NCBI GenBank assembly: GCA_025456345.1
Contig: JALOKU010000002.1
Span: 70,024-134,023 of the forward strand
Source: Vicinamibacterales bacterium
GTDB lineage: Bacteria; Acidobacteriota; Vicinamibacteria; Vicinamibacterales; JAKQTR01
Direction: 5' to 3'
Length of the DNA stretch: 64,000 nucleotides
The notes under the pieces are model-generated. The model was not told the origin of the DNA. It did not search any database and saw nothing but the letters and a program-made list of their open reading frames with translations. Position 1 is the first letter of the stretch. Every line of letters begins with the position of its first letter. Shown here one piece after another: positions 1-64,000 of the stretch. Position numbers and translations under genes: made by a program.

Positions 1-27
1 GTGTCGTTCGCGGGCATGGCATCCCCC

Positions 28-894
28 TCAGGCCATCGCCGGCAGCGGCTCGGCGGTCACGAAGTTGCGCTGCAGGCCCACTGACGCCGGCGACAGGCCG
101 AAGGCCAGGCCGAGCAGTTGGGTGAAGTAGACGATCGGCAGCGAGACGTCCTCGTTGAACGTGTGGCGCATCTTGCCTTGATACGCCTCGAGGTTGTATT
201 GGCAGAGCGGGCACACCGTGGCGAGGACGTTGGCCGTCCGAGCCTTCGCTTCCTTCAGCAGCAGGAAGTTCAGGCGGACGCCGATCTCCTCCATGGTGCC
301 CGTCAGCGACCCGCCGCAGCAGTGGGCCTTGAGCGGGTAGTCGACGACGTGCGCCCCGACGGCCGCCATCAGGCGGTCGAGCGTCTGCGGCCGGAGCGGA
401 TCGTCGAAGGTGCCGTAGGGCCGGACGACCTGGCACCCGTAGTACGGCGCCACCCGGTAGCCGGCGAGCGGCCTGGTGACTTTCGCCCGGATCGCGTCCA
501 GGCCCACGTCGTTGACGAGGATGTCGAGGGGATGGCGTACGACGGCCCGGCCCTCATACGTCAGGCCCGCCGCCCGAAGGCCCGTGTGCACCTTGGCGGC
601 CAGCGCGGGGTATTCGGCCATCATGTGCTGCGCCTTGGTCAGCACCAGGAAGCACGCGGCGCACGGCGCCACGACCTCCGCGCCGCGTTTTTCCGCGATC
701 GCCAGGTTACGCGCCGCCAGGGCCACGGCCTTGTCCTCGCTGACCGACATGTAGGACGTGGCGCCGCAGCAGTTCCAGTCGGGAATCTCTTCGAGCCCCA
801 GGCCGAGGTGGCCGAACACCGCCCGCAGCGACTCGTCGTACGGCTTGCCGAGCCCGCTGAGGGAACAGCCGGGGTAGTAGGCGTAGGCCGTCAT
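28..894 (-). CDS. hdrB: heterodisulfide reductase subunit B-like Fe-S protein (two CCG domains)
   Basis: 288-aa ORF with two cysteine-rich CCG motifs (DWNCCGATS, KAHCCGGSL). 1-nt gap to the upstream 4Fe-4S ORF, so likely co-transcribed. Confidence 0.8.
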   Translation of the reverse strand: MTAYAYYPGCSLSGLGKPYDESLRAVFGHLGLGLEEIPDWNCCGATSYMSVSEDKAVALAARNLAIAEKRGAEVVAPCAACFLVLTKAQHMMAEYPALAAKVHTGLRAAGLTYEGRAVVRHPLDILVNDVGLDAIRAKVTRPLAGYRVAPYYGCQVVRPYGTFDDPLRPQTLDRLMAAVGAHVVDYPLKAHCCGGSLTGTMEEIGVRLNFLLLKEAKARTANVLATVCPLCQYNLEAYQGKMRHTFNEDVSLPIVYFTQLLGLAFGLSPASVGLQRNFVTAEPLPAMA

Positions 895-895
895 G

Positions 896-1471
896 TCAGG
901 ATTCCTCCATCGCGTCGAGGATCGCCTTGATCTCCTTCGGGTTCTTCGTGTGATCCTGGCCGAGGGCCATGCGGCCGGTTCTCAACAGCTTGATCCCGAT
1001 CGGCGCCATCTTCAGCAGACTGAACGGATTCGTGCGAAACGCGAGCTCGATGAGGAGCCGCGACTCCGAGTTGCGCCCGTGCGTGGCCACCATGTTGTAG
1101 AAGGCCTTCGCCAGCACCGGGATCGGGAACCGCTTCGGGTACATCCCTTTCTCGATCGCGCGGCGCTTGAGCGCGTACATCACCTCGGTGACCTTGATGT
1201 CGCGCGGGCACCGCACCTGGCATTCGTAACAGGACGCGCACAGCCACGGCGTGGCCGACTCCAGCACGTCGCGCTCGAGGCCGGCGCGCGTCAGCGCGAT
1301 GACCCGCCTGGGCGTCAGGTCCATGTGGACCGACATCGGGCACGCGCCACTGCACGTGCCGCACTGGATGCAATCGCGCAGGGCTTCGCCACCGGGCTTG
1401 GCCATGATCTCCGCCGGGAATGCCGGATTCACGTCCTCGGCATACCGGCAGTGCGTCGTCCCGTTTCGCAC
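896..1471 (-). CDS. hdrC: heterodisulfide reductase subunit C-like 4Fe-4S protein
   Basis: 191-aa ORF with two ferredoxin-type cluster motifs (CIQCGTCSGACP, CASCYECQVRCP), directly upstream of the CCG-domain ORF. Confidence 0.8.
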   Translation of the reverse strand: MRNGTTHCRYAEDVNPAFPAEIMAKPGGEALRDCIQCGTCSGACPMSVHMDLTPRRVIALTRAGLERDVLESATPWLCASCYECQVRCPRDIKVTEVMYALKRRAIEKGMYPKRFPIPVLAKAFYNMVATHGRNSESRLLIELAFRTNPFSLLKMAPIGIKLLRTGRMALGQDHTKNPKEIKAILDAMEES

Positions 1472-1740
1472 GGCGGACCTCCTGAGCTGAGCAGGCGTGC
1501 TCGGTGCTGCGCGGGGGCGGCGATCAGGGCGCGCTGTATGCTCCGCGAAGGCGCGTATCGGAGATATGCAGCGCGCGGGGGCACACGAGTGGGGGGGCGT
1601 ACGGGGGCTTTCAGGGAGAGCCTACGAGCGGCATGCGGGGAAGTCAAGGGCCGGTTCCTGGCCTACTCCGATGGCTCCGATCGGGGTTCCTCTCGCTGGA
1701 TGGCACCGGCAGTCGAAGCGGGCCGGTCCGCAGAAGTCGC

Positions 1741-1769
1741 TTGACGGAATCCTAGCCTGGGAGTAGGAA
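1741..1769 (+). promoter_or_regulatory. candidate sigma70-type promoter of the Rrf2 gene with embedded inverted repeat
   Basis: TTGACG (1741-1746), 17-nt spacer, TAGGAA (1764-1769). Inverted repeat TCCTA (1750-1754) / TAGGA (1764-1768). GGAGG at 1777-1781 and GTG start at 1787. Confidence 0.4.
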
Positions 1770-1786
1770 TTGAGACGGAGGATCTC

Positions 1787-2308
1787 GTGCGACTGAACAC
1801 CCGCGGCCGGTACGGACTGCAGTTGCTCTCGCAACTGGCCTGTCATCTCGACGAGACCAAGCCGGTCGGCCTGAAGGACATCGCCAAGTCGACCGGCCTG
1901 CCGTGGCGCTACCTTGAGCAGATCGCAGGGCCGCTTCGGAAGGCGTCGCTCATTGTGGGGCGCCCCGGTCGCGCCGGCGGATACAGGCTCGTGAGACCTC
2001 CATCGCGCATCACGCTCCGGGAGGTCATGGAAGTCACGTCGGGCCCGGTGCGGCTCATGGAGTGCGTCGACAAGCCGGAGACGTGCGAGAAGAGCAACAA
2101 GTGCACGTCGCGGGCGATGTGGGTGACCCTGACCGGGGAGCTGCGAGGCGTGCTGGACCGCTACACGCTCGACGACCTGGCGCAGCGGCCGTGCGCGGGC
2201 TGCCGCGCCACCGCATCGCGTGCCAAGAGCCTGCGCACCACCGTCAAACAGCCGTCGCGCGGCCGCGGCGCCTCGAAGCGGTGGAAGTACATGCGCTCGC
2301 TGGAGTAG
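1787..2308 (+). CDS. Rrf2 family transcriptional regulator
   Basis: 173-aa ORF. The N-terminus MRLNTRGRYGLQLL...DIAKSTGLPWRYLEQI is typical of the Rrf2/IscR winged-helix family. Cys residues in the C-terminal half (CVDKPETCEKSNKC) suggest a cluster ligand set. GTG start with SD. Confidence 0.85.
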   Translation: MRLNTRGRYGLQLLSQLACHLDETKPVGLKDIAKSTGLPWRYLEQIAGPLRKASLIVGRPGRAGGYRLVRPPSRITLREVMEVTSGPVRLMECVDKPETCEKSNKCTSRAMWVTLTGELRGVLDRYTLDDLAQRPCAGCRATASRAKSLRTTVKQPSRGRGASKRWKYMRSLE

Positions 2309-2353
2309 GCCCGCCGGCTCACCCGACTGTCGGGCGGCGCGCGCCTTGCGCCG

Positions 2354-3001
2354 TCAAACGCTGGCGGCCTCCTCGATCCCCAGCGCGTCCAGCACGCGCC
2401 GCTTCACGTCCGCGACGGCGCCCTCGCCGTTCACGCGGCGCAGCAGACGCCGGGCCTCGTAATACGGCACGATCGGCGCCGTCTTCTCGCTGTACTCTTC
2501 GAGCCGCCGCCGCAGCACCGCTTCGGTGTCGTCGGCGCGGTGCACCAGCCTGTGCATGATCTCGATCGGCGGCGGGTCGAACGTCAGGTGAAAGACGCGG
2601 CCCGTCGCGGGATCGGTGCGTCGCCCGGTGATGCGCTCGAGAACCAGCGCGTCGGCCACCTCGAACGAGATGACACAGTCGATGTGGCGGCCGTGCCTGG
2701 CGAGCGCGGCGTCGAGCCACCCGGCTTGCGCCACGGTCCTGGGGTACCCGTCGAGCAGGAAGCCCGCCGCGCAATCGCACTGGGCCAGGCGGCCGTCAAC
2801 CAGCCGGTTGACGAGATCGTCGGGGACCAGATCGCCCGCGTCGGCGTACGATTTGAACTCGAGCCCCAGCGCGGTCTGTTCGCGGATCGCCGAGCGGATG
2901 ATGTCGCCGGTCGAAATCTGCGGCACGCCCAAGGCGCGGCAGATGTGCTGCGCCTGCGTGCCCTTGCCTGAGCCCGGCGCACCGAGCAGGATGACGTTCA
3001 T
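2354..3001 (-). CDS. adk: adenylate kinase
   Basis: MNVILLGAPGSGKGTQ P-loop start at the ATG at 3001; full-length Adk-like sequence (215 aa). The longer ORF to 3055 adds a non-conserved Arg/Pro leader. Confidence 0.95.
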   Translation of the reverse strand: MNVILLGAPGSGKGTQAQHICRALGVPQISTGDIIRSAIREQTALGLEFKSYADAGDLVPDDLVNRLVDGRLAQCDCAAGFLLDGYPRTVAQAGWLDAALARHGRHIDCVISFEVADALVLERITGRRTDPATGRVFHLTFDPPPIEIMHRLVHRADDTEAVLRRRLEEYSEKTAPIVPYYEARRLLRRVNGEGAVADVKRRVLDALGIEEAASV

Positions 3002-3108
3002 GGAAGTCCTCGAGGGCCGTTTGGAGGGCCGGCTGCCGGCACGAGGGGGCACCACGATCGTAGTTCAGGGGGAATGGGGGAGACAAGGGACTGGGGCTAT
3101 GACGCGTG

Positions 3109-3210
3109 TCAGAAGCAAGAAGCCAGAAGGGCCCACTGTCGATTGTCAGAATCCGGAAGGCGATGTCAGCCGAACCGACCGCTCTTCTTGCTTCTGGCTC
3201 CTGGCTTCTC
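3109..3210 (-). repeat. heptamer-array inverted-repeat element, AGAAGCA flavour (reverse orientation)
   Basis: 3109-3152 is the reverse complement of the conserved module seen at 15351-15404, 58876-58929 and 60124-60178. 3183-3210 holds 4 units of TGCTTCT-type heptamers (tcttctt gcttctg gctcctg gcttctc). Lies between the HAD stop and the adk start. Confidence 0.85.
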
Positions 3211-3216
3211 GTCCGC

Positions 3217-4209
3217 TTACCTGTCGCCGCGGATAACCCCGAGCACTTCCTCGAACGACTCGCAGTAGTACTGGCAGAGCGGCCGCGTCCCGCTTTCGGG
3301 GATATTGCCGCCCGCCATGCCAATCGCGGCGAATCCCGCGAGCCGGACGGCGCACACCCCGGCGCCGCTGTCCTCGAGGCCGATCACGTGGTGACGGTCT
3401 TCGAAGGGGATGCCGAGGCCCACCCGGCAGACCTCCGCATAGAGCCACGGGTGCGGTTTCGGCGACAACTCGCCCAGCGTGCCTGGCTCGCCGGCGCGCA
3501 TCGGAAACCCCGCCGTCACGATCGCGTCGTAAAACGCCCGCGGGTCGCCCAGGCCCATGGTCCTGAACGCCGCCACCAGTTCCGGCCACGCCTTCTCGTA
3601 CAGACCGGAGGTCACCACGCCGACGCGGATGCCGTCCTGCTTCAGCGCCAGCAGGAACTCCCTGACGCCCGGGGCGGGCACGAAGGCATCCGCGCGGCCG
3701 CGGCCCGCGAGGATCTCCGCCATCTCGCGGCGCGCGTGTTCGAAGTAGAACGGCCGGGCTTCCTCGACGGTGCGGCCGGGACAGTACTTCCCGATGCAGT
3801 ACTGAAGGTGCTCCGACACGCTGAAGCCGGAGACGTACGGCAGGTCGCTCGCGTCGAGGGTGAACGACGGATCGCCGAGGAGGCTGCCCATCGTCTGCTC
3901 GATCATCCAGACCCAGAACGGCTCGCTTCGCACCGTGGTGCCGTCGAGGTCCATCAAGACGGCGCGCACGGGGCGTTCGATGGCGACCGGGTGGACGGGG
4001 TAGTAGGCTGGATAGCCGAGGGAAGAATTCACGAACGCCAGCGTGCGGTCGTCGAAGACCACGAACTCGACCCGCCGGTCCGCGGGCGTGAGCACGTGGC
4101 GCACGCCGTCGCGGCCCACGCGGAAGCGCCCGTCGCTGCACGCGTCGAGCGGCAGGAGGCCGGCCGTGCTCCGGATCACGCCGAGTCCGGGGAGGATGAG
4201 GTCCATCAT
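3217..4209 (-). CDS. HAD-superfamily hydrolase with about 85-aa N-terminal extension
   Basis: 330-aa ORF with the HAD motif I VLMDLDGTTV, later VVTSG and a GLEDSGAG-type motif. ATGA overlap with the lutC stop (4206-4209). Confidence 0.75.
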   Translation of the reverse strand: MMDLILPGLGVIRSTAGLLPLDACSDGRFRVGRDGVRHVLTPADRRVEFVVFDDRTLAFVNSSLGYPAYYPVHPVAIERPVRAVLMDLDGTTVRSEPFWVWMIEQTMGSLLGDPSFTLDASDLPYVSGFSVSEHLQYCIGKYCPGRTVEEARPFYFEHARREMAEILAGRGRADAFVPAPGVREFLLALKQDGIRVGVVTSGLYEKAWPELVAAFRTMGLGDPRAFYDAIVTAGFPMRAGEPGTLGELSPKPHPWLYAEVCRVGLGIPFEDRHHVIGLEDSGAGVCAVRLAGFAAIGMAGGNIPESGTRPLCQYYCESFEEVLGVIRGDR

Positions 4210-4892
4210 GCGGTGAAAATCACGTGCACGTGCTTCGGCCCGTGCACGCCGTGCGTCAGCGTCATCTCGATGTCCGCGGTGCGGCTGGGTCCCGCCACGA
4301 TCACCACGTTGCTGCCCGCATCGAGCAGGCGAGGCTCCTCGCGAAGAAGCGCCTCCAGCGAGGGCCGAAGTCGGCGCTGGTCGACGACGGCCACGTGCAC
4401 CGGCGGCAGCACCGACGCCAGCCGCCCGCGGCCCGGCCCGCCGACGAGAACCAGGCCGCCGTTGTCGGCGAGCGCGGCATGCGCGCCGGTCAGACCCAAC
4501 CCGACGCCGGCCAGCGCGTGCACGTCAGCGGCGCGCCGTTCCGGCTCGCCGCTGACATCATACGTGACGCGCTCCAGCCCGTGCGCCGCCAGCGCCGCCA
4601 GCAGGCCCGGGCAGCCGATGTGCGCGTCGTCCCAGCTGATGAACGACGCGGTTTGATGCGCGCCCGCGATCCCGGCGATGACGCGGGCCACGCCCTCGGT
4701 GCCGGCGGCGTGGTGCACGTGACCCGACAACGCCGTGAGCGCGGCAGAGAAGCGGTCGGCCATCTCACGCACCGAGGGCGGAGCCGGCGAGTCAGGCCGG
4801 CGCCTGGCCGCGCCGTTCGGCTCCGCGGGCAGACACGCCTTCAGCAGCCCGTCGCGAATCGAGCTCAGGATGCGCTCGCGGGGCGACGTCAT
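4206..4892 (-). CDS. lutC: lactate utilization protein C (LutC/YkgG family)
   Basis: 228 aa from the ATG at 4892 (MTSPRERILSSIRD...), with a LUD-domain-like C-terminus. The start overlaps the lutB stop (ATGA at 4889-4892). The upstream part of the 493-aa ORF is an Arg/Pro-rich shadow of lutB. Confidence 0.85.
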   Translation of the reverse strand: MTSPRERILSSIRDGLLKACLPAEPNGAARRRPDSPAPPSVREMADRFSAALTALSGHVHHAAGTEGVARVIAGIAGAHQTASFISWDDAHIGCPGLLAALAAHGLERVTYDVSGEPERRAADVHALAGVGLGLTGAHAALADNGGLVLVGGPGRGRLASVLPPVHVAVVDQRRLRPSLEALLREEPRLLDAGSNVVIVAGPSRTADIEMTLTHGVHGPKHVHVIFTA

Positions 4893-6334
4893 CGCGCGGC
4901 CGCCTTTCGCGCCTGGTGTTCCTCGACGAACGACCGCGCCGCCGGGGCGGGGAAATCGCGGGACGCGGTCCAGGCGCCGAGCGGACCGGGCAGGCGCCGA
5001 ATCCATCCGTCCTGCTGCAGGAGGCGCGCCAGCCGCGCGGCCGCGCGGCCGGCCCAACGATAGAGGCGAGGCCGCGTCGCCACCGCCGAGTAGGCGGGCA
5101 TGGCGGCCCGAATCCAGAGCGGGGCCAGCTGCCTGGACGCGGCTTCCCGCCGGACCTCGAGCAGCAGATGCGGCAAGTCGATCTTCACCGGGCACACATC
5201 CCGGCAGGCGCCGCACAGGCTGCTCGCATGCGCGAGTTCCGACCAGTCCTCGAGCCCGTGCAACCCCGGCATCACGACCGACCCGACCGGCCCCGGATAC
5301 ACGCCGCCGTACGCGTGCCCGCCGATGAGGCGGTAGACCGGGCACGCGTTCAGGCAGGCGCCGCATCGCACGCAGTACAGAATCTCCGCCAGCGGTGTGC
5401 CCAGGACCCGGCTCCGTCCGTTGTCCAGGATGACGATGTGCAGTTCCTCCGGCCCGTCGGGCTCGCCGGCTGGCCCGGCACCAGGCCCGCCATGGTGCCG
5501 GCGCGGCCCCGTCATCACATTCGTGTAGACCGACGACGCCTGGCCGGTGGCACTCCGGGCCAGCACAGTCAACACCGCCGCCAGGTCCGCCGCGCCCGGC
5601 ACGATGCGTTCCAGGCCCAGCAGCGCCACGTGGACGCGCGGAAGCGTGGAAGTCAGCCTGCCGTTCCCCTCGTTGGTGACGATGCAAAGGCTGCCGGTGT
5701 CGGCGACGGCGAGATTGACGCCGCTGATGCCCATGCCCGCCTGCAGGAACTCGGCCCGCAGGAGGCGCCGCGCCAGGGCCGTCATCGACGGGATGTCCGC
5801 CACGTCCGCCGCGGTGGCGCCGAGCTTCTCCTGGAAGAGCGTGGCGACGTCCTGCCGGCTGAGGTGCACGATGGGCGCGATGATGTGCGACGGCCGATCG
5901 GCCGCGAGCTGCACGACGAACTCGCCCAGATCGGTCTCGACCACGCGGACGCCCGCCTGCTCGAGCGCCTCGTTGAGTTCGACCTCCTCGGTCGCCATCG
6001 ATTTCGACTTCACGGCGAGCCGGATGTTGCGCTCGCGCGCGATGCCGGTGATGATGCGCCGCGCGTCGGCGGCGGTTTCCGCCCAGTGGACCGTGCAGCC
6101 TCGCGCGGAGGCCTCACGGGCGAACTGGTCGAGCAGCGAGTCCAGGCGGGCGATGGCGCCGGCGCGGGCGCGCCTCGCGTCGTCGCGGCAGGCGTCGGCG
6201 TCGGTCAGCGCGTCGAACGCCGCCGCGCGCCCTCCGGCCAGGCGGCCCGCCGTGAGCGCGAGCGCCCGGCGCAGGCCCGCGTCGGCGAGCGCCGCGTCGA
6301 TCCGGCGATGGAAGGCGAGCGCCGCCTCAGTCAT
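4889..6334 (-). CDS. lutB: lactate utilization iron-sulfur protein B (LutB/YkgF family)
   Basis: 481 aa with a LUD domain and two 4Fe-4S motifs (CVRCGACLNACP, CGACRDVCP). Overlaps lutA by 8 nt. Confidence 0.9.
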   Translation of the reverse strand: MTEAALAFHRRIDAALADAGLRRALALTAGRLAGGRAAAFDALTDADACRDDARRARAGAIARLDSLLDQFAREASARGCTVHWAETAADARRIITGIARERNIRLAVKSKSMATEEVELNEALEQAGVRVVETDLGEFVVQLAADRPSHIIAPIVHLSRQDVATLFQEKLGATAADVADIPSMTALARRLLRAEFLQAGMGISGVNLAVADTGSLCIVTNEGNGRLTSTLPRVHVALLGLERIVPGAADLAAVLTVLARSATGQASSVYTNVMTGPRRHHGGPGAGPAGEPDGPEELHIVILDNGRSRVLGTPLAEILYCVRCGACLNACPVYRLIGGHAYGGVYPGPVGSVVMPGLHGLEDWSELAHASSLCGACRDVCPVKIDLPHLLLEVRREAASRQLAPLWIRAAMPAYSAVATRPRLYRWAGRAAARLARLLQQDGWIRRLPGPLGAWTASRDFPAPAARSFVEEHQARKAAAR

Positions 6335-7073
6335 GGCCCGGGTCCGCCAGAACTTCGGCGATGTGCCGCGCCCGGACCCGGCTGCCTCGCCGGTGCAGGC
6401 CGCCGCCGATGTGCATCAGGCAGCTGACGTCGGTGGCAACGACGACGTCGGCGCCGCTTCGCTCGATGGCGTCGAGTTTCGAGTCCAGCATCGCCGACGA
6501 GATGGGGCCCATCTTGACCGCGAACAGGCCGCCAAACCCGCAGCATGTCTCGGCGTCCGGGAGATCGGCCGAGCGCTCGCCGGCAACCGCGTGCAGCAGG
6601 CGGCGCGGCTGCTCGCGCAGGCCGAGACCGCGCAGGCCGTGGCAGGACGCGTGGTACGCCAGCGTTGGCCCGGAGGGCGCGGCGGCCGGATCGACGCCGA
6701 GCACGTCGACGAGGAACTGGCTGAACTCGTACGTCCTCGCGGCAAGCGCCTTGGCCTTCGGCCCGTACGCGGCGTCACCGGCGAGCAGTCCGGGATAGTG
6801 GTTGACGATCATGTCGGCGCACGATCCCGACGGCACCACGACCGGGTCGACCGAGTGCGAGAGGACATCGATGGTGGTGCGGGCCATGGCCGCCGCGTCG
6901 GCGGCGAATCCCCCGTTGAACGCCGGCTGCCCGCAGCAGGTCTGGTCGGACGGCACGTGCACCTCGACGCCGTACCGTTCGAGCACCTCGACGGCGGCGT
7001 GTCCGGCGGCGGGAAAGAACCGGTCAACCAGGCACGTCACGAAGAGCTGGACGCGAGTGGGCCGCGGCGTCAT
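6327..7073 (-). CDS. lutA: (Fe-S)-binding CCG-domain protein LutA/YkgE family
   Basis: 248 aa with VQLFVTCLVD and two CCG motifs (DQTCCGQPAFNGG, ETCCGFGG). Confidence 0.9.
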   Translation of the reverse strand: MTPRPTRVQLFVTCLVDRFFPAAGHAAVEVLERYGVEVHVPSDQTCCGQPAFNGGFAADAAAMARTTIDVLSHSVDPVVVPSGSCADMIVNHYPGLLAGDAAYGPKAKALAARTYEFSQFLVDVLGVDPAAAPSGPTLAYHASCHGLRGLGLREQPRRLLHAVAGERSADLPDAETCCGFGGLFAVKMGPISSAMLDSKLDAIERSGADVVVATDVSCLMHIGGGLHRRGSRVRARHIAEVLADPGHD

Positions 7074-7083
7074 CAGAGGCCTG

Positions 7084-8151
7084 TCACTTCGCGCGGAGGT
7101 ACTGGTTCGGCCACGCGGCGTCCTGGCCCAGCGCGCGGGCGGCCCGCAGCGGCCAGTACGGGTCGCGCAGCATTTCGCGTCCGAGCAGGATCAGGTCGGC
7201 CTGCTCGTTCCGGATGATCTGATCCGCCTGGGCCGGCGACGTGATGACGCCCACGGCCGCGGTGAGCATGGGCGTGGTGTCCTTGATTCGCTGCGAAAAC
7301 GGGACCTGGTAGCCCGGGCCCGACGGGATGGCGATGCCGGGGGCGATGCCCCCTGACGAGCAGTCGACCAGATCGACGCCCACGCTTGACAGGTGATGGG
7401 CCAGCGCCACCGTGTCCTCGGCCCGCCACCCTCCCTCGGCCCAGTCGGTCGACGACACGCGCACGAACAGCGGAAGGTCGGCCGGCCAGACGTCTCGCAC
7501 CGCCTTGCAGACCTGCTTGAGCAGGCGGGTGCGGTTGTCGTAGGACCCGCCGAACTCGTCGGTGCGGTGGTTCGTGAGCGGTGACAGAAACTCGTGGATG
7601 AGGTACCCGTGGGCGGCGTGGATCTCGACGACCTGGAACCCGGCCGCACCCGCCCGCGCCGCAGCCTGCCTGAACGACGCGATCACGTCGAGGATGCCGT
7701 CTCGGTCGAGTGCGTCGGGCACCGGCGAGTTGGCGTCGAACGCGTCCGCCGACGGCGCCACCGGCTGCCAGCCCCCGAGCCCTGACGGCACCGCCCGTCC
7801 GCCTTCCCACGGGGGCGAGGTGCTCGCCTTGCGGCCCGCGTGCGCGAGCTGGATCCCGGCGACCGCGCCGTGGGCACGGATGAACGAGGCCACGCGCTGG
7901 AGGCCGGGCACCTGCCGGTCGTCCCAGATGCCGAGATCCGACGGGCTGATGCGGCCCCTCGGGTCGACCGCCGCCGCCTCGGTGAGCACGAGTCCGGCGC
8001 CGCCCACGGCCCGGCTGCCCAGGTGCACCAGGTGCCAGTCGTTTGCGAGACCCTCGGTGCTCGAGTACTGGCACATCGGCGACACGCCGATCCTGTTGCG
8101 GAACGAGACGGCGCGGATGCCGAGCGGCGCGAAGAGATGCGGAAGGGACAC
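7084..8151 (-). CDS. NADH:flavin oxidoreductase, Old Yellow Enzyme family (YqjM/NamA-like)
   Basis: GTG start at 8151 preceded by AGGAGA. Has the SPMCQYSS motif, TIM-barrel OYE-like sequence and HAAHGYLIHEFLSP. The 5' part of the 579-aa ORF is antisense shadow of the ABC gene. Confidence 0.85.
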   Translation of the reverse strand: MSLPHLFAPLGIRAVSFRNRIGVSPMCQYSSTEGLANDWHLVHLGSRAVGGAGLVLTEAAAVDPRGRISPSDLGIWDDRQVPGLQRVASFIRAHGAVAGIQLAHAGRKASTSPPWEGGRAVPSGLGGWQPVAPSADAFDANSPVPDALDRDGILDVIASFRQAAARAGAAGFQVVEIHAAHGYLIHEFLSPLTNHRTDEFGGSYDNRTRLLKQVCKAVRDVWPADLPLFVRVSSTDWAEGGWRAEDTVALAHHLSSVGVDLVDCSSGGIAPGIAIPSGPGYQVPFSQRIKDTTPMLTAAVGVITSPAQADQIIRNEQADLILLGREMLRDPYWPLRAARALGQDAAWPNQYLRAK

Positions 8152-8196
8152 GAGGCTGTCTCCTGCTTTGGTAGGATAGCCTAACCTGAGGTACCG

Positions 8197-8937
<741 letters not shown>

Positions 8938-8948
8938 GGAGCACGGCC

Positions 8949-10787
8949 ATGGTGGGCACGATTGTCGGCACGTACCGGCTCGAGGAACTGCTGGGCGACG
9001 GCGGGCTCGGCGGCGTCTACCGCGCCGTCGACGGCGCGAGCGGCAAGGAGGCGGCCTTCCGCGTGTTCGCGCGGGAAGTGTCGGCCGACGCCATGCTCGC
9101 CGATCGGCTGCGCGCCATGGCGCCGGCGCTGAAGAAGCTGCAGCACCCGAACATCGCGGCCTTCTTCGAGCTGGTGAGCGTTGGCGCCGACCTCGCCCTC
9201 TTCATCGAGTACGTGCCCGGCGCGTCGCTCGAGGCGGTGCGCGACCCGGCGGGCCGCCTGGACACGAACGTGTCGGTCAGCTGCGCGGTGCAGGTGTTGC
9301 GCGCTCTCGAGGCCGCCCACAGCGCGGGCGTGCTCCATCACGCGCTGCGGCCGAGCAACGTGATGGTGACGCGGCAGGGCACGGTCAAGGTGCTGGATTT
9401 CGGAATCGGCCACGCCCTGGGAGCCAACCGCAAGACACGCGAGGACCGGCTGCTCACGGTGCTGGCATACCTCGCGCCGGAGCAGATCCAGAACCAGCCC
9501 GGGGACGCGCGGTCCGACATCTATGCCGCCGGCGTCCTGCTCTACCAGTTGCTCACCGGCAAGCTGCCGTTCGACCACAAGACCGAGTTTGCACTTCGCC
9601 AGGCCCACCTCTCGGAGCCGCCCGCCGCGCCGCGGACCATCGTGCCCGGGCTGCCAGAGTGGCTCGACCAGGCCGTCCTGCGCGCGCTGGCGAAGCACCC
9701 CGCCTCGCGGTACCAAAACGCCACCGAGTTCCGCGCCGTCCTCGAGGCGGCACTTGGCCTGTCGACCTCCAGAGAAGCCGCCATCGTCAGGCAGCGGGAC
9801 GGCGCCCCCGTGGAGACCTTCGCCGCGGCGCCGCCGATCCCGCCGTCTGCGCCGGCGGCCGCGGGTGGCGCCCTGGCCGAACGCACGGGCTCCGCGCCGG
9901 TGCCGCCCGCGAATGCGGTGGCGGCCCCCGGCGCCGACACCGCCGAGACGGTCGTGGCGGCACCGGCGGGCGGCAGGGCTGCTGGTGCGGCCGTCACGCG
10001 GGCGGCGGTGTCGCCGCCAGCCGCGGCCGCGAAGGCCGCGGCGCGAGGGCCACTCGTGCTCGCCGCCTCGACCCTGGTTGCGCTCGGTCTGGTTGCGGCC
10101 GGCGCGTATGTCTGGCTGCGCGGACCGGCGCCGCCGGCACCGGCCGAGCTGGCGCCGGCGGCCGAACAGGCGGCCGCCGCCCCGGCCCTCGCGGTCACCC
10201 TTCCGGAGGCGCCCGCCGCGCAGCGGCCAGCCCAGGCCGTGGAACCCGCCTCACCGGCGCCGCCACCGGCGCCCGCGGGCCCCGCTGCCACGCCGACGCA
10301 GGGCACCGTGCAGGCGCCGGGCCGCAAACCCCAGGCGAAGCCCGCGGCCGGCCAGAAGCCCGCGGCGCCCGTGCCGGCGACGCCGGTGCTGGCGACGACC
10401 GGGCCCCTTGTCGTGACGACGCCGCCGGAAGTGCCGGCGCCAGCGGCCGCGAAGGTCCCCGACGTGTCGTACAGAAAGGTCAAGCTCATCACGCAGGCGG
10501 GATCCTCCGAGCGATCGACGGACGTCGTCATGCAGTTCAGCGACGACCGGCTGATCGTGACGCCGGCCGGCGGAGGCGCGGCCCTTCGTAGCGTGCGCTA
10601 CGCGGAGATCACGGCGGTGTCGTACTCGAAGGCCGAGAAGAAGCGCCTGGGGTTCATCAAGAGCGCCCGGCACCTGCTCGCGGTCGAAACGGCAGGGGAG
10701 CCGCTCCTGCTGCGCCTCGACAACGACAACGTCCAGCCGATCCTCGCGGCCATCGAGGCGCGAACAGGCCAGACGGTGAGCCGATGA
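8949..10787 (+). CDS. membrane-anchored Ser/Thr-kinase-fold protein, predicted pseudokinase, with C-terminal PH-like domain
   Basis: Gly loop LGDGGLGGVY, DFG and APE present. However, the beta3 Lys is replaced (AAFRVF, R38) and HRDLKPxN reads HHALRPSN (A132, R134). A Pro/Ala-rich linker is followed by one TM helix (LVLAASTLVALGLVAAGAYVWL) and a C-terminal globular domain of about 110 aa. Confidence 0.85.
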   Translation: MVGTIVGTYRLEELLGDGGLGGVYRAVDGASGKEAAFRVFAREVSADAMLADRLRAMAPALKKLQHPNIAAFFELVSVGADLALFIEYVPGASLEAVRDPAGRLDTNVSVSCAVQVLRALEAAHSAGVLHHALRPSNVMVTRQGTVKVLDFGIGHALGANRKTREDRLLTVLAYLAPEQIQNQPGDARSDIYAAGVLLYQLLTGKLPFDHKTEFALRQAHLSEPPAAPRTIVPGLPEWLDQAVLRALAKHPASRYQNATEFRAVLEAALGLSTSREAAIVRQRDGAPVETFAAAPPIPPSAPAAAGGALAERTGSAPVPPANAVAAPGADTAETVVAAPAGGRAAGAAVTRAAVSPPAAAAKAAARGPLVLAASTLVALGLVAAGAYVWLRGPAPPAPAELAPAAEQAAAAPALAVTLPEAPAAQRPAQAVEPASPAPPPAPAGPAATPTQGTVQAPGRKPQAKPAAGQKPAAPVPATPVLATTGPLVVTTPPEVPAPAAAKVPDVSYRKVKLITQAGSSERSTDVVMQFSDDRLIVTPAGGGAALRSVRYAEITAVSYSKAEKKRLGFIKSARHLLAVETAGEPLLLRLDNDNVQPILAAIEARTGQTVSR

Positions 10788-12919
10788 GGCCGCGTGTCGT
10801 CCTCGAGATCGTCCGCAAGGAGCTGACCGAGACGCTCCGGGACCGTCGCACGCTCATGCTGATGATCGCGCTGCCGGTGCTGATCTATCCGCTGCTCATG
10901 ATCGGGTTCAGCAAGCTCCAGGTGTCGCAGCTTGAAGCGACGGCGGAACGCACGTCGCGCATCGCGGTCTGGGGGGCGGCACCGGACGGTCTGCGCGAGG
11001 CGATCGTCGGCGACGGCAAGATCGCCATCGACGGCGGGATCCGGCCGTCCGATGCGGTGAAGAACGGGCTGGAGCAGGGGACGCTGACCAGGCCCGAGGT
11101 GGCGCCCCGTTCCGCTGGCGCGCGCCCGGGCGGGCAGGGCGCACGACAGGCGGCGGCGGGCCCGCCCGAGCCCGACAATCCTGTGCTCGAGGCTGCCCGA
11201 GCCGCGGTCGTCGAACGCCGGGCCGACGCGGTGCTCGTGCTGTGGCCGGATGTCGGGCCGGCGCTGGCCGCGGCCGGGGCCGGCAGCGTCTCCATCTACT
11301 TCGATTCGGTCCGGGAGGATTCCCTCGAAGCCCAATCGAGGCTCGAGTCCGCCCTCGGCGCCTACCGTGCCGGGCTGGTGGCGGAACGGGAGCGCGCGCA
11401 CGGCCTTGTCCGGGGCTTCGCGCTCGGCCTCGACGTCAGGGCGACCAACGTGGCCCGGGAGGCGCGGCGGTCGGGCCAGATCCTCGGCCTCTTCCTGCCG
11501 TTCCTCCTCGTGACGATGTCGCTGCTCGGCGGGTTCTACCCGGCCATCGATCTCACCGCCGGCGAGAAGGAGCGGGGCACGATGCAGACGCTGCTCTGCG
11601 CGCCCGTCAGCCCGCTCGAGATCGTCGCCGGCAAGTACCTCGCGGTCTGGGTCACGAGCCTGATCGCGGCCTTCGCCAACGTCGTGTCGCTCGGCATCAC
11701 GGTGATGCGCATCCTGCCTGGCGATGCGATCAGCGTGTCGCCCTCGACGCTGCTGCTGGCGTTCGCGATGCTCCTCCCGGTCACCCTGTTCATCACAGCC
11801 GTCTTCCTTGCGGTGGCCGCCTTCGCCAAGGACTTCAAGGACGGGCAGAACTTCCTCACGCCCGTTTACATGCTGCTCGCGATGCCGGCGGGCGTCACGA
11901 TGCTGCGGGGCATCGAACTCAACGCCTGGACGGCGTTCGTGCCGGTGGTGAACATCGCGCTGCTCATCAAGGCCCTCCTCATCTCGGAGGCCGCGCCCGA
12001 CCTCATCTTCCTGTCGCTGCTCTCGTCGACCGCCTACGCGGCGATGGCCGTGATGCTGGCCGCACGCGTCTTCGCCCGGGAGCAGGTGCTGCTCGGCGGG
12101 CGCGACTCGCTGCGGGCCCTCCTGGGGTTCGAGCGGCAGACCGGCGGGACGCCCTCGCCGGCGTTCGCGCTCACCGCTTTCGCGCTCGTGCTGGTGCTGG
12201 CCTTCTACGGGAGCCTGCTCCTGCAATCGGCCGGCACCATGGCCACCCTGCTGGTCACCGAGTTCGGGTTCTTTCTCGCTCCAACGCTGCTGCTCGTTGT
12301 CGGATTCGGGTTCTCGCTCACGCGGACGCTCTCCCTGCGGCGGCCCCCGCTCGCCGGCCTGGTCGCCGCAATACTCATCGGGTCGTCGGCGTGGGCCGTG
12401 GTTGCCGGTGGCCTCCTCCGGCTGCTGCCGCCTCCGGAGTCGCTGGTGCGCGCCCTCGAACAACTGCTGCTGCTCGACGGGGCGCCTGCGCCGCTCTGGC
12501 TCGTGTGGCTGGTCATCGGCGTCATTCCGGCGATGAGCGAAGAGTTGTTCTTCAGGGGCCTGGTGCTCTCGGGGCTGAGGCGCCTCGGCATGTGGCCCGC
12601 GCTCCTCACGTGCGCCCTGCTCTTCGCGCTGGCGCACAGCTCGGTCTACCGGCTGATCCCGACGTTCTTCATCGGCGTGTTGCTGTCGTGGCTGGTCTGG
12701 AAGACGGGATCGATCTGGACCAGCATCCTCGCGCACGCGCTGAACAACGGCATCGCGGCGACGCTGGTCTACAGCAAGCCGTTGGCCGCGGCCATCGGGG
12801 CGGGCACGCACGCCTACCTGGGCTGGAAGCCCACGCTGGCGGCCGTCGTCGTGCTGGCGGCCGGGTTGCTGGTGCTTCGGTACGTGCCGCCCGGAGTGGC
12901 CGACCCAGAGAAACAGTGA
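10784..12919 (+). CDS. ABC-2 type permease fused to CPBP (CAAX) intramembrane protease domain
   Basis: 711 aa. The N-terminal NatB-like permease has a large loop. The C-terminal part has CPBP motifs EELFFRG, FALAHS and ILAHALNN. The start overlaps the kinase-like stop (ATGA at 10784-10787). Confidence 0.85.
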   Translation: MRPRVVLEIVRKELTETLRDRRTLMLMIALPVLIYPLLMIGFSKLQVSQLEATAERTSRIAVWGAAPDGLREAIVGDGKIAIDGGIRPSDAVKNGLEQGTLTRPEVAPRSAGARPGGQGARQAAAGPPEPDNPVLEAARAAVVERRADAVLVLWPDVGPALAAAGAGSVSIYFDSVREDSLEAQSRLESALGAYRAGLVAERERAHGLVRGFALGLDVRATNVAREARRSGQILGLFLPFLLVTMSLLGGFYPAIDLTAGEKERGTMQTLLCAPVSPLEIVAGKYLAVWVTSLIAAFANVVSLGITVMRILPGDAISVSPSTLLLAFAMLLPVTLFITAVFLAVAAFAKDFKDGQNFLTPVYMLLAMPAGVTMLRGIELNAWTAFVPVVNIALLIKALLISEAAPDLIFLSLLSSTAYAAMAVMLAARVFAREQVLLGGRDSLRALLGFERQTGGTPSPAFALTAFALVLVLAFYGSLLLQSAGTMATLLVTEFGFFLAPTLLLVVGFGFSLTRTLSLRRPPLAGLVAAILIGSSAWAVVAGGLLRLLPPPESLVRALEQLLLLDGAPAPLWLVWLVIGVIPAMSEELFFRGLVLSGLRRLGMWPALLTCALLFALAHSSVYRLIPTFFIGVLLSWLVWKTGSIWTSILAHALNNGIAATLVYSKPLAAAIGAGTHAYLGWKPTLAAVVVLAAGLLVLRYVPPGVADPEKQ

Positions 12920-12932
12920 CAGGTCCCATTTC

Positions 12933-12974
12933 GAGGCGAGAGGCGAGAGGCGAGAGGCGAGAGGCGAGAGGCGA
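12933..12974 (+). repeat. tandem heptamer array (GAGGCGA)x6, perfect
   Basis: Six perfect 7-nt units read directly, starting 13 nt after the TGA stop at 12917-12919. Lies between convergent genes. Flanked by the inverted repeat GACAGGTCCCATT (12919-12931) / AATGGGATCTGTC (13047-13059). Confidence 0.95.
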
Positions 12975-13065
12975 GTCGGAGGCATACTGACCGCGCCCAG
13001 CCGCCGAAAAAAGTGCCAGGTCCCAGTTCCGCCCGCCCGGACGGGGAATGGGATCTGTCGTTCGT

Positions 13066-14070
13066 TCAGGCGATTTCGAGGACGATCTTCCCGAATTGAT
13101 CCGCGAGGTCCATCCTCCGGTGGGCGTCCGGCGCGGCCAGCAGCGGGAAGACCCGGTCCACGACGGGCACGATCGGGCCGTCGAAGAGCGCCAGCATCGC
13201 TGCAAATTCCGCGGGCGTGCCCATGGTGGTGCCGAGGATGCTGATCTGCTTCCAGAAGATCCGCCGGACTTCGACGGTGGACGGCGACCCGGTCGTCGCG
13301 CCGAACGTGACGACGCGCCCGCCCGGCTTGACGATGTCGAGCAGGGTCGAGAAGACACCACGTCCCGCGCTGTCGACGATGACGTCGGGGCCGCCCTCGG
13401 TGAGCGCCTGCACCTGTGTCCCCCACGCCTCGTCCGTGTAGTTGACGCCACCATCCGCTCCGAGTTGGCGGGCGCGGGCGATCTTGGCGTCGCTGCTCGA
13501 GGTGACGATCACGCGCGCGCCGAGGTGGCGTGCGACCAGGAGCGCGAGTGTGGCCACGCCGCCGCCGATGCCGGTGACAAGCACTGTCTCGCCGGGCAGG
13601 ACGCGCGCCCGGGTCACGATCGCGCGATAGGCCGTCAGGCCCGCCAGCGGAATGGCTGCCGCCGCCTCCCATGACAGCGCGGCTGGCTTGGCGAACAGGT
13701 TCTCGGCGGGGACCTTGACACGCTGCGCGTACGTGCCGTCGTCGGGCAGGCCGAGGATCTTGTACGACGGCCCCTGGACACGGGCATCGGCGCCCCAGCC
13801 GACACTGGGGTTGATGACCACCTGGCGTCCGAGCCATGCGGGGTCGACGCCGTCGCCGACCGCGGCCACCTCGCCCGCGCCATCGGAGCCGAGGATGACG
13901 GGCAGCCTGATGCCGGCGTACAGGCCCTTCCTGATCCAGGCATCGCGGTGGTTGAGCGCCGCCGCCCGCAGCGCCACGACGGCTTCGCCGGGACCCGGCT
14001 GAGGATCGCCGACCTGCTCCAGGACCAGCCCCTCGGGCCCGCCGAGTTCGCGCAGAACAATGGCTTTCAT
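13066..14070 (-). CDS. zinc-type alcohol dehydrogenase / quinone oxidoreductase family protein
   Basis: MKAIVLRELGGPEGL start at 14070, with MDR-family motifs (GSDGAGEV, VLVTGIGGGV). Confidence 0.85.
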   Translation of the reverse strand: MKAIVLRELGGPEGLVLEQVGDPQPGPGEAVVALRAAALNHRDAWIRKGLYAGIRLPVILGSDGAGEVAAVGDGVDPAWLGRQVVINPSVGWGADARVQGPSYKILGLPDDGTYAQRVKVPAENLFAKPAALSWEAAAAIPLAGLTAYRAIVTRARVLPGETVLVTGIGGGVATLALLVARHLGARVIVTSSSDAKIARARQLGADGGVNYTDEAWGTQVQALTEGGPDVIVDSAGRGVFSTLLDIVKPGGRVVTFGATTGSPSTVEVRRIFWKQISILGTTMGTPAEFAAMLALFDGPIVPVVDRVFPLLAAPDAHRRMDLADQFGKIVLEIA

Positions 14071-14113
14071 GACCGTGACAGCATACCACCGGGGTCTGCT
14101 ACGCTTGACGGCC

Positions 14114-15274
14114 ATGACGTCGCGGGAACGAATGAACCGGGCCATGCGGCCGCGCGCCGGGCAGTTGCCCGATCGCGTCCCGCTCATGTGCCAGCTCTCG
14201 CTCGGTCACTACTTCCTGCACGCGGGCGGCCGCGCCATTGACATCTGGCATGACACGCCGGCGTTCGGAGACGCCCTGCTCGCGCTGCAGCAGCGGTACG
14301 CCTTCGACGGCATCCTGGTGAACCTGCCGGGCCGCGAACCAGGCTGGCGCGCGCATCTCTCCGCCGTGGAACGGCGCGGCGACGACGCCATCCTCCGCTG
14401 GGCGAACGGCGCGGTGACCACGGCGCCGCCGGATGACAATCCGCACGTCTGCGCAGCCGGCGGAGCGCGGATGGGGAGGCCCACCTTCGCCGCCGCCGAC
14501 CCGGAGCGGCTGTTCTACGTCGAACCGCACGGCCAGTCCGGCGCCACGCTGGTTGAGGCCGGCGGGTTCCCGGCGTGGCAGTTCGACACGATCCGTTACG
14601 TGCGGGAGCGCGCGCCGGGCGTGTCCGTGCATGGCGAGGTGTTCTCGCCGTTCTCGCAGTGGCTCGAGTGGCTCGAGCATGCCGACGCCCTGATGGCGCT
14701 CGTGGAAGATCCCGGGAAAGTCGCGGCGTGCCTGGCGCGGCTCGCCGACGGCGCGGCCGACCTGGGGCGGGGACAGGCCGCCGCGGGCGTCGACGCCATC
14801 CTGATCTCGTCAGCCTTTGCCGGGGCCGGTTTCATCTCGCGGCGCCAGTACCGGACGTTCGTCCTCCCGTTCGAGCGCGCGGTCGTCGAGGGCGTCAAGC
14901 AGGCGTACCCGGACCTGCCGGTCTACACGCACACCTGCGGCGCGATTGGCGACCGGCTGGACCTGATGGAGGAGACGGGCACGGACGGTCTCGACGCGCT
15001 GGACCCGCCGCCGCTCGGGACGGTGGCACTGGCCGATGCGAAGCGACGCTTCGGCCAGCGGCTCTTCCTCAAGGGCAATCTCGACCCGGTGGCGACGCTG
15101 CTGAACGGCACCGCCGATGCGTGCTTCGCGGCGGCGCTCGAGCGAATGGCCGCCGCAAAGGCAGGAGGCGGGTACATTCTCAGCAGCGCCTGCTCGGTAG
15201 CGCCGCACACGCCGCCGGAGAACATCATGCAGCTTGCGCGCGCGGCCGACGTCGCGGGCTGGTACTCAGATTGA
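14114..15274 (+). CDS. uroporphyrinogen decarboxylase (URO-D) family protein
   Basis: 386 aa from MTSRERMNRAM...DRVPLM, the typical URO-D/MtaA-family N-terminus, with TIM-barrel-length sequence. Substrate unknown. Confidence 0.7.
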   Translation: MTSRERMNRAMRPRAGQLPDRVPLMCQLSLGHYFLHAGGRAIDIWHDTPAFGDALLALQQRYAFDGILVNLPGREPGWRAHLSAVERRGDDAILRWANGAVTTAPPDDNPHVCAAGGARMGRPTFAAADPERLFYVEPHGQSGATLVEAGGFPAWQFDTIRYVRERAPGVSVHGEVFSPFSQWLEWLEHADALMALVEDPGKVAACLARLADGAADLGRGQAAAGVDAILISSAFAGAGFISRRQYRTFVLPFERAVVEGVKQAYPDLPVYTHTCGAIGDRLDLMEETGTDGLDALDPPPLGTVALADAKRRFGQRLFLKGNLDPVATLLNGTADACFAAALERMAAAKAGGGYILSSACSVAPHTPPENIMQLARAADVAGWYSD

Positions 15275-15288
15275 CGGCCGCTCGAAAC

Positions 15289-15404
15289 AGAAGCAAGAAG
15301 CAAGAAGCAAGAAGCAAGAAGCAAGAAGAAGCCTCACAGGTGCAGCGTGCCTGCTTCTGGCTTCTGACAATCGTCAGTTGGCCCTTCTGGCTTCTTGCTT
15401 CTGA
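15289..15404 (+). repeat. heptamer-array inverted-repeat element, AGAAGCA flavour
   Basis: (AGAAGCA)x5 perfect at 15289-15323 plus one degenerate unit, then a spacer and the conserved module 15351-15404 with the CTGAC-AATC-GTCAG mini-hairpin (15364-15377). Fills the gap between convergent genes. Confidence 0.95.
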
Positions 15405-15410
15405 TCCTCG

Positions 15411-16424
15411 TCAGTCCGTATTCTGATCGTTCTCCACAGGTCCGCCGGTGGCCAGCGGTTTCTTGAACCAGGACGCGTCCGCCACGTACGCCGCGGTCAG
15501 CCCCTCCAGGCGGGCCATCTCCGCGGCCGGCAGCGGCGAGAAGTTCTTCGCGAGGCTGATGTTCTCCTCGAGCTGCTCGACGGTCTTGCAGCCGATGATC
15601 ACGGTGCTGATCGGCAGCGTGAGCGTGTAGCTCATCGCGTCCTTCATCGTCGAGACGCCGTCCGGGCGGAACAGGCGGTCACGCGCCGGGATCTTCATGC
15701 CGATGACGCCCATGTTCTTCTTGTTGGCGAGGGCGAGCAGATCCGTCTGGAACGGCAGCCGGTGCTTGTCGGCCGGGTTGAGCGCCATCAGGATCGTGTC
15801 GAAGTCGAAGCGCTCGAGGGCCCTGTAGAGGACGGCGGGATCGTAGTGGCCGGTGATCCCGAGGAAGCGCACCATCTTCTGGTCGCGCGCCTTGAGCAGC
15901 GCCTCGATCGCACCGTCCTTGGCGAAGATCTGCTCGACCTGCTCGTCGCGCATCACGTTGTGCAGCTGCCAGAGATCGAGATGGTCGGTCTTGAGCAGCC
16001 TGAGGCTCTGGTCGAGCAGCTTGAGCGAGCCGTCGCGGGTCCGGTCGTCGGTCTTGCTCGCGAGGAAGACCTCCTTGCGGCGCGTGGCCATCACCTCGCC
16101 GATGTAGGTCTGGCTGATGCCGTTCAGTTCCCACCGCGGCGTGTCCGCCGTGCGGGGCCGGCCGTAGGCGGCGGCCGTGTCGATGTAGTTCACGCCGAGG
16201 TCGATCGCGCGGTTGATGATCGCGATCGAGACGTCGTGCTTGTCGGGCAGTTCGATCGACGCCTGGCCGCCCAGGCTGAACAGCCTCACCAGGTGCCCGG
16301 TGCGGCCGAGGGGACGCTCGGGCATGGGCGGCGCGGCCGTGGCGAGCCCGGAGCCCACGGCCAGGGCTGCCGCGCCGGTCACGCCCAGTTTCACGAACTC
16401 GCGTCGGGTCAGGTCTTCGGCCAT
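15411..16424 (-). CDS. aldo/keto reductase with twin-arginine signal peptide
   Basis: ATG at 16424 after GGAGGAG. MAEDLTRREFVKLGVTGAAALAVGSG is a Tat-type leader. AKR body (GVNYIDTAAAYG). Confidence 0.85.
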   Translation of the reverse strand: MAEDLTRREFVKLGVTGAAALAVGSGLATAAPPMPERPLGRTGHLVRLFSLGGQASIELPDKHDVSIAIINRAIDLGVNYIDTAAAYGRPRTADTPRWELNGISQTYIGEVMATRRKEVFLASKTDDRTRDGSLKLLDQSLRLLKTDHLDLWQLHNVMRDEQVEQIFAKDGAIEALLKARDQKMVRFLGITGHYDPAVLYRALERFDFDTILMALNPADKHRLPFQTDLLALANKKNMGVIGMKIPARDRLFRPDGVSTMKDAMSYTLTLPISTVIIGCKTVEQLEENISLAKNFSPLPAAEMARLEGLTAAYVADASWFKKPLATGGPVENDQNTD

Positions 16425-16619
16425 CGTGAACTCCTCCAATCGAGTCACCTTACCTCCGGCGGCCGCTCCCGGCAACCGGAAACCGCCGGCCCGCCCGGTG
16501 GCGTCGGCGGCCTCCCTCCCGGTGCCGCGGGCTGTTGCGTCGCTGCCTCCACCGGAAGTACGTTAGACCTCTCCCTGGACCCAGGGCGTGCCCGGCTTTC
16601 GCACAGAAGGACGCTGCCG

Positions 16620-18848
16620 ATGCTTCGACGCCTGCCCGACGATGATGTCCGCGCGGTTCAGTGGCGGTTTGCGGATCGCGAGGACCTTCGGCGCATCGCG
16701 CAGGCCTCGCGCGCCGTCGCGCGCGGGCCCGTGGCGAGGCTGGTGGCCCGCGGCGCGAGGCACTCGGATGCCTGGACGCCCGACAAGGCCGGCCTGGTGA
16801 AGGCGTTCGACGCCGCCGGCCTCTCGGTCCTTGCGGCCGACGGCGAGTACGGCGGGCGGATCGACGGCCCGAAGAACCTCGGCATCGCCCTCGCCGCCTT
16901 TGAACTGGCGTGGGTCGATGCGGGAGCGGCCACGACCATGCTCGGCAATGTACTCGCGCTGGCGCCGATTCACGAGCGCGGCACCGACGGCCAGCGCGCG
17001 CGCTATATGCGGCTGGTGGCGCCGGGCCCGGCGGGGGACGAGCGCGAGCCGTGGCACGGCGCGTTCGTGCTGACCGAGCCGCTGCCGCACGTCGGCGTCG
17101 ACACCGGCGTCCTCGACGGCAAGATGCGCATCGCCGAGTGGAAGCCCGGCACTGAGCCCGTCCTGCAGATCGAGAAGCGGGGCCGGTTCATCACGGGCAT
17201 GGGCCATGCCGACTTCGTGGCGGCGGCCGTGGCCTCCGCCGACGATCGCATCAAGGGCACCGCGTTCGTGCTGCTCGAGAAGACCGACGACGGCACCTTC
17301 GATCCGGGCGTGCGGGCCCGCAAACTCGTCCATCAACTGGCCTCCGCCCGCGATCCCGTGTTCAGCCTTCGCGTGCCGGCGAGCCGCATCATCGGCGGCT
17401 ACACGGTCAAGGACGGCGTCCTGGTGCCCAACTGCGCACATGGCGAGATCCTCGACGCCGTGTTCCGCCGGACGCGGGTTACCGTGGGCCTGATGACGGC
17501 GGCGAAGATGATCTCGGCCGTGGAGCCCGTCATCCGCTACCATCGCAGCCGGTTCCGCGGCGGCGATGCCGCCCAGCCCGGATCGCGGCGGTTCGAACTG
17601 GGGCTGCAGCAGGAAGAGGATGCGCTGCACCGGCTGGTGGACGTCTGGGCGACCGGTGAAGCGGCCGCCTCGCTCGGGTTCGCGGCCGCCCGCGTCTTCG
17701 ACGAGCTCGACCCGCTGGAACGGATCGTGGACGCGCACTTCGCCGAGCGCGGCGTCGCGCCGGGCCGGGCGCAGTGGCGGGCGCTCGAACCGGCCGAGAA
17801 GGATGCGCTGGAGTACCTGGCCGAGCTCGGCAAGCCGCCGGAGGCGCGCCGCGCGGGCCGATTCGACGCCCTGGCCCAGGATCCGATGGTCCGCTTCGTC
17901 CTGCTCGACGCCGTGGCGTCGGTGCTGGGGCCGGCGGTCAAGCTCTGGAACACCGGCCACGGCGCAACGGTGATGCGGGAGGCGGTGAGCCTGATGGGCG
18001 GCCACGGCATCACGGAAGACTGCCCGGGCTTCCTCGGCCACAAGTGGATGGACGCGCAGCTCGAAGCGACCTACGAAGGGCCGGAGGCGGTGCAGCGACG
18101 TCAACTGTCGAGCGCGATGACGGCCCCGGTGTTCCTCGCGCAGTACCGGCTGTGGCTTGAGGAGATGCGGCGCCTGTCGTCTGCGCGGCCCGGCAGCGGC
18201 GCGTGCACGCTGGCGACGGCCATGCAGATGTGGCTCTGGACGCTGCAGCATCTGCAGTCGGCCACCGACCCGTCCGGCGCGAAGCTCTACCAGAGCGCCC
18301 GCCAGGGCGTGACGTTCCCGCTCGCCGACACGCTGGCGTGGCTGCTCGCCGCCCGCCAGCAGATCCTCGACGTGCTCGAACTTGAGCAGGCCGGCCCTGC
18401 GCTCCCCGCCGTCGCGGGGCAGCTTGGCGAGGTCGTGCCGTTCCTGATGGACCTGTGCCATGTGCAGGCGGCGCGCACCGCCGGGGAAGTGGGGCGCGTC
18501 TGCACGGAACTGCTGTTCGGGTACCGCCGCCACCCGGCGTGGGACGGGCCGGACCGGGCGTCGTGCTATGTCGCCGACGAGCTCGACGCCCTCGAGGACG
18601 TCATTCCCGGCATCGCCGCGACGGCGCGTTTCTACAGCGACGTGGTCGAGATCGACGGATCGCACCAGGACAAGGCCGGGCCGTGCGCCAATACCGGCGG
18701 GCTCGAGCCGTTCATGCGCATGCGCGCGAAGATGGACGGATGCCTCACCGGATCGCGTCTCGCCAAGGACCGCGCGGCCGAGGCGTTGACGCAGGTCACC
18801 ATCGATGACGCGCCCGCGTACCCGCTGCCGGAGCCGCCGCATGCGTGA
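16620..18848 (+). CDS. acyl-CoA dehydrogenase family protein (long, 742 aa)
   Basis: ATG at 16620 (MLRRLPDDD). ACAD-like middle domain (FVLTEP...) and C-terminal EATYEGPEAVQRRQL, resembling the IYEGTxEIQR motif. The upstream 286 codons of the 1028-aa ORF are antisense to the AKR gene. Confidence 0.75.
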   Translation: MLRRLPDDDVRAVQWRFADREDLRRIAQASRAVARGPVARLVARGARHSDAWTPDKAGLVKAFDAAGLSVLAADGEYGGRIDGPKNLGIALAAFELAWVDAGAATTMLGNVLALAPIHERGTDGQRARYMRLVAPGPAGDEREPWHGAFVLTEPLPHVGVDTGVLDGKMRIAEWKPGTEPVLQIEKRGRFITGMGHADFVAAAVASADDRIKGTAFVLLEKTDDGTFDPGVRARKLVHQLASARDPVFSLRVPASRIIGGYTVKDGVLVPNCAHGEILDAVFRRTRVTVGLMTAAKMISAVEPVIRYHRSRFRGGDAAQPGSRRFELGLQQEEDALHRLVDVWATGEAAASLGFAAARVFDELDPLERIVDAHFAERGVAPGRAQWRALEPAEKDALEYLAELGKPPEARRAGRFDALAQDPMVRFVLLDAVASVLGPAVKLWNTGHGATVMREAVSLMGGHGITEDCPGFLGHKWMDAQLEATYEGPEAVQRRQLSSAMTAPVFLAQYRLWLEEMRRLSSARPGSGACTLATAMQMWLWTLQHLQSATDPSGAKLYQSARQGVTFPLADTLAWLLAARQQILDVLELEQAGPALPAVAGQLGEVVPFLMDLCHVQAARTAGEVGRVCTELLFGYRRHPAWDGPDRASCYVADELDALEDVIPGIAATARFYSDVVEIDGSHQDKAGPCANTGGLEPFMRMRAKMDGCLTGSRLAKDRAAEALTQVTIDDAPAYPLPEPPHA

Positions 18849-18986
18849 AGCCTCGCGCCGGTTCACCTGGACGCCCGGCCGGCTCTGCGCCCTCTCCGCA
18901 GGCCTCTGACCTCTCCGTCCCGCCGCGTTCCTGTGGTTCAGCCGGTGTGCGCCGCGAGGCGGCGCAGTCAGGAAGGAGAGGGTCCC

Positions 18987-20153
18987 ATGTCATTCACCTA
19001 TGCCGTTGTCGGCGCAGGCCGCCAGGGTGTGGCCGCCGCCTATGATCTCGCCGTCCGCGGGGACGCATCCCGCATCCTGTTTCTCGATCTCGACGAGGCC
19101 GCCGCACGAGAAGCGGCGCTGAGGGTCAACACGCTCGCGGGCCGCGCGCTGGCCTCCGGTGCGCGCGGTGACGCCTCGGATGTCCAGGCGATGACGGCGC
19201 GGCTTGCCGGCACGCAGGGCATCCTCAGCGCCGCGCACTACAAGGTCAATCTGGGCCTCACGCGCGTGGCCGCGGCCATCGGCGCCCACATGGTAGACCT
19301 CGGCGGCCACACCGGCATCGTCCGCGAGCAGCACAGCCTCGACGCGGAGGCGCGGCGCGCCGGCGTCGCCGTGGTGCCCGACACGGGCATGGGGCCGGGG
19401 CTCAACGTGTCGCTCGCCGCGTACGCGATGGGCAAGCTCGACCGGGCGCGCGAGGTGCTCATCTGGGACGGCGGGCTTCCGCAGCAGCCGCGCGGGCCAT
19501 GGAACTACGTGTCGACGTTCGCGATGAGCGGGCTCACCAACGAGTACGACGGCGTCGCGTGCTTCCTGCGCGGCGGCGACATCGTCGAGGTCCCGGCCTT
19601 CGACGACCTCGAGCTCCTGCAGTTCGACGAGCCGGTCGGCACGCTCGAGGGCTTCGTCACCTCGGGCGGGCTGTCGACCGCGCCGTGGACCTGGAAGGGG
19701 ACGCTCGAGCGGCTCGAGAACAAGACGCTGCGATACCCGGGCCACTGTGCGCGCTTCGCCGCGTACCGTGACCTCGGGCTGCTTGGCCAGGCGCCGATCC
19801 AGGTGGGAGGGGCGCCGGTGGTCCCGCGCGACGTGTTCCACGCGCTGCTCGAGCCGCACATCGGCGCCGGGCCCGAACCCGTGCGCGATGTGTGCGTCAT
19901 GCGCGTCGCGGCCACCGGCGAGCGTGGCGGGCGGCCTGCCAGCACGGTGATCGACCTCATCGACCGCTACGACGAGGCCACGGGCTTCACGGCCATGCAG
20001 CGTCTGACGGGCTGGCACGCGGCCATCTGCCTCGGCCTCGCCGTGCGCGGGCGGCTCGGGGCGGGCGTCATCCCGGTCGAGCGCGTGCCGGGCGGCCTGG
20101 TGGTGGCGGAAGGGCGCGCGCGCGGATGGGACATCCGCGAGCGGGCGACCTAG
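18987..20153 (+). CDS. saccharopine dehydrogenase family oxidoreductase
   Basis: ATG at 18987 after GGAAGGAGAG. Rossmann motif VVGAGRQGVAAAYDL. Sequence length and pattern fit the Sacchrp_dh N/C domains. Confidence 0.8.
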   Translation: MSFTYAVVGAGRQGVAAAYDLAVRGDASRILFLDLDEAAAREAALRVNTLAGRALASGARGDASDVQAMTARLAGTQGILSAAHYKVNLGLTRVAAAIGAHMVDLGGHTGIVREQHSLDAEARRAGVAVVPDTGMGPGLNVSLAAYAMGKLDRAREVLIWDGGLPQQPRGPWNYVSTFAMSGLTNEYDGVACFLRGGDIVEVPAFDDLELLQFDEPVGTLEGFVTSGGLSTAPWTWKGTLERLENKTLRYPGHCARFAAYRDLGLLGQAPIQVGGAPVVPRDVFHALLEPHIGAGPEPVRDVCVMRVAATGERGGRPASTVIDLIDRYDEATGFTAMQRLTGWHAAICLGLAVRGRLGAGVIPVERVPGGLVVAEGRARGWDIRERAT

Positions 20154-20307
20154 GCGCGTGCACAGTCCTGCGCAGTTCTGCACGAATTCGTGCGGCGGCG
20201 CGCAGAAACCCTTGACCTGGCGCTGGCCGGCCTCGACATTGTCCGATACGACGTGCATCCGAGCAGCCCCGGCGGCCGGGGCGCGCACGATCATGTCGGG
20301 AGGACTG

Positions 20308-20532
20308 ATGGCGTCGTCGCTGTGGCACCGGCTGGGTTGCTGCCTTACCGGGCACGACTACGTGATCGCGTCGGATCGGGAGCGGATGTTCCTGCGCTGC
20401 AACAGCTGCGGCCACACGTCACGCGGCCTGGAGATCGAACGGGATCTGTTCCGGAAGCCGCCCCGCGACGTGCGGGCCGGGGCTGGCAGCAACCGGCCCG
20501 GCGCCGGCCACTCCAGCCTCGCCACCCGGTGA
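20308..20532 (+). CDS. small Cys-rich hypothetical protein (possible zinc ribbon)
   Basis: 74 aa from the ATG at 20308, preceded by GGGAGG. Cys pairs GCC...H and CNSCGH. Its TGA overlaps the GTG start of tag (GTGA at 20529-20532). Weak call. Confidence 0.35.
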   Translation: MASSLWHRLGCCLTGHDYVIASDRERMFLRCNSCGHTSRGLEIERDLFRKPPRDVRAGAGSNRPGAGHSSLATR

Positions 20533-21137
20533 GCGAACCGGTACGTTGCCCGTGGCCGGGGTCCGATCCGCTCTATATCGAATACCACGATCGTGAATGG
20601 GGGACGCCCGTCCACGACGACTGGCGCCTGTTCGAGATGCTCGTCCTCGAAGGCGCGCAGGCGGGCCTCAGCTGGATCACCATCCTGCGGAAGCGGCAAC
20701 GGTACCGCGAGGTGTTCGACCGCTTCGACGCGCGCCGCGTGGCCCGCTTCACGCCAGCCCGCCTGGCGCGCCTGCTCGCCGATCCCGGCATCGTCCGCAA
20801 CCGGCAGAAGATCGACTCGGCCGTGAACAACGCGAAGCGGACCCTCGAGGTCGTGCGGGAGTTCGGGAGCCTGGATGCCTGCCTCTGGCGGTTCGTCGGC
20901 GGCCAGCCCATCGTCAACGCATGGACGGCGATGGCGGAGGTGCCGCCGCGGACGCCCGAGTCCGAGGCCATGAGCCGCGACCTCGCCTCGCGGGGATTCC
21001 GTTTCGTGGGGCCGACGATCTGCTACGCCTTCATGCAGGCGACGGGGATGGTGAACGACCACCTCGTCACCTGCTTCAGGCACGGCGCCGCACCTACTTC
21101 TTGTTCGCCTCTTCGAGCGACGCGACGAGCGCGCTGA
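20529..21137 (+). CDS. tag: DNA-3-methyladenine glycosylase I
   Basis: YIEYHDREWGTPVHDD and LSWITILRKR motifs characteristic of Tag. GTG start. The 3' end overlaps the convergent thioredoxin-like gene by 44 nt. Confidence 0.9.
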   Translation: MSEPVRCPWPGSDPLYIEYHDREWGTPVHDDWRLFEMLVLEGAQAGLSWITILRKRQRYREVFDRFDARRVARFTPARLARLLADPGIVRNRQKIDSAVNNAKRTLEVVREFGSLDACLWRFVGGQPIVNAWTAMAEVPPRTPESEAMSRDLASRGFRFVGPTICYAFMQATGMVNDHLVTCFRHGAAPTSCSPLRATRRAR

Positions 21138-22059
21138 TGTCCGCGTCGCTCAGTTTCCGCTTCGCCTGTTCCAGCATCGTGCGGAAGTGCGCGATCTCGT
21201 GCGGCGCCGCGGGGAACCCGACGTTGCCTTTCGCGCCGTCGCTGGTCGCGCCGGCTTTCCCGTCGCCGTCGAGGAACACGAACCAGGGAATGCCCCCCTC
21301 GTCGGCCTGGTAGCGCTTCAGCATCTCGCTGCCGCCCGCCATGCGGTCGGCTTCGATCTTCAGGCTGACGAATTCCTTCGCGAAAACCGGTGCGACGTTC
21401 GGGGACGCCATCCAGGCGCCCAGCCTGTGGCACCACGTTCACCACGGGGCCGAGAACCAGAGAAAGACGTACTTGCCATCGCGTGTCGCCTCGGCCAGGG
21501 CCGCCGCCAGCAGCGGGCCGGCGGCAACCGGCGCGACCTGGTGCTGTGTCAGGAACGCGGCGATCTTCTCGGGGTCGTACACGGTCGGAGCGCCGGGAGC
21601 CGCCGAGAGCGGCTGGCTCGGTTGCTGGGCCAGCACCTTGCCTTCTTTGTCGAGCACGGTGAGATGGGGCAGGGCGCCTGCGGCGAGCGTCACGCCGTAC
21701 GCGGCCGCGAGACCCTGGTTCTTGTCGAGATGCCCGACGTCCACCCTGACGTAGCGATACTCGTTGGAGAGCTTCGTGCGGATGGTCGCGTACGCGGGGT
21801 TGGTCGATCCCCGGCCGTTCAGGTCCTGCTGGAACTTCGTGCACGCCTCGTCGTCGTTGGCGCCCCAGTTGATGAGCACGCGGATGTCGTCTTCGGCGGC
21901 GGCTTTGAGCGCGGCGTCGACTTGCGCGCGCCCGTCTGCGGTCTCGTTGTAGAGTTTCGGCGGCGCCTGCTGAGGCGGCCTCGACGGTGCCGGCGCGGCC
22001 TGCGGCGGAGGCGCCTGGCCTGCCAGCATCAACAGAATCGGCACGACCGGCAGGAGCAT
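21094..22059 (-). CDS. secreted tandem thioredoxin-fold protein; candidate selenoprotein with in-frame TGA (21439-21441) in a U-x-x-C motif
   Basis: ORFs 21439-22146 and 21094-21411 are in the same frame, separated only by one TGA. The read-through sequence is FLWFSAPW-[TGA]-TWCHRLGAWMASP, which places the TGA where the first Cys of a thioredoxin WCxxC motif sits. Signal-peptide-like start MLLPVVPILLMLAG at 22059 after AAGGGGG. Confidence 0.55.
21400..21427 (-). promoter_or_regulatory. candidate SECIS-like hairpin downstream of the in-frame UGA
   Basis: RNA CAGGCUGGGCGCCUGGAUGGCGUCCCCG begins 12 nt after the UGA. It has a 7-bp stem GGGCGCC/GGCGUCC (one G-U) with a 5-nt loop UGGAU, extended by two G-C pairs across a 2-nt bulge. 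Hand-folded only. Confidence 0.35.
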
Positions 22060-22122
22060 CAGGTCCCCCTTTGAGGTCTGCTGGAGCCGGGAGGATAACA
22101 TATTCATCTCCGAAAGAATTAG

Positions 22123-22151
22123 TTGACAATGCCATTGTGCCGGCATAGATT
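22123..22151 (+). promoter_or_regulatory. sigma70-type promoter with palindromic operator for the BlaI-like gene
   Basis: TTGACA (22123-22128), exact 17-nt spacer, TAGATT (22146-22151). A perfect palindrome ACAATG-C-CATTGT (22126-22138) overlaps the -35 and spacer. Sits in a local AT-rich island in a GC-rich genome. Confidence 0.6.
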
Positions 22152-22166
22152 TTAGGGAGTCCTAAT

Positions 22167-22589
22167 TTGTTCGGAGACGCTGCAACGGCACGAGGACGAC
22201 GTCACGTGGCACGAAAACCATCACCAACGCTGACGGACGGCGAATTGAAACTGATGCGCGTCCTGTGGCGCCAGGGACCGTCCACCGTGTCCGCGATTGT
22301 CGACGCCGTTGCCGACGCCAGTCCGCCCGCCTACAACACCGTGCAGACGATGATGCGGATTCTGGAGCGGAAGGGGTTCGTGTCCCATCGCAAGGACGGC
22401 CGGGCGTTTGTCTTTGCCGCCCTCGTCGACGAGACGCGCGCGCGCAAGTGCGCCATCAGCCACGTCCTCGACCGCTTTTTCGACAATTCGCCGGGCACGC
22501 TGGTGCTCAGCCTCCTGGAGCACGAGGACGTGCCCGACGCTGACCTGCGGCAACTGCGCGATTTGATTCAGCGCCACGAGTGGAGATGA
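22167..22589 (+). CDS. BlaI/MecI/CopY family transcriptional repressor
   Basis: LTDGELKLMRVLWRQGPSTVSAIVDAV...YNTVQTMMRILERKGFV winged-helix pattern of penicillinase-repressor family. TTG start after GGGAG. Confidence 0.85.
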   Translation: MFGDAATARGRRHVARKPSPTLTDGELKLMRVLWRQGPSTVSAIVDAVADASPPAYNTVQTMMRILERKGFVSHRKDGRAFVFAALVDETRARKCAISHVLDRFFDNSPGTLVLSLLEHEDVPDADLRQLRDLIQRHEWR

Positions 22590-24028
22590 CTGCCGTCTGG
22601 GCGTTGTCGTGGCTTGGCCGGAGCGCGGCGCTGGTCGCGCTGACCGCGATCCTCGTCCGGCTGCCTGGCTGCCGGCGGAGTGCGGCTGCGCGGCACGTCG
22701 CCTGGCTGCTGGCCCTCTTCCTCTGCGCCGGGCTGCTCGTCTGGCCGCCCGCGCCAGCCGCAGCGACGGCACCTGCGTTTCGATTTGGGCCGGGTGCGGA
22801 CGCCGCACCGCCGGCGAGATCGTTCCCTCTCGTCGTGCTCCCGGCACCGGTCACGGCGGCGGCCTGGTGGGTCGGCTGGATCTGGGTGGTTGGCGCGGCC
22901 GCAGGGCTGGCCGCGGTCGCGCATGATGTCCGGCGCGTCGTCGTCATGAAACGCCAGACGGTGCCGCTGTCCCTGGAGGAACAGGTGCGGCTGGGCTCGG
23001 GGATGGCAGCCCTTGCGTCGAGGCGTGCGCCACGCATCGCCTGGTGCGGCGCCGTGGAGTCGCCCGCCGTGCTGGGGTTCTTCGGCCCCCTCATTGCCCT
23101 GCCGCGTTCGCAGGTGTTGTCCCTCCCGGACGAGCAGGCCCGGCTGGTCGTGCTGCACGAACTGGCGCATGTCCGCCGCGGCGATGACTGGTGGGCGCTC
23201 GCCGGTCGCATCGTCGTCGCCTTGACCTGGCTGAATCCGGCCGTGCACTGGGTCCGCCACGAGCTGTCGCTGTCGCGGGAGATGGCGTGCGATGAATGGG
23301 TGGTGCGTCAGACCGCCGCGCCGGCCGCGTACGCGAAGTGCCTCACGGATGTCGCGGGCCTGCGCACGCAGATGCGGCGGCTGCGGCTCGCGGCTGGCGT
23401 CATCGGGCGGCCCGGCTCGCTTCGCCGGCGCGTGGTCGGCGTGCTCGCGCTGGATCGCCGCCCGTCCGCTCGCGCGGCCGCCATCGCGGCGTGGCTTGCC
23501 CCCGTCGCCGTGTGCGTGGTGGCTGCCGGGCTGTTGCAGCTGCCCCAGGTGTTCATCGTCGCGCACACGCCGGATGCGACCGTGCAGACGCCGTTCCGGC
23601 CCGCTCCCGCGGCCGCCGCCGTGGCGTCTGTCGGACTTCCGGCCACGCGGCCGGACGGCCAGCGCCCGGTGATCGGCACGCGCCGCGCCTTGCTTCAGCG
23701 CCGCCCGGCTGGCGTTGCGGCGGCCCCTGCCGTCCCGGCGGCGAGTGGCGGAAGCGCGCCGACGGCGCCGGACACGGCGGCAGCGCCGACGACTGCCGTC
23801 GACGCGGCGCCGATTGCCGCGAGCCCCTTGCCCGGAGCTGGCGCTCCCGGTGTGATGGCCGCCGCCGTCACGGACCGCATCCCGTTGCAGGCCGGCGCCG
23901 CGCGCTGGTGGCGCGGGCCCGCCGCGATCGGCGAGTCGGCGGGCGGCGCGGCCGCGACCGCGAGCCGCGCGACCGCGTCGTTCGTCACGCGTCTTGGATC
24001 ACACGTGCCTCAGCTGCTCACACGGTAG
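22586..24028 (+). CDS. BlaR1-like M56 family membrane metallopeptidase with low-complexity Ala/Pro C-terminus
   Basis: HEXXH motif in LVVLHELAHVRRGDDWW, with N-terminal TM segments. ATG at 22586 overlaps the BlaI stop (ATGA). No recognisable penicillin-binding or other sensor domain after the protease. Confidence 0.8.
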   Translation: MTAVWALSWLGRSAALVALTAILVRLPGCRRSAAARHVAWLLALFLCAGLLVWPPAPAAATAPAFRFGPGADAAPPARSFPLVVLPAPVTAAAWWVGWIWVVGAAAGLAAVAHDVRRVVVMKRQTVPLSLEEQVRLGSGMAALASRRAPRIAWCGAVESPAVLGFFGPLIALPRSQVLSLPDEQARLVVLHELAHVRRGDDWWALAGRIVVALTWLNPAVHWVRHELSLSREMACDEWVVRQTAAPAAYAKCLTDVAGLRTQMRRLRLAAGVIGRPGSLRRRVVGVLALDRRPSARAAAIAAWLAPVAVCVVAAGLLQLPQVFIVAHTPDATVQTPFRPAPAAAAVASVGLPATRPDGQRPVIGTRRALLQRRPAGVAAAPAVPAASGGSAPTAPDTAAAPTTAVDAAPIAASPLPGAGAPGVMAAAVTDRIPLQAGAARWWRGPAAIGESAGGAAATASRATASFVTRLGSHVPQLLTR

Positions 24029-24058
24029 TCGACTGCCCCCAATCCCGAGGAGTGTCGG

Positions 24059-25588
24059 ATGCGAGTCCACCTAGTCAATCCCAGCCACAAGTCGTTCGGC
24101 GTGGCCGTCATCACGCCGCGCTGGCTGTTTGTCCTCGCTGGTGCCACGCCGCGCACCTATGGCGATCCCGCTCTGATCGATGAGTCGCTCGATCCATTCG
24201 ATCCCGCCACGGTGCAGCCCGGCGACGTCGTGGGGATCAGCATTCACACCGGCAACGCCCTCCGCGGGTACGACGTCGGCAAGGCCGCGCGGGACCGCGG
24301 AGCCTGGGTCGTGTACGGCGGCATCCACGCCACGCTCTTTCCCGAGGAGCCGCACACGGTAGGCGCCGCGCACGCGGTCGTCACCGGCGACGGCGACGTC
24401 ATCTGGCCGCTGGTCCTCGCGGATTGCGCGAAAGGGGCCCCGGAGCGGATGTACGCGGCCGGCCGCGTGCCCGGCGACCAGATGGTCCAGGCGCGGTGGG
24501 ACCTGATCCAGCGCGGCAAGTACATGTGGGCGTCGGTGCAGACTGTGCGGGGCTGCCCGAAGCACTGCTCGTTCTGCTCGGTGTGGCGGACCGATGGCCA
24601 GGCCCCGCGGTTGCGCGGCAATGCGGCGGTCGTCGAAGAGGTGGTGCAGCTGCGCCGCCTCGGCTTCCGGTTCGTCGCGCTGGCCGACGACAATTTCTAC
24701 CCCGTCACGCAGGGTGACCTCGCCCAGGCGGGCCGGCGGGTGGATCGCACCAGGCTCCTCGAACTGGAAGCCATGCGCAACGACCGCCTCGACCTGATGC
24801 GGCGGCTGGCCGAGCTGCCGGCCGACATGGTGTTCTTCACCCAGATCACCATGGAGGCCTCGGAGGATCATGAGTTCCTCGACGCCATGCGCGAGGCCCG
24901 GATCAAGGGCGCCCTGGTCGGCGTCGAGGCGATCACGCCGGACGGCCTGAAGGACGTGTACAAAGGCTTCAACGCCACCGGCGACGCGCTGGTGGCGCGT
25001 CTCCGGACCTTCCGCGCGCACGACATCCACGTGCTCGGTTCGTTCATCTTCGGCCTGCCGAGCGATCGGCCGTCGACGTTCGCCGCCACCGCCGCGCTCT
25101 CGAGCAAGGCCGACATCACGTTCGCCCAGTTCGTCATGCTCACGCCGTTTCCCGGCACGGTGGACTTCGACAGGTGGGCGAAGGGCGTCGATGGCGAAGG
25201 GAAGAATGTGGACGGCATCCCGTACAGCCGCCACTGGCTCATCCCGCGGGAGCAGCGGCCGCACATCTACACCCATCACCCGGTAATGTCGGCCGACGAG
25301 ATCCGGATGTACACGCAGCGCACGTGGGACCAGTTCTACAGCATCGGTTCGGTGTGGCGCCGCTCGCGGTGCGTGAAGTCGGTCAGGGGGAGACTGGCGT
25401 TCGTGCTGGTGTCGAAACTCTACCGGCAGATGTACGCCAACACGGGCATCACCACCGACAGCGGCCGCGTGGCGCGCTCGGTGCAGTGGTCGCGGTGGCT
25501 GGCGGCGCCGCTGCAACGGCTCTTTGCAGGGACGCCCATGCCCGACCTCGAGATGCCCCGCGCCGAGGTGATCGAGCCCGCCGCCTGA
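24059..25588 (+). CDS. B12-binding-domain radical SAM protein
   Basis: 509 aa. N-terminal B12-binding-like Rossmann segment (VVGISIHT...VVYGGIH) followed by RGCPKHCSFCSVW (CxxxCxxC). Confidence 0.85.
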   Translation: MRVHLVNPSHKSFGVAVITPRWLFVLAGATPRTYGDPALIDESLDPFDPATVQPGDVVGISIHTGNALRGYDVGKAARDRGAWVVYGGIHATLFPEEPHTVGAAHAVVTGDGDVIWPLVLADCAKGAPERMYAAGRVPGDQMVQARWDLIQRGKYMWASVQTVRGCPKHCSFCSVWRTDGQAPRLRGNAAVVEEVVQLRRLGFRFVALADDNFYPVTQGDLAQAGRRVDRTRLLELEAMRNDRLDLMRRLAELPADMVFFTQITMEASEDHEFLDAMREARIKGALVGVEAITPDGLKDVYKGFNATGDALVARLRTFRAHDIHVLGSFIFGLPSDRPSTFAATAALSSKADITFAQFVMLTPFPGTVDFDRWAKGVDGEGKNVDGIPYSRHWLIPREQRPHIYTHHPVMSADEIRMYTQRTWDQFYSIGSVWRRSRCVKSVRGRLAFVLVSKLYRQMYANTGITTDSGRVARSVQWSRWLAAPLQRLFAGTPMPDLEMPRAEVIEPAA

Positions 25589-25631
25589 GCTGGCGGCGCG
25601 CGGGCCGGCGCCGCCTCGAGGCGAGAGACCT

Positions 25632-26624
25632 ATGATGGCTCACCGCGTGCTGCTTGCGTCTGCCGCCGCGGCCGTCCTGGCCGTCGCAGCCACGGGCGCG
25701 ACGCCGTTGCCGGGCCGGAGGCCGGGCGGCCCGACGCCATCCCGGCAGTCGGACCAGGCGTTGCCGGCCGGCGACCTGCCCGTGCTGCGCCAGCATCGCT
25801 ACAAGATGGCCGGCCGCATCCGCCCGCTGCTCTTCTGGATCGGCCGAAACGACGTCGGAATGGGCGAGATCGTGTGGCGCGGCGCAGAGGGCGCCGTGGC
25901 GTACGAGTTGCTCATCGGCACGGATTCGGCCAAGGCGCCTCGCGGCATCAACCGGTGGGGCTACATCCTCGAGGACACCAGGCCGTCGGGCACCCGCGTG
26001 CTCGGCGTCATGACGACGTCCGATGAGGCCACGCTGCGTGACGTGACCGCGCGGACCGCCGACCAGCAGCGCGTCGGCCGTTTCAAGGGCATCGACGCCC
26101 GCATCGCTGCGGGCATAATCAGGTCGGCGACGGAGACGATCGAGACCGAGCGCGACTTCAGCATCCGCGACAAGGAGGAGATAGTCGGCCGTATCGAACG
26201 GAAGCTGAAGGATGCGACGCCGAGGGAAGCGGCCGTGCCGGACGGCGTGCGCCCCGGATTCCTGATGGCGGTCGCGGAGCTGGTGAACGACACGATGGCG
26301 GCGCGCCGGAATGGCGTCGAGTCGTTGCGCCGCTTGAAGGGCCGCACGATCAGGTTCGTGTACAGCCGGACGCTCTACGATCTCAAGCTGGACGGTGTCC
26401 AGCCCGTGCCTCGGTCCGCAGGCCGGCCCTCGCACGGCGCCCTCGTGCACGCGGACTTCGAAACCACCAATCTCACCACGGGCAACCGCAGCACGTTCGA
26501 ACTCGAGTACGCCACCGACGGCCCGCTGGCCGGCGTGCCGACGCTCATCCGCCATCAGCCGCGCTGGTGGCTGAAAGCCGTGCTGACGCTCGAAGAGGGG
26601 AGCGCGCCGCCAGGGCGCCACTGA
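25632..26624 (+). CDS. secreted hypothetical protein
   Basis: 330-aa ORF with signal-like N-terminus MMAHRVLLASAAAAVLAVAATGA. No motif recognised. Codon usage and composition look coding. Confidence 0.6.
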   Translation: MMAHRVLLASAAAAVLAVAATGATPLPGRRPGGPTPSRQSDQALPAGDLPVLRQHRYKMAGRIRPLLFWIGRNDVGMGEIVWRGAEGAVAYELLIGTDSAKAPRGINRWGYILEDTRPSGTRVLGVMTTSDEATLRDVTARTADQQRVGRFKGIDARIAAGIIRSATETIETERDFSIRDKEEIVGRIERKLKDATPREAAVPDGVRPGFLMAVAELVNDTMAARRNGVESLRRLKGRTIRFVYSRTLYDLKLDGVQPVPRSAGRPSHGALVHADFETTNLTTGNRSTFELEYATDGPLAGVPTLIRHQPRWWLKAVLTLEEGSAPPGRH

Positions 26625-26676
26625 CCGCGCCCCGCCGGACCGCGGCACGCCGCGCGCTCATGGGCTCGCCGCCGCG

Positions 26677-27639
26677 TCACAGGATTCCCCATCGCACAGC
26701 AAGATCGCGCACGTTGAGCACGTGCAGCACCGGGACGCCCTGCTCGACCATGCGCGCCACCAGGCCCCGGCCGGGCGACGAGTCGAACGGCGTCGCTCCG
26801 ATCCAGCCATTCCGGATCTTGAGGATCGCCGTCGATCGGCCCAGCGCCGCCTCCGTGCCCCCGACGTTGACGAAGGCCGCGATCGGCCGGGTACCGCGCG
26901 CCTCGTCGAAGGCGTCGAGCCTGGCGCGGACGGACGCCTCGAAATCGGCGGGCTCGATCAGCCGCGCGTGCAGCCGCCGGGCGCACCGTGCGGCGATCTC
27001 CCGGGCGAGCGCCTGGCCGTCGTCGTCCAGGTCGAGGGCACGGTCGGAGTCGCCGCCCGCCGACACGGCCACGGTGGCCCGCCGCAGGATGCCGGCGCCC
27101 ACCAGACGCGCCTCGACCTCGGGCCAGGTGAAGCCCGCGTCGGTGGCGCCCCACGACGACGCCGTCACCGACGATACCGCGATCAGCTGGAGGCCCATCG
27201 CCTCTGAGGCGCTCATCACGGCGAGGTTGATGCCGGGGAACGATCCCGAGAGCGAGGCGGCCACCACGTCACCCGGGCGGAGGCCGGCTCGGTGGAACTC
27301 GCGGACAAGCGCCCGCGGCCAGGCCGGCGAGGCGCTCAGGCGCTTGGCTTCGATCTCGCCCAGCGTGGTCACGAGCGGGCCCGCCTCGCTGCCGATGAGC
27401 GCCTCGCCCGGGGTGACGCCTTTCGCCGCCGCAACGGCGTTGACGGCGCGCTGCCAGCGATCGGCGGCGGCGGAGGCCGCCCGCTCGACCTCGGCGGGCG
27501 TACTCGCGTGGGGCGCCGCCAGCCACCGGGGCAGCACGACGGCGCCGGCGGCGACAAGCGCCAGCCCCGCGGTCAGCGCGAGGCCGGTGGCGGTCTGGAC
27601 CCACGACGGCACCCGGAGAAGACCGCGTCGCACGGACAT
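26677..27639 (-). CDS. poly-gamma-glutamate system protein (TIGR04332-like accessory protein)
   Basis: 320 aa with an N-terminal TM anchor, immediately downstream of pgsB-pgsC in the same operon. Family assignment by context and general resemblance, not verified. Confidence 0.6.
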   Translation of the reverse strand: MSVRRGLLRVPSWVQTATGLALTAGLALVAAGAVVLPRWLAAPHASTPAEVERAASAAADRWQRAVNAVAAAKGVTPGEALIGSEAGPLVTTLGEIEAKRLSASPAWPRALVREFHRAGLRPGDVVAASLSGSFPGINLAVMSASEAMGLQLIAVSSVTASSWGATDAGFTWPEVEARLVGAGILRRATVAVSAGGDSDRALDLDDDGQALAREIAARCARRLHARLIEPADFEASVRARLDAFDEARGTRPIAAFVNVGGTEAALGRSTAILKIRNGWIGATPFDSSPGRGLVARMVEQGVPVLHVLNVRDLAVRWGIL

Positions 27640-27650
27640 GTCGCGCCGCG

Positions 27651-28091
27651 CTACGTGAGAAGCGGCGCCGCCGCCGCGAGAAGCAGCCGCACGATCACCG
27701 CGATGGTGAGCGTGGTGCCGACCGTCGCCCAGAACCCTTGCGCGAGCGAGGTGTTCGCGATGAGCCCGGGCACGATGTAGCCCACGACCCGGAGGTCCGC
27801 GGGAGCCGGTGAGGACGCGAGCGCGAGGGTGTACAACCCGTGCAGGACGAAGCCGGTCAGGATCGTGACGCCGAACCGCCGGCGCCCGTACAGCACGACC
27901 ATCCGCATGAACCCGTAGCGCACGGCTGCGAAGGTCATCCCGCCGACGGCGATCGTCGCAAGCAATCGCGCCGGCTGGGTCAGGTGCAGGGCCAGATACC
28001 CTGGCACCACGAGGCCGCCCGACGTCAGTCCGAGCACTTCCGTGAAGAACAGGTTCAGCGCGATTCCGAGGCCGAGGGCGAGTTCCACCAT
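27651..28091 (-). CDS. pgsC: poly-gamma-glutamate biosynthesis membrane protein PgsC/CapC
   Basis: Small polytopic protein MVELALGLGIALNLFFTEVLGLTSGGLVVPGYLAL, typical of CapC. The ATG at 28091 is 1 nt after the pgsB stop. Confidence 0.85.
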   Translation of the reverse strand: MVELALGLGIALNLFFTEVLGLTSGGLVVPGYLALHLTQPARLLATIAVGGMTFAAVRYGFMRMVVLYGRRRFGVTILTGFVLHGLYTLALASSPAPADLRVVGYIVPGLIANTSLAQGFWATVGTTLTIAVIVRLLLAAAAPLLT

Positions 28092-28092
28092 G

Positions 28093-29235
28093 TCAGGCCT
28101 GCTGCAGCGCGGCGACAATGGCGTCGACGCGGATGCCTTTCGTGTTGCCGCAGAACACGACGACTTCGGGCGGCGCCACGCCGGTCAGGCGCCGGCGCAG
28201 CTCGGCCGCAACCGCCCGAGGCGGTGTGAACAACGCCCGCCCGCCCGGCAGGCCCGCCCGCAGCCGGCGCCAGGTCACCCAGTCGGGCCGGTCGCCCGTG
28301 ACGATGACCGCATCGCCGGACTGCGACCACGGGGCCGCCTCGCCGAACTGGCCGAGGCGGGCCGGGCGGTCCGCGCGGTGATGAAAGACGAACACCGCGC
28401 GATCGTGCCGCTCTCCGAGGATGAGCCCCAGCGACTGCGGATCGTTCGCGGCGGACGCATCGACATAGTCGACGCGGCGTCCCGCCACCTCGAGGCGGCC
28501 CGCGCGGAGCGCGCCCGGATCGGGGCGAGCCGCCAGCATCCCCCGGCGGGCGGCCTCCTCGCCGACGCCAAGCTCGCGAACCACGGCAAGGGCGATGCCG
28601 GCATTCTCGGCCATCCAGGGCCGGCCGGCCCACGCCTCCGGCTCTCCCTCGTCTGCCACGGCGTGCACGACACGGCTGCCGCGCGCCTGCGCGACGCGGG
28701 CCAGGATGTCGCTCCCGCCGGTTGGGCCCATGACGAGGATCGCTCGGCGCGGCACGGTCGCGCCAAGGGCCGCCGCCACTTCCTCGATCGTCGTGCCCAT
28801 CGCCTCCGCGTGATCGGGGCGCGCGTTGGTCACGACGCCAATCGTCGCCCGAATCATCTCGTCTTCACACACAGCCTGGAGTTCCGGGTCCACGGCCATG
28901 CACTCGATGACGACCGCCGCGGCCCGCAGCCGGTGCGCCTCGCGCAGCAGCCACAACTGTTCCTGGATGCTCGCTGGCGCGCGGCGGCGCACGGGCCGCT
29001 CGCCGCCATCGGGCAGGATGATCCGCGGCGCCGTGCCGGTGGTCTTGGCGACGGTCCGGATGCCCGCCTCGCGCAGGGCGGCGGCGATGAGCCGCGTGAC
29101 CGTGGATTTCCCGCGCGTGCCGTTCACGTGAATGCGGATCGGGATCGCGGCCAGCGCGCGGTCGCGCGCGCGCCGCTCCCACAGGAGCAGGGCCAGCAGG
29201 CCGGTGAGGAGCGCGGCAGCGATGATCAGGGCCAC
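28093..29235 (-). CDS. pgsB: poly-gamma-glutamate synthase PgsB/CapB (Mur-ligase family)
   Basis: N-terminal TM helix then IHVNGTRGKSTVTRL P-loop. Mur ligase-like middle domain (VVTNARPDH). Confidence 0.9.
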   Translation of the reverse strand: MALIIAAALLTGLLALLLWERRARDRALAAIPIRIHVNGTRGKSTVTRLIAAALREAGIRTVAKTTGTAPRIILPDGGERPVRRRAPASIQEQLWLLREAHRLRAAAVVIECMAVDPELQAVCEDEMIRATIGVVTNARPDHAEAMGTTIEEVAAALGATVPRRAILVMGPTGGSDILARVAQARGSRVVHAVADEGEPEAWAGRPWMAENAGIALAVVRELGVGEEAARRGMLAARPDPGALRAGRLEVAGRRVDYVDASAANDPQSLGLILGERHDRAVFVFHHRADRPARLGQFGEAAPWSQSGDAVIVTGDRPDWVTWRRLRAGLPGGRALFTPPRAVAAELRRRLTGVAPPEVVVFCGNTKGIRVDAIVAALQQA

Positions 29236-29247
29236 GGCGTCAGTACG

Positions 29248-30057
29248 TCACACCCGGCGGTACGCGCCCGACACCCGTTTGACGACGGCCATGACGAGCC
29301 ACTGGGGCATGTGGCGCGCGAGGAACACCATGGCGCGGTTCACGCGGCCGTTCACGCAGATGATGCGGCCGGCCATGACCGCGTCGAAGCCCTGCCGCGC
29401 CACCGTGCCGGCGTCCATCCACATCCACGACGGCAGCCGGCTGACCTGCGCGCGCATGCCGTTGACGTCGTGAAACTCGCTGTACGTGAACCCCGGGCAC
29501 AACGCCGTCGTGAAGACGTTGTGGGGCATGCCTTCGAGGGCGATCGACTGCGAGAACTGGATCACGAGCGACTTGCTCGCGCCGTAGAGCGGGTGGCCGG
29601 CCGACTGCGGGACCAGACCGGCGACCGACGCCACGTTGATGATGCGCCCGTAACGCCGTTCGATCATGCCCGGCAGCAGCCGGTGGGTCAGCTCCGCCAG
29701 GGCCATGACCATCACCTGGACCATGTCGCGCTGCGCCTCCCAGGTGGTGTCGGTGAACTTCCCCGGGACGCCGTACCCGGCGTTGTTCACGAGGGCGTCG
29801 ACGGTGATGCCGGCCGTCGAGAGCGCCTCTACGATGCGCGCGGGCGCGGCCGGGTCGGCCAGGTCCCCGGCGAGGGTGGTGACCCGCCGCCCGAACCGCT
29901 GGCGAAGGTCGGCCGCCAGCGCCTCGAGCCGGTCCTGCCGCCGCGCCGTGAGCACGAGGTCGAACCCTTCGCCGGCGAAGACCTCGGCGATGGCCTTCCC
30001 GATGCCGGCGGAGGCGCCGGTGACGAGGACGGTGCGCGGCGGCGTGAGGTCGCTCAT
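29248..30057 (-). CDS. SDR family oxidoreductase
   Basis: ATG at 30057. [13 protein letters not shown] cofactor motif and classical SDR length (269 aa). Confidence 0.9.
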
Positions 30058-30103
30058 CCGGCCCAGTCTACACGAAGGCAGGGAGGCGGCGGCTCCGAGC
30101 CGG

Positions 30104-30109
30104 TATACT
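30104..30109 (+). promoter_or_regulatory. candidate -10 element TATACT placed 6 nt before the typA ATG
   Basis: TATACT-GGAAGG-ATG, the same -10-N6-ATG geometry as at 42744. GGAAGG abuts the ATG, which is too close for a normal SD. Confidence 0.3.
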
Positions 30110-30115
30110 GGAAGG

Positions 30116-31954
30116 ATGCCTGAACACCGAAGTGCCCGGCCGACCGTGGCCAATTCCGCCCGCCGCAACATCGCCATCATCGCCCACGTCGATCACGGCA
30201 AGACGACGCTGGTGGACGCGCTGCTGTTCCAGAGCGGCACGTTCCGCGCGAACGAGCGCGTGGCCGAGCGCGCGATGGACAGCATCGACCTCGAGCGCGA
30301 GCGCGGCATTACGATCATGGCCAAGAACACGGCCGTCCACTACGGTGACGTGCTCATCAACATCGTCGACACGCCCGGGCACGCGGACTTCGGTGGCGAG
30401 GTCGAGCGCACCCTGTCGATGGTGGACGGCGTGCTGCTCCTCGTCGATGCCTCGGAGGGCCCCCTCCCCCAGACGCGCTACGTCCTGCGCAAGGCCCTGG
30501 AGCGACGCCTCGCGCCGATTGTCGTCATCAACAAGATCGACCGCCAGGACGCCCGGACGAAAGAGGTGCTCAACGAGGTCTATGACCTGTTCATCGACCT
30601 CGACGCCACCGAGGAGCAGCTCGATTTCCCCGTGCTCTACACCAACGCCAGGGCCGGTACGTCGACGACGGACCTCGACGTGCCGTCGCCGGACCTCCGA
30701 CCGCTCTTCGACGCGGTCCTCGCCCACGTGCCCCCGCCGGCGGGTGACCCCGCCGCGCCGCTGCAGATGTTCGTGGCGAACCTCGATTCGAGCGACTACG
30801 TGGGCCGCATCGCCGTGTGCCGCATTTTCAACGGCCGGGTCAAGCTCGGCGACCAGGTGGCCATCAGCAAAGTGGACGGTGTCCTTCTGCCCACGCGCGT
30901 CACCAAGCTGTTCGCGTTCGACGGGCTCAAACGCATCGACGTGGAGGAGGCCGCGGCGGGTGACATCGTCTGCGTCGCCGGGATCGCCGACATCACGATC
31001 GGGGAGACGATCACCGACGCCGAGCATCCGGACCCGCTGCCGCCGCTGGCGATCGACGAGCCGACCGTGTCGATGATCTTCGGCGTCAACACCTCGCCGA
31101 TGGCCGGCCGCGACGGCCAGTTTGTCACCTCCCGCCAGCTCCGGGACCGGCTGAACAAGGAGTTGCTCGGGAACGTGTCGATCCGCCTCGAGGACACCGA
31201 CGCGCCGGAGCAGATCCGCGTCATCGGCCGCGGCGAACTGCAGCTCTCGATTCTCATCGAGATGATGCGCCGCGAGGGGTACGAGTTGCAGGTGTCTCGG
31301 CCCGAGATCGTGACCCGCGAGGTGAAGGGCAAGGTGATGGAGCCGGTCGAGAGCCTCATGATCGACGTGCCGGAGGTCCACCAGGGCGTCGTGATCGCCC
31401 AGGTCGGCAGCCGCCGGGGCACGATGACCAGGATGGTCAACCACGGCAGCGGCCGGGTCCGGCTCGAGTTCGAGATCCCCACGCGCGGCCTGATCGGGTT
31501 CCGCTCGCAGTTCCTCACCGACACGCGCGGCACGGGGATCATGAACCACCTCTTCCACGAATGGCAGCCGTGGTTCGGCCCGATTCCCGCGCGCGCCACC
31601 GGGGCGCTGGTCGCCGACCGTACGGGCGTGAGCACCGCGTACGCGATCTACAACCTCCAGGAGCGGGGTGAGATCTTCATCAGCCCGGGCACGTCGGTCT
31701 ACGAGGGCTTCATCGTGGGCGAGAACGCCCGGGCGAACGACCTCGACGTCAACGTGACGAAGGAAAAAAAGCAGACCAACATGCGGGCCTCGACGGCCGA
31801 CGAAGCCATCCGGCTCGTGCCGCCGCGAGTACTCGGCCTCGAGCAGGCCATCGAGTTCATCAACGACGACGAGCTCGTCGAGGTGACACCGAAGTCGATT
31901 CGCGTGCGCAAGCGCGTCCTCGCGGCGAACATGAGGCCCAAGAACCGGGAATAG
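30116..31954 (+). CDS. typA: translational GTPase TypA/BipA
   Basis: [36 protein letters not shown]. 612 aa with full-length BipA-like pattern. Confidence 0.95.
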
Positions 31955-32134
31955 GCACCCAGCCGGACCACGGCGGCCGGGCCTTCCGGCGGCCCCTCCG
32001 CGGGGGGCAGGCAGTCGCCCGCCGATTGCAATTTCGTAGCCAGAGAGACGAATTTCGTCATCGCCGCCGGCGTGATCCGGGCGGGGAGACGGTCGAATAT
32101 GGCCTTCTCCGGCCGATCGTCCCGCCCGGCCCGC

Positions 32135-32152
32135 CCGGACTATTCCTTGCAT
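32135..32152 (+). promoter_or_regulatory. candidate sigma54 (-24/-12) promoter upstream of pilin-like cluster
   Basis: GG (32137-32138), 10 nt, then GC (32149-32150) within cGGactattccTTGCAtt. The TTGCA half matches the consensus and the -24 half is weaker. Lies 33 nt before the ATG at 32183. Confidence 0.3.
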
Positions 32153-32182
32153 TCGGAACAGCCGAGATCAGAGTCAGTAACC

Positions 32183-32755
32183 ATGCGAACGAGGGTCCAA
32201 CACGTTCCGGTCGCGGCGGCGGGCTTCACCCTCATCGAGGTCGTCCTGGTGGTGGGCCTTGTCGCTGTCCTGTCTGCCATCACCGTCATGATGATGCCAG
32301 GCGCGCTGCTGTCGGCGCGAGCCGACAGCGGAGTCGCCCAGGTTGTATCCACGCTCCGGGTCGCGCGTGAGGAGGCGATCGCGCAGCGCCGCAACGTCCG
32401 GATCGCGTTTACCGCCCCGAACCGGATCGTCGTGTCGCGCGTCGACGTGCCCGGGCCCGGCGTCACCGTCATCCACCAGACCGTTCTCGAAGGGGGCCTC
32501 GAGTTCCGTCTGTATGCGGGCGTTCCCGACACGCCCGATGCGTTTGGCAACGGCGCCGCGTGGTCGTTCGGCGGAGCGGCGTCGGTGGCCTTCACCAGTT
32601 CGGGCGAGTTCGTGGATGAGAACGGCGACCCGGTGAACGGCACCGTGTTCATCGGCAGAGAGAACGAGGCCGTCAGCGCCCGGGCGGTCAGCGTGTTCGG
32701 GCCCACCGCGCTTGTCCGCGAGTGGCGGTGGAACGGGGCGCAGTGGACCAACTGA
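32183..32755 (+). CDS. type IV pilin-like protein, GspH/FimT family
   Basis: Prepilin N-terminal motif AAAGFTLIEVVLV followed by a hydrophobic helix. 190 aa. Confidence 0.75.
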   Translation: MRTRVQHVPVAAAGFTLIEVVLVVGLVAVLSAITVMMMPGALLSARADSGVAQVVSTLRVAREEAIAQRRNVRIAFTAPNRIVVSRVDVPGPGVTVIHQTVLEGGLEFRLYAGVPDTPDAFGNGAAWSFGGAASVAFTSSGEFVDENGDPVNGTVFIGRENEAVSARAVSVFGPTALVREWRWNGAQWTN

Positions 32756-32760
32756 GGATC

Positions 32761-33303
32761 ATGATGCCCGCCAACTCGCGCGCCCATGCCGGCTTCACGC
32801 TGATTGAAGCGTTGATCGCGATGGCGATTCTCACGTTCGCCGTGCTCAGCCTCGCCCAGGGGTTCTACATGGGGATGCAGCACATGGCGACCTCGTCGGC
32901 GAACCTCATCGCGCGCGAGAAGGCGCGCGAGGCTGTCGAGAGCGTGCACACGGCGCGCGACACGCGCACGATCACCTGGGCCCAGATCCGCAACGTCGCC
33001 CAGGGCGGCGTCTTCCTCAACGGCGCGCAGCCCCTGAATGCCGCCGGCGTCGACGGGCTGGTCAACACCGCGGACGATGCGGCGGCGGGGCTGGAGACGC
33101 AGACCGACCCCGGTCCGGACGGCATCCTCGGCAACGCCGACGACATCCAGACGCCGCTCTCCGGGTTCCAGCGCGGCATCGAGATCCGCGAACTGGTCCC
33201 GGTCAACCCTGCCCTGCGCGAAGTGCTGATCACCATCACGTACGCGGTCGGGCCGCAACGCCGCACGTACACGTTGCGGACGTTCATCTCTTCCTTCTCG
33301 TAG
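32761..33303 (+). CDS. type IV minor pilin-like protein (PilV-like)
   Basis: MMPANSRAHAGFTLIEALIAM prepilin motif. 180 aa. Confidence 0.7.
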   Translation: MMPANSRAHAGFTLIEALIAMAILTFAVLSLAQGFYMGMQHMATSSANLIAREKAREAVESVHTARDTRTITWAQIRNVAQGGVFLNGAQPLNAAGVDGLVNTADDAAAGLETQTDPGPDGILGNADDIQTPLSGFQRGIEIRELVPVNPALREVLITITYAVGPQRRTYTLRTFISSFS

Positions 33304-33311
33304 GGCGGACC

Positions 33312-34433
33312 ATGGGCATCACCCAGACACGACGGGCCGGTAACGCCGGCTTCACGCTGGTCGAACTGCTGGTCGCGATGGTCATCGTGTCGGTCATCAT
33401 GGGTGCGACCCTGACGGCCCTGACCAACGCCTACCGCGCGACCGAAAGCGCGAAGAGCAGGATTGCCCTCAACAACAACCTCCGCATCGGGGTCGACCTG
33501 ATCGTGCGGGACCTCATCCAGGTCGGGCAGGGCATGCCGACGGGCCGGACCGTGCAGGTGCCGAACGGCGCCGGGGCGCTGCTCATTCAGCGCCCGCATC
33601 CGCAGGGTAGCGCCTGCACAGACTGGCCGGCGGGCACGACCACCCTTTCGGCCGTCACCGTCGGACCAGGGTGCGGACCCGTGATTGACGGCGTGGCCAC
33701 CGACATGCTGACCACGCTCTCCGTCGATTCCGCGCTGGATGCGGTCCCGGTCTTCAGCTTCAACGTGGCCGGGCACACGGCCACCGTCGCGCTGCCCGCC
33801 CAGGCCCCTGACGGCCTGGACATCAGCACCGGCGGCCCGGACGACGTCCGGGTGGGAGACCTCATGATGTTCACCAAGGGCAGCACGAGTGCCCTGGTGT
33901 ACGTGACGTCGGTCAGCGGGGCGCAAACGTTCACCTTCGGCGGCGGCGACCCGATGAACCTCAACCAGTTCGTCGCGTCGCTGAACGGCACGGTGGACGA
34001 CCTCGCGACAACGGCGCCCACGACCGCCAACTCCGCGAACGTGTCGCGGATCCGGATGATCACCTACTACCTCGACACCTCGATTGACCCGGCGACGCCG
34101 AGGCTCATCCGCCACATGAACTGGGGCGACCCCGCGGTGGCCCTCAACATGCGCGGGCGGACCGTGGCCTTCGCCATCGAGAACCTGCAGTTGACCTACG
34201 ACATGATGGACGGGGTGACCAATCCGTCGAACGTCCGGATGGTCGCCGCGGACCTGACCGCCGCGGGCGCGTGTGCCCCGCAGCCCTGCTCGCCGAACCA
34301 GATCCGCAAGGTCAACGTCTTCGTCGCCGGGCGATCGACCGAGCGGTTCTCGGTGACGAGGCAATTCTTCCGCAACACGCTGAGCACGCAGGTCAGCCTG
34401 CGCAGCCTGGCGCTGGTGGATCGATACCGATGA
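33312..34433 (+). CDS. type IV minor pilin-like protein (PilW-like)
   Basis: RRAGNAGFTLVELLVAM prepilin motif. 373 aa. Confidence 0.7.
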   Translation: MGITQTRRAGNAGFTLVELLVAMVIVSVIMGATLTALTNAYRATESAKSRIALNNNLRIGVDLIVRDLIQVGQGMPTGRTVQVPNGAGALLIQRPHPQGSACTDWPAGTTTLSAVTVGPGCGPVIDGVATDMLTTLSVDSALDAVPVFSFNVAGHTATVALPAQAPDGLDISTGGPDDVRVGDLMMFTKGSTSALVYVTSVSGAQTFTFGGGDPMNLNQFVASLNGTVDDLATTAPTTANSANVSRIRMITYYLDTSIDPATPRLIRHMNWGDPAVALNMRGRTVAFAIENLQLTYDMMDGVTNPSNVRMVAADLTAAGACAPQPCSPNQIRKVNVFVAGRSTERFSVTRQFFRNTLSTQVSLRSLALVDRYR

Positions 34434-34504
34434 GTGTGCCCATGGCAACTCTTCCTGGGGCAACCGGTCCCGCCGTCGCGGACGGCGGGAGGAAAGGCCG
34501 GACG

Positions 34505-37297
34505 ATGCGACGCACGGACGAATCGGGCATGGCGCTGGTCTCCACGCTGTTGGTGATGATGGCGTTGTCGGCGCTGCTGGTGGGCTTCTACGCCGTCATC
34601 GCCGCCGATGAGCAGGCCGGCGGGATCAATCGCGACCAGACCCAGGCCTACGCTGCTGCCCACGCCGGGCTGGAGAAGCTCACCGCGGACCTCGGCGCCC
34701 TGTTCGTCGGGGGCAATTTCAGCCCGACTGCCGCCCAGGTCAACGCCTTGACGACCGCTCCGCCGACCCTGCCGGGTTTCGCCTTCGTAGCGCCCGGCGG
34801 CGCCCCCGGTTACACGATCACCCCTGGCGCCGTCGTCACCGCGACGATCCCCAACGGGCCGTTCCAAGGTCTGAGAGGACTCATCACGCCCTACGTCATC
34901 AACGTCACGGCGCGGTCCTCGTGGGGGACGCTTGGCAACGCCGAGGCGCGGATGCGCCGCGAGATCCAGACCGTGGCGGTGCCGGTGTTTCAGTTCGGCA
35001 TCTACTCGGAGAACGATCTGAGCTTCTTCGCCGGGCCGAATTTCGATTTCGGAGGCCGGGTCCATTCCAACGCCAACGTCTACCTGGCGCAGGATGGGAG
35101 CGCCACGCTCACCATTCGAGACGTGCTGACGGCTGTTGGCGAAGTGGTCCGTACTCATCTGGCCAACGGGCTGCCGATCTCGACGAGCGGCCACCGCGGC
35201 TACGTCAGCGTGGCCACCACCGGCGGATCCACCCCGACGTTCCGCCGCCTGAGCTGCGGCGCAATGGGCGGCAACTGCGGCGGCGGCACGCAGGAAGGCA
35301 GCGTCACGGTGGCCAGCGTGCCCCCAAGCGTCCTGCAGATGGTGGCCGGGACTCCGACCATGGTCCTGGAGGCGGGAAACACGCCGAATGACCCCACGTG
35401 GGCCACGGTGGCCACCGGCACGTATTCGAACCGGATCCGCAACGGGGCAACCGGTGCGCGCCGGCTCGACCTGCCCCTGGTCAGCGACGGTGCGACACCC
35501 GTCGATTTGATCCGCCGCCCGTCTCTGACGGTGCCGGATTCGCAGGCGGTACTCGACCAGCGGTTCTTCTCGATGGCCAGCCTGCGGATCCTGCTCTCCG
35601 ACCGCGCGGCCGACATCACCGGGCTGCAGACCGTCACGGCCACTCCGCCCGTCGATCTGGCGCGGCTGTCGATCGACCCCGTCTACCGGGCAGACCCGAA
35701 TGGCCTCGGGGTCGCGGTCACCTGGGTGAATGGCGTCCCTCTAGCGCTGGCCGGGACCTACGCGGCGGCCAACGGCTATGGGTATCGCGTGCCGGTGGGC
35801 ACCCCGCTTGCCGACGGGTTCCTGAAGATCGAACGCCAGACGCGCGGCGGGGTCTGGTCCGACGTGACCGTGGAAATCCTCAACCGCGGCTTCACCGGGC
35901 GCAACCTGGCGAACGCCAACGCGTGGAACAGCGCGGGCACGACGTGCGCGACGGCCGGCAACGCCGACGATCCCAGTCCCGATGCGGTCATCAGGCTGCA
36001 GCGCGTCCGCGACAATCCTTCAGCGGGTTTCACCGTTTGCGGCCACGCGGCTGGGGGGGCGTGGTCCACGCTTCCCACCGACTACCTGCCGCTGGTGCTC
36101 TACGATGCCCGCGAGGGCGCGCGGCGCGATGATGCCGCCGGCGCGGGCGCCAACCCGTTGCTGGGCGGCGTGATGCACTACGCCGAACTCGACGTCAACA
36201 ACCTGCGGGTCTGGCTGGCGACCCATGCCGACACGATGGACGTCACGGGCTTTGTCGTCTACTTCTCTGATCGCCGCGGCAACAAGAACCTCGGCGTGGA
36301 CGGCGCCGCCAACGGTCGCGCCGGCGCGGATGGCGTGCTGTACACCGGCGACGATTTCGGCGACGATCGCGAGACGGGCGAACTGGGGTTCGAGGACGTG
36401 ATCAACCCCGCCTCGGCGCAGAGTGTGGCCAACGGCGCGCTCGACACCGGTGAGGACGTCAACGGGAACGGCGCGCTGGACGTGTATGGGGGGACGCCGA
36501 GGCTGTACCCGCCGCTCGGCACGGCCTTCCGCATGGCGACCGTCCCGGCATGGGCGCCGGCGGCCGGCGCGGCGGGCGCCTGGATGGAGGGCGCCGCGAC
36601 CCTGCTCACGACGGCCGTGACGGTGAACGACGCGCGGGTCAACCCGCCGGTGTTCTTCCGCCGTGCGATCAAACTCGTCAACGGCGGCTACACGGCTGGC
36701 AACATCAGGTTGCCGCGCAACGGCACGCAGGGACTCTCGGTCGTGGCCGAGAACCCGCTCTACGTGCAAGGGAACTACAACGCGCCGGATGCCGCGGGCA
36801 CCGCCTTCGGCACCACGCCTGGCACGGACCACGTGTCCGCATCGGTCATCGCCGACGCCGTCACCTTCCTGTCGAACAACTTCAACGACATCCGGTCGTT
36901 CATGTCGCCGCACAACGTCACCGTCAACCGCGCGGCCTCGACCACCTTCTACCGGGTGGCGGTGATCTCGGGAAAGACGATCAACTTCCCGAGGCCGACG
37001 ACCAACGGGCAGGACCACACCGACTTCGGCACCGACGGCGGGGCGCACAACTTCCTGCGCTACATCGAGAACTGGGGCGGGCAAGCGCTCAACTACAGGG
37101 GCTCCATCGTCAGCTTCTACATCAACCGGCAGGCCGTGGGCACCTACAAGTGCTGCGACGTGGTTTACTCGCCGCCAGGCCGCGGCTACAACTTCGACAC
37201 GGACTTCCTGACGCCCGCGTTGCTGCCGCCGCGGACGCCGATGTTCCGCGACATCAACACGCTGACGTTCCGCCAGTTGCTGCGGCCCACCCAGTAG
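34505..37297 (+). CDS. large PilX-N-terminal-domain protein (930 aa), pilus-associated
   Basis: Start MRRTDESGMALVSTLLVMMALSALLVGFY after GGGAGGAAAGG, like the PilX N-terminal anchor and with no GFTLIE motif. The long C-terminal region has an Asp/Gly-rich calcium-site-like stretch DTGEDVNGNGALD (36443-36481). Alternative starts at 34430 and 34442. Confidence 0.65.
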   Translation: MRRTDESGMALVSTLLVMMALSALLVGFYAVIAADEQAGGINRDQTQAYAAAHAGLEKLTADLGALFVGGNFSPTAAQVNALTTAPPTLPGFAFVAPGGAPGYTITPGAVVTATIPNGPFQGLRGLITPYVINVTARSSWGTLGNAEARMRREIQTVAVPVFQFGIYSENDLSFFAGPNFDFGGRVHSNANVYLAQDGSATLTIRDVLTAVGEVVRTHLANGLPISTSGHRGYVSVATTGGSTPTFRRLSCGAMGGNCGGGTQEGSVTVASVPPSVLQMVAGTPTMVLEAGNTPNDPTWATVATGTYSNRIRNGATGARRLDLPLVSDGATPVDLIRRPSLTVPDSQAVLDQRFFSMASLRILLSDRAADITGLQTVTATPPVDLARLSIDPVYRADPNGLGVAVTWVNGVPLALAGTYAAANGYGYRVPVGTPLADGFLKIERQTRGGVWSDVTVEILNRGFTGRNLANANAWNSAGTTCATAGNADDPSPDAVIRLQRVRDNPSAGFTVCGHAAGGAWSTLPTDYLPLVLYDAREGARRDDAAGAGANPLLGGVMHYAELDVNNLRVWLATHADTMDVTGFVVYFSDRRGNKNLGVDGAANGRAGADGVLYTGDDFGDDRETGELGFEDVINPASAQSVANGALDTGEDVNGNGALDVYGGTPRLYPPLGTAFRMATVPAWAPAAGAAGAWMEGAATLLTTAVTVNDARVNPPVFFRRAIKLVNGGYTAGNIRLPRNGTQGLSVVAENPLYVQGNYNAPDAAGTAFGTTPGTDHVSASVIADAVTFLSNNFNDIRSFMSPHNVTVNRAASTTFYRVAVISGKTINFPRPTTNGQDHTDFGTDGGAHNFLRYIENWGGQALNYRGSIVSFYINRQAVGTYKCCDVVYSPPGRGYNFDTDFLTPALLPPRTPMFRDINTLTFRQLLRPTQ

Positions 37298-37326
37298 CGA
37301 GGGCCGGTTCTGAATACCGCTGTGGC

Positions 37327-37352
37327 GCGCGGCCGGCAGGCGCCGGCCGCGC
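37327..37352. terminator. strong GC hairpin between convergent genes (bidirectional terminator candidate)
   Basis: Perfect 11-bp stem GCGCGGCCGGC / GCCGGCCGCGC with a 4-nt loop AGGC. No U-tract. Confidence 0.45.
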
Positions 37353-37401
37353 CGCTCAGCACCCCCGGCGAATCAGCGGTGTGCACCCGCGGCACGGGCG
37401 G

Positions 37402-38835
37402 TTATCTCCCGACGTGGAGGTCAATCACCCGCTCGATGGCCCGCCGGCACACGCGGCAGAAGCCCACCTCGTCGCGCGTGAACATGATGCAGTCCGCCTC
37501 GGGTCGATAGAGTCCCCTCGGCTCATACGACGCCCCCTCGAAGGCGCCCACCTTGCCGGAGTGCGTCATCGACGAGAGGAACTTCGTTTCCCACGCTTGC
37601 TGCGTGGTGAACAGCGCGTCCATCGCCGATTCGGGCGCGGCGGCGGCGCGGAGGCGCCGGCGCTCGGCCTGAATCTCGGCCGACCGCTTTTCGTAGGCCT
37701 CCTTGCTCCAGGGCGTCGGCAGCGGCGTGCCGGGCTCGACCAGGTCCTTCCATTTCAGCGCCGCCGGGTCGTGCAGCGCCGTGACGTTCGGCTCCCACGG
37801 CTCGACCTTCTCCGCGGCGCCTGTCTCGTACGCGACGTCGGACGTGTAGTACTCGTCGCCCAGGCCCGCGAAGTGATGGCCGAACTCGTGCACGAAGATG
37901 TAGTCCGCCGAGCCGCTGTCCACCGCCACGGCCGCATGGTCGTTGAAGATGCCGCCCCCGCCGTAGTAGCGGTTGTTGATCAGAATCTGGACCGCGTCGT
38001 ACGGCGCGGCCGACGCCACGTCGCGCCACCCGCGGTTGTCGAGGGCGAGGGCGTAGCGCTCGCTGTCGAACACGTTGAACGCCGTTCCCACGATTGTCCG
38101 GCGCATCTCGCCGGTTCGGGGGTTGTGCACGCCGCTCTGCGCCGTCGGCACCGCGATCGCGCGCACGTTGAAGTCGCCGCGCCGGCTCTTGTACGGTTCG
38201 AGCGCGAACATCCGTTCGACGAGCCGCTTCGCATCGGCCTGGAACTTGGCCATCTCGGCCCCGGTGTAGCCGTCGCCGATGAGCAGCACGTCGACCTTCA
38301 CGTCGGCGGGCCCGCTCTCCCACAGGGTCCAGGCCGTTGCCGCCGGGGCGAGGCGGGCCCGGTTCACCTGCCGCGACGCCGGGTCGATGACGGCGGACCA
38401 GAACTGGTGAAACGCGTTGAGGTGGTCACGCCTCTTCAACACGACCTGCACCGGCTGCTTCGGCCACGGGAACCGGAGCGATGCGGAGAAGGTCCGATGC
38501 ACGTCCTTCGCCTCCGCCGTCGTCTCCCATTCGCCATACAGGTTCGCGAACCCGCGCGAATAGATCACCCGGTTCGTGCCGCGGTCGATCACCTCGAACA
38601 GGTACTTCCCCAGGTTCGTTTCGTCCACGAGGTTGACGCGGCTGCCAGGCCAGGGGCCGTCGTTGACGGCACGGTCGAGGGCGACGGCTTCGATGCCGCG
38701 CCCTCCCGTCTGGAGGTAGTCCACACGCATCGTCTCGCTGGTGAACGCGGCGTCGTACGGTGCGACGGACCCGAGCGGGCGCCCGACGGCCAGGACACCG
38801 GCGAGCATGGCGACTCCGAACAGTACGCGGCGCAT
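37402..38835 (-). CDS. M64 family metallopeptidase (IgA peptidase M64-like), secreted
   Basis: ATG at 38835 after GGAGG, with signal peptide MRRVLFGVAMLAGVLAV. HEFGHHFAGLGDEY zinc motif. Confidence 0.85.
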   Translation of the reverse strand: MRRVLFGVAMLAGVLAVGRPLGSVAPYDAAFTSETMRVDYLQTGGRGIEAVALDRAVNDGPWPGSRVNLVDETNLGKYLFEVIDRGTNRVIYSRGFANLYGEWETTAEAKDVHRTFSASLRFPWPKQPVQVVLKRRDHLNAFHQFWSAVIDPASRQVNRARLAPAATAWTLWESGPADVKVDVLLIGDGYTGAEMAKFQADAKRLVERMFALEPYKSRRGDFNVRAIAVPTAQSGVHNPRTGEMRRTIVGTAFNVFDSERYALALDNRGWRDVASAAPYDAVQILINNRYYGGGGIFNDHAAVAVDSGSADYIFVHEFGHHFAGLGDEYYTSDVAYETGAAEKVEPWEPNVTALHDPAALKWKDLVEPGTPLPTPWSKEAYEKRSAEIQAERRRLRAAAAPESAMDALFTTQQAWETKFLSSMTHSGKVGAFEGASYEPRGLYRPEADCIMFTRDEVGFCRVCRRAIERVIDLHVGR

Positions 38836-38905
38836 GATGAGCCTCCGTGGCCGGGGCCGAAGCGCCCCGGACCGGCGCAGTATAGCGTGGAGCCCACGAT
38901 GCCGG

Positions 38906-38911
38906 TAGAAT
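38906..38911 (+). promoter_or_regulatory. candidate -10 element TAGAAT upstream of the NlpE/META gene
   Basis: ccggTAGAATggcgc, 50 nt upstream of the ATG at 38962. Same hexamer as at 42744 and 47256. Confidence 0.3.
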
Positions 38912-38961
38912 GGCGCTCCGCTGCTCGACGCGGCGGCGGCCGGGCCGGAGGGAGGATCCCG

Positions 38962-40062
38962 ATGCGTTCTCAGGTGGTGACGCTCGTCGTGGTCGCGCTC
39001 GTGGGGCTGGCGGTGCCGGGCGAGACGCGGGCCCCGGCCGTCATGGGCACGCTGGCGGCCGAGCAGCCACCGCTGCCGGCCGCGGTGAGCCAGCTGCCCG
39101 CCAGCTTCACCGGCGACCTGCCGTGCGCCGACTGCGAGGGCATTCGCTACCGCCTCAATCTGTTTCCCGACGGGGCTTTCTACCTCGGCATGACGTACCT
39201 CGGGAAGGGAGACGGCGCAGCCTTTGACGATATCGGCACCTGGATGCTGTCGAGCAATCGGCAGGTGCTGGTGCTGAAGGGCGGACGCGAGGCCTCGACC
39301 CTCTTTCGGATCGTCAACGCGAAGACGCTCCGCAAGCTCGACCTCGAGGGGCGCGACATCGAGTCGGCCCTGCCCTATGCGATTACGCGGACAGCGGCGT
39401 TCGAGCGACTGGAACCGAAGCTGCCGATGCGCGGGATGTTCCGCTACATGGCAGATGCGGGGCTCTTCACGGAGTGCTCGACCGGGCAGCGCTGGCCGGT
39501 GGCCCAGGAGGCCGACAACGCCACCCTCGAGCGTGAGTACTCGAAGGTCCGGAAGGACCCTGGCGGCCCGGTGCTGGTGGGCGTCGAGGGGCGGATCGCC
39601 ATGCGGCCGAAGATGGAAGGGCCGGGCCTGGAGCCGGCGCTCGTGCCCGAGCGGTTCGTTGGCGCGTTTCCGGGCGAGGCCTGCGGCCCTCGCCCCGCGC
39701 CGGCGGCGCTCGACGGCGCGTCCTGGACGCTCACGCGCCTGGATGATGTCGCCGTCGTGCCGACCACCCAGCCGCGAGAGGTGTTTCTCGCTTTCGACCT
39801 GAACGCCATGCGCGTCTCGGGGTCGGGCGGCTGCAACCGGATTACGGGCTCCTTCACCCGCGCCGCGATCGACGGAATCACCGTCGGACTCATGGCGGGC
39901 ACGAGGATGGCCTGCGCGGACGGCATGGAGGTCGAGGCCGCCTTCCTGAAGGCGCTGTCCCACGTCAGGACATACAACATCCTCGGGACGATCCTCGAGA
40001 TGTACGACGCGGCCGGGACGCTCGTCGCCAGGTTCGAGGCACGGGCGGCGGCTGCGAAGTAG
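38962..40062 (+). CDS. secreted protein with NlpE N-terminal-like domain and META (HslJ-like) domain
   Basis: Signal peptide. GDLPCADCEGIRYRL resembles the NlpE/CutF N-domain CxxC segment. The C-terminal ASWTLTRLDD...GGCNRITGSF resembles a META domain. Confidence 0.7.
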   Translation: MRSQVVTLVVVALVGLAVPGETRAPAVMGTLAAEQPPLPAAVSQLPASFTGDLPCADCEGIRYRLNLFPDGAFYLGMTYLGKGDGAAFDDIGTWMLSSNRQVLVLKGGREASTLFRIVNAKTLRKLDLEGRDIESALPYAITRTAAFERLEPKLPMRGMFRYMADAGLFTECSTGQRWPVAQEADNATLEREYSKVRKDPGGPVLVGVEGRIAMRPKMEGPGLEPALVPERFVGAFPGEACGPRPAPAALDGASWTLTRLDDVAVVPTTQPREVFLAFDLNAMRVSGSGGCNRITGSFTRAAIDGITVGLMAGTRMACADGMEVEAAFLKALSHVRTYNILGTILEMYDAAGTLVARFEARAAAAK

Positions 40063-40128
40063 AAGCCGGACTCCCGTCTTCTTGCGTCTGACCGTCGCCA
40101 GCGGGCCCTTCTGACTTCTTGCTTCTAG
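40059..40128 (+). repeat. degenerate AGAAGCA-flavour element (module only, no long array)
   Basis: gTAGAAGCCGG...CGTCTGACCGTCGCCAGCGGGCCCTTCTGACTTCTTGCTTCTAG aligns with the conserved module of the family. Begins on the TAG stop at 40060-40062. Confidence 0.7.
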
Positions 40129-40159
40129 AGGCCGCGAGTGTCCCAGGCCCGCTCGCGGT

Positions 40160-41044
40160 ATGATCCCCAAGCGAGGGCCAATGTTCGGACGACAGACGAC
40201 CGGGTCGGTGGTGTGCACGTCGTGCGGGCGCCTGGTGGGCGTCAACGACGAGACCTGCTACAACTGCGGGCGCAGGAACCCGGGCTTGTGGGGGTTTGGC
40301 CCCCTCCTGCGCAAGCTGGGCAACGACCTGGGGTTCGTGCCCCTGGTCATGTGGGGATCGACCGGGCTTTACGTCGCCATGCTGCTCATGTCGGGCAGCG
40401 GGATCCGGATGAACGGCCTGTTCTCCTTTCTCGCGCCGAGCACGCCGAGCCTGTTCCTGTTCGGCGCAAGCGGCGGCATCCCGGTATTTCAGTACGACCG
40501 GTGGTGGACCGTCCTGAGCGCTGGCTGGCTGCACAGCGGCGTGCTGCACATTCTCTTCAACATGATGTGGGTGCGGCAGCTCGGTCCTGCCTGCGCCGAT
40601 CTCTACGGTGCCGGCCGGATGATCCTGATTTACACCGTGGCTGGTGTGACCGGGTTCGCCGCAAGTTCAGTGGCGTGGGTGTTCTTCGGCGGGATTCCGA
40701 TTCTCGGCGGCGCCGGCTTCACCGTCGGCGCCTCGGCGCCCATCTTCGGCCTGCTCGGCGCCATCGTGCTGTACGGCCAGCGCTCCGGCAGCAGCATGAC
40801 GAAGCGGGAAGGCCTGCAGTACGCGCTGATGCTCGGCGTGTTCGGCCTGATTATGCCCGGCATCGACAACTGGGCGCACGCGGGCGGGTTCGCCGGCGGC
40901 TGGCTGATGGCGAAGATCCTCGACCCGCTCAAGCCCGAGCGGATGGACCACCTGGCGCTTGCCGTCGGATGCGTGTTTGTGACGATGCTCTCGATTGCGG
41001 CCTCGATCCTCCACGGCCTTTCGATCTTCGCCGCCGCGCGCTAG
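40160..41044 (+). CDS. rhomboid family intramembrane serine protease with N-terminal zinc-ribbon
   Basis: CTSCGRLVGVNDETCYNCG ribbon. Polytopic body with GASAPIFGLLGA (catalytic Ser) and a later AHAGGF His. The alternative start ATG at 40181 has the better SD (GAGGG). Confidence 0.85.
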   Translation: MIPKRGPMFGRQTTGSVVCTSCGRLVGVNDETCYNCGRRNPGLWGFGPLLRKLGNDLGFVPLVMWGSTGLYVAMLLMSGSGIRMNGLFSFLAPSTPSLFLFGASGGIPVFQYDRWWTVLSAGWLHSGVLHILFNMMWVRQLGPACADLYGAGRMILIYTVAGVTGFAASSVAWVFFGGIPILGGAGFTVGASAPIFGLLGAIVLYGQRSGSSMTKREGLQYALMLGVFGLIMPGIDNWAHAGGFAGGWLMAKILDPLKPERMDHLALAVGCVFVTMLSIAASILHGLSIFAAAR

Positions 41045-41062
41045 CCGCTCTCGGAAGGACCT

Positions 41063-41094
41063 CGGGGGCGGCGCGCCGCAGCGTGCCACCCCCG
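41063..41094. terminator. GC-rich hairpin between convergent rhomboid and pepD genes
   Basis: CGGGGG (41063-41068) pairs with CCCCCG (41089-41094). Inner 6-bp stem 41070-41075 / 41082-41087 with a 6-nt loop. Hand-folded. Confidence 0.4.
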
Positions 41095-41097
41095 TCC

Positions 41098-41130
41098 GGC
41101 TAGCCCCTAGCGCCTAGCCCCTAGTCCCTA
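41098..41130. repeat. heptamer array, AGCCCCT/CTAG flavour (about 5 units), one arm
   Basis: ggctagc ccctagc gcctagc ccctagt ccctac. On the minus strand the first unit is the TAG stop codon of pepD (41128-41130). Confidence 0.85.
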
Positions 41131-42582
41131 CTTCACGGTCTTCAATATCGCCATCAGGAAGTCCCAGTACTTCTCGACCGTGTCGATGTAGATCTTCTCG
41201 TCGGGCGAGTGTACGCCCTCGAGCGTCGGCCCGAACGACACCATGTCCATGCCGGGGTACTTCTCGCCGATGATGCCGCACTCGAGGCCGGCGTGCACCG
41301 CCTTGACCTCGGCCTCCTTGCCGTAGAGCTGCTTGTAGGTGGCAATCGCCGTCTTCAAGATTGGCGAGTCGAGGTTTGGCTTCCAGCCCGGGTAGCCGTC
41401 GGACCCGGTCACCGTGGCGCCGGCCAGCTCGAAGATGGCGCGGACGCCGTCGGCGATCTCGACGATCTCCGACGCCACCGAACTGCGCTGGCTGGTCGAG
41501 ACCGCGATCCCCTTCTTGTCCGTCGTGATGACGCCGAGGTTGGTGGAGGTTTCGACCAGGCCCGGGATGTCGGCGCTCATCTTCACCACGCCGTGCGGCA
41601 GCCCCGCGAGCGCCATCGTCAGCTTCTTCTGCACGCCCTTCTTGACGACTTTGCAGCGGCCCTTGAACGGTGCCGCGGTGATCTCGAGCGACGGGTCGAC
41701 CGACGCCGAGAGCTCCGCGCGGCAGACATCGTGCATCGCCGAGACGATCGCCTTGGCCTCGTCGAGTTTCTTCTTCGGGACGAAGACCAGCGCGACGGCG
41801 TCGCGGGGGATGGCGTTGCGCTTGTTGCCGCCGTCGATGCGGGCGAGCCTCGCGCCGAGCGGCGCCAGCCTCAGCAGCACCCGGTTGAGCACCTTGATGG
41901 CGTTGCCGCGGCCCTTGTCGATCTCGAGGCCCGAGTGGCCCCCGCGCAGCCCGCCCACCTTGATTTCGAGCCCCACCGTGCCGGCCGGCGCGGCCTCCGT
42001 CTCGAGCGCCCACGTGCCCATGGTGTCGCGCCCGCCCGAGCACCCGACGTAGAGGGCGCCCTCTTCCTCCGAGTCGAGGTTGAGGAGGGTCCGGCTCTGC
42101 AGGAAGCCGGGCTGCAGGCTGTGCGCGCCGGTGAGGCCCGTCTCTTCGTCAATCGTGAAGAGGAACTCGAGCGGCCCGTGGACGAGCGATGCGTCCGCCA
42201 TGATCGCGAGGCTTGTCGCCACGGCCACGCCGTTGTCGGCCCCGAGCGTCGTGCCGTCGGCCATCATCGTGTTGCCCTTGCGGACCAGCGTGATGGGATC
42301 CTTCAGGAAGTCGTGCGTCTTGTCGGGGCGCTTCTCGGGAACCATGTCCAGGTGCCCCTGCAGGCAGACCATCGGGCGGTCCTCGTAGCCCTTCGACGCG
42401 GGCTTGCGCACGACCACCGTGCCGGCGGTGTCCTGGGCGAACTCGAGCCCCAGCTTCCTGGCGGTGCCGACGACGAACGCCGCCACGGCGGCCTCGTGTT
42501 TCGAGGGGCGCGGGATCTTCGAGATCTCGGCGAAGTACTTCCACAATCCGGCGGGTTTCAGTCCATCAATCGCGTTCGACAT
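41128..42582 (-). CDS. pepD: aminoacyl-histidine dipeptidase (Xaa-His dipeptidase, M20C)
   Basis: ATG at 42582 after AAGGAG. LKPAGLWKYFAEISKIPRPSKHE and GHLDMVPEK motifs typical of PepD. 484 aa. Confidence 0.9.
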   Translation of the reverse strand: MSNAIDGLKPAGLWKYFAEISKIPRPSKHEAAVAAFVVGTARKLGLEFAQDTAGTVVVRKPASKGYEDRPMVCLQGHLDMVPEKRPDKTHDFLKDPITLVRKGNTMMADGTTLGADNGVAVATSLAIMADASLVHGPLEFLFTIDEETGLTGAHSLQPGFLQSRTLLNLDSEEEGALYVGCSGGRDTMGTWALETEAAPAGTVGLEIKVGGLRGGHSGLEIDKGRGNAIKVLNRVLLRLAPLGARLARIDGGNKRNAIPRDAVALVFVPKKKLDEAKAIVSAMHDVCRAELSASVDPSLEITAAPFKGRCKVVKKGVQKKLTMALAGLPHGVVKMSADIPGLVETSTNLGVITTDKKGIAVSTSQRSSVASEIVEIADGVRAIFELAGATVTGSDGYPGWKPNLDSPILKTAIATYKQLYGKEAEVKAVHAGLECGIIGEKYPGMDMVSFGPTLEGVHSPDEKIYIDTVEKYWDFLMAILKTVK

Positions 42583-42628
42583 AAGACCGGCTCCTTTGTC
42601 AGGCGGGGCAGCATGAATGTACCACACC

Positions 42629-42749
42629 AGGGGCTAGGGGCTGGGCGCTGGGCGCTAGTCAGCCCGGCCGTCACGCCGGCACGTCACCCATGCGGCGATA
42701 GCCGCATCCGACTAGCCCCTAGCCCCCAGTCCCTAGCCCCTACTAGAAT
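42629..42749. repeat. heptamer-array inverted-repeat element, AGGGGCT/AGCCCCT flavour, in divergent promoter region
   Basis: Left arm aggggct aggggct gggcgct gggcgct (42629-42656). Core with hairpin ATGCGGC-GATA-GCCGCAT (42690-42707). Right arm agcccct agccccc agtccct agcccct (42714-42741) running into TAGAAT. Confidence 0.9.
42744..42749 (+). promoter_or_regulatory. candidate -10 element TAGAAT, 6 nt upstream of the aminopeptidase ATG (possible leaderless mRNA)
   Basis: TAGAAT-GCCCCA-ATG with no SD between. The block CTA(C/G)TAGAATGCCCC recurs at 47253-47266. Confidence 0.4.
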
Positions 42750-42755
42750 GCCCCA

Positions 42756-43718
42756 ATGACCATTTCTCCCGAACTCCAGTCCGCCGCACTCATCGCCGTC
42801 AGAGACTGCATGGGCGTGCAGCCGGGCGAGCGCGTGCTCGTCGTCACGGACGCGCCGCTGCGCACCATCGGGTACGCGACGTTCGAGGCCGCCCGCGGCC
42901 TTGGCAACGACGCCCTCATCGTCGAGATGCCGCCTCGCAAGACGAACGGCGAGGAGCCGCCGCCGGAGGTGGCCGCGCTCATGCTGCAGTTCGACGTCGT
43001 GCTGTGCCCGACGTCGAAGTCGCTCACCCACACGGACTCGCGCCGCAACGCCAGCGCCAAGGGCGTCCGCGTGGCGACGCTGCCCGGGGTGACCGAGGAA
43101 GTCATGATCCGCTGCATGAACGCGGATTACCACGAGATCGCCGCGCGCACCTTCCGCATCTGCGACGTCATGCGCGCCACGAAGGTGATTCGCGTCACGG
43201 CGCCGGCCGGCACGAACATCGTCATGCCCATCGAGGGCAGGGAGGCCCACGCCAGCTCGGGCGTGTTCCGCGAAAAAGGCCTGTGGGGCAACTTGCCGAC
43301 GGGCGAGGCCTACCTCGCGCCGCTCGAGGGGCGGTCGAACGGCGTGGTGGTGGTGGACGGCTCGATGGCCTCGGTCGGCATGGTCGACGAGCCCATCCGC
43401 ATCGTGGTCGAGGACGGCTACGCGACAACCATCACCGGCGGCGCATCGGCGCGAAAGCTCATTGAATTGCTCGAGCCGCACGGCAAGGACGGCCGGACCG
43501 TGGCCGAGTTCGGCATCGGCACCAACGACAAGGCCATTCTCACCGGCATCATCCTCGAGGACGAGAAGGTGATGGGGACCATCCACATCGCCTTTGGCGA
43601 CAACAAGTCGATGGGCGGCACCGTGCGCGTGGCCAGCCACCTCGACGGCCTGGTCAAGCAGCCGACCGTCTGGTTCGACGACCGGATCGTCATGGAGGAC
43701 GGCAAGCTGCTCATCTGA
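42756..43718 (+). CDS. M29-like aminopeptidase family protein
   Basis: 320 aa. The pattern ...VLVVTD...GNLPTGEAY..APLEG..NGVVVVDGS...EFGIGTN...HIAFGDN resembles aminopeptidase T/S (M29) family proteins. Confidence 0.75.
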   Translation: MTISPELQSAALIAVRDCMGVQPGERVLVVTDAPLRTIGYATFEAARGLGNDALIVEMPPRKTNGEEPPPEVAALMLQFDVVLCPTSKSLTHTDSRRNASAKGVRVATLPGVTEEVMIRCMNADYHEIAARTFRICDVMRATKVIRVTAPAGTNIVMPIEGREAHASSGVFREKGLWGNLPTGEAYLAPLEGRSNGVVVVDGSMASVGMVDEPIRIVVEDGYATTITGGASARKLIELLEPHGKDGRTVAEFGIGTNDKAILTGIILEDEKVMGTIHIAFGDNKSMGGTVRVASHLDGLVKQPTVWFDDRIVMEDGKLLI

Positions 43719-43736
43719 CGGCGATGACCGACCGGC

Positions 43737-43835
43737 AGTAGTAAGTAGCCAGTAGCCAGTATTCAGTAGGAATGCCAGTCGCACCGCACGGTGTCCCACG
43801 GCTACTGGCACTGGCTACTGGTTATTGGCTACTGA
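43737..43835. repeat. heptamer-array inverted-repeat element, AGTAGCC flavour
   Basis: Left arm agtagta agtagcc agtagcc agtattc agtagga (43737-43771), a 28-nt core, then right arm ggctact ggcact ggctact ggttatt ggctact (43800-43833). Confidence 0.9.
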
Positions 43836-43869
43836 ACCTGACGGCCCGGCGGACCCGCGGACTCGTGAT

Positions 43870-43895
43870 GGAACCTCTCGGGCGTTCCGTGCGTT
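43870..43895 (+). promoter_or_regulatory. candidate ECF-type autoregulated promoter
   Basis: GGAAC (43870-43874), 17 nt, then CGTT (43892-43895), just upstream of the ECF sigma GTG at 43908. Pattern match only. Confidence 0.3.
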
Positions 43896-43907
43896 TCCTC
43901 AAGTGAC

Positions 43908-44483
43908 GTGGACGCCACCAGCGACCTCAGCACCCTCGTCGAGCGCTGCCGGGCAGGCGATGCCCTCGCCTGGGAGGCGTTCGTCCGGCAGGTGCAGGGA
44001 CGCCTGTTCGCGCTGGCCTACAGCTACACCGGCCACCGTGAGGACGCTCGCGACCTGGCGCAGGAGATCTTCGTGCGCCTGTACGAGGCGCGCGGGCAGT
44101 GGCCCTCCGGCGGCGAGTTCCTGCCGTGGCTGTTCCGCGTGGCGCGGAACCGGTCTGTCGACTACCTGCGGCGCAGGAGCGTCCGGCGCCCGGCCGTGAC
44201 CGTCGACGAGGCCGAGATCGTCGAGCTCCCGGATCCCGCACCCGGCGCTGAAGCGCAGGCTATTGCCGCGGACCGCCGCGGCCTGCTCCACACGGCACTT
44301 CGGGGCCTCTCCGCGATCAACAGGGAGATCGTCGTCCTCCGCGACGTGCACGGGCTGGACGTCAAGCAGGTGGCATCGATCCTCGGGATTCCGCTTGGGA
44401 CGGTGAAATCCCGCGCGAGCCGCGCCCGTGTCGAACTGGCGGAGCGCGTGCTCGCGCTGTCGCGCGGGCGGGGGGACGCATGA
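43908..44483 (+). CDS. ECF (sigma-70 family) RNA polymerase sigma factor
   Basis: Region 2 (FVRLYEA...FLPWLFRVARNRSVDYLRR) and region 4 (LRGLSAINREIVVLRDVHGLDVKQVASILGIPLGTVKSR). Confidence 0.9.
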   Translation: MDATSDLSTLVERCRAGDALAWEAFVRQVQGRLFALAYSYTGHREDARDLAQEIFVRLYEARGQWPSGGEFLPWLFRVARNRSVDYLRRRSVRRPAVTVDEAEIVELPDPAPGAEAQAIAADRRGLLHTALRGLSAINREIVVLRDVHGLDVKQVASILGIPLGTVKSRASRARVELAERVLALSRGRGDA

Positions 44484-45256
44484 GCGGCATCACCTGCGAT
44501 CAGATTCGCGCCGCCACCCTCGACCCCGGCGCCTCGCCGCGGGACTGGACGGGTCTGCCTGAGGCGGCCGCGCACGTGAGGCGTTGTGCCGCCTGCCAGG
44601 ACTGGCTCGAGGCGTTCGCCACCGGGGAACAGGCGTGGACGTCGGTGCCGGCAGGCGACTTCACCGATCAGGTGATCGCCAGGACGGCGGGGCTCGAAGC
44701 GGTCCTGCGCGATCTGCCGCGTCTGGCGGACATGGATCCAGGCCTGGGGTTCACCGAGCGCGTCCTGCGGGCGACCATCATGAAGCCCTCGCCTGTCGGG
44801 TGGCGCGCCGGCGCCTCGGGGGCCTGGCGGGCGTTGGTGCGCCGGCCACGCTTTGCGTGGGAAGCCGCCTACGTGGCCACCCTGTGCTGGGTCCTCGTAT
44901 TCGGCAACCCGGTCGGCGCCATCGAGTGGAGCAGGTCGAACATCGGCGCCGTTGCGCGGGAGCGCCTGGGCCCGCCCGTGCGCGAACTCCGCAGCGACCT
45001 GGAATCGTGGCGCGCCGCGTTGAAGCCAGAGCCTGCATCCGCGCGTGGCATCCCGGCGGGCGCACAAGCCGATCCCGCTCCGCCGGTCCTCCGGGCCTGG
45101 CAGGCCGCTGCCGAGTGGGTGCGCGGCGCGGCCACGTCGGCCGCCGCGGCGTTCTCGACGGCGTGGGAGCGCATCGTCGAGTGGTTCGCGCGCGTATTCG
45201 GCGAGCCGTCGACCGCGCCGACCGAACCTCCGGCTGGCCCGGCGCGTTCTAGCTAG
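44480..45256 (+). CDS. anti-sigma factor (zf-HC2 type), membrane protein
   Basis: ATGA overlap with the sigma gene. H-x3-C-x2-C motif AAHVRRCAACQDW. Hydrophobic segments follow. Confidence 0.7.
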   Translation: MSGITCDQIRAATLDPGASPRDWTGLPEAAAHVRRCAACQDWLEAFATGEQAWTSVPAGDFTDQVIARTAGLEAVLRDLPRLADMDPGLGFTERVLRATIMKPSPVGWRAGASGAWRALVRRPRFAWEAAYVATLCWVLVFGNPVGAIEWSRSNIGAVARERLGPPVRELRSDLESWRAALKPEPASARGIPAGAQADPAPPVLRAWQAAAEWVRGAATSAAAAFSTAWERIVEWFARVFGEPSTAPTEPPAGPARSS

Positions 45257-45278
45257 TGAAGCTGTTGAAGGAGCACCC

Positions 45279-45863
45279 ATGACCCGCGATACCGAACACA
45301 TCGAACAGACGGCTGCCGGCCCTGATGCCGCGCCCTTCACGCGCAGCGAGCGCCGCGACCGCTTCGTCGACGATCCGCGGAAGAAGTCGGTGATGCTCGC
45401 CATGCTGCTGTCCGCCATGCCGGGCCTCGGCCAGGTGTACGTCGGCTACTACGATCTGGCCTTCCGCAACATCCTGGTCGTCTGCGGCCTCATCGCGATC
45501 CTGGCCAGCGGCGCGGCGCATCGCCTGGAGCCGGTCGTCGCCCTGTTCATGGCGTTCTACTGGCTGCACAACATCGTGGACGCCGGGCGGCGAGCCAGCT
45601 TCTACAACCAGGCCCTGGCGGGCCTGAGGCCGATGGACCTGCCCGAGGACGGCAAGGCGCCGCAGCCCATGGGCTCGTTGGCCGGCGGCGTGCTGCTCGT
45701 CGCGGTGGGCGTGACGCTCTTCTTGAACACGATGTTCGACGTCCCGCTGGACTGGCTGGCCCAGTGGTGGCCGCTCGCCCTGGTCGGTGCGGGCGCCTGG
45801 CTCATCTTTTCCGACCGACGTGCGAAGGCGGCAGCCGCCGTGTCGGGCCAGACCGAGTCGTAG
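45279..45863 (+). CDS. hypothetical integral membrane protein (third gene of ECF operon)
   Basis: ATG at 45279 after GAAGGAG. Four predicted hydrophobic helices (LAMLLSAMPGLGQVYVGYY...). No enzyme motif. Confidence 0.6.
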   Translation: MTRDTEHIEQTAAGPDAAPFTRSERRDRFVDDPRKKSVMLAMLLSAMPGLGQVYVGYYDLAFRNILVVCGLIAILASGAAHRLEPVVALFMAFYWLHNIVDAGRRASFYNQALAGLRPMDLPEDGKAPQPMGSLAGGVLLVAVGVTLFLNTMFDVPLDWLAQWWPLALVGAGAWLIFSDRRAKAAAAVSGQTES

Positions 45864-45900
45864 CCTCCTGCCGGGGCGCGCCCGGCCGTCCGAGAGCCGC

Positions 45901-45906
45901 TATAAT
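45901..45906 (+). promoter_or_regulatory. candidate -10 element TATAAT upstream of the cyclophilin gene
   Basis: gcTATAATcccc, 19 nt before the ATG at 45926, with GGAGA SD at 45915-45919. Confidence 0.35.
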
Positions 45907-45925
45907 CCCCATCCGGAGACGCTGT

Positions 45926-47080
45926 ATGCCTCACCGGATGGGGATGTTTCTTTCCGCCGTCGTGATCGCGGTCCTGATCGCCGGGCCCGCCGCCGGGCAG
46001 GCGAAGCCCGCCAAGCCCGCTGCCGCACCGCCGCCGCTGTTCACCACGCCGCTCGCGCTCGAGCAGATGCGCGGGAAGCAGGCCGTCATCGAAACGACGG
46101 CCGGGCGCATCGTGCTCGATCTGTTGCCGGACAAGGCGCCAAACCACGTGGGCTACCTCATCAAGCTGGCCCGGGAGGGCGCCTACAACGGCACGACCTT
46201 CCACCGCCTGATCAAGCACGGCATCATCCAGGGCGGCGACCCGCTCTCGAAGGACCCGGCGAAGACGGCCCAGTACGGCACCGGCGGTCTCAAGATGGTG
46301 GCGTTCGAGCCGGGAGAGGGCAGCCACGTTCGCGGGGCCGTGTCGGCCGTGCTCGTCCCCGGCAACCGCGACAGCGCGGGTTCGCAGTTCTTCATCTGCG
46401 TGACGCCGCAGCCCCCGCTCGACGGGCACTACACCGTGTTCGCCCGCGTCGTCGAGGGGATCGGCATCGTGACGCAGATCTCCGAAGCGCCGGTCGACGC
46501 GGCCGGGAAGGCCACGGATCGGATTGAGATGACGTCAGTCACGATCCGCGACGCGCCGCCGGCTGGCGTTGTCCCGTTCGCGGCGGACTCGCCGGCGGAC
46601 CTGGCCAGGTACCGCGCGGTCCTCGAAACGAGCCTGGGCAACATCACCATGGAGTTCCTGCCGGAGAAGGCGCCGACCCACGTGCGCAACTTCCTGAGGC
46701 TCGCCTCCGCGGGCGTGTACGACCGCACGGCCTTTCATCGTGTCGTGCCAGGCTTCATGGTGCAGACTGGGTACCTCGGTTCGAAGCAGCTCGTCATGGA
46801 TGAGGCACAGCAGAAGCTGGTCGGCACCCTGCAGCCCGAGTTCAACGACACGGTCCACGACAAGGGCATCGTGTCGATGGCCCGAGGCGAGGATCCGGCC
46901 AGCGCCAGCACCTCGTTCTTCATCGTCACCGCACGCGTGGCCTCGCTTGACGGCACCTACACCGCCTTCGGCCGCGTCGTCGACGGGATGAGCGTCGTCG
47001 AGGCCATCGAGCAGGTGCCGAGGGACGGAGAGGCACCGCGGACGCGCGTGGAACTCATCCGCGTTCGAATCAGTAGATAG
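45926..47080 (+). CDS. secreted tandem-domain cyclophilin-type peptidyl-prolyl cis-trans isomerase
   Basis: Signal peptide then two cyclophilin repeats (FHRLIKHGIIQGGDP...SAGSQFFI and FHRVVPGFMVQTG...STSFFIV). Confidence 0.9.
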   Translation: MPHRMGMFLSAVVIAVLIAGPAAGQAKPAKPAAAPPPLFTTPLALEQMRGKQAVIETTAGRIVLDLLPDKAPNHVGYLIKLAREGAYNGTTFHRLIKHGIIQGGDPLSKDPAKTAQYGTGGLKMVAFEPGEGSHVRGAVSAVLVPGNRDSAGSQFFICVTPQPPLDGHYTVFARVVEGIGIVTQISEAPVDAAGKATDRIEMTSVTIRDAPPAGVVPFAADSPADLARYRAVLETSLGNITMEFLPEKAPTHVRNFLRLASAGVYDRTAFHRVVPGFMVQTGYLGSKQLVMDEAQQKLVGTLQPEFNDTVHDKGIVSMARGEDPASASTSFFIVTARVASLDGTYTAFGRVVDGMSVVEAIEQVPRDGEAPRTRVELIRVRISR

Positions 47081-47170
47081 TAGCCAGTAGTCAGTAGCCA
47101 GTAGGGCGGGACGCCCTACAGTGCACTGGCCTTTCTACTGAATACTGGCTACTGGCTACTTACTACTGAC
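47072..47170. repeat. heptamer-array inverted-repeat element, AGTAGCC flavour
   Basis: Left arm agtagat agtagcc agtagtc agtagcc agtaggg (47072-47106) includes the last two codons and the TAG stop of the PPIase gene. Core palindrome TAGGGCG-GGA-CGCCCTA. The right arm 47135-47168 is the exact reverse complement of 43736-43769 (34 nt). Confidence 0.95.
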
Positions 47171-47186
47171 AGCCTTGGGCTGCGCC

Positions 47187-47261
47187 CCGAACCCCGAACT
47201 CCGACCCCCCGAGTCCCGGATCCCGACTGACTAGCGCCTAGCGCCTAGCCCCTAGTAGAAT
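47187..47261 (+). repeat. degenerate 7-nt periodic array (CCGAACC type grading into GCCTAGC type) ending in TAGAAT
   Basis: ccgaacc ccgaact ccgaccc cccgagt cccggat cccgact gactagc gcctagc gcctagc ccctagt, then TAGAAT (47256-47261). Confidence 0.8.
47256..47261 (+). promoter_or_regulatory. candidate -10 element TAGAAT upstream of the molybdenum hydroxylase operon
   Basis: CCTAGTAGAATGCCCCC, near-identical to the block at 42738-42754. GGAGG at 47276-47280 and ATG at 47286. Confidence 0.4.
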
Positions 47262-47285
47262 GCCCCCGACCCCCCGGAGGTGCGC

Positions 47286-47924
47286 ATGGATCACGAGGAC
47301 AGAGACAAATCCGCAGCGGCGACAGGAGGCGTCAGTCGCCGCGGATTCATCACGTCGGTCGGCTCCGGAGCCATCGGCGTGGCGGCGGCGAGCGCACTCG
47401 TGCAGGGCGCGCCGCCACAGGCCCAGGCCGAGGCCGTCAAAGCCGGCGAGGTGAGCCCCATCGCGCTCACCGTCAACGGGCGCACGCACAAGCTGCTGGT
47501 CGAGGCCCGCTGGTCGCTGCTCCACGTCCTGCGCGACCACCTCGGCCTGACCGGGACCAAGGTCGGGTGCGAGCGCGGTGAATGCGGGGCCTGCACGGTG
47601 CTCATCGACGGCAAGGCCCGCTACGCCTGCATGACGCTCGCGGTGGAAGCCGACGGGCACGACATCACGACGGTGGAAGGGCTCATGTCCGGAGAGGAAC
47701 TGGGGCCGACGCAGCGCGCGTTCGCCGAGGAAGATGCCTTCCAGTGCGGCTACTGCACGCCGGGCCAGGTGATGGCGGCCGAGGGCCTGCTGCGCGCGAA
47801 CCCGTCGCCCGATCTCGACCAGATCCGCCACGGCATGGCGGGCAACATCTGCCGGTGCGGGGCGTACGCCCACATCTTCAAGGCCGTCGCGAAGGCGGCC
47901 GATCTGAAGCGGCAGGGGAGGTGA
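47286..47924 (+). CDS. (2Fe-2S)-binding small subunit of xanthine dehydrogenase-family molybdoenzyme, Tat signal (PaoA-like)
   Basis: Twin-arginine leader VSRRGFITSVGSGA. CERGECGACTV and CGYCTPG cluster motifs. Confidence 0.9.
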   Translation: MDHEDRDKSAAATGGVSRRGFITSVGSGAIGVAAASALVQGAPPQAQAEAVKAGEVSPIALTVNGRTHKLLVEARWSLLHVLRDHLGLTGTKVGCERGECGACTVLIDGKARYACMTLAVEADGHDITTVEGLMSGEELGPTQRAFAEEDAFQCGYCTPGQVMAAEGLLRANPSPDLDQIRHGMAGNICRCGAYAHIFKAVAKAADLKRQGR

Positions 47925-47927
47925 GCC

Positions 47928-50270
47928 ATGAAGGATGACGAACTCTACTTCTGGAACGGCCCGCTTCCCGAGACGCAGGCGCCCGCGCCCGGCCCGGTGC
48001 CAGAGCCCTGGGACCAGACGACGGTTGTCGGGAAGCCCGTGATTCGCATCGATGCCTACGACCGGGTCAGCGGCTCCGCACAGTACCCGTCCGATGTCAG
48101 GCTCGCCGACATGCTCCATGCGGCGGTCCTCTCGTGCCCGCATGCCCACGCCATGGTCCGGAAAGTGGACACGTCCGCGGCCGAGAAGATGCCGGGCGTC
48201 AGGGCCATCCTCAAAGACGGGGACGTCGGCACGAACGTGCCGTGGTTCGCGGGCCGCGGCGGGTTTTCGAGCCGGCTGTTCGATCCGCACTGCCGCTACG
48301 AAGGCGACGAGGTGGCCGTCGTGGCCGCCGACACGATTTACCAGGCGTGGGACGCCGTGCGCGCGATCAAGGTCGACTACGAGGTCTTGCCCCAGGTCAC
48401 CTCGGTCGCGGACGCCCTGAAGCCGGGCGCGCCGGCGGTCCGCGACGGCGGCAATGCGATTCCGCCCGGGAAGCCATACGTTCGCGGTAACGTCGAAGCC
48501 GGCTTCGCGTCGGCCGACGTCGTGATCGAGCACACCTTCACCACGCCGTGCGAGCTGCAGAACGCGATGGAGCTGCACGGGTGCGTCGCGAAGTGGGACG
48601 GGCCGCGCCTCACCATCTGGGAATCGACGCAGGGCGTGTTCGGCGTGCAGACGGGTGTCGCGCGGGCGCTGAACATCCCGCTCGCCAACATCCGCGTCAT
48701 CGGGCACTACATGGGCGGCGGCTTCGGCGCGAAACTGTCCGCCGGCAAGTACTCGGTGATGGCGCCGCTGCTCGCCCGGAAGACCGGGCGGCCTGTCCGC
48801 CTGTTCCTGAGCCGGGAGCAGGTGTGCCTCGGCATGGGCAACCGGCCGGCCAACACCATCACGCTCAAGGCCGGCGTGAAGAAGGACGGCACGCTGGTCG
48901 CCCTCCAGTCGAAAGCGGTCGGGTCGGGCGGCGCATACTCTGAGGGCGGGACGGGAGGCGTCGACTTCGTCATCCGCGAGCTCTACGCGTGCCCGAACGT
49001 CCACTGCGAGAATGCGAACGTGTTCACCCACGCGGGGCCCGAGCGCCCGTTCCGGGCTCCCGGCCACCCGCAGGGCGCGTGGGCGCTCGAGATCATGCTC
49101 GACGCGCTGGCCGCGAAGATCGGGATGGACCCGGTCGCGCTGCGCTTCAAGAACGTCACCCTCGTCAGCCAGACGCGCACCGGCAACCCGAGCTACACCT
49201 CTACCGGCTTCGCCGACTGCCTGACGAAGGGCGCGGAGGCGTTCGGGTGGGCGGCGGCGCGGGCGCGCAAGCCGGCGCCCTCGCACGTCAGGCGCGGCGT
49301 CGGTGTGGCCGGCGGCATCTGGCAGGGGGGCGGAGGCAGTCCTCCCTCGACGGCCATCGTCAAGCTGTTCGCCGACGGCAGCGCCAACCTGAACATGGGG
49401 GCGAGCGACATCGGCTGCGGCACCAAGACGTGGGGCGCGCAGATTGTCGCCGAGGAACTCGGCGTGCCGATGGACCGGATCTCGGTGGAACACGCGGACA
49501 CCGGCACGACGCAGTTCGCCACGCCGAGCGGCGGCAGCAAGACGGTGCCGACCGAATCGCCCGCCATCCGCTCGGCGGCCCTCGAGGTCAAGCAGCAGCT
49601 CTACGCCATGGCGGCCGAACAGCTCAAGCTGCCCGCCACGGACCTCGAACTGCGCGGCAGTGAGGTGGTGTCGAAGTCCGACGCCACGAAGAAGGTGGCC
49701 CTCGGCCAGATCCAGGCCTTCGGCCGCCGCGGACTGCTGGTCGGGATTGGCTACCGCGTGCCGAACCCGCCCGGCTCGGTGGTCAACCCCTTCGGCGTGC
49801 AGTTCGCCGAAGTCGAGGTCAACACGAAGACCGGCGAAATCAAGGTGCTGCGGTTCCTGGCGGCCCACGACAGCGGGCGGGTGCTGAACCCGAAGATGTT
49901 CCAGAACCAGCTGATCGGCGGCATCACGATGGGGATCGGGTTCGGCCTGACCGAGGACCGCGTGATGGACGACAGGCAGCTCGGGAAACTGCTCACCGTG
50001 AACCTGCACGACTACAAGCTGCCGACGGCGCTCGATGCGCCGGCCGACAAGACGATGGTGATCGTGGACCCGCAGGACCGCGCGTTCAGCAACACGGGCG
50101 CCAAGGGCGTCGGCGAGCCCGCGACGATTCCCACGGCACCGGCGATTGCCAACGCGGTGTTCCATGCGACGGGGTTGCGCCTGACCGACGCGCCCATGAG
50201 CCCGGCGCGTGTGCTGACGGCGATTGCAGGCCAGAAGCCGGCCCCGGCCGGTCAGAAGGGGAGGGAGTAA
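47928..50270 (+). CDS. molybdopterin-binding large subunit of xanthine dehydrogenase-family enzyme (PaoC-like)
   Basis: 780 aa with an a/b-hammerhead-like N-terminus (RIDAYDRVSGSAQYPSD) and an aldehyde oxidase/XDH-type body (GGGFGAK, ...GVGEPATIP). Confidence 0.9.
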   Translation: MKDDELYFWNGPLPETQAPAPGPVPEPWDQTTVVGKPVIRIDAYDRVSGSAQYPSDVRLADMLHAAVLSCPHAHAMVRKVDTSAAEKMPGVRAILKDGDVGTNVPWFAGRGGFSSRLFDPHCRYEGDEVAVVAADTIYQAWDAVRAIKVDYEVLPQVTSVADALKPGAPAVRDGGNAIPPGKPYVRGNVEAGFASADVVIEHTFTTPCELQNAMELHGCVAKWDGPRLTIWESTQGVFGVQTGVARALNIPLANIRVIGHYMGGGFGAKLSAGKYSVMAPLLARKTGRPVRLFLSREQVCLGMGNRPANTITLKAGVKKDGTLVALQSKAVGSGGAYSEGGTGGVDFVIRELYACPNVHCENANVFTHAGPERPFRAPGHPQGAWALEIMLDALAAKIGMDPVALRFKNVTLVSQTRTGNPSYTSTGFADCLTKGAEAFGWAAARARKPAPSHVRRGVGVAGGIWQGGGGSPPSTAIVKLFADGSANLNMGASDIGCGTKTWGAQIVAEELGVPMDRISVEHADTGTTQFATPSGGSKTVPTESPAIRSAALEVKQQLYAMAAEQLKLPATDLELRGSEVVSKSDATKKVALGQIQAFGRRGLLVGIGYRVPNPPGSVVNPFGVQFAEVEVNTKTGEIKVLRFLAAHDSGRVLNPKMFQNQLIGGITMGIGFGLTEDRVMDDRQLGKLLTVNLHDYKLPTALDAPADKTMVIVDPQDRAFSNTGAKGVGEPATIPTAPAIANAVFHATGLRLTDAPMSPARVLTAIAGQKPAPAGQKGRE

Positions 50271-51247
50271 TGCTGCGGACGTTTGCCTACGTGCGGCCAG
50301 CCTCCGTCAGCGAGGCGCTGAAGCAGATGGAGGATCGCGGCGCGCGGCTTCATGCCGGCGGCACGGACCTCATCGGCTGCCTGCGCGACGGCGTGTTCGA
50401 GGCCGGGAAGGTCGTCAGCCTCGCCAGGCTCGACGATCTTCGCGGGATCACGGTGGCGCCCGACGGCGAGCTGCGCATCGGTGCGCTGACGACGATCGCC
50501 GAGATCGCCGCGCACCCGGCCGTCGCCGGGACGTTCGCGGCGCTCGCACAGGCGGCGGCGGTCGTGGCCAGCCCGCAACTGCGCAACCAGGGCACCATCG
50601 GCGGCAACCTCTGCCAGCGCCCGCGGTGCTGGTACTACCGCGGCGACTACGCCTGCACGCGCAAGGGCGGCGACATGTGCTACGCCCTCGGCGGGGAGAA
50701 CCAGTACCACGCCATCTTCGGCGGCGGCGCCTGCGTCATCGTGCACCCGTCCGACACCGCGCCGGCGCTCATTGCCCTCGACGCCAAGGTCCGCCTCATC
50801 GGGCCGAAAGGCGCGCGCGTCATTCCACTCGAGCAGTTCTACGTGCTGCCCGAGAAGGATGCGACGCGCGAAACGGTGCTCGAGCCGGGCGAGATGGTGC
50901 TTGGCGTGCTCGTGCCGGCCACGGCGCCCGGGCAGAAGAGCGGGTACCGCAAGGTCCGCGCACGAGGGTCGTGGGACTTCGCGATGGCCGGGCTTGCGCA
51001 CGCGGTGACGTTGAAGGCGGGGAAGATCGCCGACGCGCGCCTCGTGCTGTCCGGCGTGGCTCCGGCGCCGTGGCGGCTGCCGGCCGTCGAAAAGCTCCTC
51101 ATCGGGCAGAAACTCGATCCCACGCTCATCGCACGCGCCGCGGACGCGGCGATTGCCGGGGCAAAGCCCCTGGAGCACAACGGCTACAAGGTGCCGCTCG
51201 TGCACGGCCTCATCGAGGAAGTGCTCGGTGGGATTCCCGCGGCGTAG
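50270..51247 (+). CDS. FAD-binding subunit of xanthine dehydrogenase-family enzyme (PaoB/CoxM-like)
   Basis: 325 aa. HAGGTDLIGCL FAD-binding PCMH pattern and TIGGNLCQRPRCWYYR segment. The ATG overlaps the large-subunit stop by 1 nt (TAATG). Confidence 0.9.
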   Translation: MLRTFAYVRPASVSEALKQMEDRGARLHAGGTDLIGCLRDGVFEAGKVVSLARLDDLRGITVAPDGELRIGALTTIAEIAAHPAVAGTFAALAQAAAVVASPQLRNQGTIGGNLCQRPRCWYYRGDYACTRKGGDMCYALGGENQYHAIFGGGACVIVHPSDTAPALIALDAKVRLIGPKGARVIPLEQFYVLPEKDATRETVLEPGEMVLGVLVPATAPGQKSGYRKVRARGSWDFAMAGLAHAVTLKAGKIADARLVLSGVAPAPWRLPAVEKLLIGQKLDPTLIARAADAAIAGAKPLEHNGYKVPLVHGLIEEVLGGIPAA

Positions 51248-52220
51248 CGTCGCCGCCATCCTGGCTGCCGCCCTCGTGGCGGCAGCCTGTAACCCTCAAG
51301 AGCTGGCGCGCCGGGCTGGAGCCAGGACGCGCCTCTCCGTTGCCACGGGCGGCACCGGCGGCGTCTACTACCCCTACGGCGGCGCCATCGCCCGCGTCAT
51401 CACCGAGCACCTGCCGGGCGTCGAAGCGACCGCGGAGGTGACCGCCGCGTCGGTCGACAACCTCAAGCTCGTACGCGACCACAAATCGGACATCGCCTTC
51501 TCGCTCGCGGATACGCTCGATGACGCGGTTGCCGGCCGCGGGGCGTTCGCCCGCAAGGGGCCGGTGCCGGCGAGGGTCCTTGCCGTTCTCTACGACAACT
51601 ACACCCATCTGGTCGCGAGCGGGTCGAGCGGCGTGGCCCGGATCGCCGACCTGGCCGGCACGCACGTGTCGATGGGCGCGGCCGGCAGCGGGACCGAACT
51701 GATTGCCACGCGCGTGCTCCGCGCGGCCGGCCTCGAGCCCGGCCGCGACCTCACGCCGGTCAGCCTCGGTGTGGCCCAATCGGTCGATGCGCTGAAGGAC
51801 GGCAAGATCGACGCCTTCTTCTGGAGCGGCGGCGTTCCCACCGCGTCGGTGCTGGATCTTGCGAGCACGCCGGGCATGTCCTGGCGGCTGGTGCCCACTG
51901 ACGATGCGCTGGAGGTGTTGCGCCAGACGTACGGCCGGTCGCTCTACACCCGGTTGACGGTGCCACGCGATGCGTATCCGGGGCTTCCGGCCGACGTCGC
52001 CGTTGTCGGTGTCGCGAACCTCCTCGCCGTTCACCAGGACATGCCCGATCAGCTGGCGTACGACATCACGCGCCTGCTCTTCGAACACCAGGCCGAACTG
52101 GTTGCCGTGCATCGCGAGGCGGCGAACCTGACACCCGCGACGGAGACAACGGCGTCGCCGGCGCCCTTCCATCCTGGCGCTATCCGCTACTACCGCGAAC
52201 GCGGGCACTGGAGGAACTGA
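51228..52220 (+). CDS. TAXI family TRAP transporter solute-binding protein
   Basis: GTG at 51228 after GAGGAAG. Signal/lipobox-like AAALVAAAC. Has the TAXI hallmark LSVATGGTGGVYYPYGGAIA and a C-terminal HPGAIRYYRE. Confidence 0.85.
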   Translation: MGFPRRSVAAILAAALVAAACNPQELARRAGARTRLSVATGGTGGVYYPYGGAIARVITEHLPGVEATAEVTAASVDNLKLVRDHKSDIAFSLADTLDDAVAGRGAFARKGPVPARVLAVLYDNYTHLVASGSSGVARIADLAGTHVSMGAAGSGTELIATRVLRAAGLEPGRDLTPVSLGVAQSVDALKDGKIDAFFWSGGVPTASVLDLASTPGMSWRLVPTDDALEVLRQTYGRSLYTRLTVPRDAYPGLPADVAVVGVANLLAVHQDMPDQLAYDITRLLFEHQAELVAVHREAANLTPATETTASPAPFHPGAIRYYRERGHWRN

Positions 52221-54502
52221 TGCGACGGGTGCTCGCGGTTGTCTGTCTGCTCTGCGGCCCGCAGTGCGTCGATGCGCTGGCGGCGGTCCGGGCCGAGGGC
52301 AACCTCAGGGTCGACGTGCGGTCGGCGGCCTCCGGGGCGCCAATTGCCGGCGCCCGGATCGCCGTCGACGGCCAGGATGCCGGCGTCGTCACCGACAGCG
52401 GCGGCATCGCGCGAGTGTCGGGCCTGCCGGCGGGCCCCGCGATGGTGCGCGTGTCGGCGCACGAGTTCCGCCCCGCGCAGGCCGTGATCGACATCGCACG
52501 GTCTGAGGCCATGCTCCACGTCGTGCTGGCGCCGGTCGAGCTGCGCGTCGACGAGTCGGTCATCGTGTCGGCCGCCCGTGCCGACCGCGCCGCCTCCGAC
52601 GTGCCGCGCTCGACGGCGGTGGTCTCGCGGACCGCGCTCGACGAGCGGGCCGATCGCACCTCGCCCGAGGCGCTCCAGGACCGTAGCGGCGGGTGGGTGC
52701 AGAAGACGAACCACGGCGGCGGGTCGCCGTTCCTGCGCGGTCTGGTTGGCAACCAGGTCCTGGTGCTGATCGACGGTGTGCGATTGAACAACGCCACGTT
52801 CCGCCTGGGCCCGAACCAGTACATGAACACCATCGACGCGTTCAGCCTCGAACGCATCGAGGTCGTCCGGGGATCGGGTTCCGTGCAGTACGGGAGCGAT
52901 GCGCTGGGCGGGGTGATCAATCTCATCTCGCCGTTGCCCATCCTCTCGCCTGGCGGCGTGCGAGCCGGAGGCTCGGTGGCCACGCGCCTGGCCAGTGCAG
53001 GCATGGAGCAGACGGCGCGCGCCGAGGGGCGTGTCGCCGGTGCGCGCGCGGGCGTGCGCGGCGGCGTCACCCTCCGCAACTTCGGCGACCTGGTTGCCGG
53101 AGGGTCCCTCGGCACGGAAGCGCCCTCGGGGTACCAGGAGTCCGACGCCGATGTCTCGGCGATCTGGGCGCCATCGCCCCGCACCACCTTCACGGGCGTC
53201 TTCCAGTCCGTCTACCAGGAAGGCGTTCCGCGGTTCGACCAGGTCTCGCAGCGCGGATACGACGTGTACGAGTTCGATCCGCAGTCCCGCCGCCTCGGGT
53301 ACCTCCAGTGGCAGCAGCTCGTCTCGTCCAAGTGGCTGGATCTGTCCCGGGTGACGCTCTCCTGGCAGCGATCCGACGAGGGCCGGCGGCGGAGGCGGAC
53401 CGGGTCGGATCTGGAAACGACCGAGTCCGACACGGTCGCGACCGTCGGCGTCTCGGCCGACCTGTACGGCCGCCTGGCAAGCCGCGCGGGATGGCACGCC
53501 GGCGTCGAGGTGTACCACGACACCGTGCGAAGTTGGCGTCTCGACACCGACCTGGCCACTGGCGCCTCGAAGCCCATGCGAGGACTGTATCCCGACGGTG
53601 CCACGCGGCTCTCGGCCGCGGCCTTCGCCCTCGGGCACTTCTCGTTCGGCCGGGCCGGCGTCGATGTCGGCGCCAGGTACACGCGCGATGACGTCGAGGC
53701 GGACGACCCGGTGTTCGGGCCGCTGCGCATCGAGCCGGACGCGATTGTCGGAAGCGTCTCGGTCCTCGTGCCGCTCGGCCGTGGCGTGCAGGCATTCGGA
53801 TCGGTCGCTCAGGCCTTCCGCGCGCCGAACATCGACGACCTGAGCACGCTCGGCACCTTCGATTACGGTGTCGAGGTTCCGCCGGAGAGCCTCGACCCCG
53901 AGCGTTCGGTCTCGATCGAAGGGGGCCTCAAGGCCAACACCTCCCGCGTGGCTGCCACGTTCGCGGCGTTCCGGCTCCAACTGCGCGATCTCATCGACCG
54001 GCTGCCGGCGACCTTCGAGGGCTCCCCGAGCTGGGACGGGCAGGACGTGTACCAGCGCGCCAATGTCGGCGAGGCGTATGTGCGGGGCCTCGAAGCGGAC
54101 GCCGAGTGGCGCGCCACCGCCGCGCTGACCGTGCGCGGGTTCGTGGCCAGCACCTACGGCCAGCAGGTGACCGTGGACGCGCCGATGCGGCGCATTCCGC
54201 CGGTCAACGGCCTCCTGGGGGCGCGCTACCGCTGGAACCGGGGCGTGTGGATCGAAGGCACCCTGCGCGCTGCCGGCGCGCAGACGCGCCTGGCGCCGGG
54301 CGATATCGCCGACCACCGCATCCCGCCTGGCGGCACGCCAGGCTGGTCGGTCGTCAATCTCACGGCCGGCATGCGCGTCGGGCAGGGCCTGCTCTTGTCA
54401 GCAGGCCTGGCGAACCTCTTCGACGAGGCTTACCGCATCCACGGGTCCGGCATCGACGGTCCGGGGAGGCACGCCTGGCTGAGCGCCAGGTTCGAGTTCT
54501 GA
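52220..54502 (+). CDS. TonB-dependent receptor with N-terminal carboxypeptidase-regulatory-like domain
   Basis: Signal peptide, CarboxypepD_reg-like repeat (LRVDVRSAASGAPIAGARIAVDG), plug (GGSPFLRGL...IEVVRGSGSVQYGSDALGGVINLI), barrel, and terminal aromatic ...SARFEF. TGATG overlaps at both ends. Confidence 0.85.
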   Translation: MRRVLAVVCLLCGPQCVDALAAVRAEGNLRVDVRSAASGAPIAGARIAVDGQDAGVVTDSGGIARVSGLPAGPAMVRVSAHEFRPAQAVIDIARSEAMLHVVLAPVELRVDESVIVSAARADRAASDVPRSTAVVSRTALDERADRTSPEALQDRSGGWVQKTNHGGGSPFLRGLVGNQVLVLIDGVRLNNATFRLGPNQYMNTIDAFSLERIEVVRGSGSVQYGSDALGGVINLISPLPILSPGGVRAGGSVATRLASAGMEQTARAEGRVAGARAGVRGGVTLRNFGDLVAGGSLGTEAPSGYQESDADVSAIWAPSPRTTFTGVFQSVYQEGVPRFDQVSQRGYDVYEFDPQSRRLGYLQWQQLVSSKWLDLSRVTLSWQRSDEGRRRRRTGSDLETTESDTVATVGVSADLYGRLASRAGWHAGVEVYHDTVRSWRLDTDLATGASKPMRGLYPDGATRLSAAAFALGHFSFGRAGVDVGARYTRDDVEADDPVFGPLRIEPDAIVGSVSVLVPLGRGVQAFGSVAQAFRAPNIDDLSTLGTFDYGVEVPPESLDPERSVSIEGGLKANTSRVAATFAAFRLQLRDLIDRLPATFEGSPSWDGQDVYQRANVGEAYVRGLEADAEWRATAALTVRGFVASTYGQQVTVDAPMRRIPPVNGLLGARYRWNRGVWIEGTLRAAGAQTRLAPGDIADHRIPPGGTPGWSVVNLTAGMRVGQGLLLSAGLANLFDEAYRIHGSGIDGPGRHAWLSARFEF

Positions 54503-56388
54503 TGGAGCCCCCGCCGCCGCGCCTCTCGGGCGCCGCCGGCGTGCTGGCCGCGACGCTCGCCGCCGGCCTTGCGCTCTACGCGCTCTATTGGGTGGTCGCC
54601 GTCGTCCAGCCTCAGGGCTACCGCCTCAGGTTCCTGCTCGGCTGTCTCGTTCTCACCTTCATCCTCTATCCGTTCCGGCGCGGCACAGCCAGGGTCCGCG
54701 TGCCAGTGGTGGACTGGCTGCTGGTCGCCATCGCGACGGCCGCGATTGTCTGGCCGCTTGTCGACTTCGACGAGTTCATTTATCGGGCGACCGAGCCCAC
54801 CGCACTCGACCTCGTGCTCGGCTCGGCGCTCGTCGTCCTCGTGCTCGAAGCGACGCGGCGCACGTCCGGGCCGGTGCTCGTGCTCACCGCGCTCGGGTTC
54901 CTCGCGTACGCATGGGTCGGCCCCTTCCTGGACCTGGTCGGCCTCAGCATCGTCGCGCACCGGGGCTACGGGCTCGACCGGATCGTGGGCACGCTCTACA
55001 TGACGCTCGAAGGCGTGTTCGGCGTGCCGCTGGACGTGGCGTCGACCTATATCATCCTGTTCACGGTGTTCGGCGCCGTCCTCGAGCATGCCGGGGCCAC
55101 GCGGTTCCTCCTGGACTGGTCGCGCGCGGCGTTCGGCCGCTCGCACTCCGGCGCGGCTGCCGGCCGGGCCGTGACGCTCGCGGGGGGCCTGCTCGGCGCC
55201 GTGTCGGGCAGCGGCGTGGCCGTGACCGTCATGCTCGGCTCGATGTCGTGGCCGATGCTGCGCCGCGCAGGGTATCCGAAGGACACCGCCGGGGCCGTGC
55301 TGTCGGCGGCGGGCATCGGCGCCATCCTCGCCCCGCCGGCGATGGGCGCGGCAGCCTTTCTCATCGCGGAGTTTCTCAAGATCTCCTACGTGCAGGTCAT
55401 CACGATGGCCGCGATCCCGGCGCTCCTGTATTACCTGTCGGTCTTCCTGATGGTCGAGGCCGACTCGCGGCGCCTCGGCACGCGGCCGGTCGAGGAGGCG
55501 GTGGCGCCGCTTGCCGAGTTGACCCGCCGGAGCGGTTATCACTTCATCCCGCTCATCAGCGTCGTTGTGCTGCTCATCGCCGGCGTGAGCACCTTCCGCG
55601 CGGTGTTCTGGGCGACGGCGCTGGCCTTCGCGTTGAGCTTCGTGCGTCGGGAGACGGCGCTCACGCCCCGCCGCGCGTTCGCGGCGCTCGACGCGGGCGG
55701 CCGGGGCGTCCTGCCGGTGGCCGCCACGACGGCCACCGCGGGCATCATCGTCGGTGTCGTGGCGCTGACCGGGCTCGGCTTGAAGGTGGCCGGCCTGATC
55801 GTCACGCTGGCCGGCGGGCACGTGTTCCTCACGGTCCTCTATGGCGCGCTGGCCGTCTGGCTGCTCGGGCTCGCCGTGCCCGTCACCGCGTCGTACATCA
55901 TCGCGGCGGTCATGGTGGCGCCCGCGATGATCCACGTCGGCGTGGCGCCGGTGGCCGCGCACATGTTCATCTTCTACTACGCGGTCCTGTCGGAGGTGAG
56001 CCCGCCGACGGCGCTCGCGCCGTTTGCCGCCGCCGCGCTCACCGGCGGGCACCCGTTCCGGACGATGATGCTCACGTGGAAGTACACGCTGCCGGCATTC
56101 CTGGTGCCGTTCGTGTTCACGCTCGACCCGCGTGGGATGGGCCTGCTGCTGCGCGCGGCGGCCATCGATGTGGCGTGGGCGTCCGGCACCGCCGTGCTCG
56201 GGGTGATGGCGCTCTCGGCGGGATTCGGAGGCTGGATACGGCGCGCGGCCACGCTGCCCGAACGGGCGCTCGCTGTCGCGGGCGGCGTGCTGTTGTTCTA
56301 TCCGGCGGGCCTGGCCGATGCCGGGGGAGCGGTGCTCACGGCGACCGCCGTGTGCGCCCACCTGTGGCGGACCCGAGGCACTCCGTGA
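54502..56388 (+). CDS. TRAP transporter fused permease subunit (TAXI-associated)
   Basis: 628 aa, highly hydrophobic polytopic protein following a TAXI binding protein. The ATG overlaps the receptor stop (TGATG at 54500-54504). Confidence 0.85.
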   Translation: MEPPPPRLSGAAGVLAATLAAGLALYALYWVVAVVQPQGYRLRFLLGCLVLTFILYPFRRGTARVRVPVVDWLLVAIATAAIVWPLVDFDEFIYRATEPTALDLVLGSALVVLVLEATRRTSGPVLVLTALGFLAYAWVGPFLDLVGLSIVAHRGYGLDRIVGTLYMTLEGVFGVPLDVASTYIILFTVFGAVLEHAGATRFLLDWSRAAFGRSHSGAAAGRAVTLAGGLLGAVSGSGVAVTVMLGSMSWPMLRRAGYPKDTAGAVLSAAGIGAILAPPAMGAAAFLIAEFLKISYVQVITMAAIPALLYYLSVFLMVEADSRRLGTRPVEEAVAPLAELTRRSGYHFIPLISVVVLLIAGVSTFRAVFWATALAFALSFVRRETALTPRRAFAALDAGGRGVLPVAATTATAGIIVGVVALTGLGLKVAGLIVTLAGGHVFLTVLYGALAVWLLGLAVPVTASYIIAAVMVAPAMIHVGVAPVAAHMFIFYYAVLSEVSPPTALAPFAAAALTGGHPFRTMMLTWKYTLPAFLVPFVFTLDPRGMGLLLRAAAIDVAWASGTAVLGVMALSAGFGGWIRRAATLPERALAVAGGVLLFYPAGLADAGGAVLTATAVCAHLWRTRGTP

Positions 56389-57082
56389 TCCACGCCACGA
56401 TCCGATCCTGGGCCGCGGCGTTGACGTCTGCCTGACGCAGGCCCGACCGCTTCGGCACCTCGAGCGAGTGGTTGCCCTGCTCGACGGTGTAGATCTCGCA
56501 CGGAGCATCCAGCACGTCGAAGAACAGCCGCAACTCAGCCGCCGTCCCGAACGCATCCCTGGCGCCTTGCACCACGAGCATCGGGTGGTTGATGTGCGGC
56601 AGGTGCGACACACGAACCTGCTGCGGCTTACCGGGAGGGTGAAGCGGATAGCCCAGGAACACGAGGCCGCGCAGCCGGTCCCACCACGCCTCGGTCACGG
56701 CGTCGCCGACGTCGCGGGCCGCCGCGAGGTGCGAGGCCATCCGGCCGCCGAGGGACTTGCCGCCGATGAAGAGGGGACGCGAGCCGCCGGCGGCATCGGC
56801 TACGACGTCGGCGAGGACGGCCCGGTAGCACGCCTCCAGCACCGGCTGCGGGTCGGGCAGCTTCTTGCCGCGCTCGGTGAACGGAAAATTGAACGTCACC
56901 ACGTCGAGTCCGCGGGCGGCGAGGCCGGTGGCAAATCCCACCATGAATTCGCTCGACTGGCCGGCACCGGCCCCATGGGCGAGCACCAGGGTAGCCAGGG
57001 GCGATGGGCCGCCTCCGTAGCGCCTGGCAGTCACCGAGGCGCCCCGGTCGAGTGCCACCCGTCGCTCGTCCACCATCGTCAT
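56336..57082 (-). CDS. alpha/beta hydrolase (dienelactone hydrolase/KANL3-like)
   Basis: ATG at 57082 (alternative 57076). LVLAHGAGAG, nucleophile elbow GGKSLGGR, later VQGARD and GNH. The 3' end overlaps the convergent TRAP permease by 53 nt. Confidence 0.8.
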   Translation of the reverse strand: MTMVDERRVALDRGASVTARRYGGGPSPLATLVLAHGAGAGQSSEFMVGFATGLAARGLDVVTFNFPFTERGKKLPDPQPVLEACYRAVLADVVADAAGGSRPLFIGGKSLGGRMASHLAAARDVGDAVTEAWWDRLRGLVFLGYPLHPPGKPQQVRVSHLPHINHPMLVVQGARDAFGTAAELRLFFDVLDAPCEIYTVEQGNHSLEVPKRSGLRQADVNAAAQDRIVAWITECLGSATGGRTRRSP

Positions 57083-57124
57083 TCCCTTGAGTCCGCCGCC
57101 CACACAGCTTAGGCTAGATGGACC

Positions 57125-58801
57125 ATGGCAGCGCAATACATCTTCACGATGAAGGGTCTCGGCAAGGTCTATCCACCGGACCAGACCGTGCTCAAGGACA
57201 TCTGGCTCTCGTTCCTCCCGGGGGCGAAAATCGGCGTGCTCGGGCTGAACGGCGCCGGGAAGAGCACCATTCTCAAGGTGATGGCCGGGATCGAAAAGGA
57301 GTTCCTGGGCGAGGCCTTCCCGGCCGACGGCATCAGCATCGGTTTCCTTCCCCAGGAGCCCGCGCTGGACCCATCGAAGACGGTGCTCGGCAACGTCGAA
57401 GAGGGGGTGGCGGGGACCAAGGCGCTGCTCGCGCGGTATGACGAGCTGAACGGGAAGCTGGGAGAACCGCTGGATCCCGACGAGATGGAAAAGGTCCTCG
57501 ACGAGCTCGGCAAGCTCCAGGATCGCATCGACGCTGTGGGCGCCTGGGAGCTGGACTCGAAGCTGGAACTGGCGATGGACGCCCTCCGGTGCCCGCCTCC
57601 TGACGCCGACGTGCGGACTCTCTCGGGCGGGGAGCGGCGCCGCGTGGCGCTGTGCCGGCTCCTCCTGCAATCGCCCGGCCTGCTGCTCCTCGACGAGCCC
57701 ACGAACCACCTCGACGCGGAGTCTGTGGAGTGGCTCGAGCACTTCCTGAAGGACTACCCGGGCACGGTGGTGGCGGTCACGCACGACCGGTATTTCCTGG
57801 ACAACGTGGCGGGCTGGATCCTGGAACTCGATCGCGGCTCGGGCATTCCGTGGCAGGGCAACTACACGTCCTGGCTCGAGCAGAAGCAGAAGCGCCTCGA
57901 GGTCGAAGAGAAACAGGAAGCGCGGCGCCAGCGGACGCTCCAGCGCGAGCTGGACTGGATCCGGATGTCGCCGCGCGCCAGGCAGGCGAAAGGGAAGGCC
58001 CGCCTGAACGCCTACGAGGCGATGCTGTCGGAGGAGACCGCCCAGCGCATCGAGACCGCCGAGATCTACATTCCGCCGGGCCCCCGCCTGGGCGACGTCG
58101 TCGTCGAGGCGCGGAGCCTGCGCAAGGGCTACGGCGACGTCCTCCTCATGGACGAGGTGACCTTCACGCTTCCGCGCGGCGGCATCGTGGGCGTCATCGG
58201 GCCCAACGGCGCGGGCAAGACGACGCTCTTCCGGATGATCACCGGGCAGGAGCAACCCGATGGCGGCACGCTTCGCCTCGGGGAAACCGTCCAGGTCGGA
58301 TACGTGGACCAGTCGCGCGACGCGCTCGACCCCGACAAGTCCGTCTGGCAGGAGATTTCTGACGGCCGCGACGAGGTGATGCTCGGCAAACGTGAAGTCG
58401 CGTCGCGGGCCTACGTGTCGTGGTTCAACTTCAAGGGCCGCGACCAGCAGCGCAAAGTGGGCTCGCTCTCCGGCGGCGAGCGCAACCGGGTGCACCTCGC
58501 CAAGCTCCTCAAGCGCGGCTGCAACCTGCTGCTGCTCGACGAGCCGACCAACGATCTCGACGTCGACACGCTGCGGGCCCTCGAGGATGCCATCCTCGCC
58601 TTTGCCGGCTGCGTCGTGGTCATCAGCCACGACCGCTGGTTCCTCGACCGCATCAGTACGCACATACTCGCCTTTGAAGGCGACAGCCAGGTGGAGTGGT
58701 TCGCAGGGAACTACCAGGACTACGAGGCCGACCGCCACCGCCGGCTGGGCACGGAGGCCGACCGGCCGCACCGGATCAAATACAGGAAGCTGACAAGATA
58801 G
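57125..58801 (+). CDS. ettA: energy-dependent translational throttle ABC-F protein EttA
   Basis: [18 protein letters not shown] start, two ABC cassettes ([18 protein letters not shown]). 558 aa with full-length EttA pattern. Confidence 0.95.
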
Positions 58802-58929
58802 AAGCAAGAAGCAAGAAGCAAGAAGCAAGAAGCAAGAAGCAAGAAGCAAGAAGATCCCCCGCAGCTGCAGCGTGCCTGCTTCTGGATTCTGACAACCGTC
58901 AGTGGGCCCTTCTGGCTTCTTGCTTCTGA
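58800..58929 (+). repeat. heptamer-array inverted-repeat element, AGAAGCA flavour (best-preserved copy)
   Basis: (AGAAGCA)x7 perfect at 58800-58848 plus one degenerate unit. The first unit overlaps the ettA TAG stop. A spacer with TGCAGCGTGCC is followed by the conserved module 58876-58929 with the CTGAC-AACC-GTCAG mini-hairpin (58889-58902). Confidence 0.95.
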
Positions 58930-58967
58930 CAGCTGCCGGTTCCCGAGCCTCGGGCCGGCGACCGTCA

Positions 58968-58973
58968 TATAAT
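58968..58973 (+). promoter_or_regulatory. candidate -10 element TATAAT upstream of the epimerase gene
   Basis: gtcaTATAATcc, 44 nt before the ATG at 59018. Confidence 0.3.
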
Positions 58974-59017
58974 CCTTACGTCCTCGCCCCCGCGGGCACA
59001 TTCATTCCGAGGGATTC

Positions 59018-60040
59018 ATGCTGAGACGACCAGGGATTCTGATTACCGGTGCCAGCGGCGAGATCGGCCACGGCCTGATTTCGCGCCTTGCCCAGGACCG
59101 CTCCACGCCCATTGTCACGCTCGATGTCAGGAACCTGGAGCCGGACCTCGGCAAGATGGTCCACCGGGAGATCATCGGGTCCATCACCGATCCGGCCGCC
59201 CTTGACCGCATCCTGGCCGAGTTCGACATCGACCACGTCTATCACCTCGCGGCCTATCTCTCGACGCGCAGCGAGTTCACGCCGGTCACGGCCCACGAGG
59301 TGAACGTCGAGGGCACGATGAACCTGCTCGAGTTCGCCCAGAAGCAGGGCGAGTCTCACGGGCGGCCGGTCGTCTTCCTCTATCCGTCCTCGATTGCCGC
59401 TTACGGCCTGCCAGACCTCGAAACCAAGGCCAAGGCCGGCAAGGTGCGTGAGGAGGAGTTCAACACGCCGACGACGATGTACGGGTGCAACAAGCTCTAC
59501 TGCGAGTTGCTTGGGCGTTACTACGCTCGCCACTACAAACAGCTGTCGGCGGAGCCGCTCTCCGGCAAGGTGGATTTCCGCGCCGTCCGCTTCCCGGGGC
59601 TCATTTCCGCCGTCACGGTTCCCTCTGGCGGCACCTCCGACTACGCCCCGGAGATGATTCACGCCGCCGCCAAGGGAGAGGCTTACGCCTGCTTTGTCCG
59701 GCCCGATACCCGCATTCCCTTCATGGCGATGCCCGACGGCGTCGAGGTCCTGCTGAAGCTGGCGTATGCGCCGCGCGAGCGCCTGTCGAAGACGGCCTAC
59801 AACGTGGGCGCGTTCAATCCGTCGGCGGAGGAGGTCCGGCACATCGTGCTCGAGAGCTTCCCGGGCGCCAACCTCACCTACGCCAACGACGTGAAACGCC
59901 AGGGCATCGTCGATTCCTGGCCCGGCGACGTCAACGACTCGGCGGCGCGGGCCGACTGGGGCTGGGCGCCCCAGTACGACTTCCGCCGCGCGTTCTCGGA
60001 GTACCTGATTCCGATGATCAGGGAGCGATACGCGAAATAG
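59018..60040 (+). CDS. NAD-dependent epimerase/dehydratase family protein (extended SDR, L-threonine 3-dehydrogenase-like)
   Basis: ILITGASGEIGHGL Rossmann motif and catalytic YGCNK (YxxxK). 340 aa. Confidence 0.85.
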   Translation: MLRRPGILITGASGEIGHGLISRLAQDRSTPIVTLDVRNLEPDLGKMVHREIIGSITDPAALDRILAEFDIDHVYHLAAYLSTRSEFTPVTAHEVNVEGTMNLLEFAQKQGESHGRPVVFLYPSSIAAYGLPDLETKAKAGKVREEEFNTPTTMYGCNKLYCELLGRYYARHYKQLSAEPLSGKVDFRAVRFPGLISAVTVPSGGTSDYAPEMIHAAAKGEAYACFVRPDTRIPFMAMPDGVEVLLKLAYAPRERLSKTAYNVGAFNPSAEEVRHIVLESFPGANLTYANDVKRQGIVDSWPGDVNDSAARADWGWAPQYDFRRAFSEYLIPMIRERYAK

Positions 60041-60041
60041 A

Positions 60042-60178
60042 AGAAGCAAGAAGCAAGAAGCAAGAAGCAAGATGCAAGAAGCAAGAAGCAAGAAGCAAGA
60101 AGAACTCCCGCTGGTGCAGATTGTCTTCTTCTGGCTTCTGACAATCGTCAGAGGGCTCTTCTGGCTTCTTGCTTCTGA
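60042..60178 (+). repeat. heptamer-array inverted-repeat element, AGAAGCA flavour
   Basis: Nine units at 60042-60104 (7 perfect AGAAGCA, one AGATGCA, one AGAAGAA), starting 1 nt after the TAG stop. The conserved module 60124-60178 ends 3 nt before the next ORF. Confidence 0.95.
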
Positions 60179-60181
60179 CGA

Positions 60182-61909
60182 GTGCCTTCCATGGACCTGA
60201 AGTCCCTCATCCGCCACGCCCGGGGCGACGAGCCCGCCGACCTCCTGCTGCGCAACGGGCGCGTCGTCAACGTCCTCAGCGGCGAGGTCGAAGCGGCCAG
60301 CGTCGCGGTGGCGGGCGGCTTCATCGTCGGCCTCGGCGACTACACGGCCCGGACCGCGATCGATCTCGACGGCGCCTACGTCGCGCCGGGGTTCATCGAT
60401 GCCCACGTCCACATCGAGAGCGCGCTGGTCCCGCCGTCCGAGTTCGCGCGGGCGGTCGTGCCGCGCGGGACGACGACGGTCATCACCGACCCGCACGAGA
60501 TCGCGAACGTGCTCGGCCTCGAGGGCATCCGCTTCATGTTCGAGAGCGCCAAGTTCGGCCCGCTCAACATGTACGTGATGGCGTCCTCGTGCGTGCCGGC
60601 GACGCCGATGGCGACCAGCGGGGCCGTCCTCCACGGCTACGACCTGTTTCCCCTGAAGTCCGACCCGTGGGTGCTCGGCCTCGCCGAGGTCATGAACTAC
60701 CCCGGCGTGATCGGCGGCGACGACGCGGTGCTCGAGAAGATCGGCGCCTTCCAGGATCGCGTGATCGACGGGCACAGCCCTGGGCTGGGCGGGGTGGGGC
60801 TGCAGGCCTACGTCGCGGCCGGCGTGCAGTCGGATCACGAATCCACCACGGCCGAAGAGGCGCTCGAGAAGCTGCGGCTCGGCATGATGGTGATGATTCG
60901 CGAGGGCTCCGTCGCACGCGACCTCGCCGCGCTCGTGCCGGCGGTGACGCCGGCCAACCTGCATCGCTTCTGCTTCTGCACGGACGACTGCCAGCCGTCC
61001 GACCTGGTTGAACGCGGAGGGATCGACCACGCCATCCGGAGCGCCATCGCGCTCGGCATGGACCCTGTCGCGGCCATCCGCCTCGCCACCTGGAACCCGG
61101 CGCAGCACTTCCGCCTCCACCAGCGCGGGGCCGTGACGCCCGGGAGGCGCGCCGACCTCGTCGTCTTCGACGACCTGCGCGCGCCGCGTCCCAGGCTCGT
61201 GTTCCGCAACGGCGAACTGATGGCTCGCGACGGCCGCATGACCGTCGCGCGCCGGCCGCTGTCGCGGACCCTGCGGAGCACGATGAACGTCGCGTGGGAA
61301 AGCGTCGGATTTCGCATCCCTGCCGAGGGCCGCTGCGTCAGGGTCATCGGCGTGCTGCCCGATCGTCTCGCGACAGAAGCCCTCGTCGACCAACCGTTCG
61401 TCCGTGGCGGAGAGGCGCTGGCGGACCCGTCGCGCGACCTCCTCAAGATTGCCGTCATCGAGCGCCACATGGCGTCCGGAGCGGTGGGGAAGGGCTTCGT
61501 GCGCGGCATGGGACTTCGCGAAGGAGCCCTGGCCTCCTCGGTGGCCCACGACCACCACAACCTCATCGTCGTCGGCGCCGACGATGCGTCGATGATGACG
61601 GCTGCGAGACGAGTGGGCGCCATGCACGGCGGTATGGTGGTGGCCTGCGGAGACCGCGTGCTGGCCGAGGTGCCCCTCCCGCTGGGCGGCCTGATGAGCG
61701 CCGAACCGGTCGAAGTGGTGAAAACCCAGGTCGAGGCGCTCGTCGCTGCGGCCCGCGCGCTCGGGTCTGCACTCCACGACCCGTTCATGGCGATGAGCTT
61801 CCTGTCGCTCGAGGTGATCCCGGCGCTGAAGGTGACCGACAAGGGGCTGATCGACGTCGACGCGATGGCCGTCGTTCCGCTCTGGCTCGACAACGATTCC
61901 CGACCATAA
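60182..61909 (+). CDS. ade: adenine deaminase
   Basis: GFIDAHVHIES metal-binding motif and TTVITDPHEIANV. 575 aa with full-length Ade pattern. Start is GTG at 60182 or ATG at 60191. Confidence 0.9.
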   Translation: MPSMDLKSLIRHARGDEPADLLLRNGRVVNVLSGEVEAASVAVAGGFIVGLGDYTARTAIDLDGAYVAPGFIDAHVHIESALVPPSEFARAVVPRGTTTVITDPHEIANVLGLEGIRFMFESAKFGPLNMYVMASSCVPATPMATSGAVLHGYDLFPLKSDPWVLGLAEVMNYPGVIGGDDAVLEKIGAFQDRVIDGHSPGLGGVGLQAYVAAGVQSDHESTTAEEALEKLRLGMMVMIREGSVARDLAALVPAVTPANLHRFCFCTDDCQPSDLVERGGIDHAIRSAIALGMDPVAAIRLATWNPAQHFRLHQRGAVTPGRRADLVVFDDLRAPRPRLVFRNGELMARDGRMTVARRPLSRTLRSTMNVAWESVGFRIPAEGRCVRVIGVLPDRLATEALVDQPFVRGGEALADPSRDLLKIAVIERHMASGAVGKGFVRGMGLREGALASSVAHDHHNLIVVGADDASMMTAARRVGAMHGGMVVACGDRVLAEVPLPLGGLMSAEPVEVVKTQVEALVAAARALGSALHDPFMAMSFLSLEVIPALKVTDKGLIDVDAMAVVPLWLDNDSRP

Positions 61910-62096
61910 GAGTCCGCGTCGCAGAGACTTGGCGTCGGGACAGTTGTCACCAACGGCGGTTTCTGGAATCCTTTCAGGGTGGAGGTCCGCAGCGAGGCCT
62001 CCAGCTCGGGCGCCGGCATTCTGATCGCCATCATTCATCTGCCATCCGGCCTCGAGTCCACCCTTGTTGCCGTCACGCGCTGAAACGAGAGGCCGC

Positions 62097-64000
62097 ATGG
62101 ACCCCCTCTCTCGTCGCCGCTTTCTGCAGATTTCCGCTGCCACAATCGCTGCAACGTCGGCCACGGCTGGCGTCGCGAGGCTGGCGGGCCGCGCCGCCGG
62201 CGAAGAGGCGGCCGTCAAGGGCATCCACCGGATCCCGACCTTCTGCGACATCTGCTTCTGGAAGTGCGGCGCGATTGCCTACGTCGAGGACGGGAAGCTC
62301 TGGAAGATCGAGGGCAACCCGGACGACCCCTTGAGCCGCGGCCGCCTCTGTCCCCGGGGCACTGGAGGCGTCGGCGCCCATTTCGACGACGATCGGTTGA
62401 AGGCCCCGCTCATCCGGAGCAGCCGGCGCGGCGAGGACGTCTGGGCGCAGGTCACCTGGGACGAGGCGCTCACCCACATCGCCGAGAAAATGCAGGCCAT
62501 CAAGGCCAGGTACGGCCCCGAGGCCGTCGCGCTCTTCTCGCACGGGCTCGGCGGCACGTTCTTCAAGCACACGATCAAGGCCTTCGGCTCGCCGAATATC
62601 GCGGCGCCGTCGTTCGCCCAATGCCGCGGCCCGCGCGACGTCGGGTTCCACCTGACGTTCGGCGAGGAGGTCGGGTCCCCCGAGCGGACCGACATCCGCA
62701 ACGCCCGCTGTCTCGTGCTCATCGGATCGCATCTCGGCGAGAACATGCACAACACGCAGGTGCAGGAGTTCGCCGAGGCCATGGACGCCGGCGCGAGCCT
62801 CATCGTCGTCGACCCGCGCTTCTCGATCGCGGCAGGCAAGGCGAAGCACTACCTGCCGATCAAGCCGGGCGCGGATCTCGCCCTCGTGCTCGCGTGGATG
62901 CACGTGCTCGTGGCCGAGGGGCTCTACGACAGGGACTACGTCGCGCAGCACGGGTTCGGCTTCGAGGCGTTTGCGGCGGAGCTTGCGCCGTACACCCCGG
63001 AGTGGGCCTACCCGGAAACGGGTATCGAGCCGGCGGTCATCCGCGAGACGGCCCGCGAAATGGCCCGCTATCGTCCGGCCACGCTCGTGCACCCCGGGCG
63101 TCGCGCCACCTGGTACGGCGACGATGCGCAGCGGTCGAGGGCGATTGCGCTGCTGAACGCGCTGCTTGGAAGCTGGGGGCGCAAAGGCGGCTTCTACACT
63201 CCGGTGTCGATGGACATCCCGGGCTACCCGTACCCGCCGTACCCGGCGTCCGCCAAGGGTAAGGTCGACAACCCCGGAGGCAAGTACCCCTTCGCCCTCG
63301 AGACCTTGACGACGGGCATCCGCGAGGCGACGCTCACCGGCCAGCCGTACCCCGTCAAGGGATGGTTCACGTACGCCACGAACCTCGTCACCGCGCTGCC
63401 GAACGAGGCCGAGACCATCAAGGCCATCCAGAGCCTCGACTTGATGGTGGTCGTGGACGTGATTCCGGGCGAGATGGCCGGATGGGCCGACGTCGTGCTG
63501 CCGGAGTCGACGTATCTCGAGCGGTACGACGATCTGAACCCCGAGCTGTTCCGCGAGCCCTTCGTGGCGCTGCGGCAGCCGGTCGTCGCGTCGCCGCACG
63601 ACCAGAAGCCGAACTGGTGGATTGCCCGCGAGCTGGCGAAGAAGCTGGGCCTCGAGTCGTACTACCCCTGGAAGACGATCGAGGAGTACCTCGACTACCG
63701 GCTCACGAAGGCGGGGCTGAGCTTCGCCGAGCTGAAGCAGAAGGGCGTCATCCACGGGCGGCCGCAGCCGATCTACTACGAGGACGGCGTCGCGCCGGAG
63801 TTCCCGACGGCGTCAGGCAAGATCGACTTCTACTCGACGGCGCTCCGCGACAAGGGATTCGATCCGGTGCCGAAGTACACGAAACCGGCGGACCCTCCGC
63901 CCGGCATGTTCAGGCTGCTGTTCGGCCGGGCGCCCGTGCACTCGTTCGGCCGCACGCAGTCCAACCCGATCCTGCACGAGATGATGGAAGAGAACGAACT
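62097..64000 (+). CDS. Tat-exported molybdopterin (bis-MGD) oxidoreductase catalytic subunit, PsrA/PhsA-like; partial, runs off window
   Basis: Hand translation from the ATG at 62097 gives MDPLSRRRFLQISAAT (Tat), an N-terminal 4Fe-4S motif FCDICFWKCG...RLCPRG, and later SFAQCRGPRD. The frame stays open to 64000. Absent from the supplied ORF track, presumably because it has no stop in the window. Confidence 0.85.
   Translation, partial: MDPLSRRRFLQISAATIAATSATAGVARLAGRAAGEEAAVKGIHRIPTFCDICFWKCGAIAYVEDGKLWKIEGNPDDPLSRGRLCPRGTGGVGAHFDDDRLKAPLIRSSRRGEDVWAQVTWDEALTHIAEKMQAIKARYGPEAVALFSHGLGGTFFKHTIKAFGSPNIAAPSFAQCRGPRDVGFHLTFGEEVGSPERTDIRNARCLVLIGSHLGENMHNTQVQEFAEAMDAGASLIVVDPRFSIAAGKAKHYLPIKPGADLALVLAWMHVLVAEGLYDRDYVAQHGFGFEAFAAELAPYTPEWAYPETGIEPAVIRETAREMARYRPATLVHPGRRATWYGDDAQRSRAIALLNALLGSWGRKGGFYTPVSMDIPGYPYPPYPASAKGKVDNPGGKYPFALETLTTGIREATLTGQPYPVKGWFTYATNLVTALPNEAETIKAIQSLDLMVVVDVIPGEMAGWADVVLPESTYLERYDDLNPELFREPFVALRQPVVASPHDQKPNWWIARELAKKLGLESYYPWKTIEEYLDYRLTKAGLSFAELKQKGVIHGRPQPIYYEDGVAPEFPTASGKIDFYSTALRDKGFDPVPKYTKPADPPPGMFRLLFGRAPVHSFGRTQSNPILHEMMEENE

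Follow-up and report, generated by a model that had tools for sequence, protein, structure and literature searches.

Heptanucleotide repeats dispersed in non-coding bacterial DNA have a long history, with the STRR sequences of heterocystous cyanobacteria reportedly described by Mazel et al. in 1990. A high-GC counterpart was described by Rehm et al. 2015 (PMC4692102) in two Xanthomonas genomes of 65% GC, one with 186 and the other with 183 loci of GGGAATC-type heptamers. These loci are 89–93% intergenic, include 70–75 convergent inverted pairs near stop codons, and vary in length and sequence between species; they lie within tens of nucleotides of an upstream stop or antisense upstream of starts, and are rare between divergent genes (PMC4692102). 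In a third system, TAACTGA intergenic direct repeats of Beggiatoaceae, Cyanobacteria and Bacteroidetes closely precede start codons, and of 170 sets only one held an indirect repeat; a post-transcriptional role has been proposed for them (MacGregor 2015, PMC4679880).

Here, we analyzed a stretch of 64,000 nucleotides (the window) from a Vicinamibacterales-like metagenome-assembled genome (MAG) of a soil or wetland member of the Acidobacteriota; its closest protein homologues, as well as the loci bearing the 28-nt module described below, come from Acidobacteriota or Vicinamibacterales MAGs. An earlier note had listed eleven intergenic loci with a 7-nt period, and these stand: TRF yields 17 period-7 rows in the window compared with 3.58 ± 1.88 (maximum 9) in 100 dinucleotide shuffles, and a top score of 117 against a shuffle maximum of 42. 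The rows start at 3111, 12933, 15289, 15384, 41100, 42629, 42712, 43736, 43800, 47071, 47135, 47185, 47231, 58800, 58909, 60041 and 60158, while the locus at 40059–40128 is a degenerate copy below the TRF threshold, visible by eye. Perfect self-match runs number nine for period 7 and 0 to 2 for each other period from 4 to 12. The arrays are concentrated between genes: the intergenic 5.5% of the window holds 544 of the 559 array bases, the remaining 15 overlapping the final codons or stop of three genes, and the eleven loci make up ~29% of all intergenic DNA. Counted by TRF, canonical units number eight in the window and 31 across 14 related loci. A search of the whole window against Rfam returned no matches at the gathering threshold, and in E-value mode only generic hairpin matches at chance level (E 0.13 to 0.89). 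With period-7 tandem arrays, a non-coding bias and several unit families, the hallmarks of heptanucleotide simple-sequence repeats (SSRs), the window's intergenic DNA is colonized by repeats of the STRR and Xanthomonas GGGAATC kind. The earlier note knew of nothing comparable in a high-GC genome, which the Xanthomonas loci contradict (PMC4692102); since intergenic heptamers, including inverted pairs near stops, are published for both Xanthomonas and cyanobacteria, its claim of novelty was overstated. A literature search found no description of such heptamer repeats for Acidobacteriota, and what is new is the phylum, a dispersed AGAAGCN element with a 28-nt module, and TAG stops embedded in the element ends.

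The resemblance to the GGGAATC loci extends to high GC, 7-nt tandems, ~90% intergenic location, convergent inverted pairs able to form stem-loops, and retention of the same sites with large variation in length and sequence between species. The window differs in taxon and units, in a dominant A-rich class (AGWAGNN) that cannot form G-quadruplexes, in several coexisting and mutually replacing flavours of unit, in conserved non-repeat modules in one flavour, and in stop codons embedded in terminal units. With STRR it shares several tandem heptamer families dispersed in non-coding DNA; (AGAAGCA)3 also occurs in Microcoleus and Okeania genomes, and the CCCCAAT unit of a related Acidobacteriota locus (L042) is one that we take to be STRR1-type. 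Taxon and GC content differ, however, and inverted-arm hairpins and tight stop coupling do not define STRR; membership in the strict sense was rejected because the host belongs to the Acidobacteriota/Vicinamibacterales, not to the heterocystous cyanobacteria. The TAACTGA repeats are similar in their abundant intergenic arrays and patchy cross-phylum distribution, whereas most loci here are inverted pairs downstream of stops. The REP/BIME and REPIN sequences of Enterobacteria and Pseudomonas are likewise dispersed extragenic palindromes that form mRNA stem-loops in 3′ UTRs and intercistronic spacers, and Liang et al. are said to have found in 2015 that translation termination is affected when a REP lies no more than 15 nt from a stop; pneumococcal BOX is comparably modular, with a variable number of internal units. 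Unlike in REP/REPIN, the arms here are simple-sequence arrays of variable length rather than a fixed 20–40-nt palindrome, a GTAG head is not consistently present, as the base ahead of TAG varies, and no RAYT gene is seen among the Pfam-annotated genes of the window. Hairpin ("I-shaped") terminators without a U-tract are reported for high-GC Actinobacteria. They too are stable stem-loops placed right after a stop, but their stems are unique and GC-rich while those here are repeat-built, with terminator activity only putative. The repeat-free intergenic regions of the window also carry GC hairpins of this kind.

The arrays keep close to gene ends. According to the gene map, they occupy 9 of the 14 post-stop intergenic regions of at least 80 nt compared with one of five divergent ones; proximity to stops, inverted pairing and rarity between divergent genes thus all recur from the class of Rehm et al. 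2015. An upstream ORF could be identified for 62 composite AGAAGCN elements; its stop is mostly found at −5 to 0 nt relative to the first unit, and the median distance between right arm and convergent stop is 2 nt. The stop is TAG in 48 of these 62 upstream genes (77%) and, on the convergent side, in 29 of 39 (74%), against a background of 39% (odds ratio 4.0, p = 2e-6), and the TAG/CTA termini correlate with the adjoining gene, not with one another. The neighbouring genes belong to unrelated functional classes.

Four composite elements and one degenerate copy lie in the window. At 3109–3210 (minus strand), the purine arm begins 7 nt past the TAA stop (3217–3219) of a HAD hydrolase gene on the same strand, and the module lies at 3124–3151. 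The element at 15289–15404 (plus strand), between convergent genes and 14 nt past a URO-D stop, consists of (AGAAGCA)5.7, a loop, the module (15362–15389) and CTTCTGGCTTCTTGCTTCT; strain L008 has 13.7 copies. At 58800–58928 (plus), a perfect (AGAAGCA)7.7 array takes its first AG from the TAG stop (58799–58801) of an ABC-F gene; the module (58887–58914) and then a conserved −10 box (CATATAAT) for the following epimerase gene come after it, so that the element sits between stop and box, and strains carry 4.7, 6.7, 7.7 or 10.7 copies. The epimerase gene in turn ends in a TAG stop (60038–60040) directly followed by the element at 60041–60177 (plus), with (AAGAAGC)8.9 and a module at 60136–60163, which stops 14 nt ahead of an adenine deaminase ATG (60192); here, strains differ in array length by −28, −14 and +35 nt, and the 30-nt module unit is also missing from L002. 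In the degenerate copy at 40059–40128 (plus), the first unit holds the TAG stop (40060–40062) of an NlpE-like gene.

The other flavours occupy similar positions. Two plus-strand AGTAGCC/GGCTACT hairpins lie at 43736–43834, starting 17 nt past the TGA stop of an M29 peptidase gene, and at 47071–47170, where the first units contain the last three codons and the TAG stop (47078–47080) of a PPIase gene. A single-armed, perfect (AGAGGCG)6.1 array (TRF; 12933–12975, plus), identical across five strain assemblies, lies between convergent genes, 13 nt past the TGA stop (12917–12919) of an ABC-2 permease gene; a small plus-strand hairpin at 13017–13057, with two GGGAAT-type heptamers per arm (CAGGTCC CAGTTCC ... 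GGGGAAT GGGATCT), borders directly on the stop (13066) of the convergent alcohol dehydrogenase gene. In the G/C-rich flavours, the mRNA carries the G-rich strand behind stops, and ahead of starts the sense strand is C-rich, next to −10-like boxes. After a stop, a potentially G-quadruplex-forming (AGGGGCT)4.4 array on the mRNA strand (TRF; 41100–41130, minus) directly follows and overlaps the TAG (41128–41130) of an M20 peptidase gene, with an ordinary GC hairpin between the convergent genes beyond it. Inverted AGGGGCT/AGCCCCT arrays (42629–42749) form a long hairpin where the M20 (start 42582, minus strand) and M29 (start 42756, plus strand) peptidase genes diverge; both genes have a C-rich arm upstream on their sense strand, and TAGAAT lies at 42744–42749. 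A single-armed (CCCCGAA)3.6 array (TRF; 47185–47209, plus) is followed by (CTAGCGC/CTAGCCC)3.6 and TAGAAT (47231–47261, plus), 24 nt upstream of a ferredoxin-subunit start at 47286. Finally, a roughly 7-periodic tract read directly from the sequence (3068–3104, minus), whose plus strand is G-rich and whose sense strand is C-rich, closely precedes the adenylate kinase start (3055, minus strand), with a −10-like TACGAT after it.

The AGAAGCN subset is a true dispersed repeat family. Its conserved non-repetitive parts are a 15-nt apical loop, CNACCGGTGCAGCKT, and a 28-nt module, TTCTGACAATCGTCAGNGGGCCCTTCTG, of which the window holds four copies where none are expected; metagenomes yielded at least 120 matches to the module in 116 distinct contexts, and it is also present in other Acidobacteriota MAGs. 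Being conserved although not repetitive, loop and module can have spread only by copying. Its termini form terminal inverted repeats, T(C)AGAAGC...GCTTCT(G)A, and seven lineages carry it in the rpoA/rplQ spacer.

Comparison of strains and relatives reveals fast gain and loss of 7-nt units: assemblies whose flanking proteins are identical differ in copy number by multiples of 7. Variation is greatest in perfect AGAAGCA arrays and absent from the imperfect G/C-rich ones, and the AGTAGCC array at 43737 varies by one unit only, its right arm at 43800 being homogenized in L001 relative to the window. Across relatives with 87–93% identity in the epimerase, a single orthologous site is occupied by AGAAGCA, AGAAGAC, AGTAGAC or AGTAGCC. 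After the ABC-F stop, complementary arm pairs are, depending on the relative, AGAAGCA/TGCTTCT, AGTAGYC/GGCTACT, GTGAGTT/AACTCAC or GGGGCAC-type, with a lone AGAAGAC- or AGTAGAC-type arm in three relatives; the orthologous hairpins fold with z of −5.1, −6.1, −3.9, −3.4 and −2.0. In outgroup L251, the two compared spacers measure 45 and 3 nt and hold no repeat, which is also absent from site 2 in L250 and L254. The orthologous sites show that unit variants spread within an array, for example along AGAAGCA, AGAAGAC, AGTAGAC and AGTAGCC, so that a site changes flavour with time. We infer that copy number would change by replication slippage and that arm complementarity would be kept by intrastrand template switching between arms.

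These are thus not independent simple repeats, as the earlier note had recognized, since flavours replace each other at orthologous sites and mixed arrays exist (AGAAGCA/AGAGGCA arrays; in L231, an AGAAG-type element with an (AGAGGCG)n left arm), both arms sharing one flavour in every hairpin. Its proposal of one family under concerted change holds for the A-rich flavours, with their copy-number differences in multiples of 7 and turnover at one site. The invariant phase AG-NN-GC-N proposed for all units does not survive a broader sample: 14 Acidobacteriota loci contributed 30 additional distinct units, of which only four fit (13%, against 7.6% by chance), those that do not including GGGGCGT, CGGGGCT, CACGGTT, GCCGATA, CCCCAAT and AGAAGAC. 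Exceptions also occur in the window, namely the CCCCGAA array at 47185–47209, within a listed locus, and the G-rich tracts at 3068–3104 and 13017–13057. As a universal rule, the phase is largely refuted by these further units from relatives, an outcome that the earlier note itself had named as counting against its proposal.

The note had further claimed that most loci can fold into long hairpins. Eight of the eleven give clearly stronger folds than shuffles do, in seven cases by way of inverted arms, most strongly at 42625 (z −8.5, −83.6 kcal/mol), 47066 (−6.9) and 43719 (−5.7), followed by 41045 on the minus strand (−2.9, chiefly from the GC hairpin, which is not built of heptamers), 60038 (−2.7), 15275 and 58799 (both −2.6) and 3105 on the minus strand (−2.5). 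At 12920, 40057 and 47176, folding is not significant (z −0.1 to −0.7); of these, 40057 is the degenerate copy and the other two have one arm only. Behind the full hairpins there is no U-tract, and a terminator scan picked only sub-hairpins followed by a pyrimidine arm; we therefore rejected a canonical intrinsic terminator. Besides, rpoA and rplQ are co-transcribed in most bacteria, so that the element between them cannot be a full terminator. Elements directly 3′ of stops would be transcribed with the upstream gene and would fold into long stem-loops, which would probably hinder 3′ exonucleases or give partial termination without a U-tract, separating or buffering neighbouring cistrons. Position and predicted folding thus point to a hairpin at the mRNA 3′ end as the most likely, if putative, role. 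In contrast, single-nucleotide covariation in the composite stem does not exceed what column composition gives (78.6% paired versus 79.0% in shuffles), so conserved inverted repeats alone can explain the pairing, and templating at the DNA level would yield matched arms without selection on RNA. Taken together, we assign a probability of about 0.6 to the explanation that combines continually turned-over heptamer SSR arrays, a copied AGAAGCN family and a putative 3′-end hairpin role. Counted against it is that the proposed mechanism gives no account of the preference for period 7.

It is possible, if on balance doubtful, that the arrays are a functionless neutral or selfish by-product of a lineage-specific 7-nt slippage bias in replication or repair, combined with a non-autonomous element being copied; with 94.5% of the genome coding, such repeats could survive harmlessly only in the few bases after stops. 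Copy-number polymorphism without visible consequence, free flavour turnover, absence of the repeat from some relatives, the lack of covariation and the unrelated functions of adjoining genes all agree with it, as does the Xanthomonas analogue, for which likewise no function was found (PMC4692102). It sits less well with post-ABC-F arrays in seven of eight lineages with conserved gene order, four of them hairpins, despite complete sequence turnover, with persistence in the highly expressed rpoA–rplQ spacer, or with repeats filling 29% of very scarce intergenic DNA.

We consider it unlikely that the element is MITE- or REPIN-like, its arms being terminal inverted repeats recognized by a transposase that targets or regenerates TAG at gene ends. 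The recurrence of loop and module in more than 100 contexts and several MAG lineages, the palindromic termini and the TAG excess at both upstream and convergent stops would fit, but neither the 116 contexts nor filled/empty comparisons show a visible target-site duplication (the empty sites, at 80–81% protein identity, are too diverged for boundaries), the Pfam annotations of window genes include no transposase or RAYT, and each terminus tracks its adjoining gene rather than the other terminus. Moreover, other flavours have the architecture while lacking the conserved sequence, and transposition therefore cannot account for everything seen here.

For the G/C-rich flavours only, G-quadruplex/i-motif or promoter-associated elements, as proposed for Xanthomonas, could replace hairpins, which we judge distinctly unlikely. 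GGGGCTA repeats satisfy the G4 motif of four G-tracts joined by 3-nt loops, the mRNA behind the M20 peptidase stop carries the G-rich strand, sense-strand C-rich arms precede the starts at 42756, 47286, 42582 (minus) and 3055 (minus), each by a −10-like box, and the placement rule matches PMC4692102. On the other hand, the very stable two-armed hairpin at 42625 would compete with a G4, a scan detected no sigma-70-type −35/−10 pair, and G-tracts are confined to the GGGGCTA-type flavour, so that AGAAGCA, AGTAGCC and AGAGGCG lack the G4-capable unit of Rehm et al. Most improbable by far is a periodic recognition code, with a protein or RNA-binding factor reading the 7-nt register on arrays as multi-site binding platforms: AG-NN-GC-N fits four of about six window unit groups (an estimated ~5e-4 if units were independent) and the apical loop is conserved in sequence, but the phase fits few units in related genomes, the fitting window units are linked by descent through mixed arrays, orthologous sites carry units sharing no positions (e.g., GTGAGTT, GGGGCAC), and same-site copy number ranges from ~4 to 14.

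Beyond the preferred explanation, we put forward as a speculation, with low odds, that the AGWAGNN hairpins form a lineage-wide "stop codon plus stem-loop" cassette. Its termini (T-AGAAGC...GCTTCT-A) would supply or capture flanking TAG stops, its hairpin would be a default 3′-end or terminator module, and it would both arise and be kept up through a dedicated process of copying in a 7-nt register, one that cyanobacteria, Bacteroidota, Xanthomonas and Hydrogenedentota would share. If this were true, the definition of gene ends in this lineage would be tied to a self-renewing repeat, and the cassette would offer an entry to the long-standing question of why long bacterial SSRs favour heptamers.

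TRF returned period-7 rows at all eleven intergenic loci for which the earlier note had claimed heptamer arrays except 40059-40128, a degenerate copy that lies under the TRF threshold and is seen by eye. Perfect runs comprise 7.7 units of AGAAGCA (58800-58853) and 6.1 units of AGAGGCG (12933-12975). The window yields 17 period-7 rows, compared with 3.58 ± 1.88 (maximum 9) in 100 dinucleotide-preserving shuffles, and a best period-7 score of 117, compared with a shuffle maximum of 42; nine perfect self-match runs occur at period 7 and only 0 to 2 at every other period from 4 to 12. According to a gene map that combines Pfam scans with the gene calls of matching public contigs, intergenic DNA makes up 5.5% of this window of ~70% GC content. 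Of the 559 array bases, 544 fall within that fraction; the remaining 15 overlap three genes, at their final codons or at the stop. Together, the eleven loci sum to 1,024 nt, or ~29% of the window's intergenic DNA. Exact-protein look-ups assign the window to the MAG GCA_025491015.1. The closest homologues of the window's proteins carry Acidobacteriota or Vicinamibacterales labels, and Vicinamibacterales MAGs also contain the repeat element. All eleven loci lie outside the 24 kb between 16000 and 40000, where heptamer arrays are absent despite several intergenic regions of 100-200 nt. Adjoining genes within this stretch (27651-29235, minus strand; Pfam CapC and Mur-ligase middle domain), possibly for CapB/CapC-type poly-gamma-glutamate synthesis, bear no relation to the repeats.

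Folding into hairpins with inverted arms, which had been proposed for most loci, held for the larger part: eight of the eleven are clearly more stably folded than shuffles, and in seven of these the structure is a long inverted-arm hairpin; the loci at 12920, 40057 and 47176 show no significant fold. The G/C-rich and AGTAGCC loci reach z-scores of -8.5, -5.7 and -6.9 against shuffles; those of the AGAAGCA loci and of the locus at 41045 range from -2.5 to -2.9. Ordinary GC-rich hairpins devoid of a U-tract also occur between convergent genes (41060-41098 and 37320-37360), so that plain and repeat-built stem-loops occupy the same kind of position.

The earlier note had phased all units to AG-NN-GC-N and considered either one family evolving in concert or a periodic recognition code. 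A scan of a genome collection for (AGAAGCA)3 gave at least 119 loci, and the matches listed cluster in MAGs of Vicinamibacterales, other Acidobacteriota and a Hydrogenedentota, as well as in Microcoleus, Okeania and Flavobacterium. Among the matches listed, 14 Acidobacteriota loci contain 31 distinct units and are dominated by period 7 (72 TRF rows vs 10 each for periods 6 and 8). With the search pattern AGAAGCA itself left out, AG-NN-GC-N matches only 4 of the 30 further units in these 14 listed loci (13% vs 7.6% by chance), and the phase therefore fails as a general rule or periodic code. Units outside it include GGGGCGT, CGGGGCT, CACGGTT, GAACCGC, GCCGATA, CCCCAAT and AGAAGAC in the Acidobacteriota loci and, inside the window, CCCCGAA (47185). 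Instead, the units form loose mutational networks, an A-rich one (AGWAGNN) and a G-rich one (GGGGCNN), and mixed arrays at three loci (L143, L150, L231) join AGAAGCA with AGAGGCA and AGAGGCG. At two loci of the Vicinamibacterales MAG CAYNDV01 (L052 and L019), arrays of an 8-mer (TCACGCTG) and a 14-mer (AGCACGATACACGA) adjoin (AGAAGCA)3; period 7 is thus dominant, not exclusive. The Hydrogenedentota MAG314 (~36% GC) carries a different dispersed composite, in which (AGAAGCA)3 is followed by CAGGCTA, AAAAGCC and GTCTTGA arrays, on at least six contigs (L015, L058, L059, L082, L117, L124).

How units change at a fixed site was followed by tracing the block of ABC-F, epimerase and adenine deaminase genes through homologues of falling identity. 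After the ABC-F stop, where the window has an AGAAGCA composite element, the relative L253 (epimerase 93% identical) has an AGTAGYC hairpin with its (GGCTACT)9 arm right next to the -10 box, L254 (89%) a single AGAAGAC arm, L256 and L258 (87%) (AGTAGAC/GGTAGAC)n, L249 (86%) inverted arrays of GGGGCAC type, and L250 (81%) a (GTGAGTT)n ... (AACTCAC)n hairpin; the outgroup L251 (80%) has 45 repeat-free nt after a TAA stop. Every repeat-bearing lineage has a TAG stop at this site and a conserved -10 box downstream of the repeats (CATATAAT; TAGAAT in L250). The site after the epimerase stop turns over likewise: depending on lineage, it is occupied by the composite element, by a hairpin of AGTAGNC or of GGTAGAC units, or by a lone (GCAGTAG)n arm, or it is empty, the spacer in L251 being 3 nt. 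Since orthologous hairpins still fold despite their different units (z = -5.1, -6.1, -3.9, -3.4 and -2.0), both arms change together and the hairpin is kept. This joint change is the strongest indication that either structure is under selection or one arm is copied from the other. Turnover at orthologous sites and the mixed arrays support the idea of one family evolving in concert for the A-rich flavours.

Between strains, the arrays differ in unit number. In near-identical variants of the window from four JGI metagenomes and one further MAG, the flanking proteins are identical, yet intergenic lengths differ by multiples of 7. Depending on the strain, locus 15289 has 5.7 or 13.7 units and locus 58800 has 4.7, 6.7, 7.7 or 10.7, and array length at locus 60041 shifts by -28, -14 or +35 nt. 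The imperfect AGTAGCC array at 43737 varies by ±1 unit only; the imperfect G/C-rich arrays and, likewise, the perfect (AGAGGCG)6 array are unchanged across strains. In one strain assembly (L001), the right arm at 43800, made of variant units in the window, is homogenised to four perfect GGCTACT units. Another (L002), in the orthologue of window positions 60136-60165, is without GACAATCGTCAGAGGGCTCTTCTGGCTTCT, a 30-nt block flanked by direct CTTCTGGCTTCT repeats, reflecting either deletion of the conserved module or assembly collapse. The arrays thus behave as fast simple-sequence repeats. Classical phase variation is unlikely because they follow stops and precede promoters or start regions, where unit number alters neither reading frame nor promoter spacing. 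Contigs or scaffolds of related MAGs start, end or gap exactly in arrays (L014:20-41, L040:1-42, L044:1-21, L057:37-57), and L019 has a run of N inside one; the repeats appear to break short-read assemblies.

The AGAAGCN loci form a dispersed composite element of their own. Its 28-nt module, TTCTGACAAYCGWCAGNKGGCYCTTCTG, is present in four window copies where none is expected, with a fifth, degenerate copy at 40085, and a metagenome scan with the module pattern recovered at least 120 contigs in at least 116 distinct contexts, the module-bearing contigs among the matches listed deriving mostly from wetland and freshwater sediment samples. The order of parts is constant: stop codon, (AGAAGNN)n, a loop, CTTCTGGC, the module, at times in tandem copies, and GCTTCTTGCTTCTGA. 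One type of loop is a conserved 15-nt sequence (CNACCGGTGCAGCKT), another a separate small hairpin. The predicted fold is a three-way junction of an outer stem, an apical stem and a side hairpin, CUGACAAUCGUCAG. RNAalifold found no consensus structure for 25 composite apical regions, and in a stem drawn by hand covariation did not exceed what column composition gives (78.6% pairing vs 79.0% in shuffles), although the register of this stem was clearly the best. We therefore claim no covariation support at the nucleotide level; support sits at the level of whole arrays, in the different unit pairs at orthologous sites. The genes rpoA and rplQ normally lie within a single operon, and in at least seven lineages the element is found between them (genes confirmed by Pfam). 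As element ends read TA-G...C-TA, a mariner-like MITE with TA target-site duplication was considered; such duplication was rejected as a general feature, since CTGAC is what most right ends read, and TAG/CTA ends go with having a gene next to them.

Those ends are coupled to stop codons. Among the matches listed, an upstream ORF could be identified for 62 elements, and 48 of these ORFs stop at TAG. The distance from stop to first unit is mostly -5 to 0 nt, and the last sense codons are frequently array-like (AAG AAG). The downstream gene could be determined for 76 of the listed elements and is convergent in 39 cases, with a median distance of 2 nt between its stop and the right arm; 29 of these 39 stops are TAG, often within ...GCTTCTA. 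TAG ends 72% of listed ORFs followed by AGWAG units vs 39% of others (odds ratio 4.0, p = 2e-6, for loci that are not fully independent). In L253 (1221-1245), the epimerase ORF reads five codons into an AGTAGNC array and ends at a later TAG (345 vs 340 aa), so that the array encodes C-terminal residues. This coupling could arise in three ways: the TAG comes with the element, TAG is what the element targets, or insertions survive only if they promptly end the ORF. Even without AGWAG repeats, TAG makes up 39% of stops (window and loci L129-L248, long high-GC3 ORFs), which seems high for 70% GC and may reflect other TAG-containing flavours or errors in crude ORF calls.

The G/C-rich flavours share the placement reported for the GGGAATC repeats of Xanthomonas (PMC4692102). 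On the mRNA, (AGGGGCU)n directly follows an M20 peptidase stop. Four starts (42756, 47286, 42582 minus and 3055 minus) are preceded by C-rich arms on the sense strand, and a -10-like box (TAGAAT, TACATT or TACGAT) follows each arm. A sigma-70 promoter scan detected no -35/-10 pair close to the arrays; the boxes TAGAAT and TATAAT were identified visually, and orthologues conserve them. Boxes of this kind (TAGAAT, CATATAAT) come right after repeat arms at 42744-42749, 47256-47261 and 58962-58969 and also upstream of the epimerase gene in L249, L250 and L253-L258. For some, the start codon is only 6-30 nt away, a hint of very short leaders or of leaderless mRNAs in the clade. A terminator scan found no canonical terminators. 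Judging from position and folding, the repeats would act as 3'-end or intercistronic stem-loops of mRNA.

No Rfam match to the arrays was obtained at the gathering threshold or in E-value mode, and no description of heptamer repeats in Acidobacteriota turned up in the literature searched. Small dispersed repeats nested in Nostoc heptamers were reportedly described by Elhai et al. in 2008. The supposed novelty in a high-GC genome does not stand: for Xanthomonas (65% GC), Rehm et al. (2015) published 186 heptamer loci in one genome and 183 in another, 89-93% of them intergenic, with 70-75 convergent inverted pairs, near stops and rare between divergent genes, at sites that are retained while length and sequence vary widely between species, and with function unexplained (PMC4692102). 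In their intergenic position, inverted pairing, proximity to stops, rarity between divergent genes, site retention and variation, these repeats match the window arrays. TAACTGA arrays are described from Beggiatoaceae, Cyanobacteria and Bacteroidetes (MacGregor 2015; PMC4679880). The window arrays belong to a type of repeat already recognised, though not yet explained, in several bacterial groups; new are the phylum, the modular dispersed AGAAGCN element and the TAG stops embedded in its termini.

The heptamer puzzle now extends to a major soil and wetland phylum, the Acidobacteriota (Vicinamibacterales-like). As cited in PMC4692102, Mrázek suggested that 7 nt corresponds to the stretch of DNA within the active site of the polymerase, and this footprint hypothesis becomes testable by cross-phylum comparison. 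Copy-number polymorphism could serve as a strain marker, and TAG stops embedded in array ends affect gene-end annotation. With graded relatives carrying different units at one site and a repeat-free outgroup, the origin, turnover and arm matching of these repeats can be studied directly.

Follow-up and report, generated by a model that had tools for sequence, protein, structure and literature searches.

No kind of prokaryotic selenoprotein is commoner than the UxxC proteins of the thioredoxin fold, and what is proposed in this study is therefore expected rather than surprising. Among them, the 'Thiol:disulfide interchange protein' selenoprotein family is reportedly to be credited to Kryukov and Gladyshev, in 2004. 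This family is characterized by PF13098, a UxxC motif and the reference sequence WP_011366075.1, and is known from Geobacter (PMC13188914, PMC9312934, PMC1794560). In this study, a stretch of 64,000 nucleotides of acidobacterial DNA (the window) was analysed, and a gene on its minus strand interrupted by one TGA was compared with this family and with other described systems. Both the family and the window protein are predicted thioredoxin-fold thiol:disulfide oxidoreductases, with selenocysteine (Sec) as the first residue of UxxC and with Cys homologues. Scored like all Pfam matches reported here with Cys put in for the stop/U, the window protein carries the UxxC and lies above the cutoff of PF13098 (Thioredoxin_2) across the TGA (33.3 vs 27 bits), a likeness at the level of the domain only; its best model, however, is PF13899 (Thioredoxin_7), which spans the TGA with 68.2 bits against a cutoff of 27 (E 7e-19), and it has a tandem two-domain architecture. 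The described family is found in Deltaproteobacteria, whereas that of the window protein ranges over Acidobacteriota and Planctomycetota, and no deltaproteobacterial protein occurred among its 120 best homologues.

The only catalogued selenoprotein in Thioredoxin_7 is the Trx7/PDZ protein (NF041199, pfam13899, CxxU), which differs in having Sec as the second redox residue and a PDZ domain; in the window protein, with its UxxC, no PDZ domain was matched by Pfam and no match to NF041199 was obtained even at E <= 1. Matches to DsbH (NF043050, 25.6 bits) and to the C-terminal domain of DsbD (NF001419, 20.4 bits) were weak and far below the equivalog cutoffs of 190 and 330, respectively, while in the predicted model the fold resembles the gamma domain of DsbD (DsbD-C; TM 0.67-0.69) as well as DsbH (2ju5); the likeness is one of structure only. 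These proteins and the window protein are all presumed to be periplasmic, but the latter lacks a membrane domain, possesses an extra inactive thioredoxin domain and would carry Sec in place of Cys, and no DsbD/CcdA genes were found among its neighbours. The fold matches to the model as a whole were PDI-family tandem thioredoxin proteins; the acidobacterial-clade protein, with one redox-inactive and one active domain, recalls their b and a domains, although the structures superpose poorly as a whole (rmsd 12-17 A, TMq ~0.25), the sequence relation is nil beyond the thioredoxin fold, and the window protein is bacterial and predicted to contain Sec.

With reference to the gene itself, the sequence-only reading had described two open reading frames in one frame with a single TGA between them, and this was borne out by translation of 22146..21094 on the minus strand, in which 22146..21439 and 21411..21094 share a common frame and the TGA at 21441-21439 is the sole internal stop. 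The surrounding sequence is ...KYVFLWFSAPW*TWCHRLGAWMASPNV..., or FLWFSAPW-U-TW-C-HRLGAW when read through, and this, together with the Thioredoxin_7 match across the site, agrees with the earlier placement of the TGA at the first redox position of a thioredoxin-like motif. The start codon had to be moved from 22146 to the ATG at 22074 (MLLPVVP...), because stop codons block the upstream ATGs at 22146 and 22101 in relatives; the same Met is used as start in homologous gene calls. Public gene callers cut the gene into genes of ~206 aa and ~105-114 aa. TGA is also the most frequent stop in the window (26 of 44 GC3-supported ORFs), and the genetic code is therefore not globally reassigned. The coordinates of all features are collected in Table 1.

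Table 1. Features of the predicted selenoprotein gene, in positions of the window.
Feature	Position	Strand	Remarks
Whole predicted selenoprotein gene	21094..22074	minus	321 codons including Sec207; stop TAG 21096-21094; by translation
Hydrophobic N-terminus MLLPVVPILLMLAG, then Pro/Gln/Ala-rich linker	22033..22074	minus	presumed export signal or membrane anchor (inferred)
N-terminal thioredoxin-like domain, degenerate active site (NDDEAC for NWCGWC)	21565..21969	minus	second Thioredoxin_7 stretch; alignment A1
C-terminal redox-active thioredoxin-fold domain with U207-T-W-C210	21097..21522	minus	Pfam matches across the TGA
UGA, predicted selenocysteine codon Sec207, attacking position of UxxC	21439..21441	minus	aligned with TGC/TGT in Cys relatives
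TGC, resolving cysteine Cys210 of UxxC	21430..21432	minus	the same in every Sec form and throughout alignments A1 and A2
Candidate bSECIS hairpin GGGCGCC-UGGAU-GGCGUCC	21403..21421	minus	5' arm 21421-21415, loop 21414-21410, 3' arm 21409-21403

The predicted protein begins with 14 hydrophobic residues (Kyte-Doolittle mean 2.2-2.8 over the first residues) and lacks a charged n-region, so that the signal peptide proposed earlier is reduced to a hydrophobic stretch; since the Cys homologues have classical signal peptides, we infer from both features that the window protein is exported. The second, N-terminal thioredoxin-like domain without the motif, also proposed earlier, was recovered both by alignment, where WGANDDEAC of the window protein faces WGGNWCGWC of the homologues, and by a match to the 'disulphide isomerase' PDB 3fk8 (E 4e-22 by profile, TM 0.83 by fold), a single-domain protein which it resembles as a complete fold. 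In the C-terminal domain, Thioredox_DsbH likewise scored above its cutoff across the TGA (41 bits). The AF2 model of the natural Cys orthologue P0049, whose thioredoxin domain is confident (pLDDT 89.7), places the CxxC at the junction of strand 178-184 and helix 189-198. According to this model the TGA separates strand beta1 of the thioredoxin fold from its active-site helix, and neither fragment alone would therefore be a complete domain. With a score above the gathering threshold and the motif at the beta1/alpha1 junction, the protein falls among the thioredoxin-fold CxxC oxidoreductases of PF13899.

We consider it very probable that the locus is a real UxxC thioredoxin-fold selenoprotein gene and that the UGA at 21441-21439 is decoded as selenocysteine, as the sequence-only reading had proposed, and it is the alternation of TGA and Cys codons, the purifying selection downstream and the Sec-specific hairpin that argue for it. 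Across 80 species-level genomic loci, the codon at the site was TGC or TGT in 73 and TGA in seven, the mixture of orthologues that had been anticipated, and a metagenome scan in which the hairpin was left unconstrained added 19 TGA loci. Besides the window, the MAG contigs CAVOWJ010000002.1, CAVORY010000009.1, CAWAMP010000017.1, CAVZMW010000003.1, CAVXIH010000009.1, DATJPG010000107.1 and JBGPOP010000046.1 have the TGA form; the Vicinamibacteraceae MAG WYBR01 has the Cys form. Approximately 100 of the best 120 protein clusters are only ~205 aa long, and all ten of these that were inspected end in ...APW, where full-length relatives read APWCGWCHRL. In a neighbour-joining (NJ) tree the loci L024 and L189 fall inside the Cys clade of the planctomycetes; this implies that Cys was converted to Sec at least twice, and independently, within the family.

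The hairpin was measured against the bSECIS consensus model of Zhang and Gladyshev. Like the elements of the fdhF type and of this consensus, it follows closely on the UGA within the coding region, here in the codons L-G-A-W-M-A-S; it shares no sequence similarity with the E. coli fdhF element and has no bulged U, and its binding by SelB is predicted. Its stem is a continuous 7 bp with one G.U pair and starts 17 nt after the UGA, so that the 7-bp stem and UGGAU loop noticed earlier were retained, the supposed bulge and 12-nt distance were not, and the span of 21400-21427 gave way to the arms and loop of Table 1. The published model asks for an apical loop of 3-9 nt, an upper stem of 4-16 bp, a G in the first two loop positions, a UGA-to-loop distance of 16-37 nt and an MFE <= -7.5 kcal/mol (PMC13188914, Fig. 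2). Measured directly, the hairpin lies within all of these limits: the loop has 5 nt with G at positions 2 and 3 and starts 24 nt after the UGA, the stem has 7 bp and the MFE is -12.8 kcal/mol. The compatibility with a bacterial SECIS that had been suggested is joined by specificity to the TGA forms.

Comparison with relatives showed the predicted hairpin in 24 of the 27 Sec forms and in none of the 73 Cys forms, for which it is dispensable. All seven stem pairs were present in 21 of the 27 Sec forms and at least five in 24, whereas the Cys forms (n = 73) had 1-5 of 7 with a mode of 3 (Mann-Whitney p = 1e-13, a statistic that ignores phylogeny). Pairing was found in 95.8% of the stem cells, against 34-56% with the partners slid. 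Hairpins of different sequence are predicted at the same place in L024 (UGGAGGCC/GGCCUCCA), in L124 and L125 (UUCG(A)GGCC/GGCCCGAG) and in L103 (GCUCGGGG-AGUU-CCUCGGGC); independent Sec lineages thus appear to build the same-place element from different sequences. Among the stem changes of the Sec forms are a compensatory exchange of C-G for G-C and wobble transitions, L011 and L012 have a G-A mismatch, and the acidobacterial Sec forms show no synonymous changes in the stem codons. The main clade offers little covariation, since its stem hardly varies and coincides with conserved codons. In the 76-nt region the stability was not above chance for 70% GC DNA when set against shuffles (z = -0.49), and stability alone was therefore dropped as an argument; the significance of this candidate element rests on the comparison with relatives. 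The Rfam check suggested by the sequence-only reading was uninformative, as bacterial SECIS elements are poorly covered by Rfam: no SECIS or tRNA-Sec match was returned for the whole window at gathering thresholds, and no SECIS family for 21300-21520 at E <= 10.

It could be supposed that the TGA is a nonsense mutation of one strain or a miscalled base, as a lone TGA in an otherwise intact reading frame does resemble a recent event in one sequence. This can be regarded as refuted. The same TGA was found in 27 loci and ~100 protein clusters and is kept down to ~50% protein identity, so that a strain-specific TGA, named beforehand as counter-evidence, was not seen. Contigs from four independent and unrelated metagenome studies span the codon with no variants in 21385-21494, and it is therefore not a sequencing error; metatranscriptome contigs cross it as well. 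Between the closer pairs, dN/dS was 0.15-0.28 downstream of the TGA against 0.13-0.22 upstream, well below 1; purifying selection is the same on either side of the codon. The downstream reading frame was open in all 23 loci tested, with 114-131 codons. A true stop, yielding a 206-aa N-terminal thioredoxin-like protein and a separate ~105-aa protein from the ATG at 21411, 27 nt downstream, is also very unlikely, even though public gene callers annotate precisely such a split, the N-terminal domain is a complete fold like 3fk8, and most Sec forms have an ATG after the TGA. A certain amount of termination at the UGA would be expected anyway, recoding in E. coli being only 30-40% efficient (PMC4513850). 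Nevertheless, the nine codons from the TGA to that ATG are conserved as protein, with synonymous changes present and the resolving Cys included (W-C-H-R-L), and the ATG is missing in L189 (ACG) and L103 (CTC). With termination, one product would carry an orphaned strand beta1 and the other a thioredoxin domain lacking both beta1 and the active site; taken by itself the downstream fragment is matched by no Pfam model, and in 73 genomes the full-length Cys homologue is one polypeptide. Naturally separate halves, the other outcome named in advance as contrary, are thus not what the divided fold, the conserved codons and the missing ATGs indicate.

It is likewise very unlikely that the UGA is recoded to cysteine or another standard residue, either by a selC* tRNA-Cys with a SelB paralogue or by an acidobacterial allo-tRNA suppressor, although TGA/Cys pairs, downstream conservation and a SelB-type hairpin would be expected identically in that case. 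Natural examples of a selC* tRNA-Cys with a UCA anticodon and linked selB* exist, and allo-tRNAs of an unusual, suppressor-like kind are reported from Acidobacteria, but the groups in which selC* was reported are Firmicutes, Thermodesulfobacteria, Nitrospirae and Proteobacteria and do not include the Acidobacteria (PMC5389517). An allo-tRNA suppressor delivered by EF-Tu would require no conserved hairpin spaced like a SECIS and would read through the many ordinary TGA stops of the window, and no selC*-type or suppressor tRNA was found in the window or in the flanks. Moreover, if the product were no more than the Cys form, one would expect selection to swap TGA for TGC.

Sec decoding itself is documented in Acidobacteria (PMC1794560, Table 2; PMC12013277, Table 2). 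During the search for its machinery, selA, selB, selD and tRNA-Sec were not found in the 64-kb window and ~2.2 Mb of flanking sequence, a result of little weight at this scope. ARAGORN, run on the window, on the loci of the Sec forms and on all 199 loci, returned 22 tRNAs and no tRNA-Sec, and searches for signature motifs of SelB, SelA and SelD gave nothing except BipA at 30182. A SelD candidate in a Cys-form genome (L047), a single weak match of 27% identity to an approximate E. coli probe, was judged not to be SelD. When other TGA-interrupted redox reading frames were sought in the window and 15 Sec-form loci, only the target gene was returned, and there is therefore no independent second selenoprotein there. 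Regarding the neighbourhood, a function based on an operon with blaI, blaR1 and tag was rejected, as synteny holds only among close relatives and the neighbours of distant Sec forms are wholly different; a palindrome at 22126-22138 was discarded as an operator, being not conserved in relatives.

For the window protein as a selenoprotein, we infer Sec insertion, export, redox direction and substrates along the following lines. One gene would give an exported 321-aa protein with two thioredoxin-fold domains. By analogy with E. coli fdhF, SelB.GTP.Sec-tRNASec would bind the mRNA hairpin, 17-35 nt beyond the UGA, as the ribosome arrives at this codon, and the bound complex would insert Sec in competition with RF2. 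U207-x-x-C210 would then sit where the first helix of the C-terminal domain begins. In oxidoreductases of the thioredoxin type this is the nucleophilic position, from which the selenolate may attack a substrate disulfide (or sulfenate) to form a selenenylsulfide to be resolved by Cys210. In the acidobacterial clade the N-domain without CxxC is probably a substrate-binding or chaperone-like module, comparable to the b domains of PDI. A further proposal, which we hold to be rather unlikely, is that the UGA acts as a selenium-dependent switch between a 206-aa exported, redox-inactive N-domain protein and the full redox-active enzyme; it is compatible with the data because the CxxC of the N-domain is wholly lost in the Sec clade only and because this domain is a self-sufficient fold. 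If the switch were true, the isoform ratio would be a readout of how much selenium is available to Acidobacteriota of soil and sediment, and the truncated product would have a function of its own.

In summary, the window protein is almost certainly an ordinary kind of selenoprotein, from soil and sediment Acidobacteriota. Public databases cut the family in two, systematically mis-annotating it as a short 'thioredoxin family protein' and an orphan ~110-aa ORF, and selenoprotein catalogues appear to omit it; it is absent from the two selenoprotein inventories consulted, of 2022 and 2026, and NCBIfam has no model covering it that would let annotation pipelines insert Sec. The family is nevertheless widespread, with ~100 protein clusters across wetland, freshwater, wastewater, sediment and soil metagenomes. 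Its at least two independent Cys-to-Sec conversions, each with a predicted SECIS hairpin of different sequence inside the same few codons, would be useful to train and test SECIS and selenoprotein predictors. For the Acidobacteriota, an abundant soil phylum for which the sources consulted give only 3-4 selenoproteins, the family very probably adds another.

Translation of the minus strand from 22146 to 21094 gave a continuous frame whose sole internal stop is the TGA at 21441-21439, reading RDGKYVFLWFSAPW before the stop and TWCHRLGAWMASPNVAPVF after it, which confirms the sequence-only reading of two ORFs in one frame split by a single TGA. It can be observed that the two halves have GC3 values of 0.83 and 0.91, a real coding signature in a window of 70% G+C, and that with Cys substituted for the stop the Pfam family Thioredoxin_7 (PF13899) matches across the TGA site at 68.2 bits against a cutoff of 27, with Thioredox_DsbH and Thioredoxin_2 matches also crossing it. 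The ATG at 22074 (MLLPVVPILLMLAG...) is taken as the conserved start, because stop codons cut off the upstream ATGs in relatives, and it yields a 321-residue product with U207 and C210. TGA is the commonest ordinary stop in the window, ending 26 of 44 GC3-supported ORFs, and the genetic code is therefore not globally reassigned. We consider it very probable that this locus encodes a genuine selenoprotein and carries its SECIS element, as had been proposed at the outset; the Cys and TGA relatives, dN/dS and a Sec-specific hairpin all support that interpretation.

Coordinates of features in the window
Feature	Position	Strand	Remark
bSECIS hairpin, GGGCGCC-UGGAU-GGCGUCC	21421-21403	-	starts 17 nt after UGA
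Degenerate N-terminal site, WGANDDEAC codons	21850-21880	-	
Overlap of tag glycosylase and selenoprotein genes	21094-21137 (44 nt)	tag +, selenoprotein gene -	convergent; stops 21135-21137 (tag) and 21094-21096 (selenoprotein gene)
Intergenic region, selenoprotein gene start 22074 to divergent blaI	22106-22174		two motifs conserved in syntenic L001, L166, L175 and L184
Conserved intergenic motif CCGAACAAATTAGGACT	22158-22174	read on -	
Conserved intergenic motif TTGTCAACTAATTCTTTCGGAGAT	22106-22129	read on -	
capC/capB-like poly-gamma-glutamate synthesis genes	27651-29247		
Pair resembling xanthine-dehydrogenase-family small and large subunits	47259-50270		same-frame TGA between them is an ordinary stop-start junction
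Tat-signal molybdopterin oxidoreductase	62025-64000		cut by window end

Among 231 relatives found in 5.8 billion proteins, about 100 of the best 120 measure only 196-220 aa, align just to the N-terminal 51-66% of the query (identities between ~45% and 93%), and end in (F/V)WF(S/A)APW in all 10 inspected; 17 full-length relatives (309-346 aa) carry APWCGWCHRL at the place of the TGA. A DNA-level scan with one genome per species gave 280 relatives, and orthologues do carry Cys at this codon: the best 80 have TGC or TGT in 73 cases and TGA in 7; the TGA cases come from six MAGs of Acidobacteriota (L001-L004, L011, L012) and one of Planctomycetota (L024). Nineteen further TGA family members came from a metagenome scan with the coding motif CCN-TGG-TGA-NNN-TGG-TGC-CA, in which the hairpin was left unconstrained. 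The frame stays open for 114-131 codons past the TGA in 23 loci, and dN/dS against the window in the closer pairs is alike downstream (0.15-0.28) and upstream (0.13-0.22). In four unrelated metagenome studies, of wetland, freshwater and wastewater, contigs read across the TGA and show zero variants in 21385-21494, with variation at flanking sites. The recurrence of the TGA, the open downstream frame, dN/dS and the invariance in the metagenomes thus rule out that it is strain-specific, as in a pseudogene or a sequencing error. Sediment metatranscriptome contigs also run across the TGA, where DNA carry-over is possible. The depth of metagenome and metatranscriptome contigs peaks sharply at the UGA/hairpin segment 21418-21453 and at a second short segment 21490-21525, because short contigs of related strains match only these most conserved stretches.

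The hairpin has a 7-bp stem including one G.U pair, a 5-nt loop, an MFE of -12.8 kcal/mol and a UGA-loop spacing of 24 nt, and falls within every limit of the bSECIS model, namely a loop of 3-9 nt, a stem of 4-16 bp, a G among the first two loop nucleotides, a UGA-to-loop distance of 16-37 nt and an MFE <= -7.5 (PMC13188914 Fig. 2). Its stability against shuffles (z = -0.49) says little in 70% G+C DNA, and no Rfam family matched it when the window was searched; the case for the hairpin accordingly rests on comparison with relatives. Of the 27 Sec forms (TGA loci), 21 have 7/7 pairs at the seven homologous stem positions and 24 have at least 5/7, compared with 1-5/7 (mode 3) in the 73 Cys forms (Mann-Whitney p = 1e-13, shared ancestry ignored), and the UGGAU (Trp-Met) loop is common to 58 of those 73 despite poor stem pairing. 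The suggested compatibility with a bacterial SECIS thus held, with pairing specific to Sec forms. The stem codons (GGC-GCC...GCG-(U/A)CC) are free of synonymous changes across the acidobacterial Sec clade, with dS elsewhere of 0.4-2, and in loci L138 and L158 a Ser to Leu change (UCC to CUC) leaves pairing at 7/7. The most informative hairpins are those of the outlying Sec forms: L024 (UGGAGGCC/GGCCUCCA) has C-G changed to G-C and G.U to A-U, L124 and L125 have UUCG-(bulged A)-GGCC/GGCCCGAG, and L103, with a different peptide (KLGEFLGQ), has at the same distance an 8-bp hairpin of unrelated sequence, GCUCGGGG-AGUU-CCUCGGGC (starting 14 nt after UGA). By formal count 95.8% of cells are paired versus 34-56% for slid partners, and one pair is changed on both sides; this covariation is modest, as the stem hardly varies.

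Current annotation treats the locus as two separate genes: a truncated product is entered in public records as a 'hypothetical protein' or a 'thioredoxin family protein', and in the Sec-form contigs L200 (10649-10969) and L201 (10646-10990) the post-TGA part is a separate 106-114-aa gene without a Pfam match, beginning at a Met 27 nt past the TGA. Against this, W-C-H-R-L between the TGA and the next ATG is conserved, that ATG is lost in L189 and L103, and the Cys homologues are single polypeptides, so the halves are not normally separate genes. The AlphaFold model of P0049, the closest natural Cys orthologue (51% identity; pLDDT 89.7, pTM 0.82), has two alpha/beta domains, with C188-x-x-C191, equivalent to U207-x-x-C210, between strand 178-184 and helix 189-198, the predicted canonical thioredoxin active-site position; the TGA would thus break the fold within a domain, and neither annotated fragment would be complete. 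The separate downstream gene calls are a systematic annotation artefact for this selenoprotein family. Decoding of the UGA as Cys through a selC*-type tRNA, or its suppression through an allo-tRNA (PMC5389517), would leave the same comparative signals and is unlikely, as selC* is unreported in the Acidobacteria phylum (PMC5389517), a suppressor delivered by EF-Tu would have no need for a hairpin at a set position, and most genuine stops in the window are TGA.

As a selenoprotein, the product matches the classic pattern of a Sec/Cys pair, UxxC, in a thioredoxin fold (PMC1088965; PMC13188914), and the gene is a further member of this well-known kind. It lies outside every NCBIfam curated model, all matches being far below cutoffs and the best being weak ones to the Trx domains of TsoB, DsbH and DsbD. 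PF13899 and PF03190 are both missing from the 2026 selenoprotein inventory; the sole PF13899 selenoprotein on record, a PDZ protein with CxxU (2022 inventory; NF041199 in 2026), differs in architecture and Sec position. Structurally, the N-domain is nearest to 3fk8, a Xylella 'disulphide isomerase' (profile E 4e-22, TM 0.83), and the C-domain to 2kuc, DsbH 2ju5 and DsbD-C (TM about 0.68); PDI-type tandem-Trx proteins match the whole P0049 model only loosely. The protein has a short hydrophobic N-terminal segment, its Cys homologues have classical signal peptides, and it is probably exported.

The selenoprotein gene converges with the tag glycosylase gene and diverges from a blaI-blaR1 pair; a B12/radical-SAM gene, capB/capC and an SDR are its other neighbours. 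The tag and blaI-blaR1 synteny is kept among close relatives only, and distant Sec forms have wholly different neighbours; the gene therefore stands alone, and its context reveals no substrate. A similar convergent overlap with tag was noticed in L001. The closest metagenomic relative (L150:1956-2538, against window 22167-25585) lacks the blaR1 (M56) gene that the window shares with L001, L166, L175 and L184, and its blaI is followed directly by the B12/radical-SAM gene. The cores of the two intergenic motifs, CCGAAcAAATTAG and CTAATTcTTTCGG, are inverted copies (11/13) ~40 nt apart and may represent two operators of the BlaI family or a divergent promoter common to both genes; conservation does not extend to the window palindrome ACAATGGCATTGT (22126-22138). 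Contig L201 also encodes, at 1-1072, a NuoF-like Fe-S fusion (938 aa, running off the flank) with Complex1_51K, 2Fe-2S_thioredx and several 4Fe-4S domains. NuoF-like subunits of this sort are often found with formate dehydrogenases, an enzyme group that can include selenoproteins.

Neither selA, selB, selD nor tRNA-Sec was found in the window or in ~2.2 Mb of flanks, which is not evidence of absence since a genome has few such genes; a search of the window and of 15 Sec-form loci likewise turned up no further selenoprotein gene. In the phylum, 3 selenoprotein families with 4 proteins have been reported (PMC1794560), and Occallatibacter riparius is counted among Sec users, with 3 selenoprotein genes (PMC12013277). 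In a neighbour-joining tree (no bootstrap), all acidobacterial-type Sec forms make up one deep clade, and L024 and L189 fall within the planctomycete Cys clade, a placement which points to at least two replacements of Cys by Sec, each with its own hairpin. A divergent third Sec type, …LLYLSAPW-U-GWCHKLGEFLGQ…, was noticed around L103:2969 (metagenome contig Ga0256841_1021384); it may be a third independent conversion, its upstream part being too short for tree placement. The CxxC of the N-terminal domain is lost in the acidobacterial Sec clade (NDDEAC, NDDERST, NDDKGS), and WCxWC is retained in all planctomycete forms, their Sec members L024 and L189 included, so that loss of the first site and gain of Sec at the second co-occur in one clade only.
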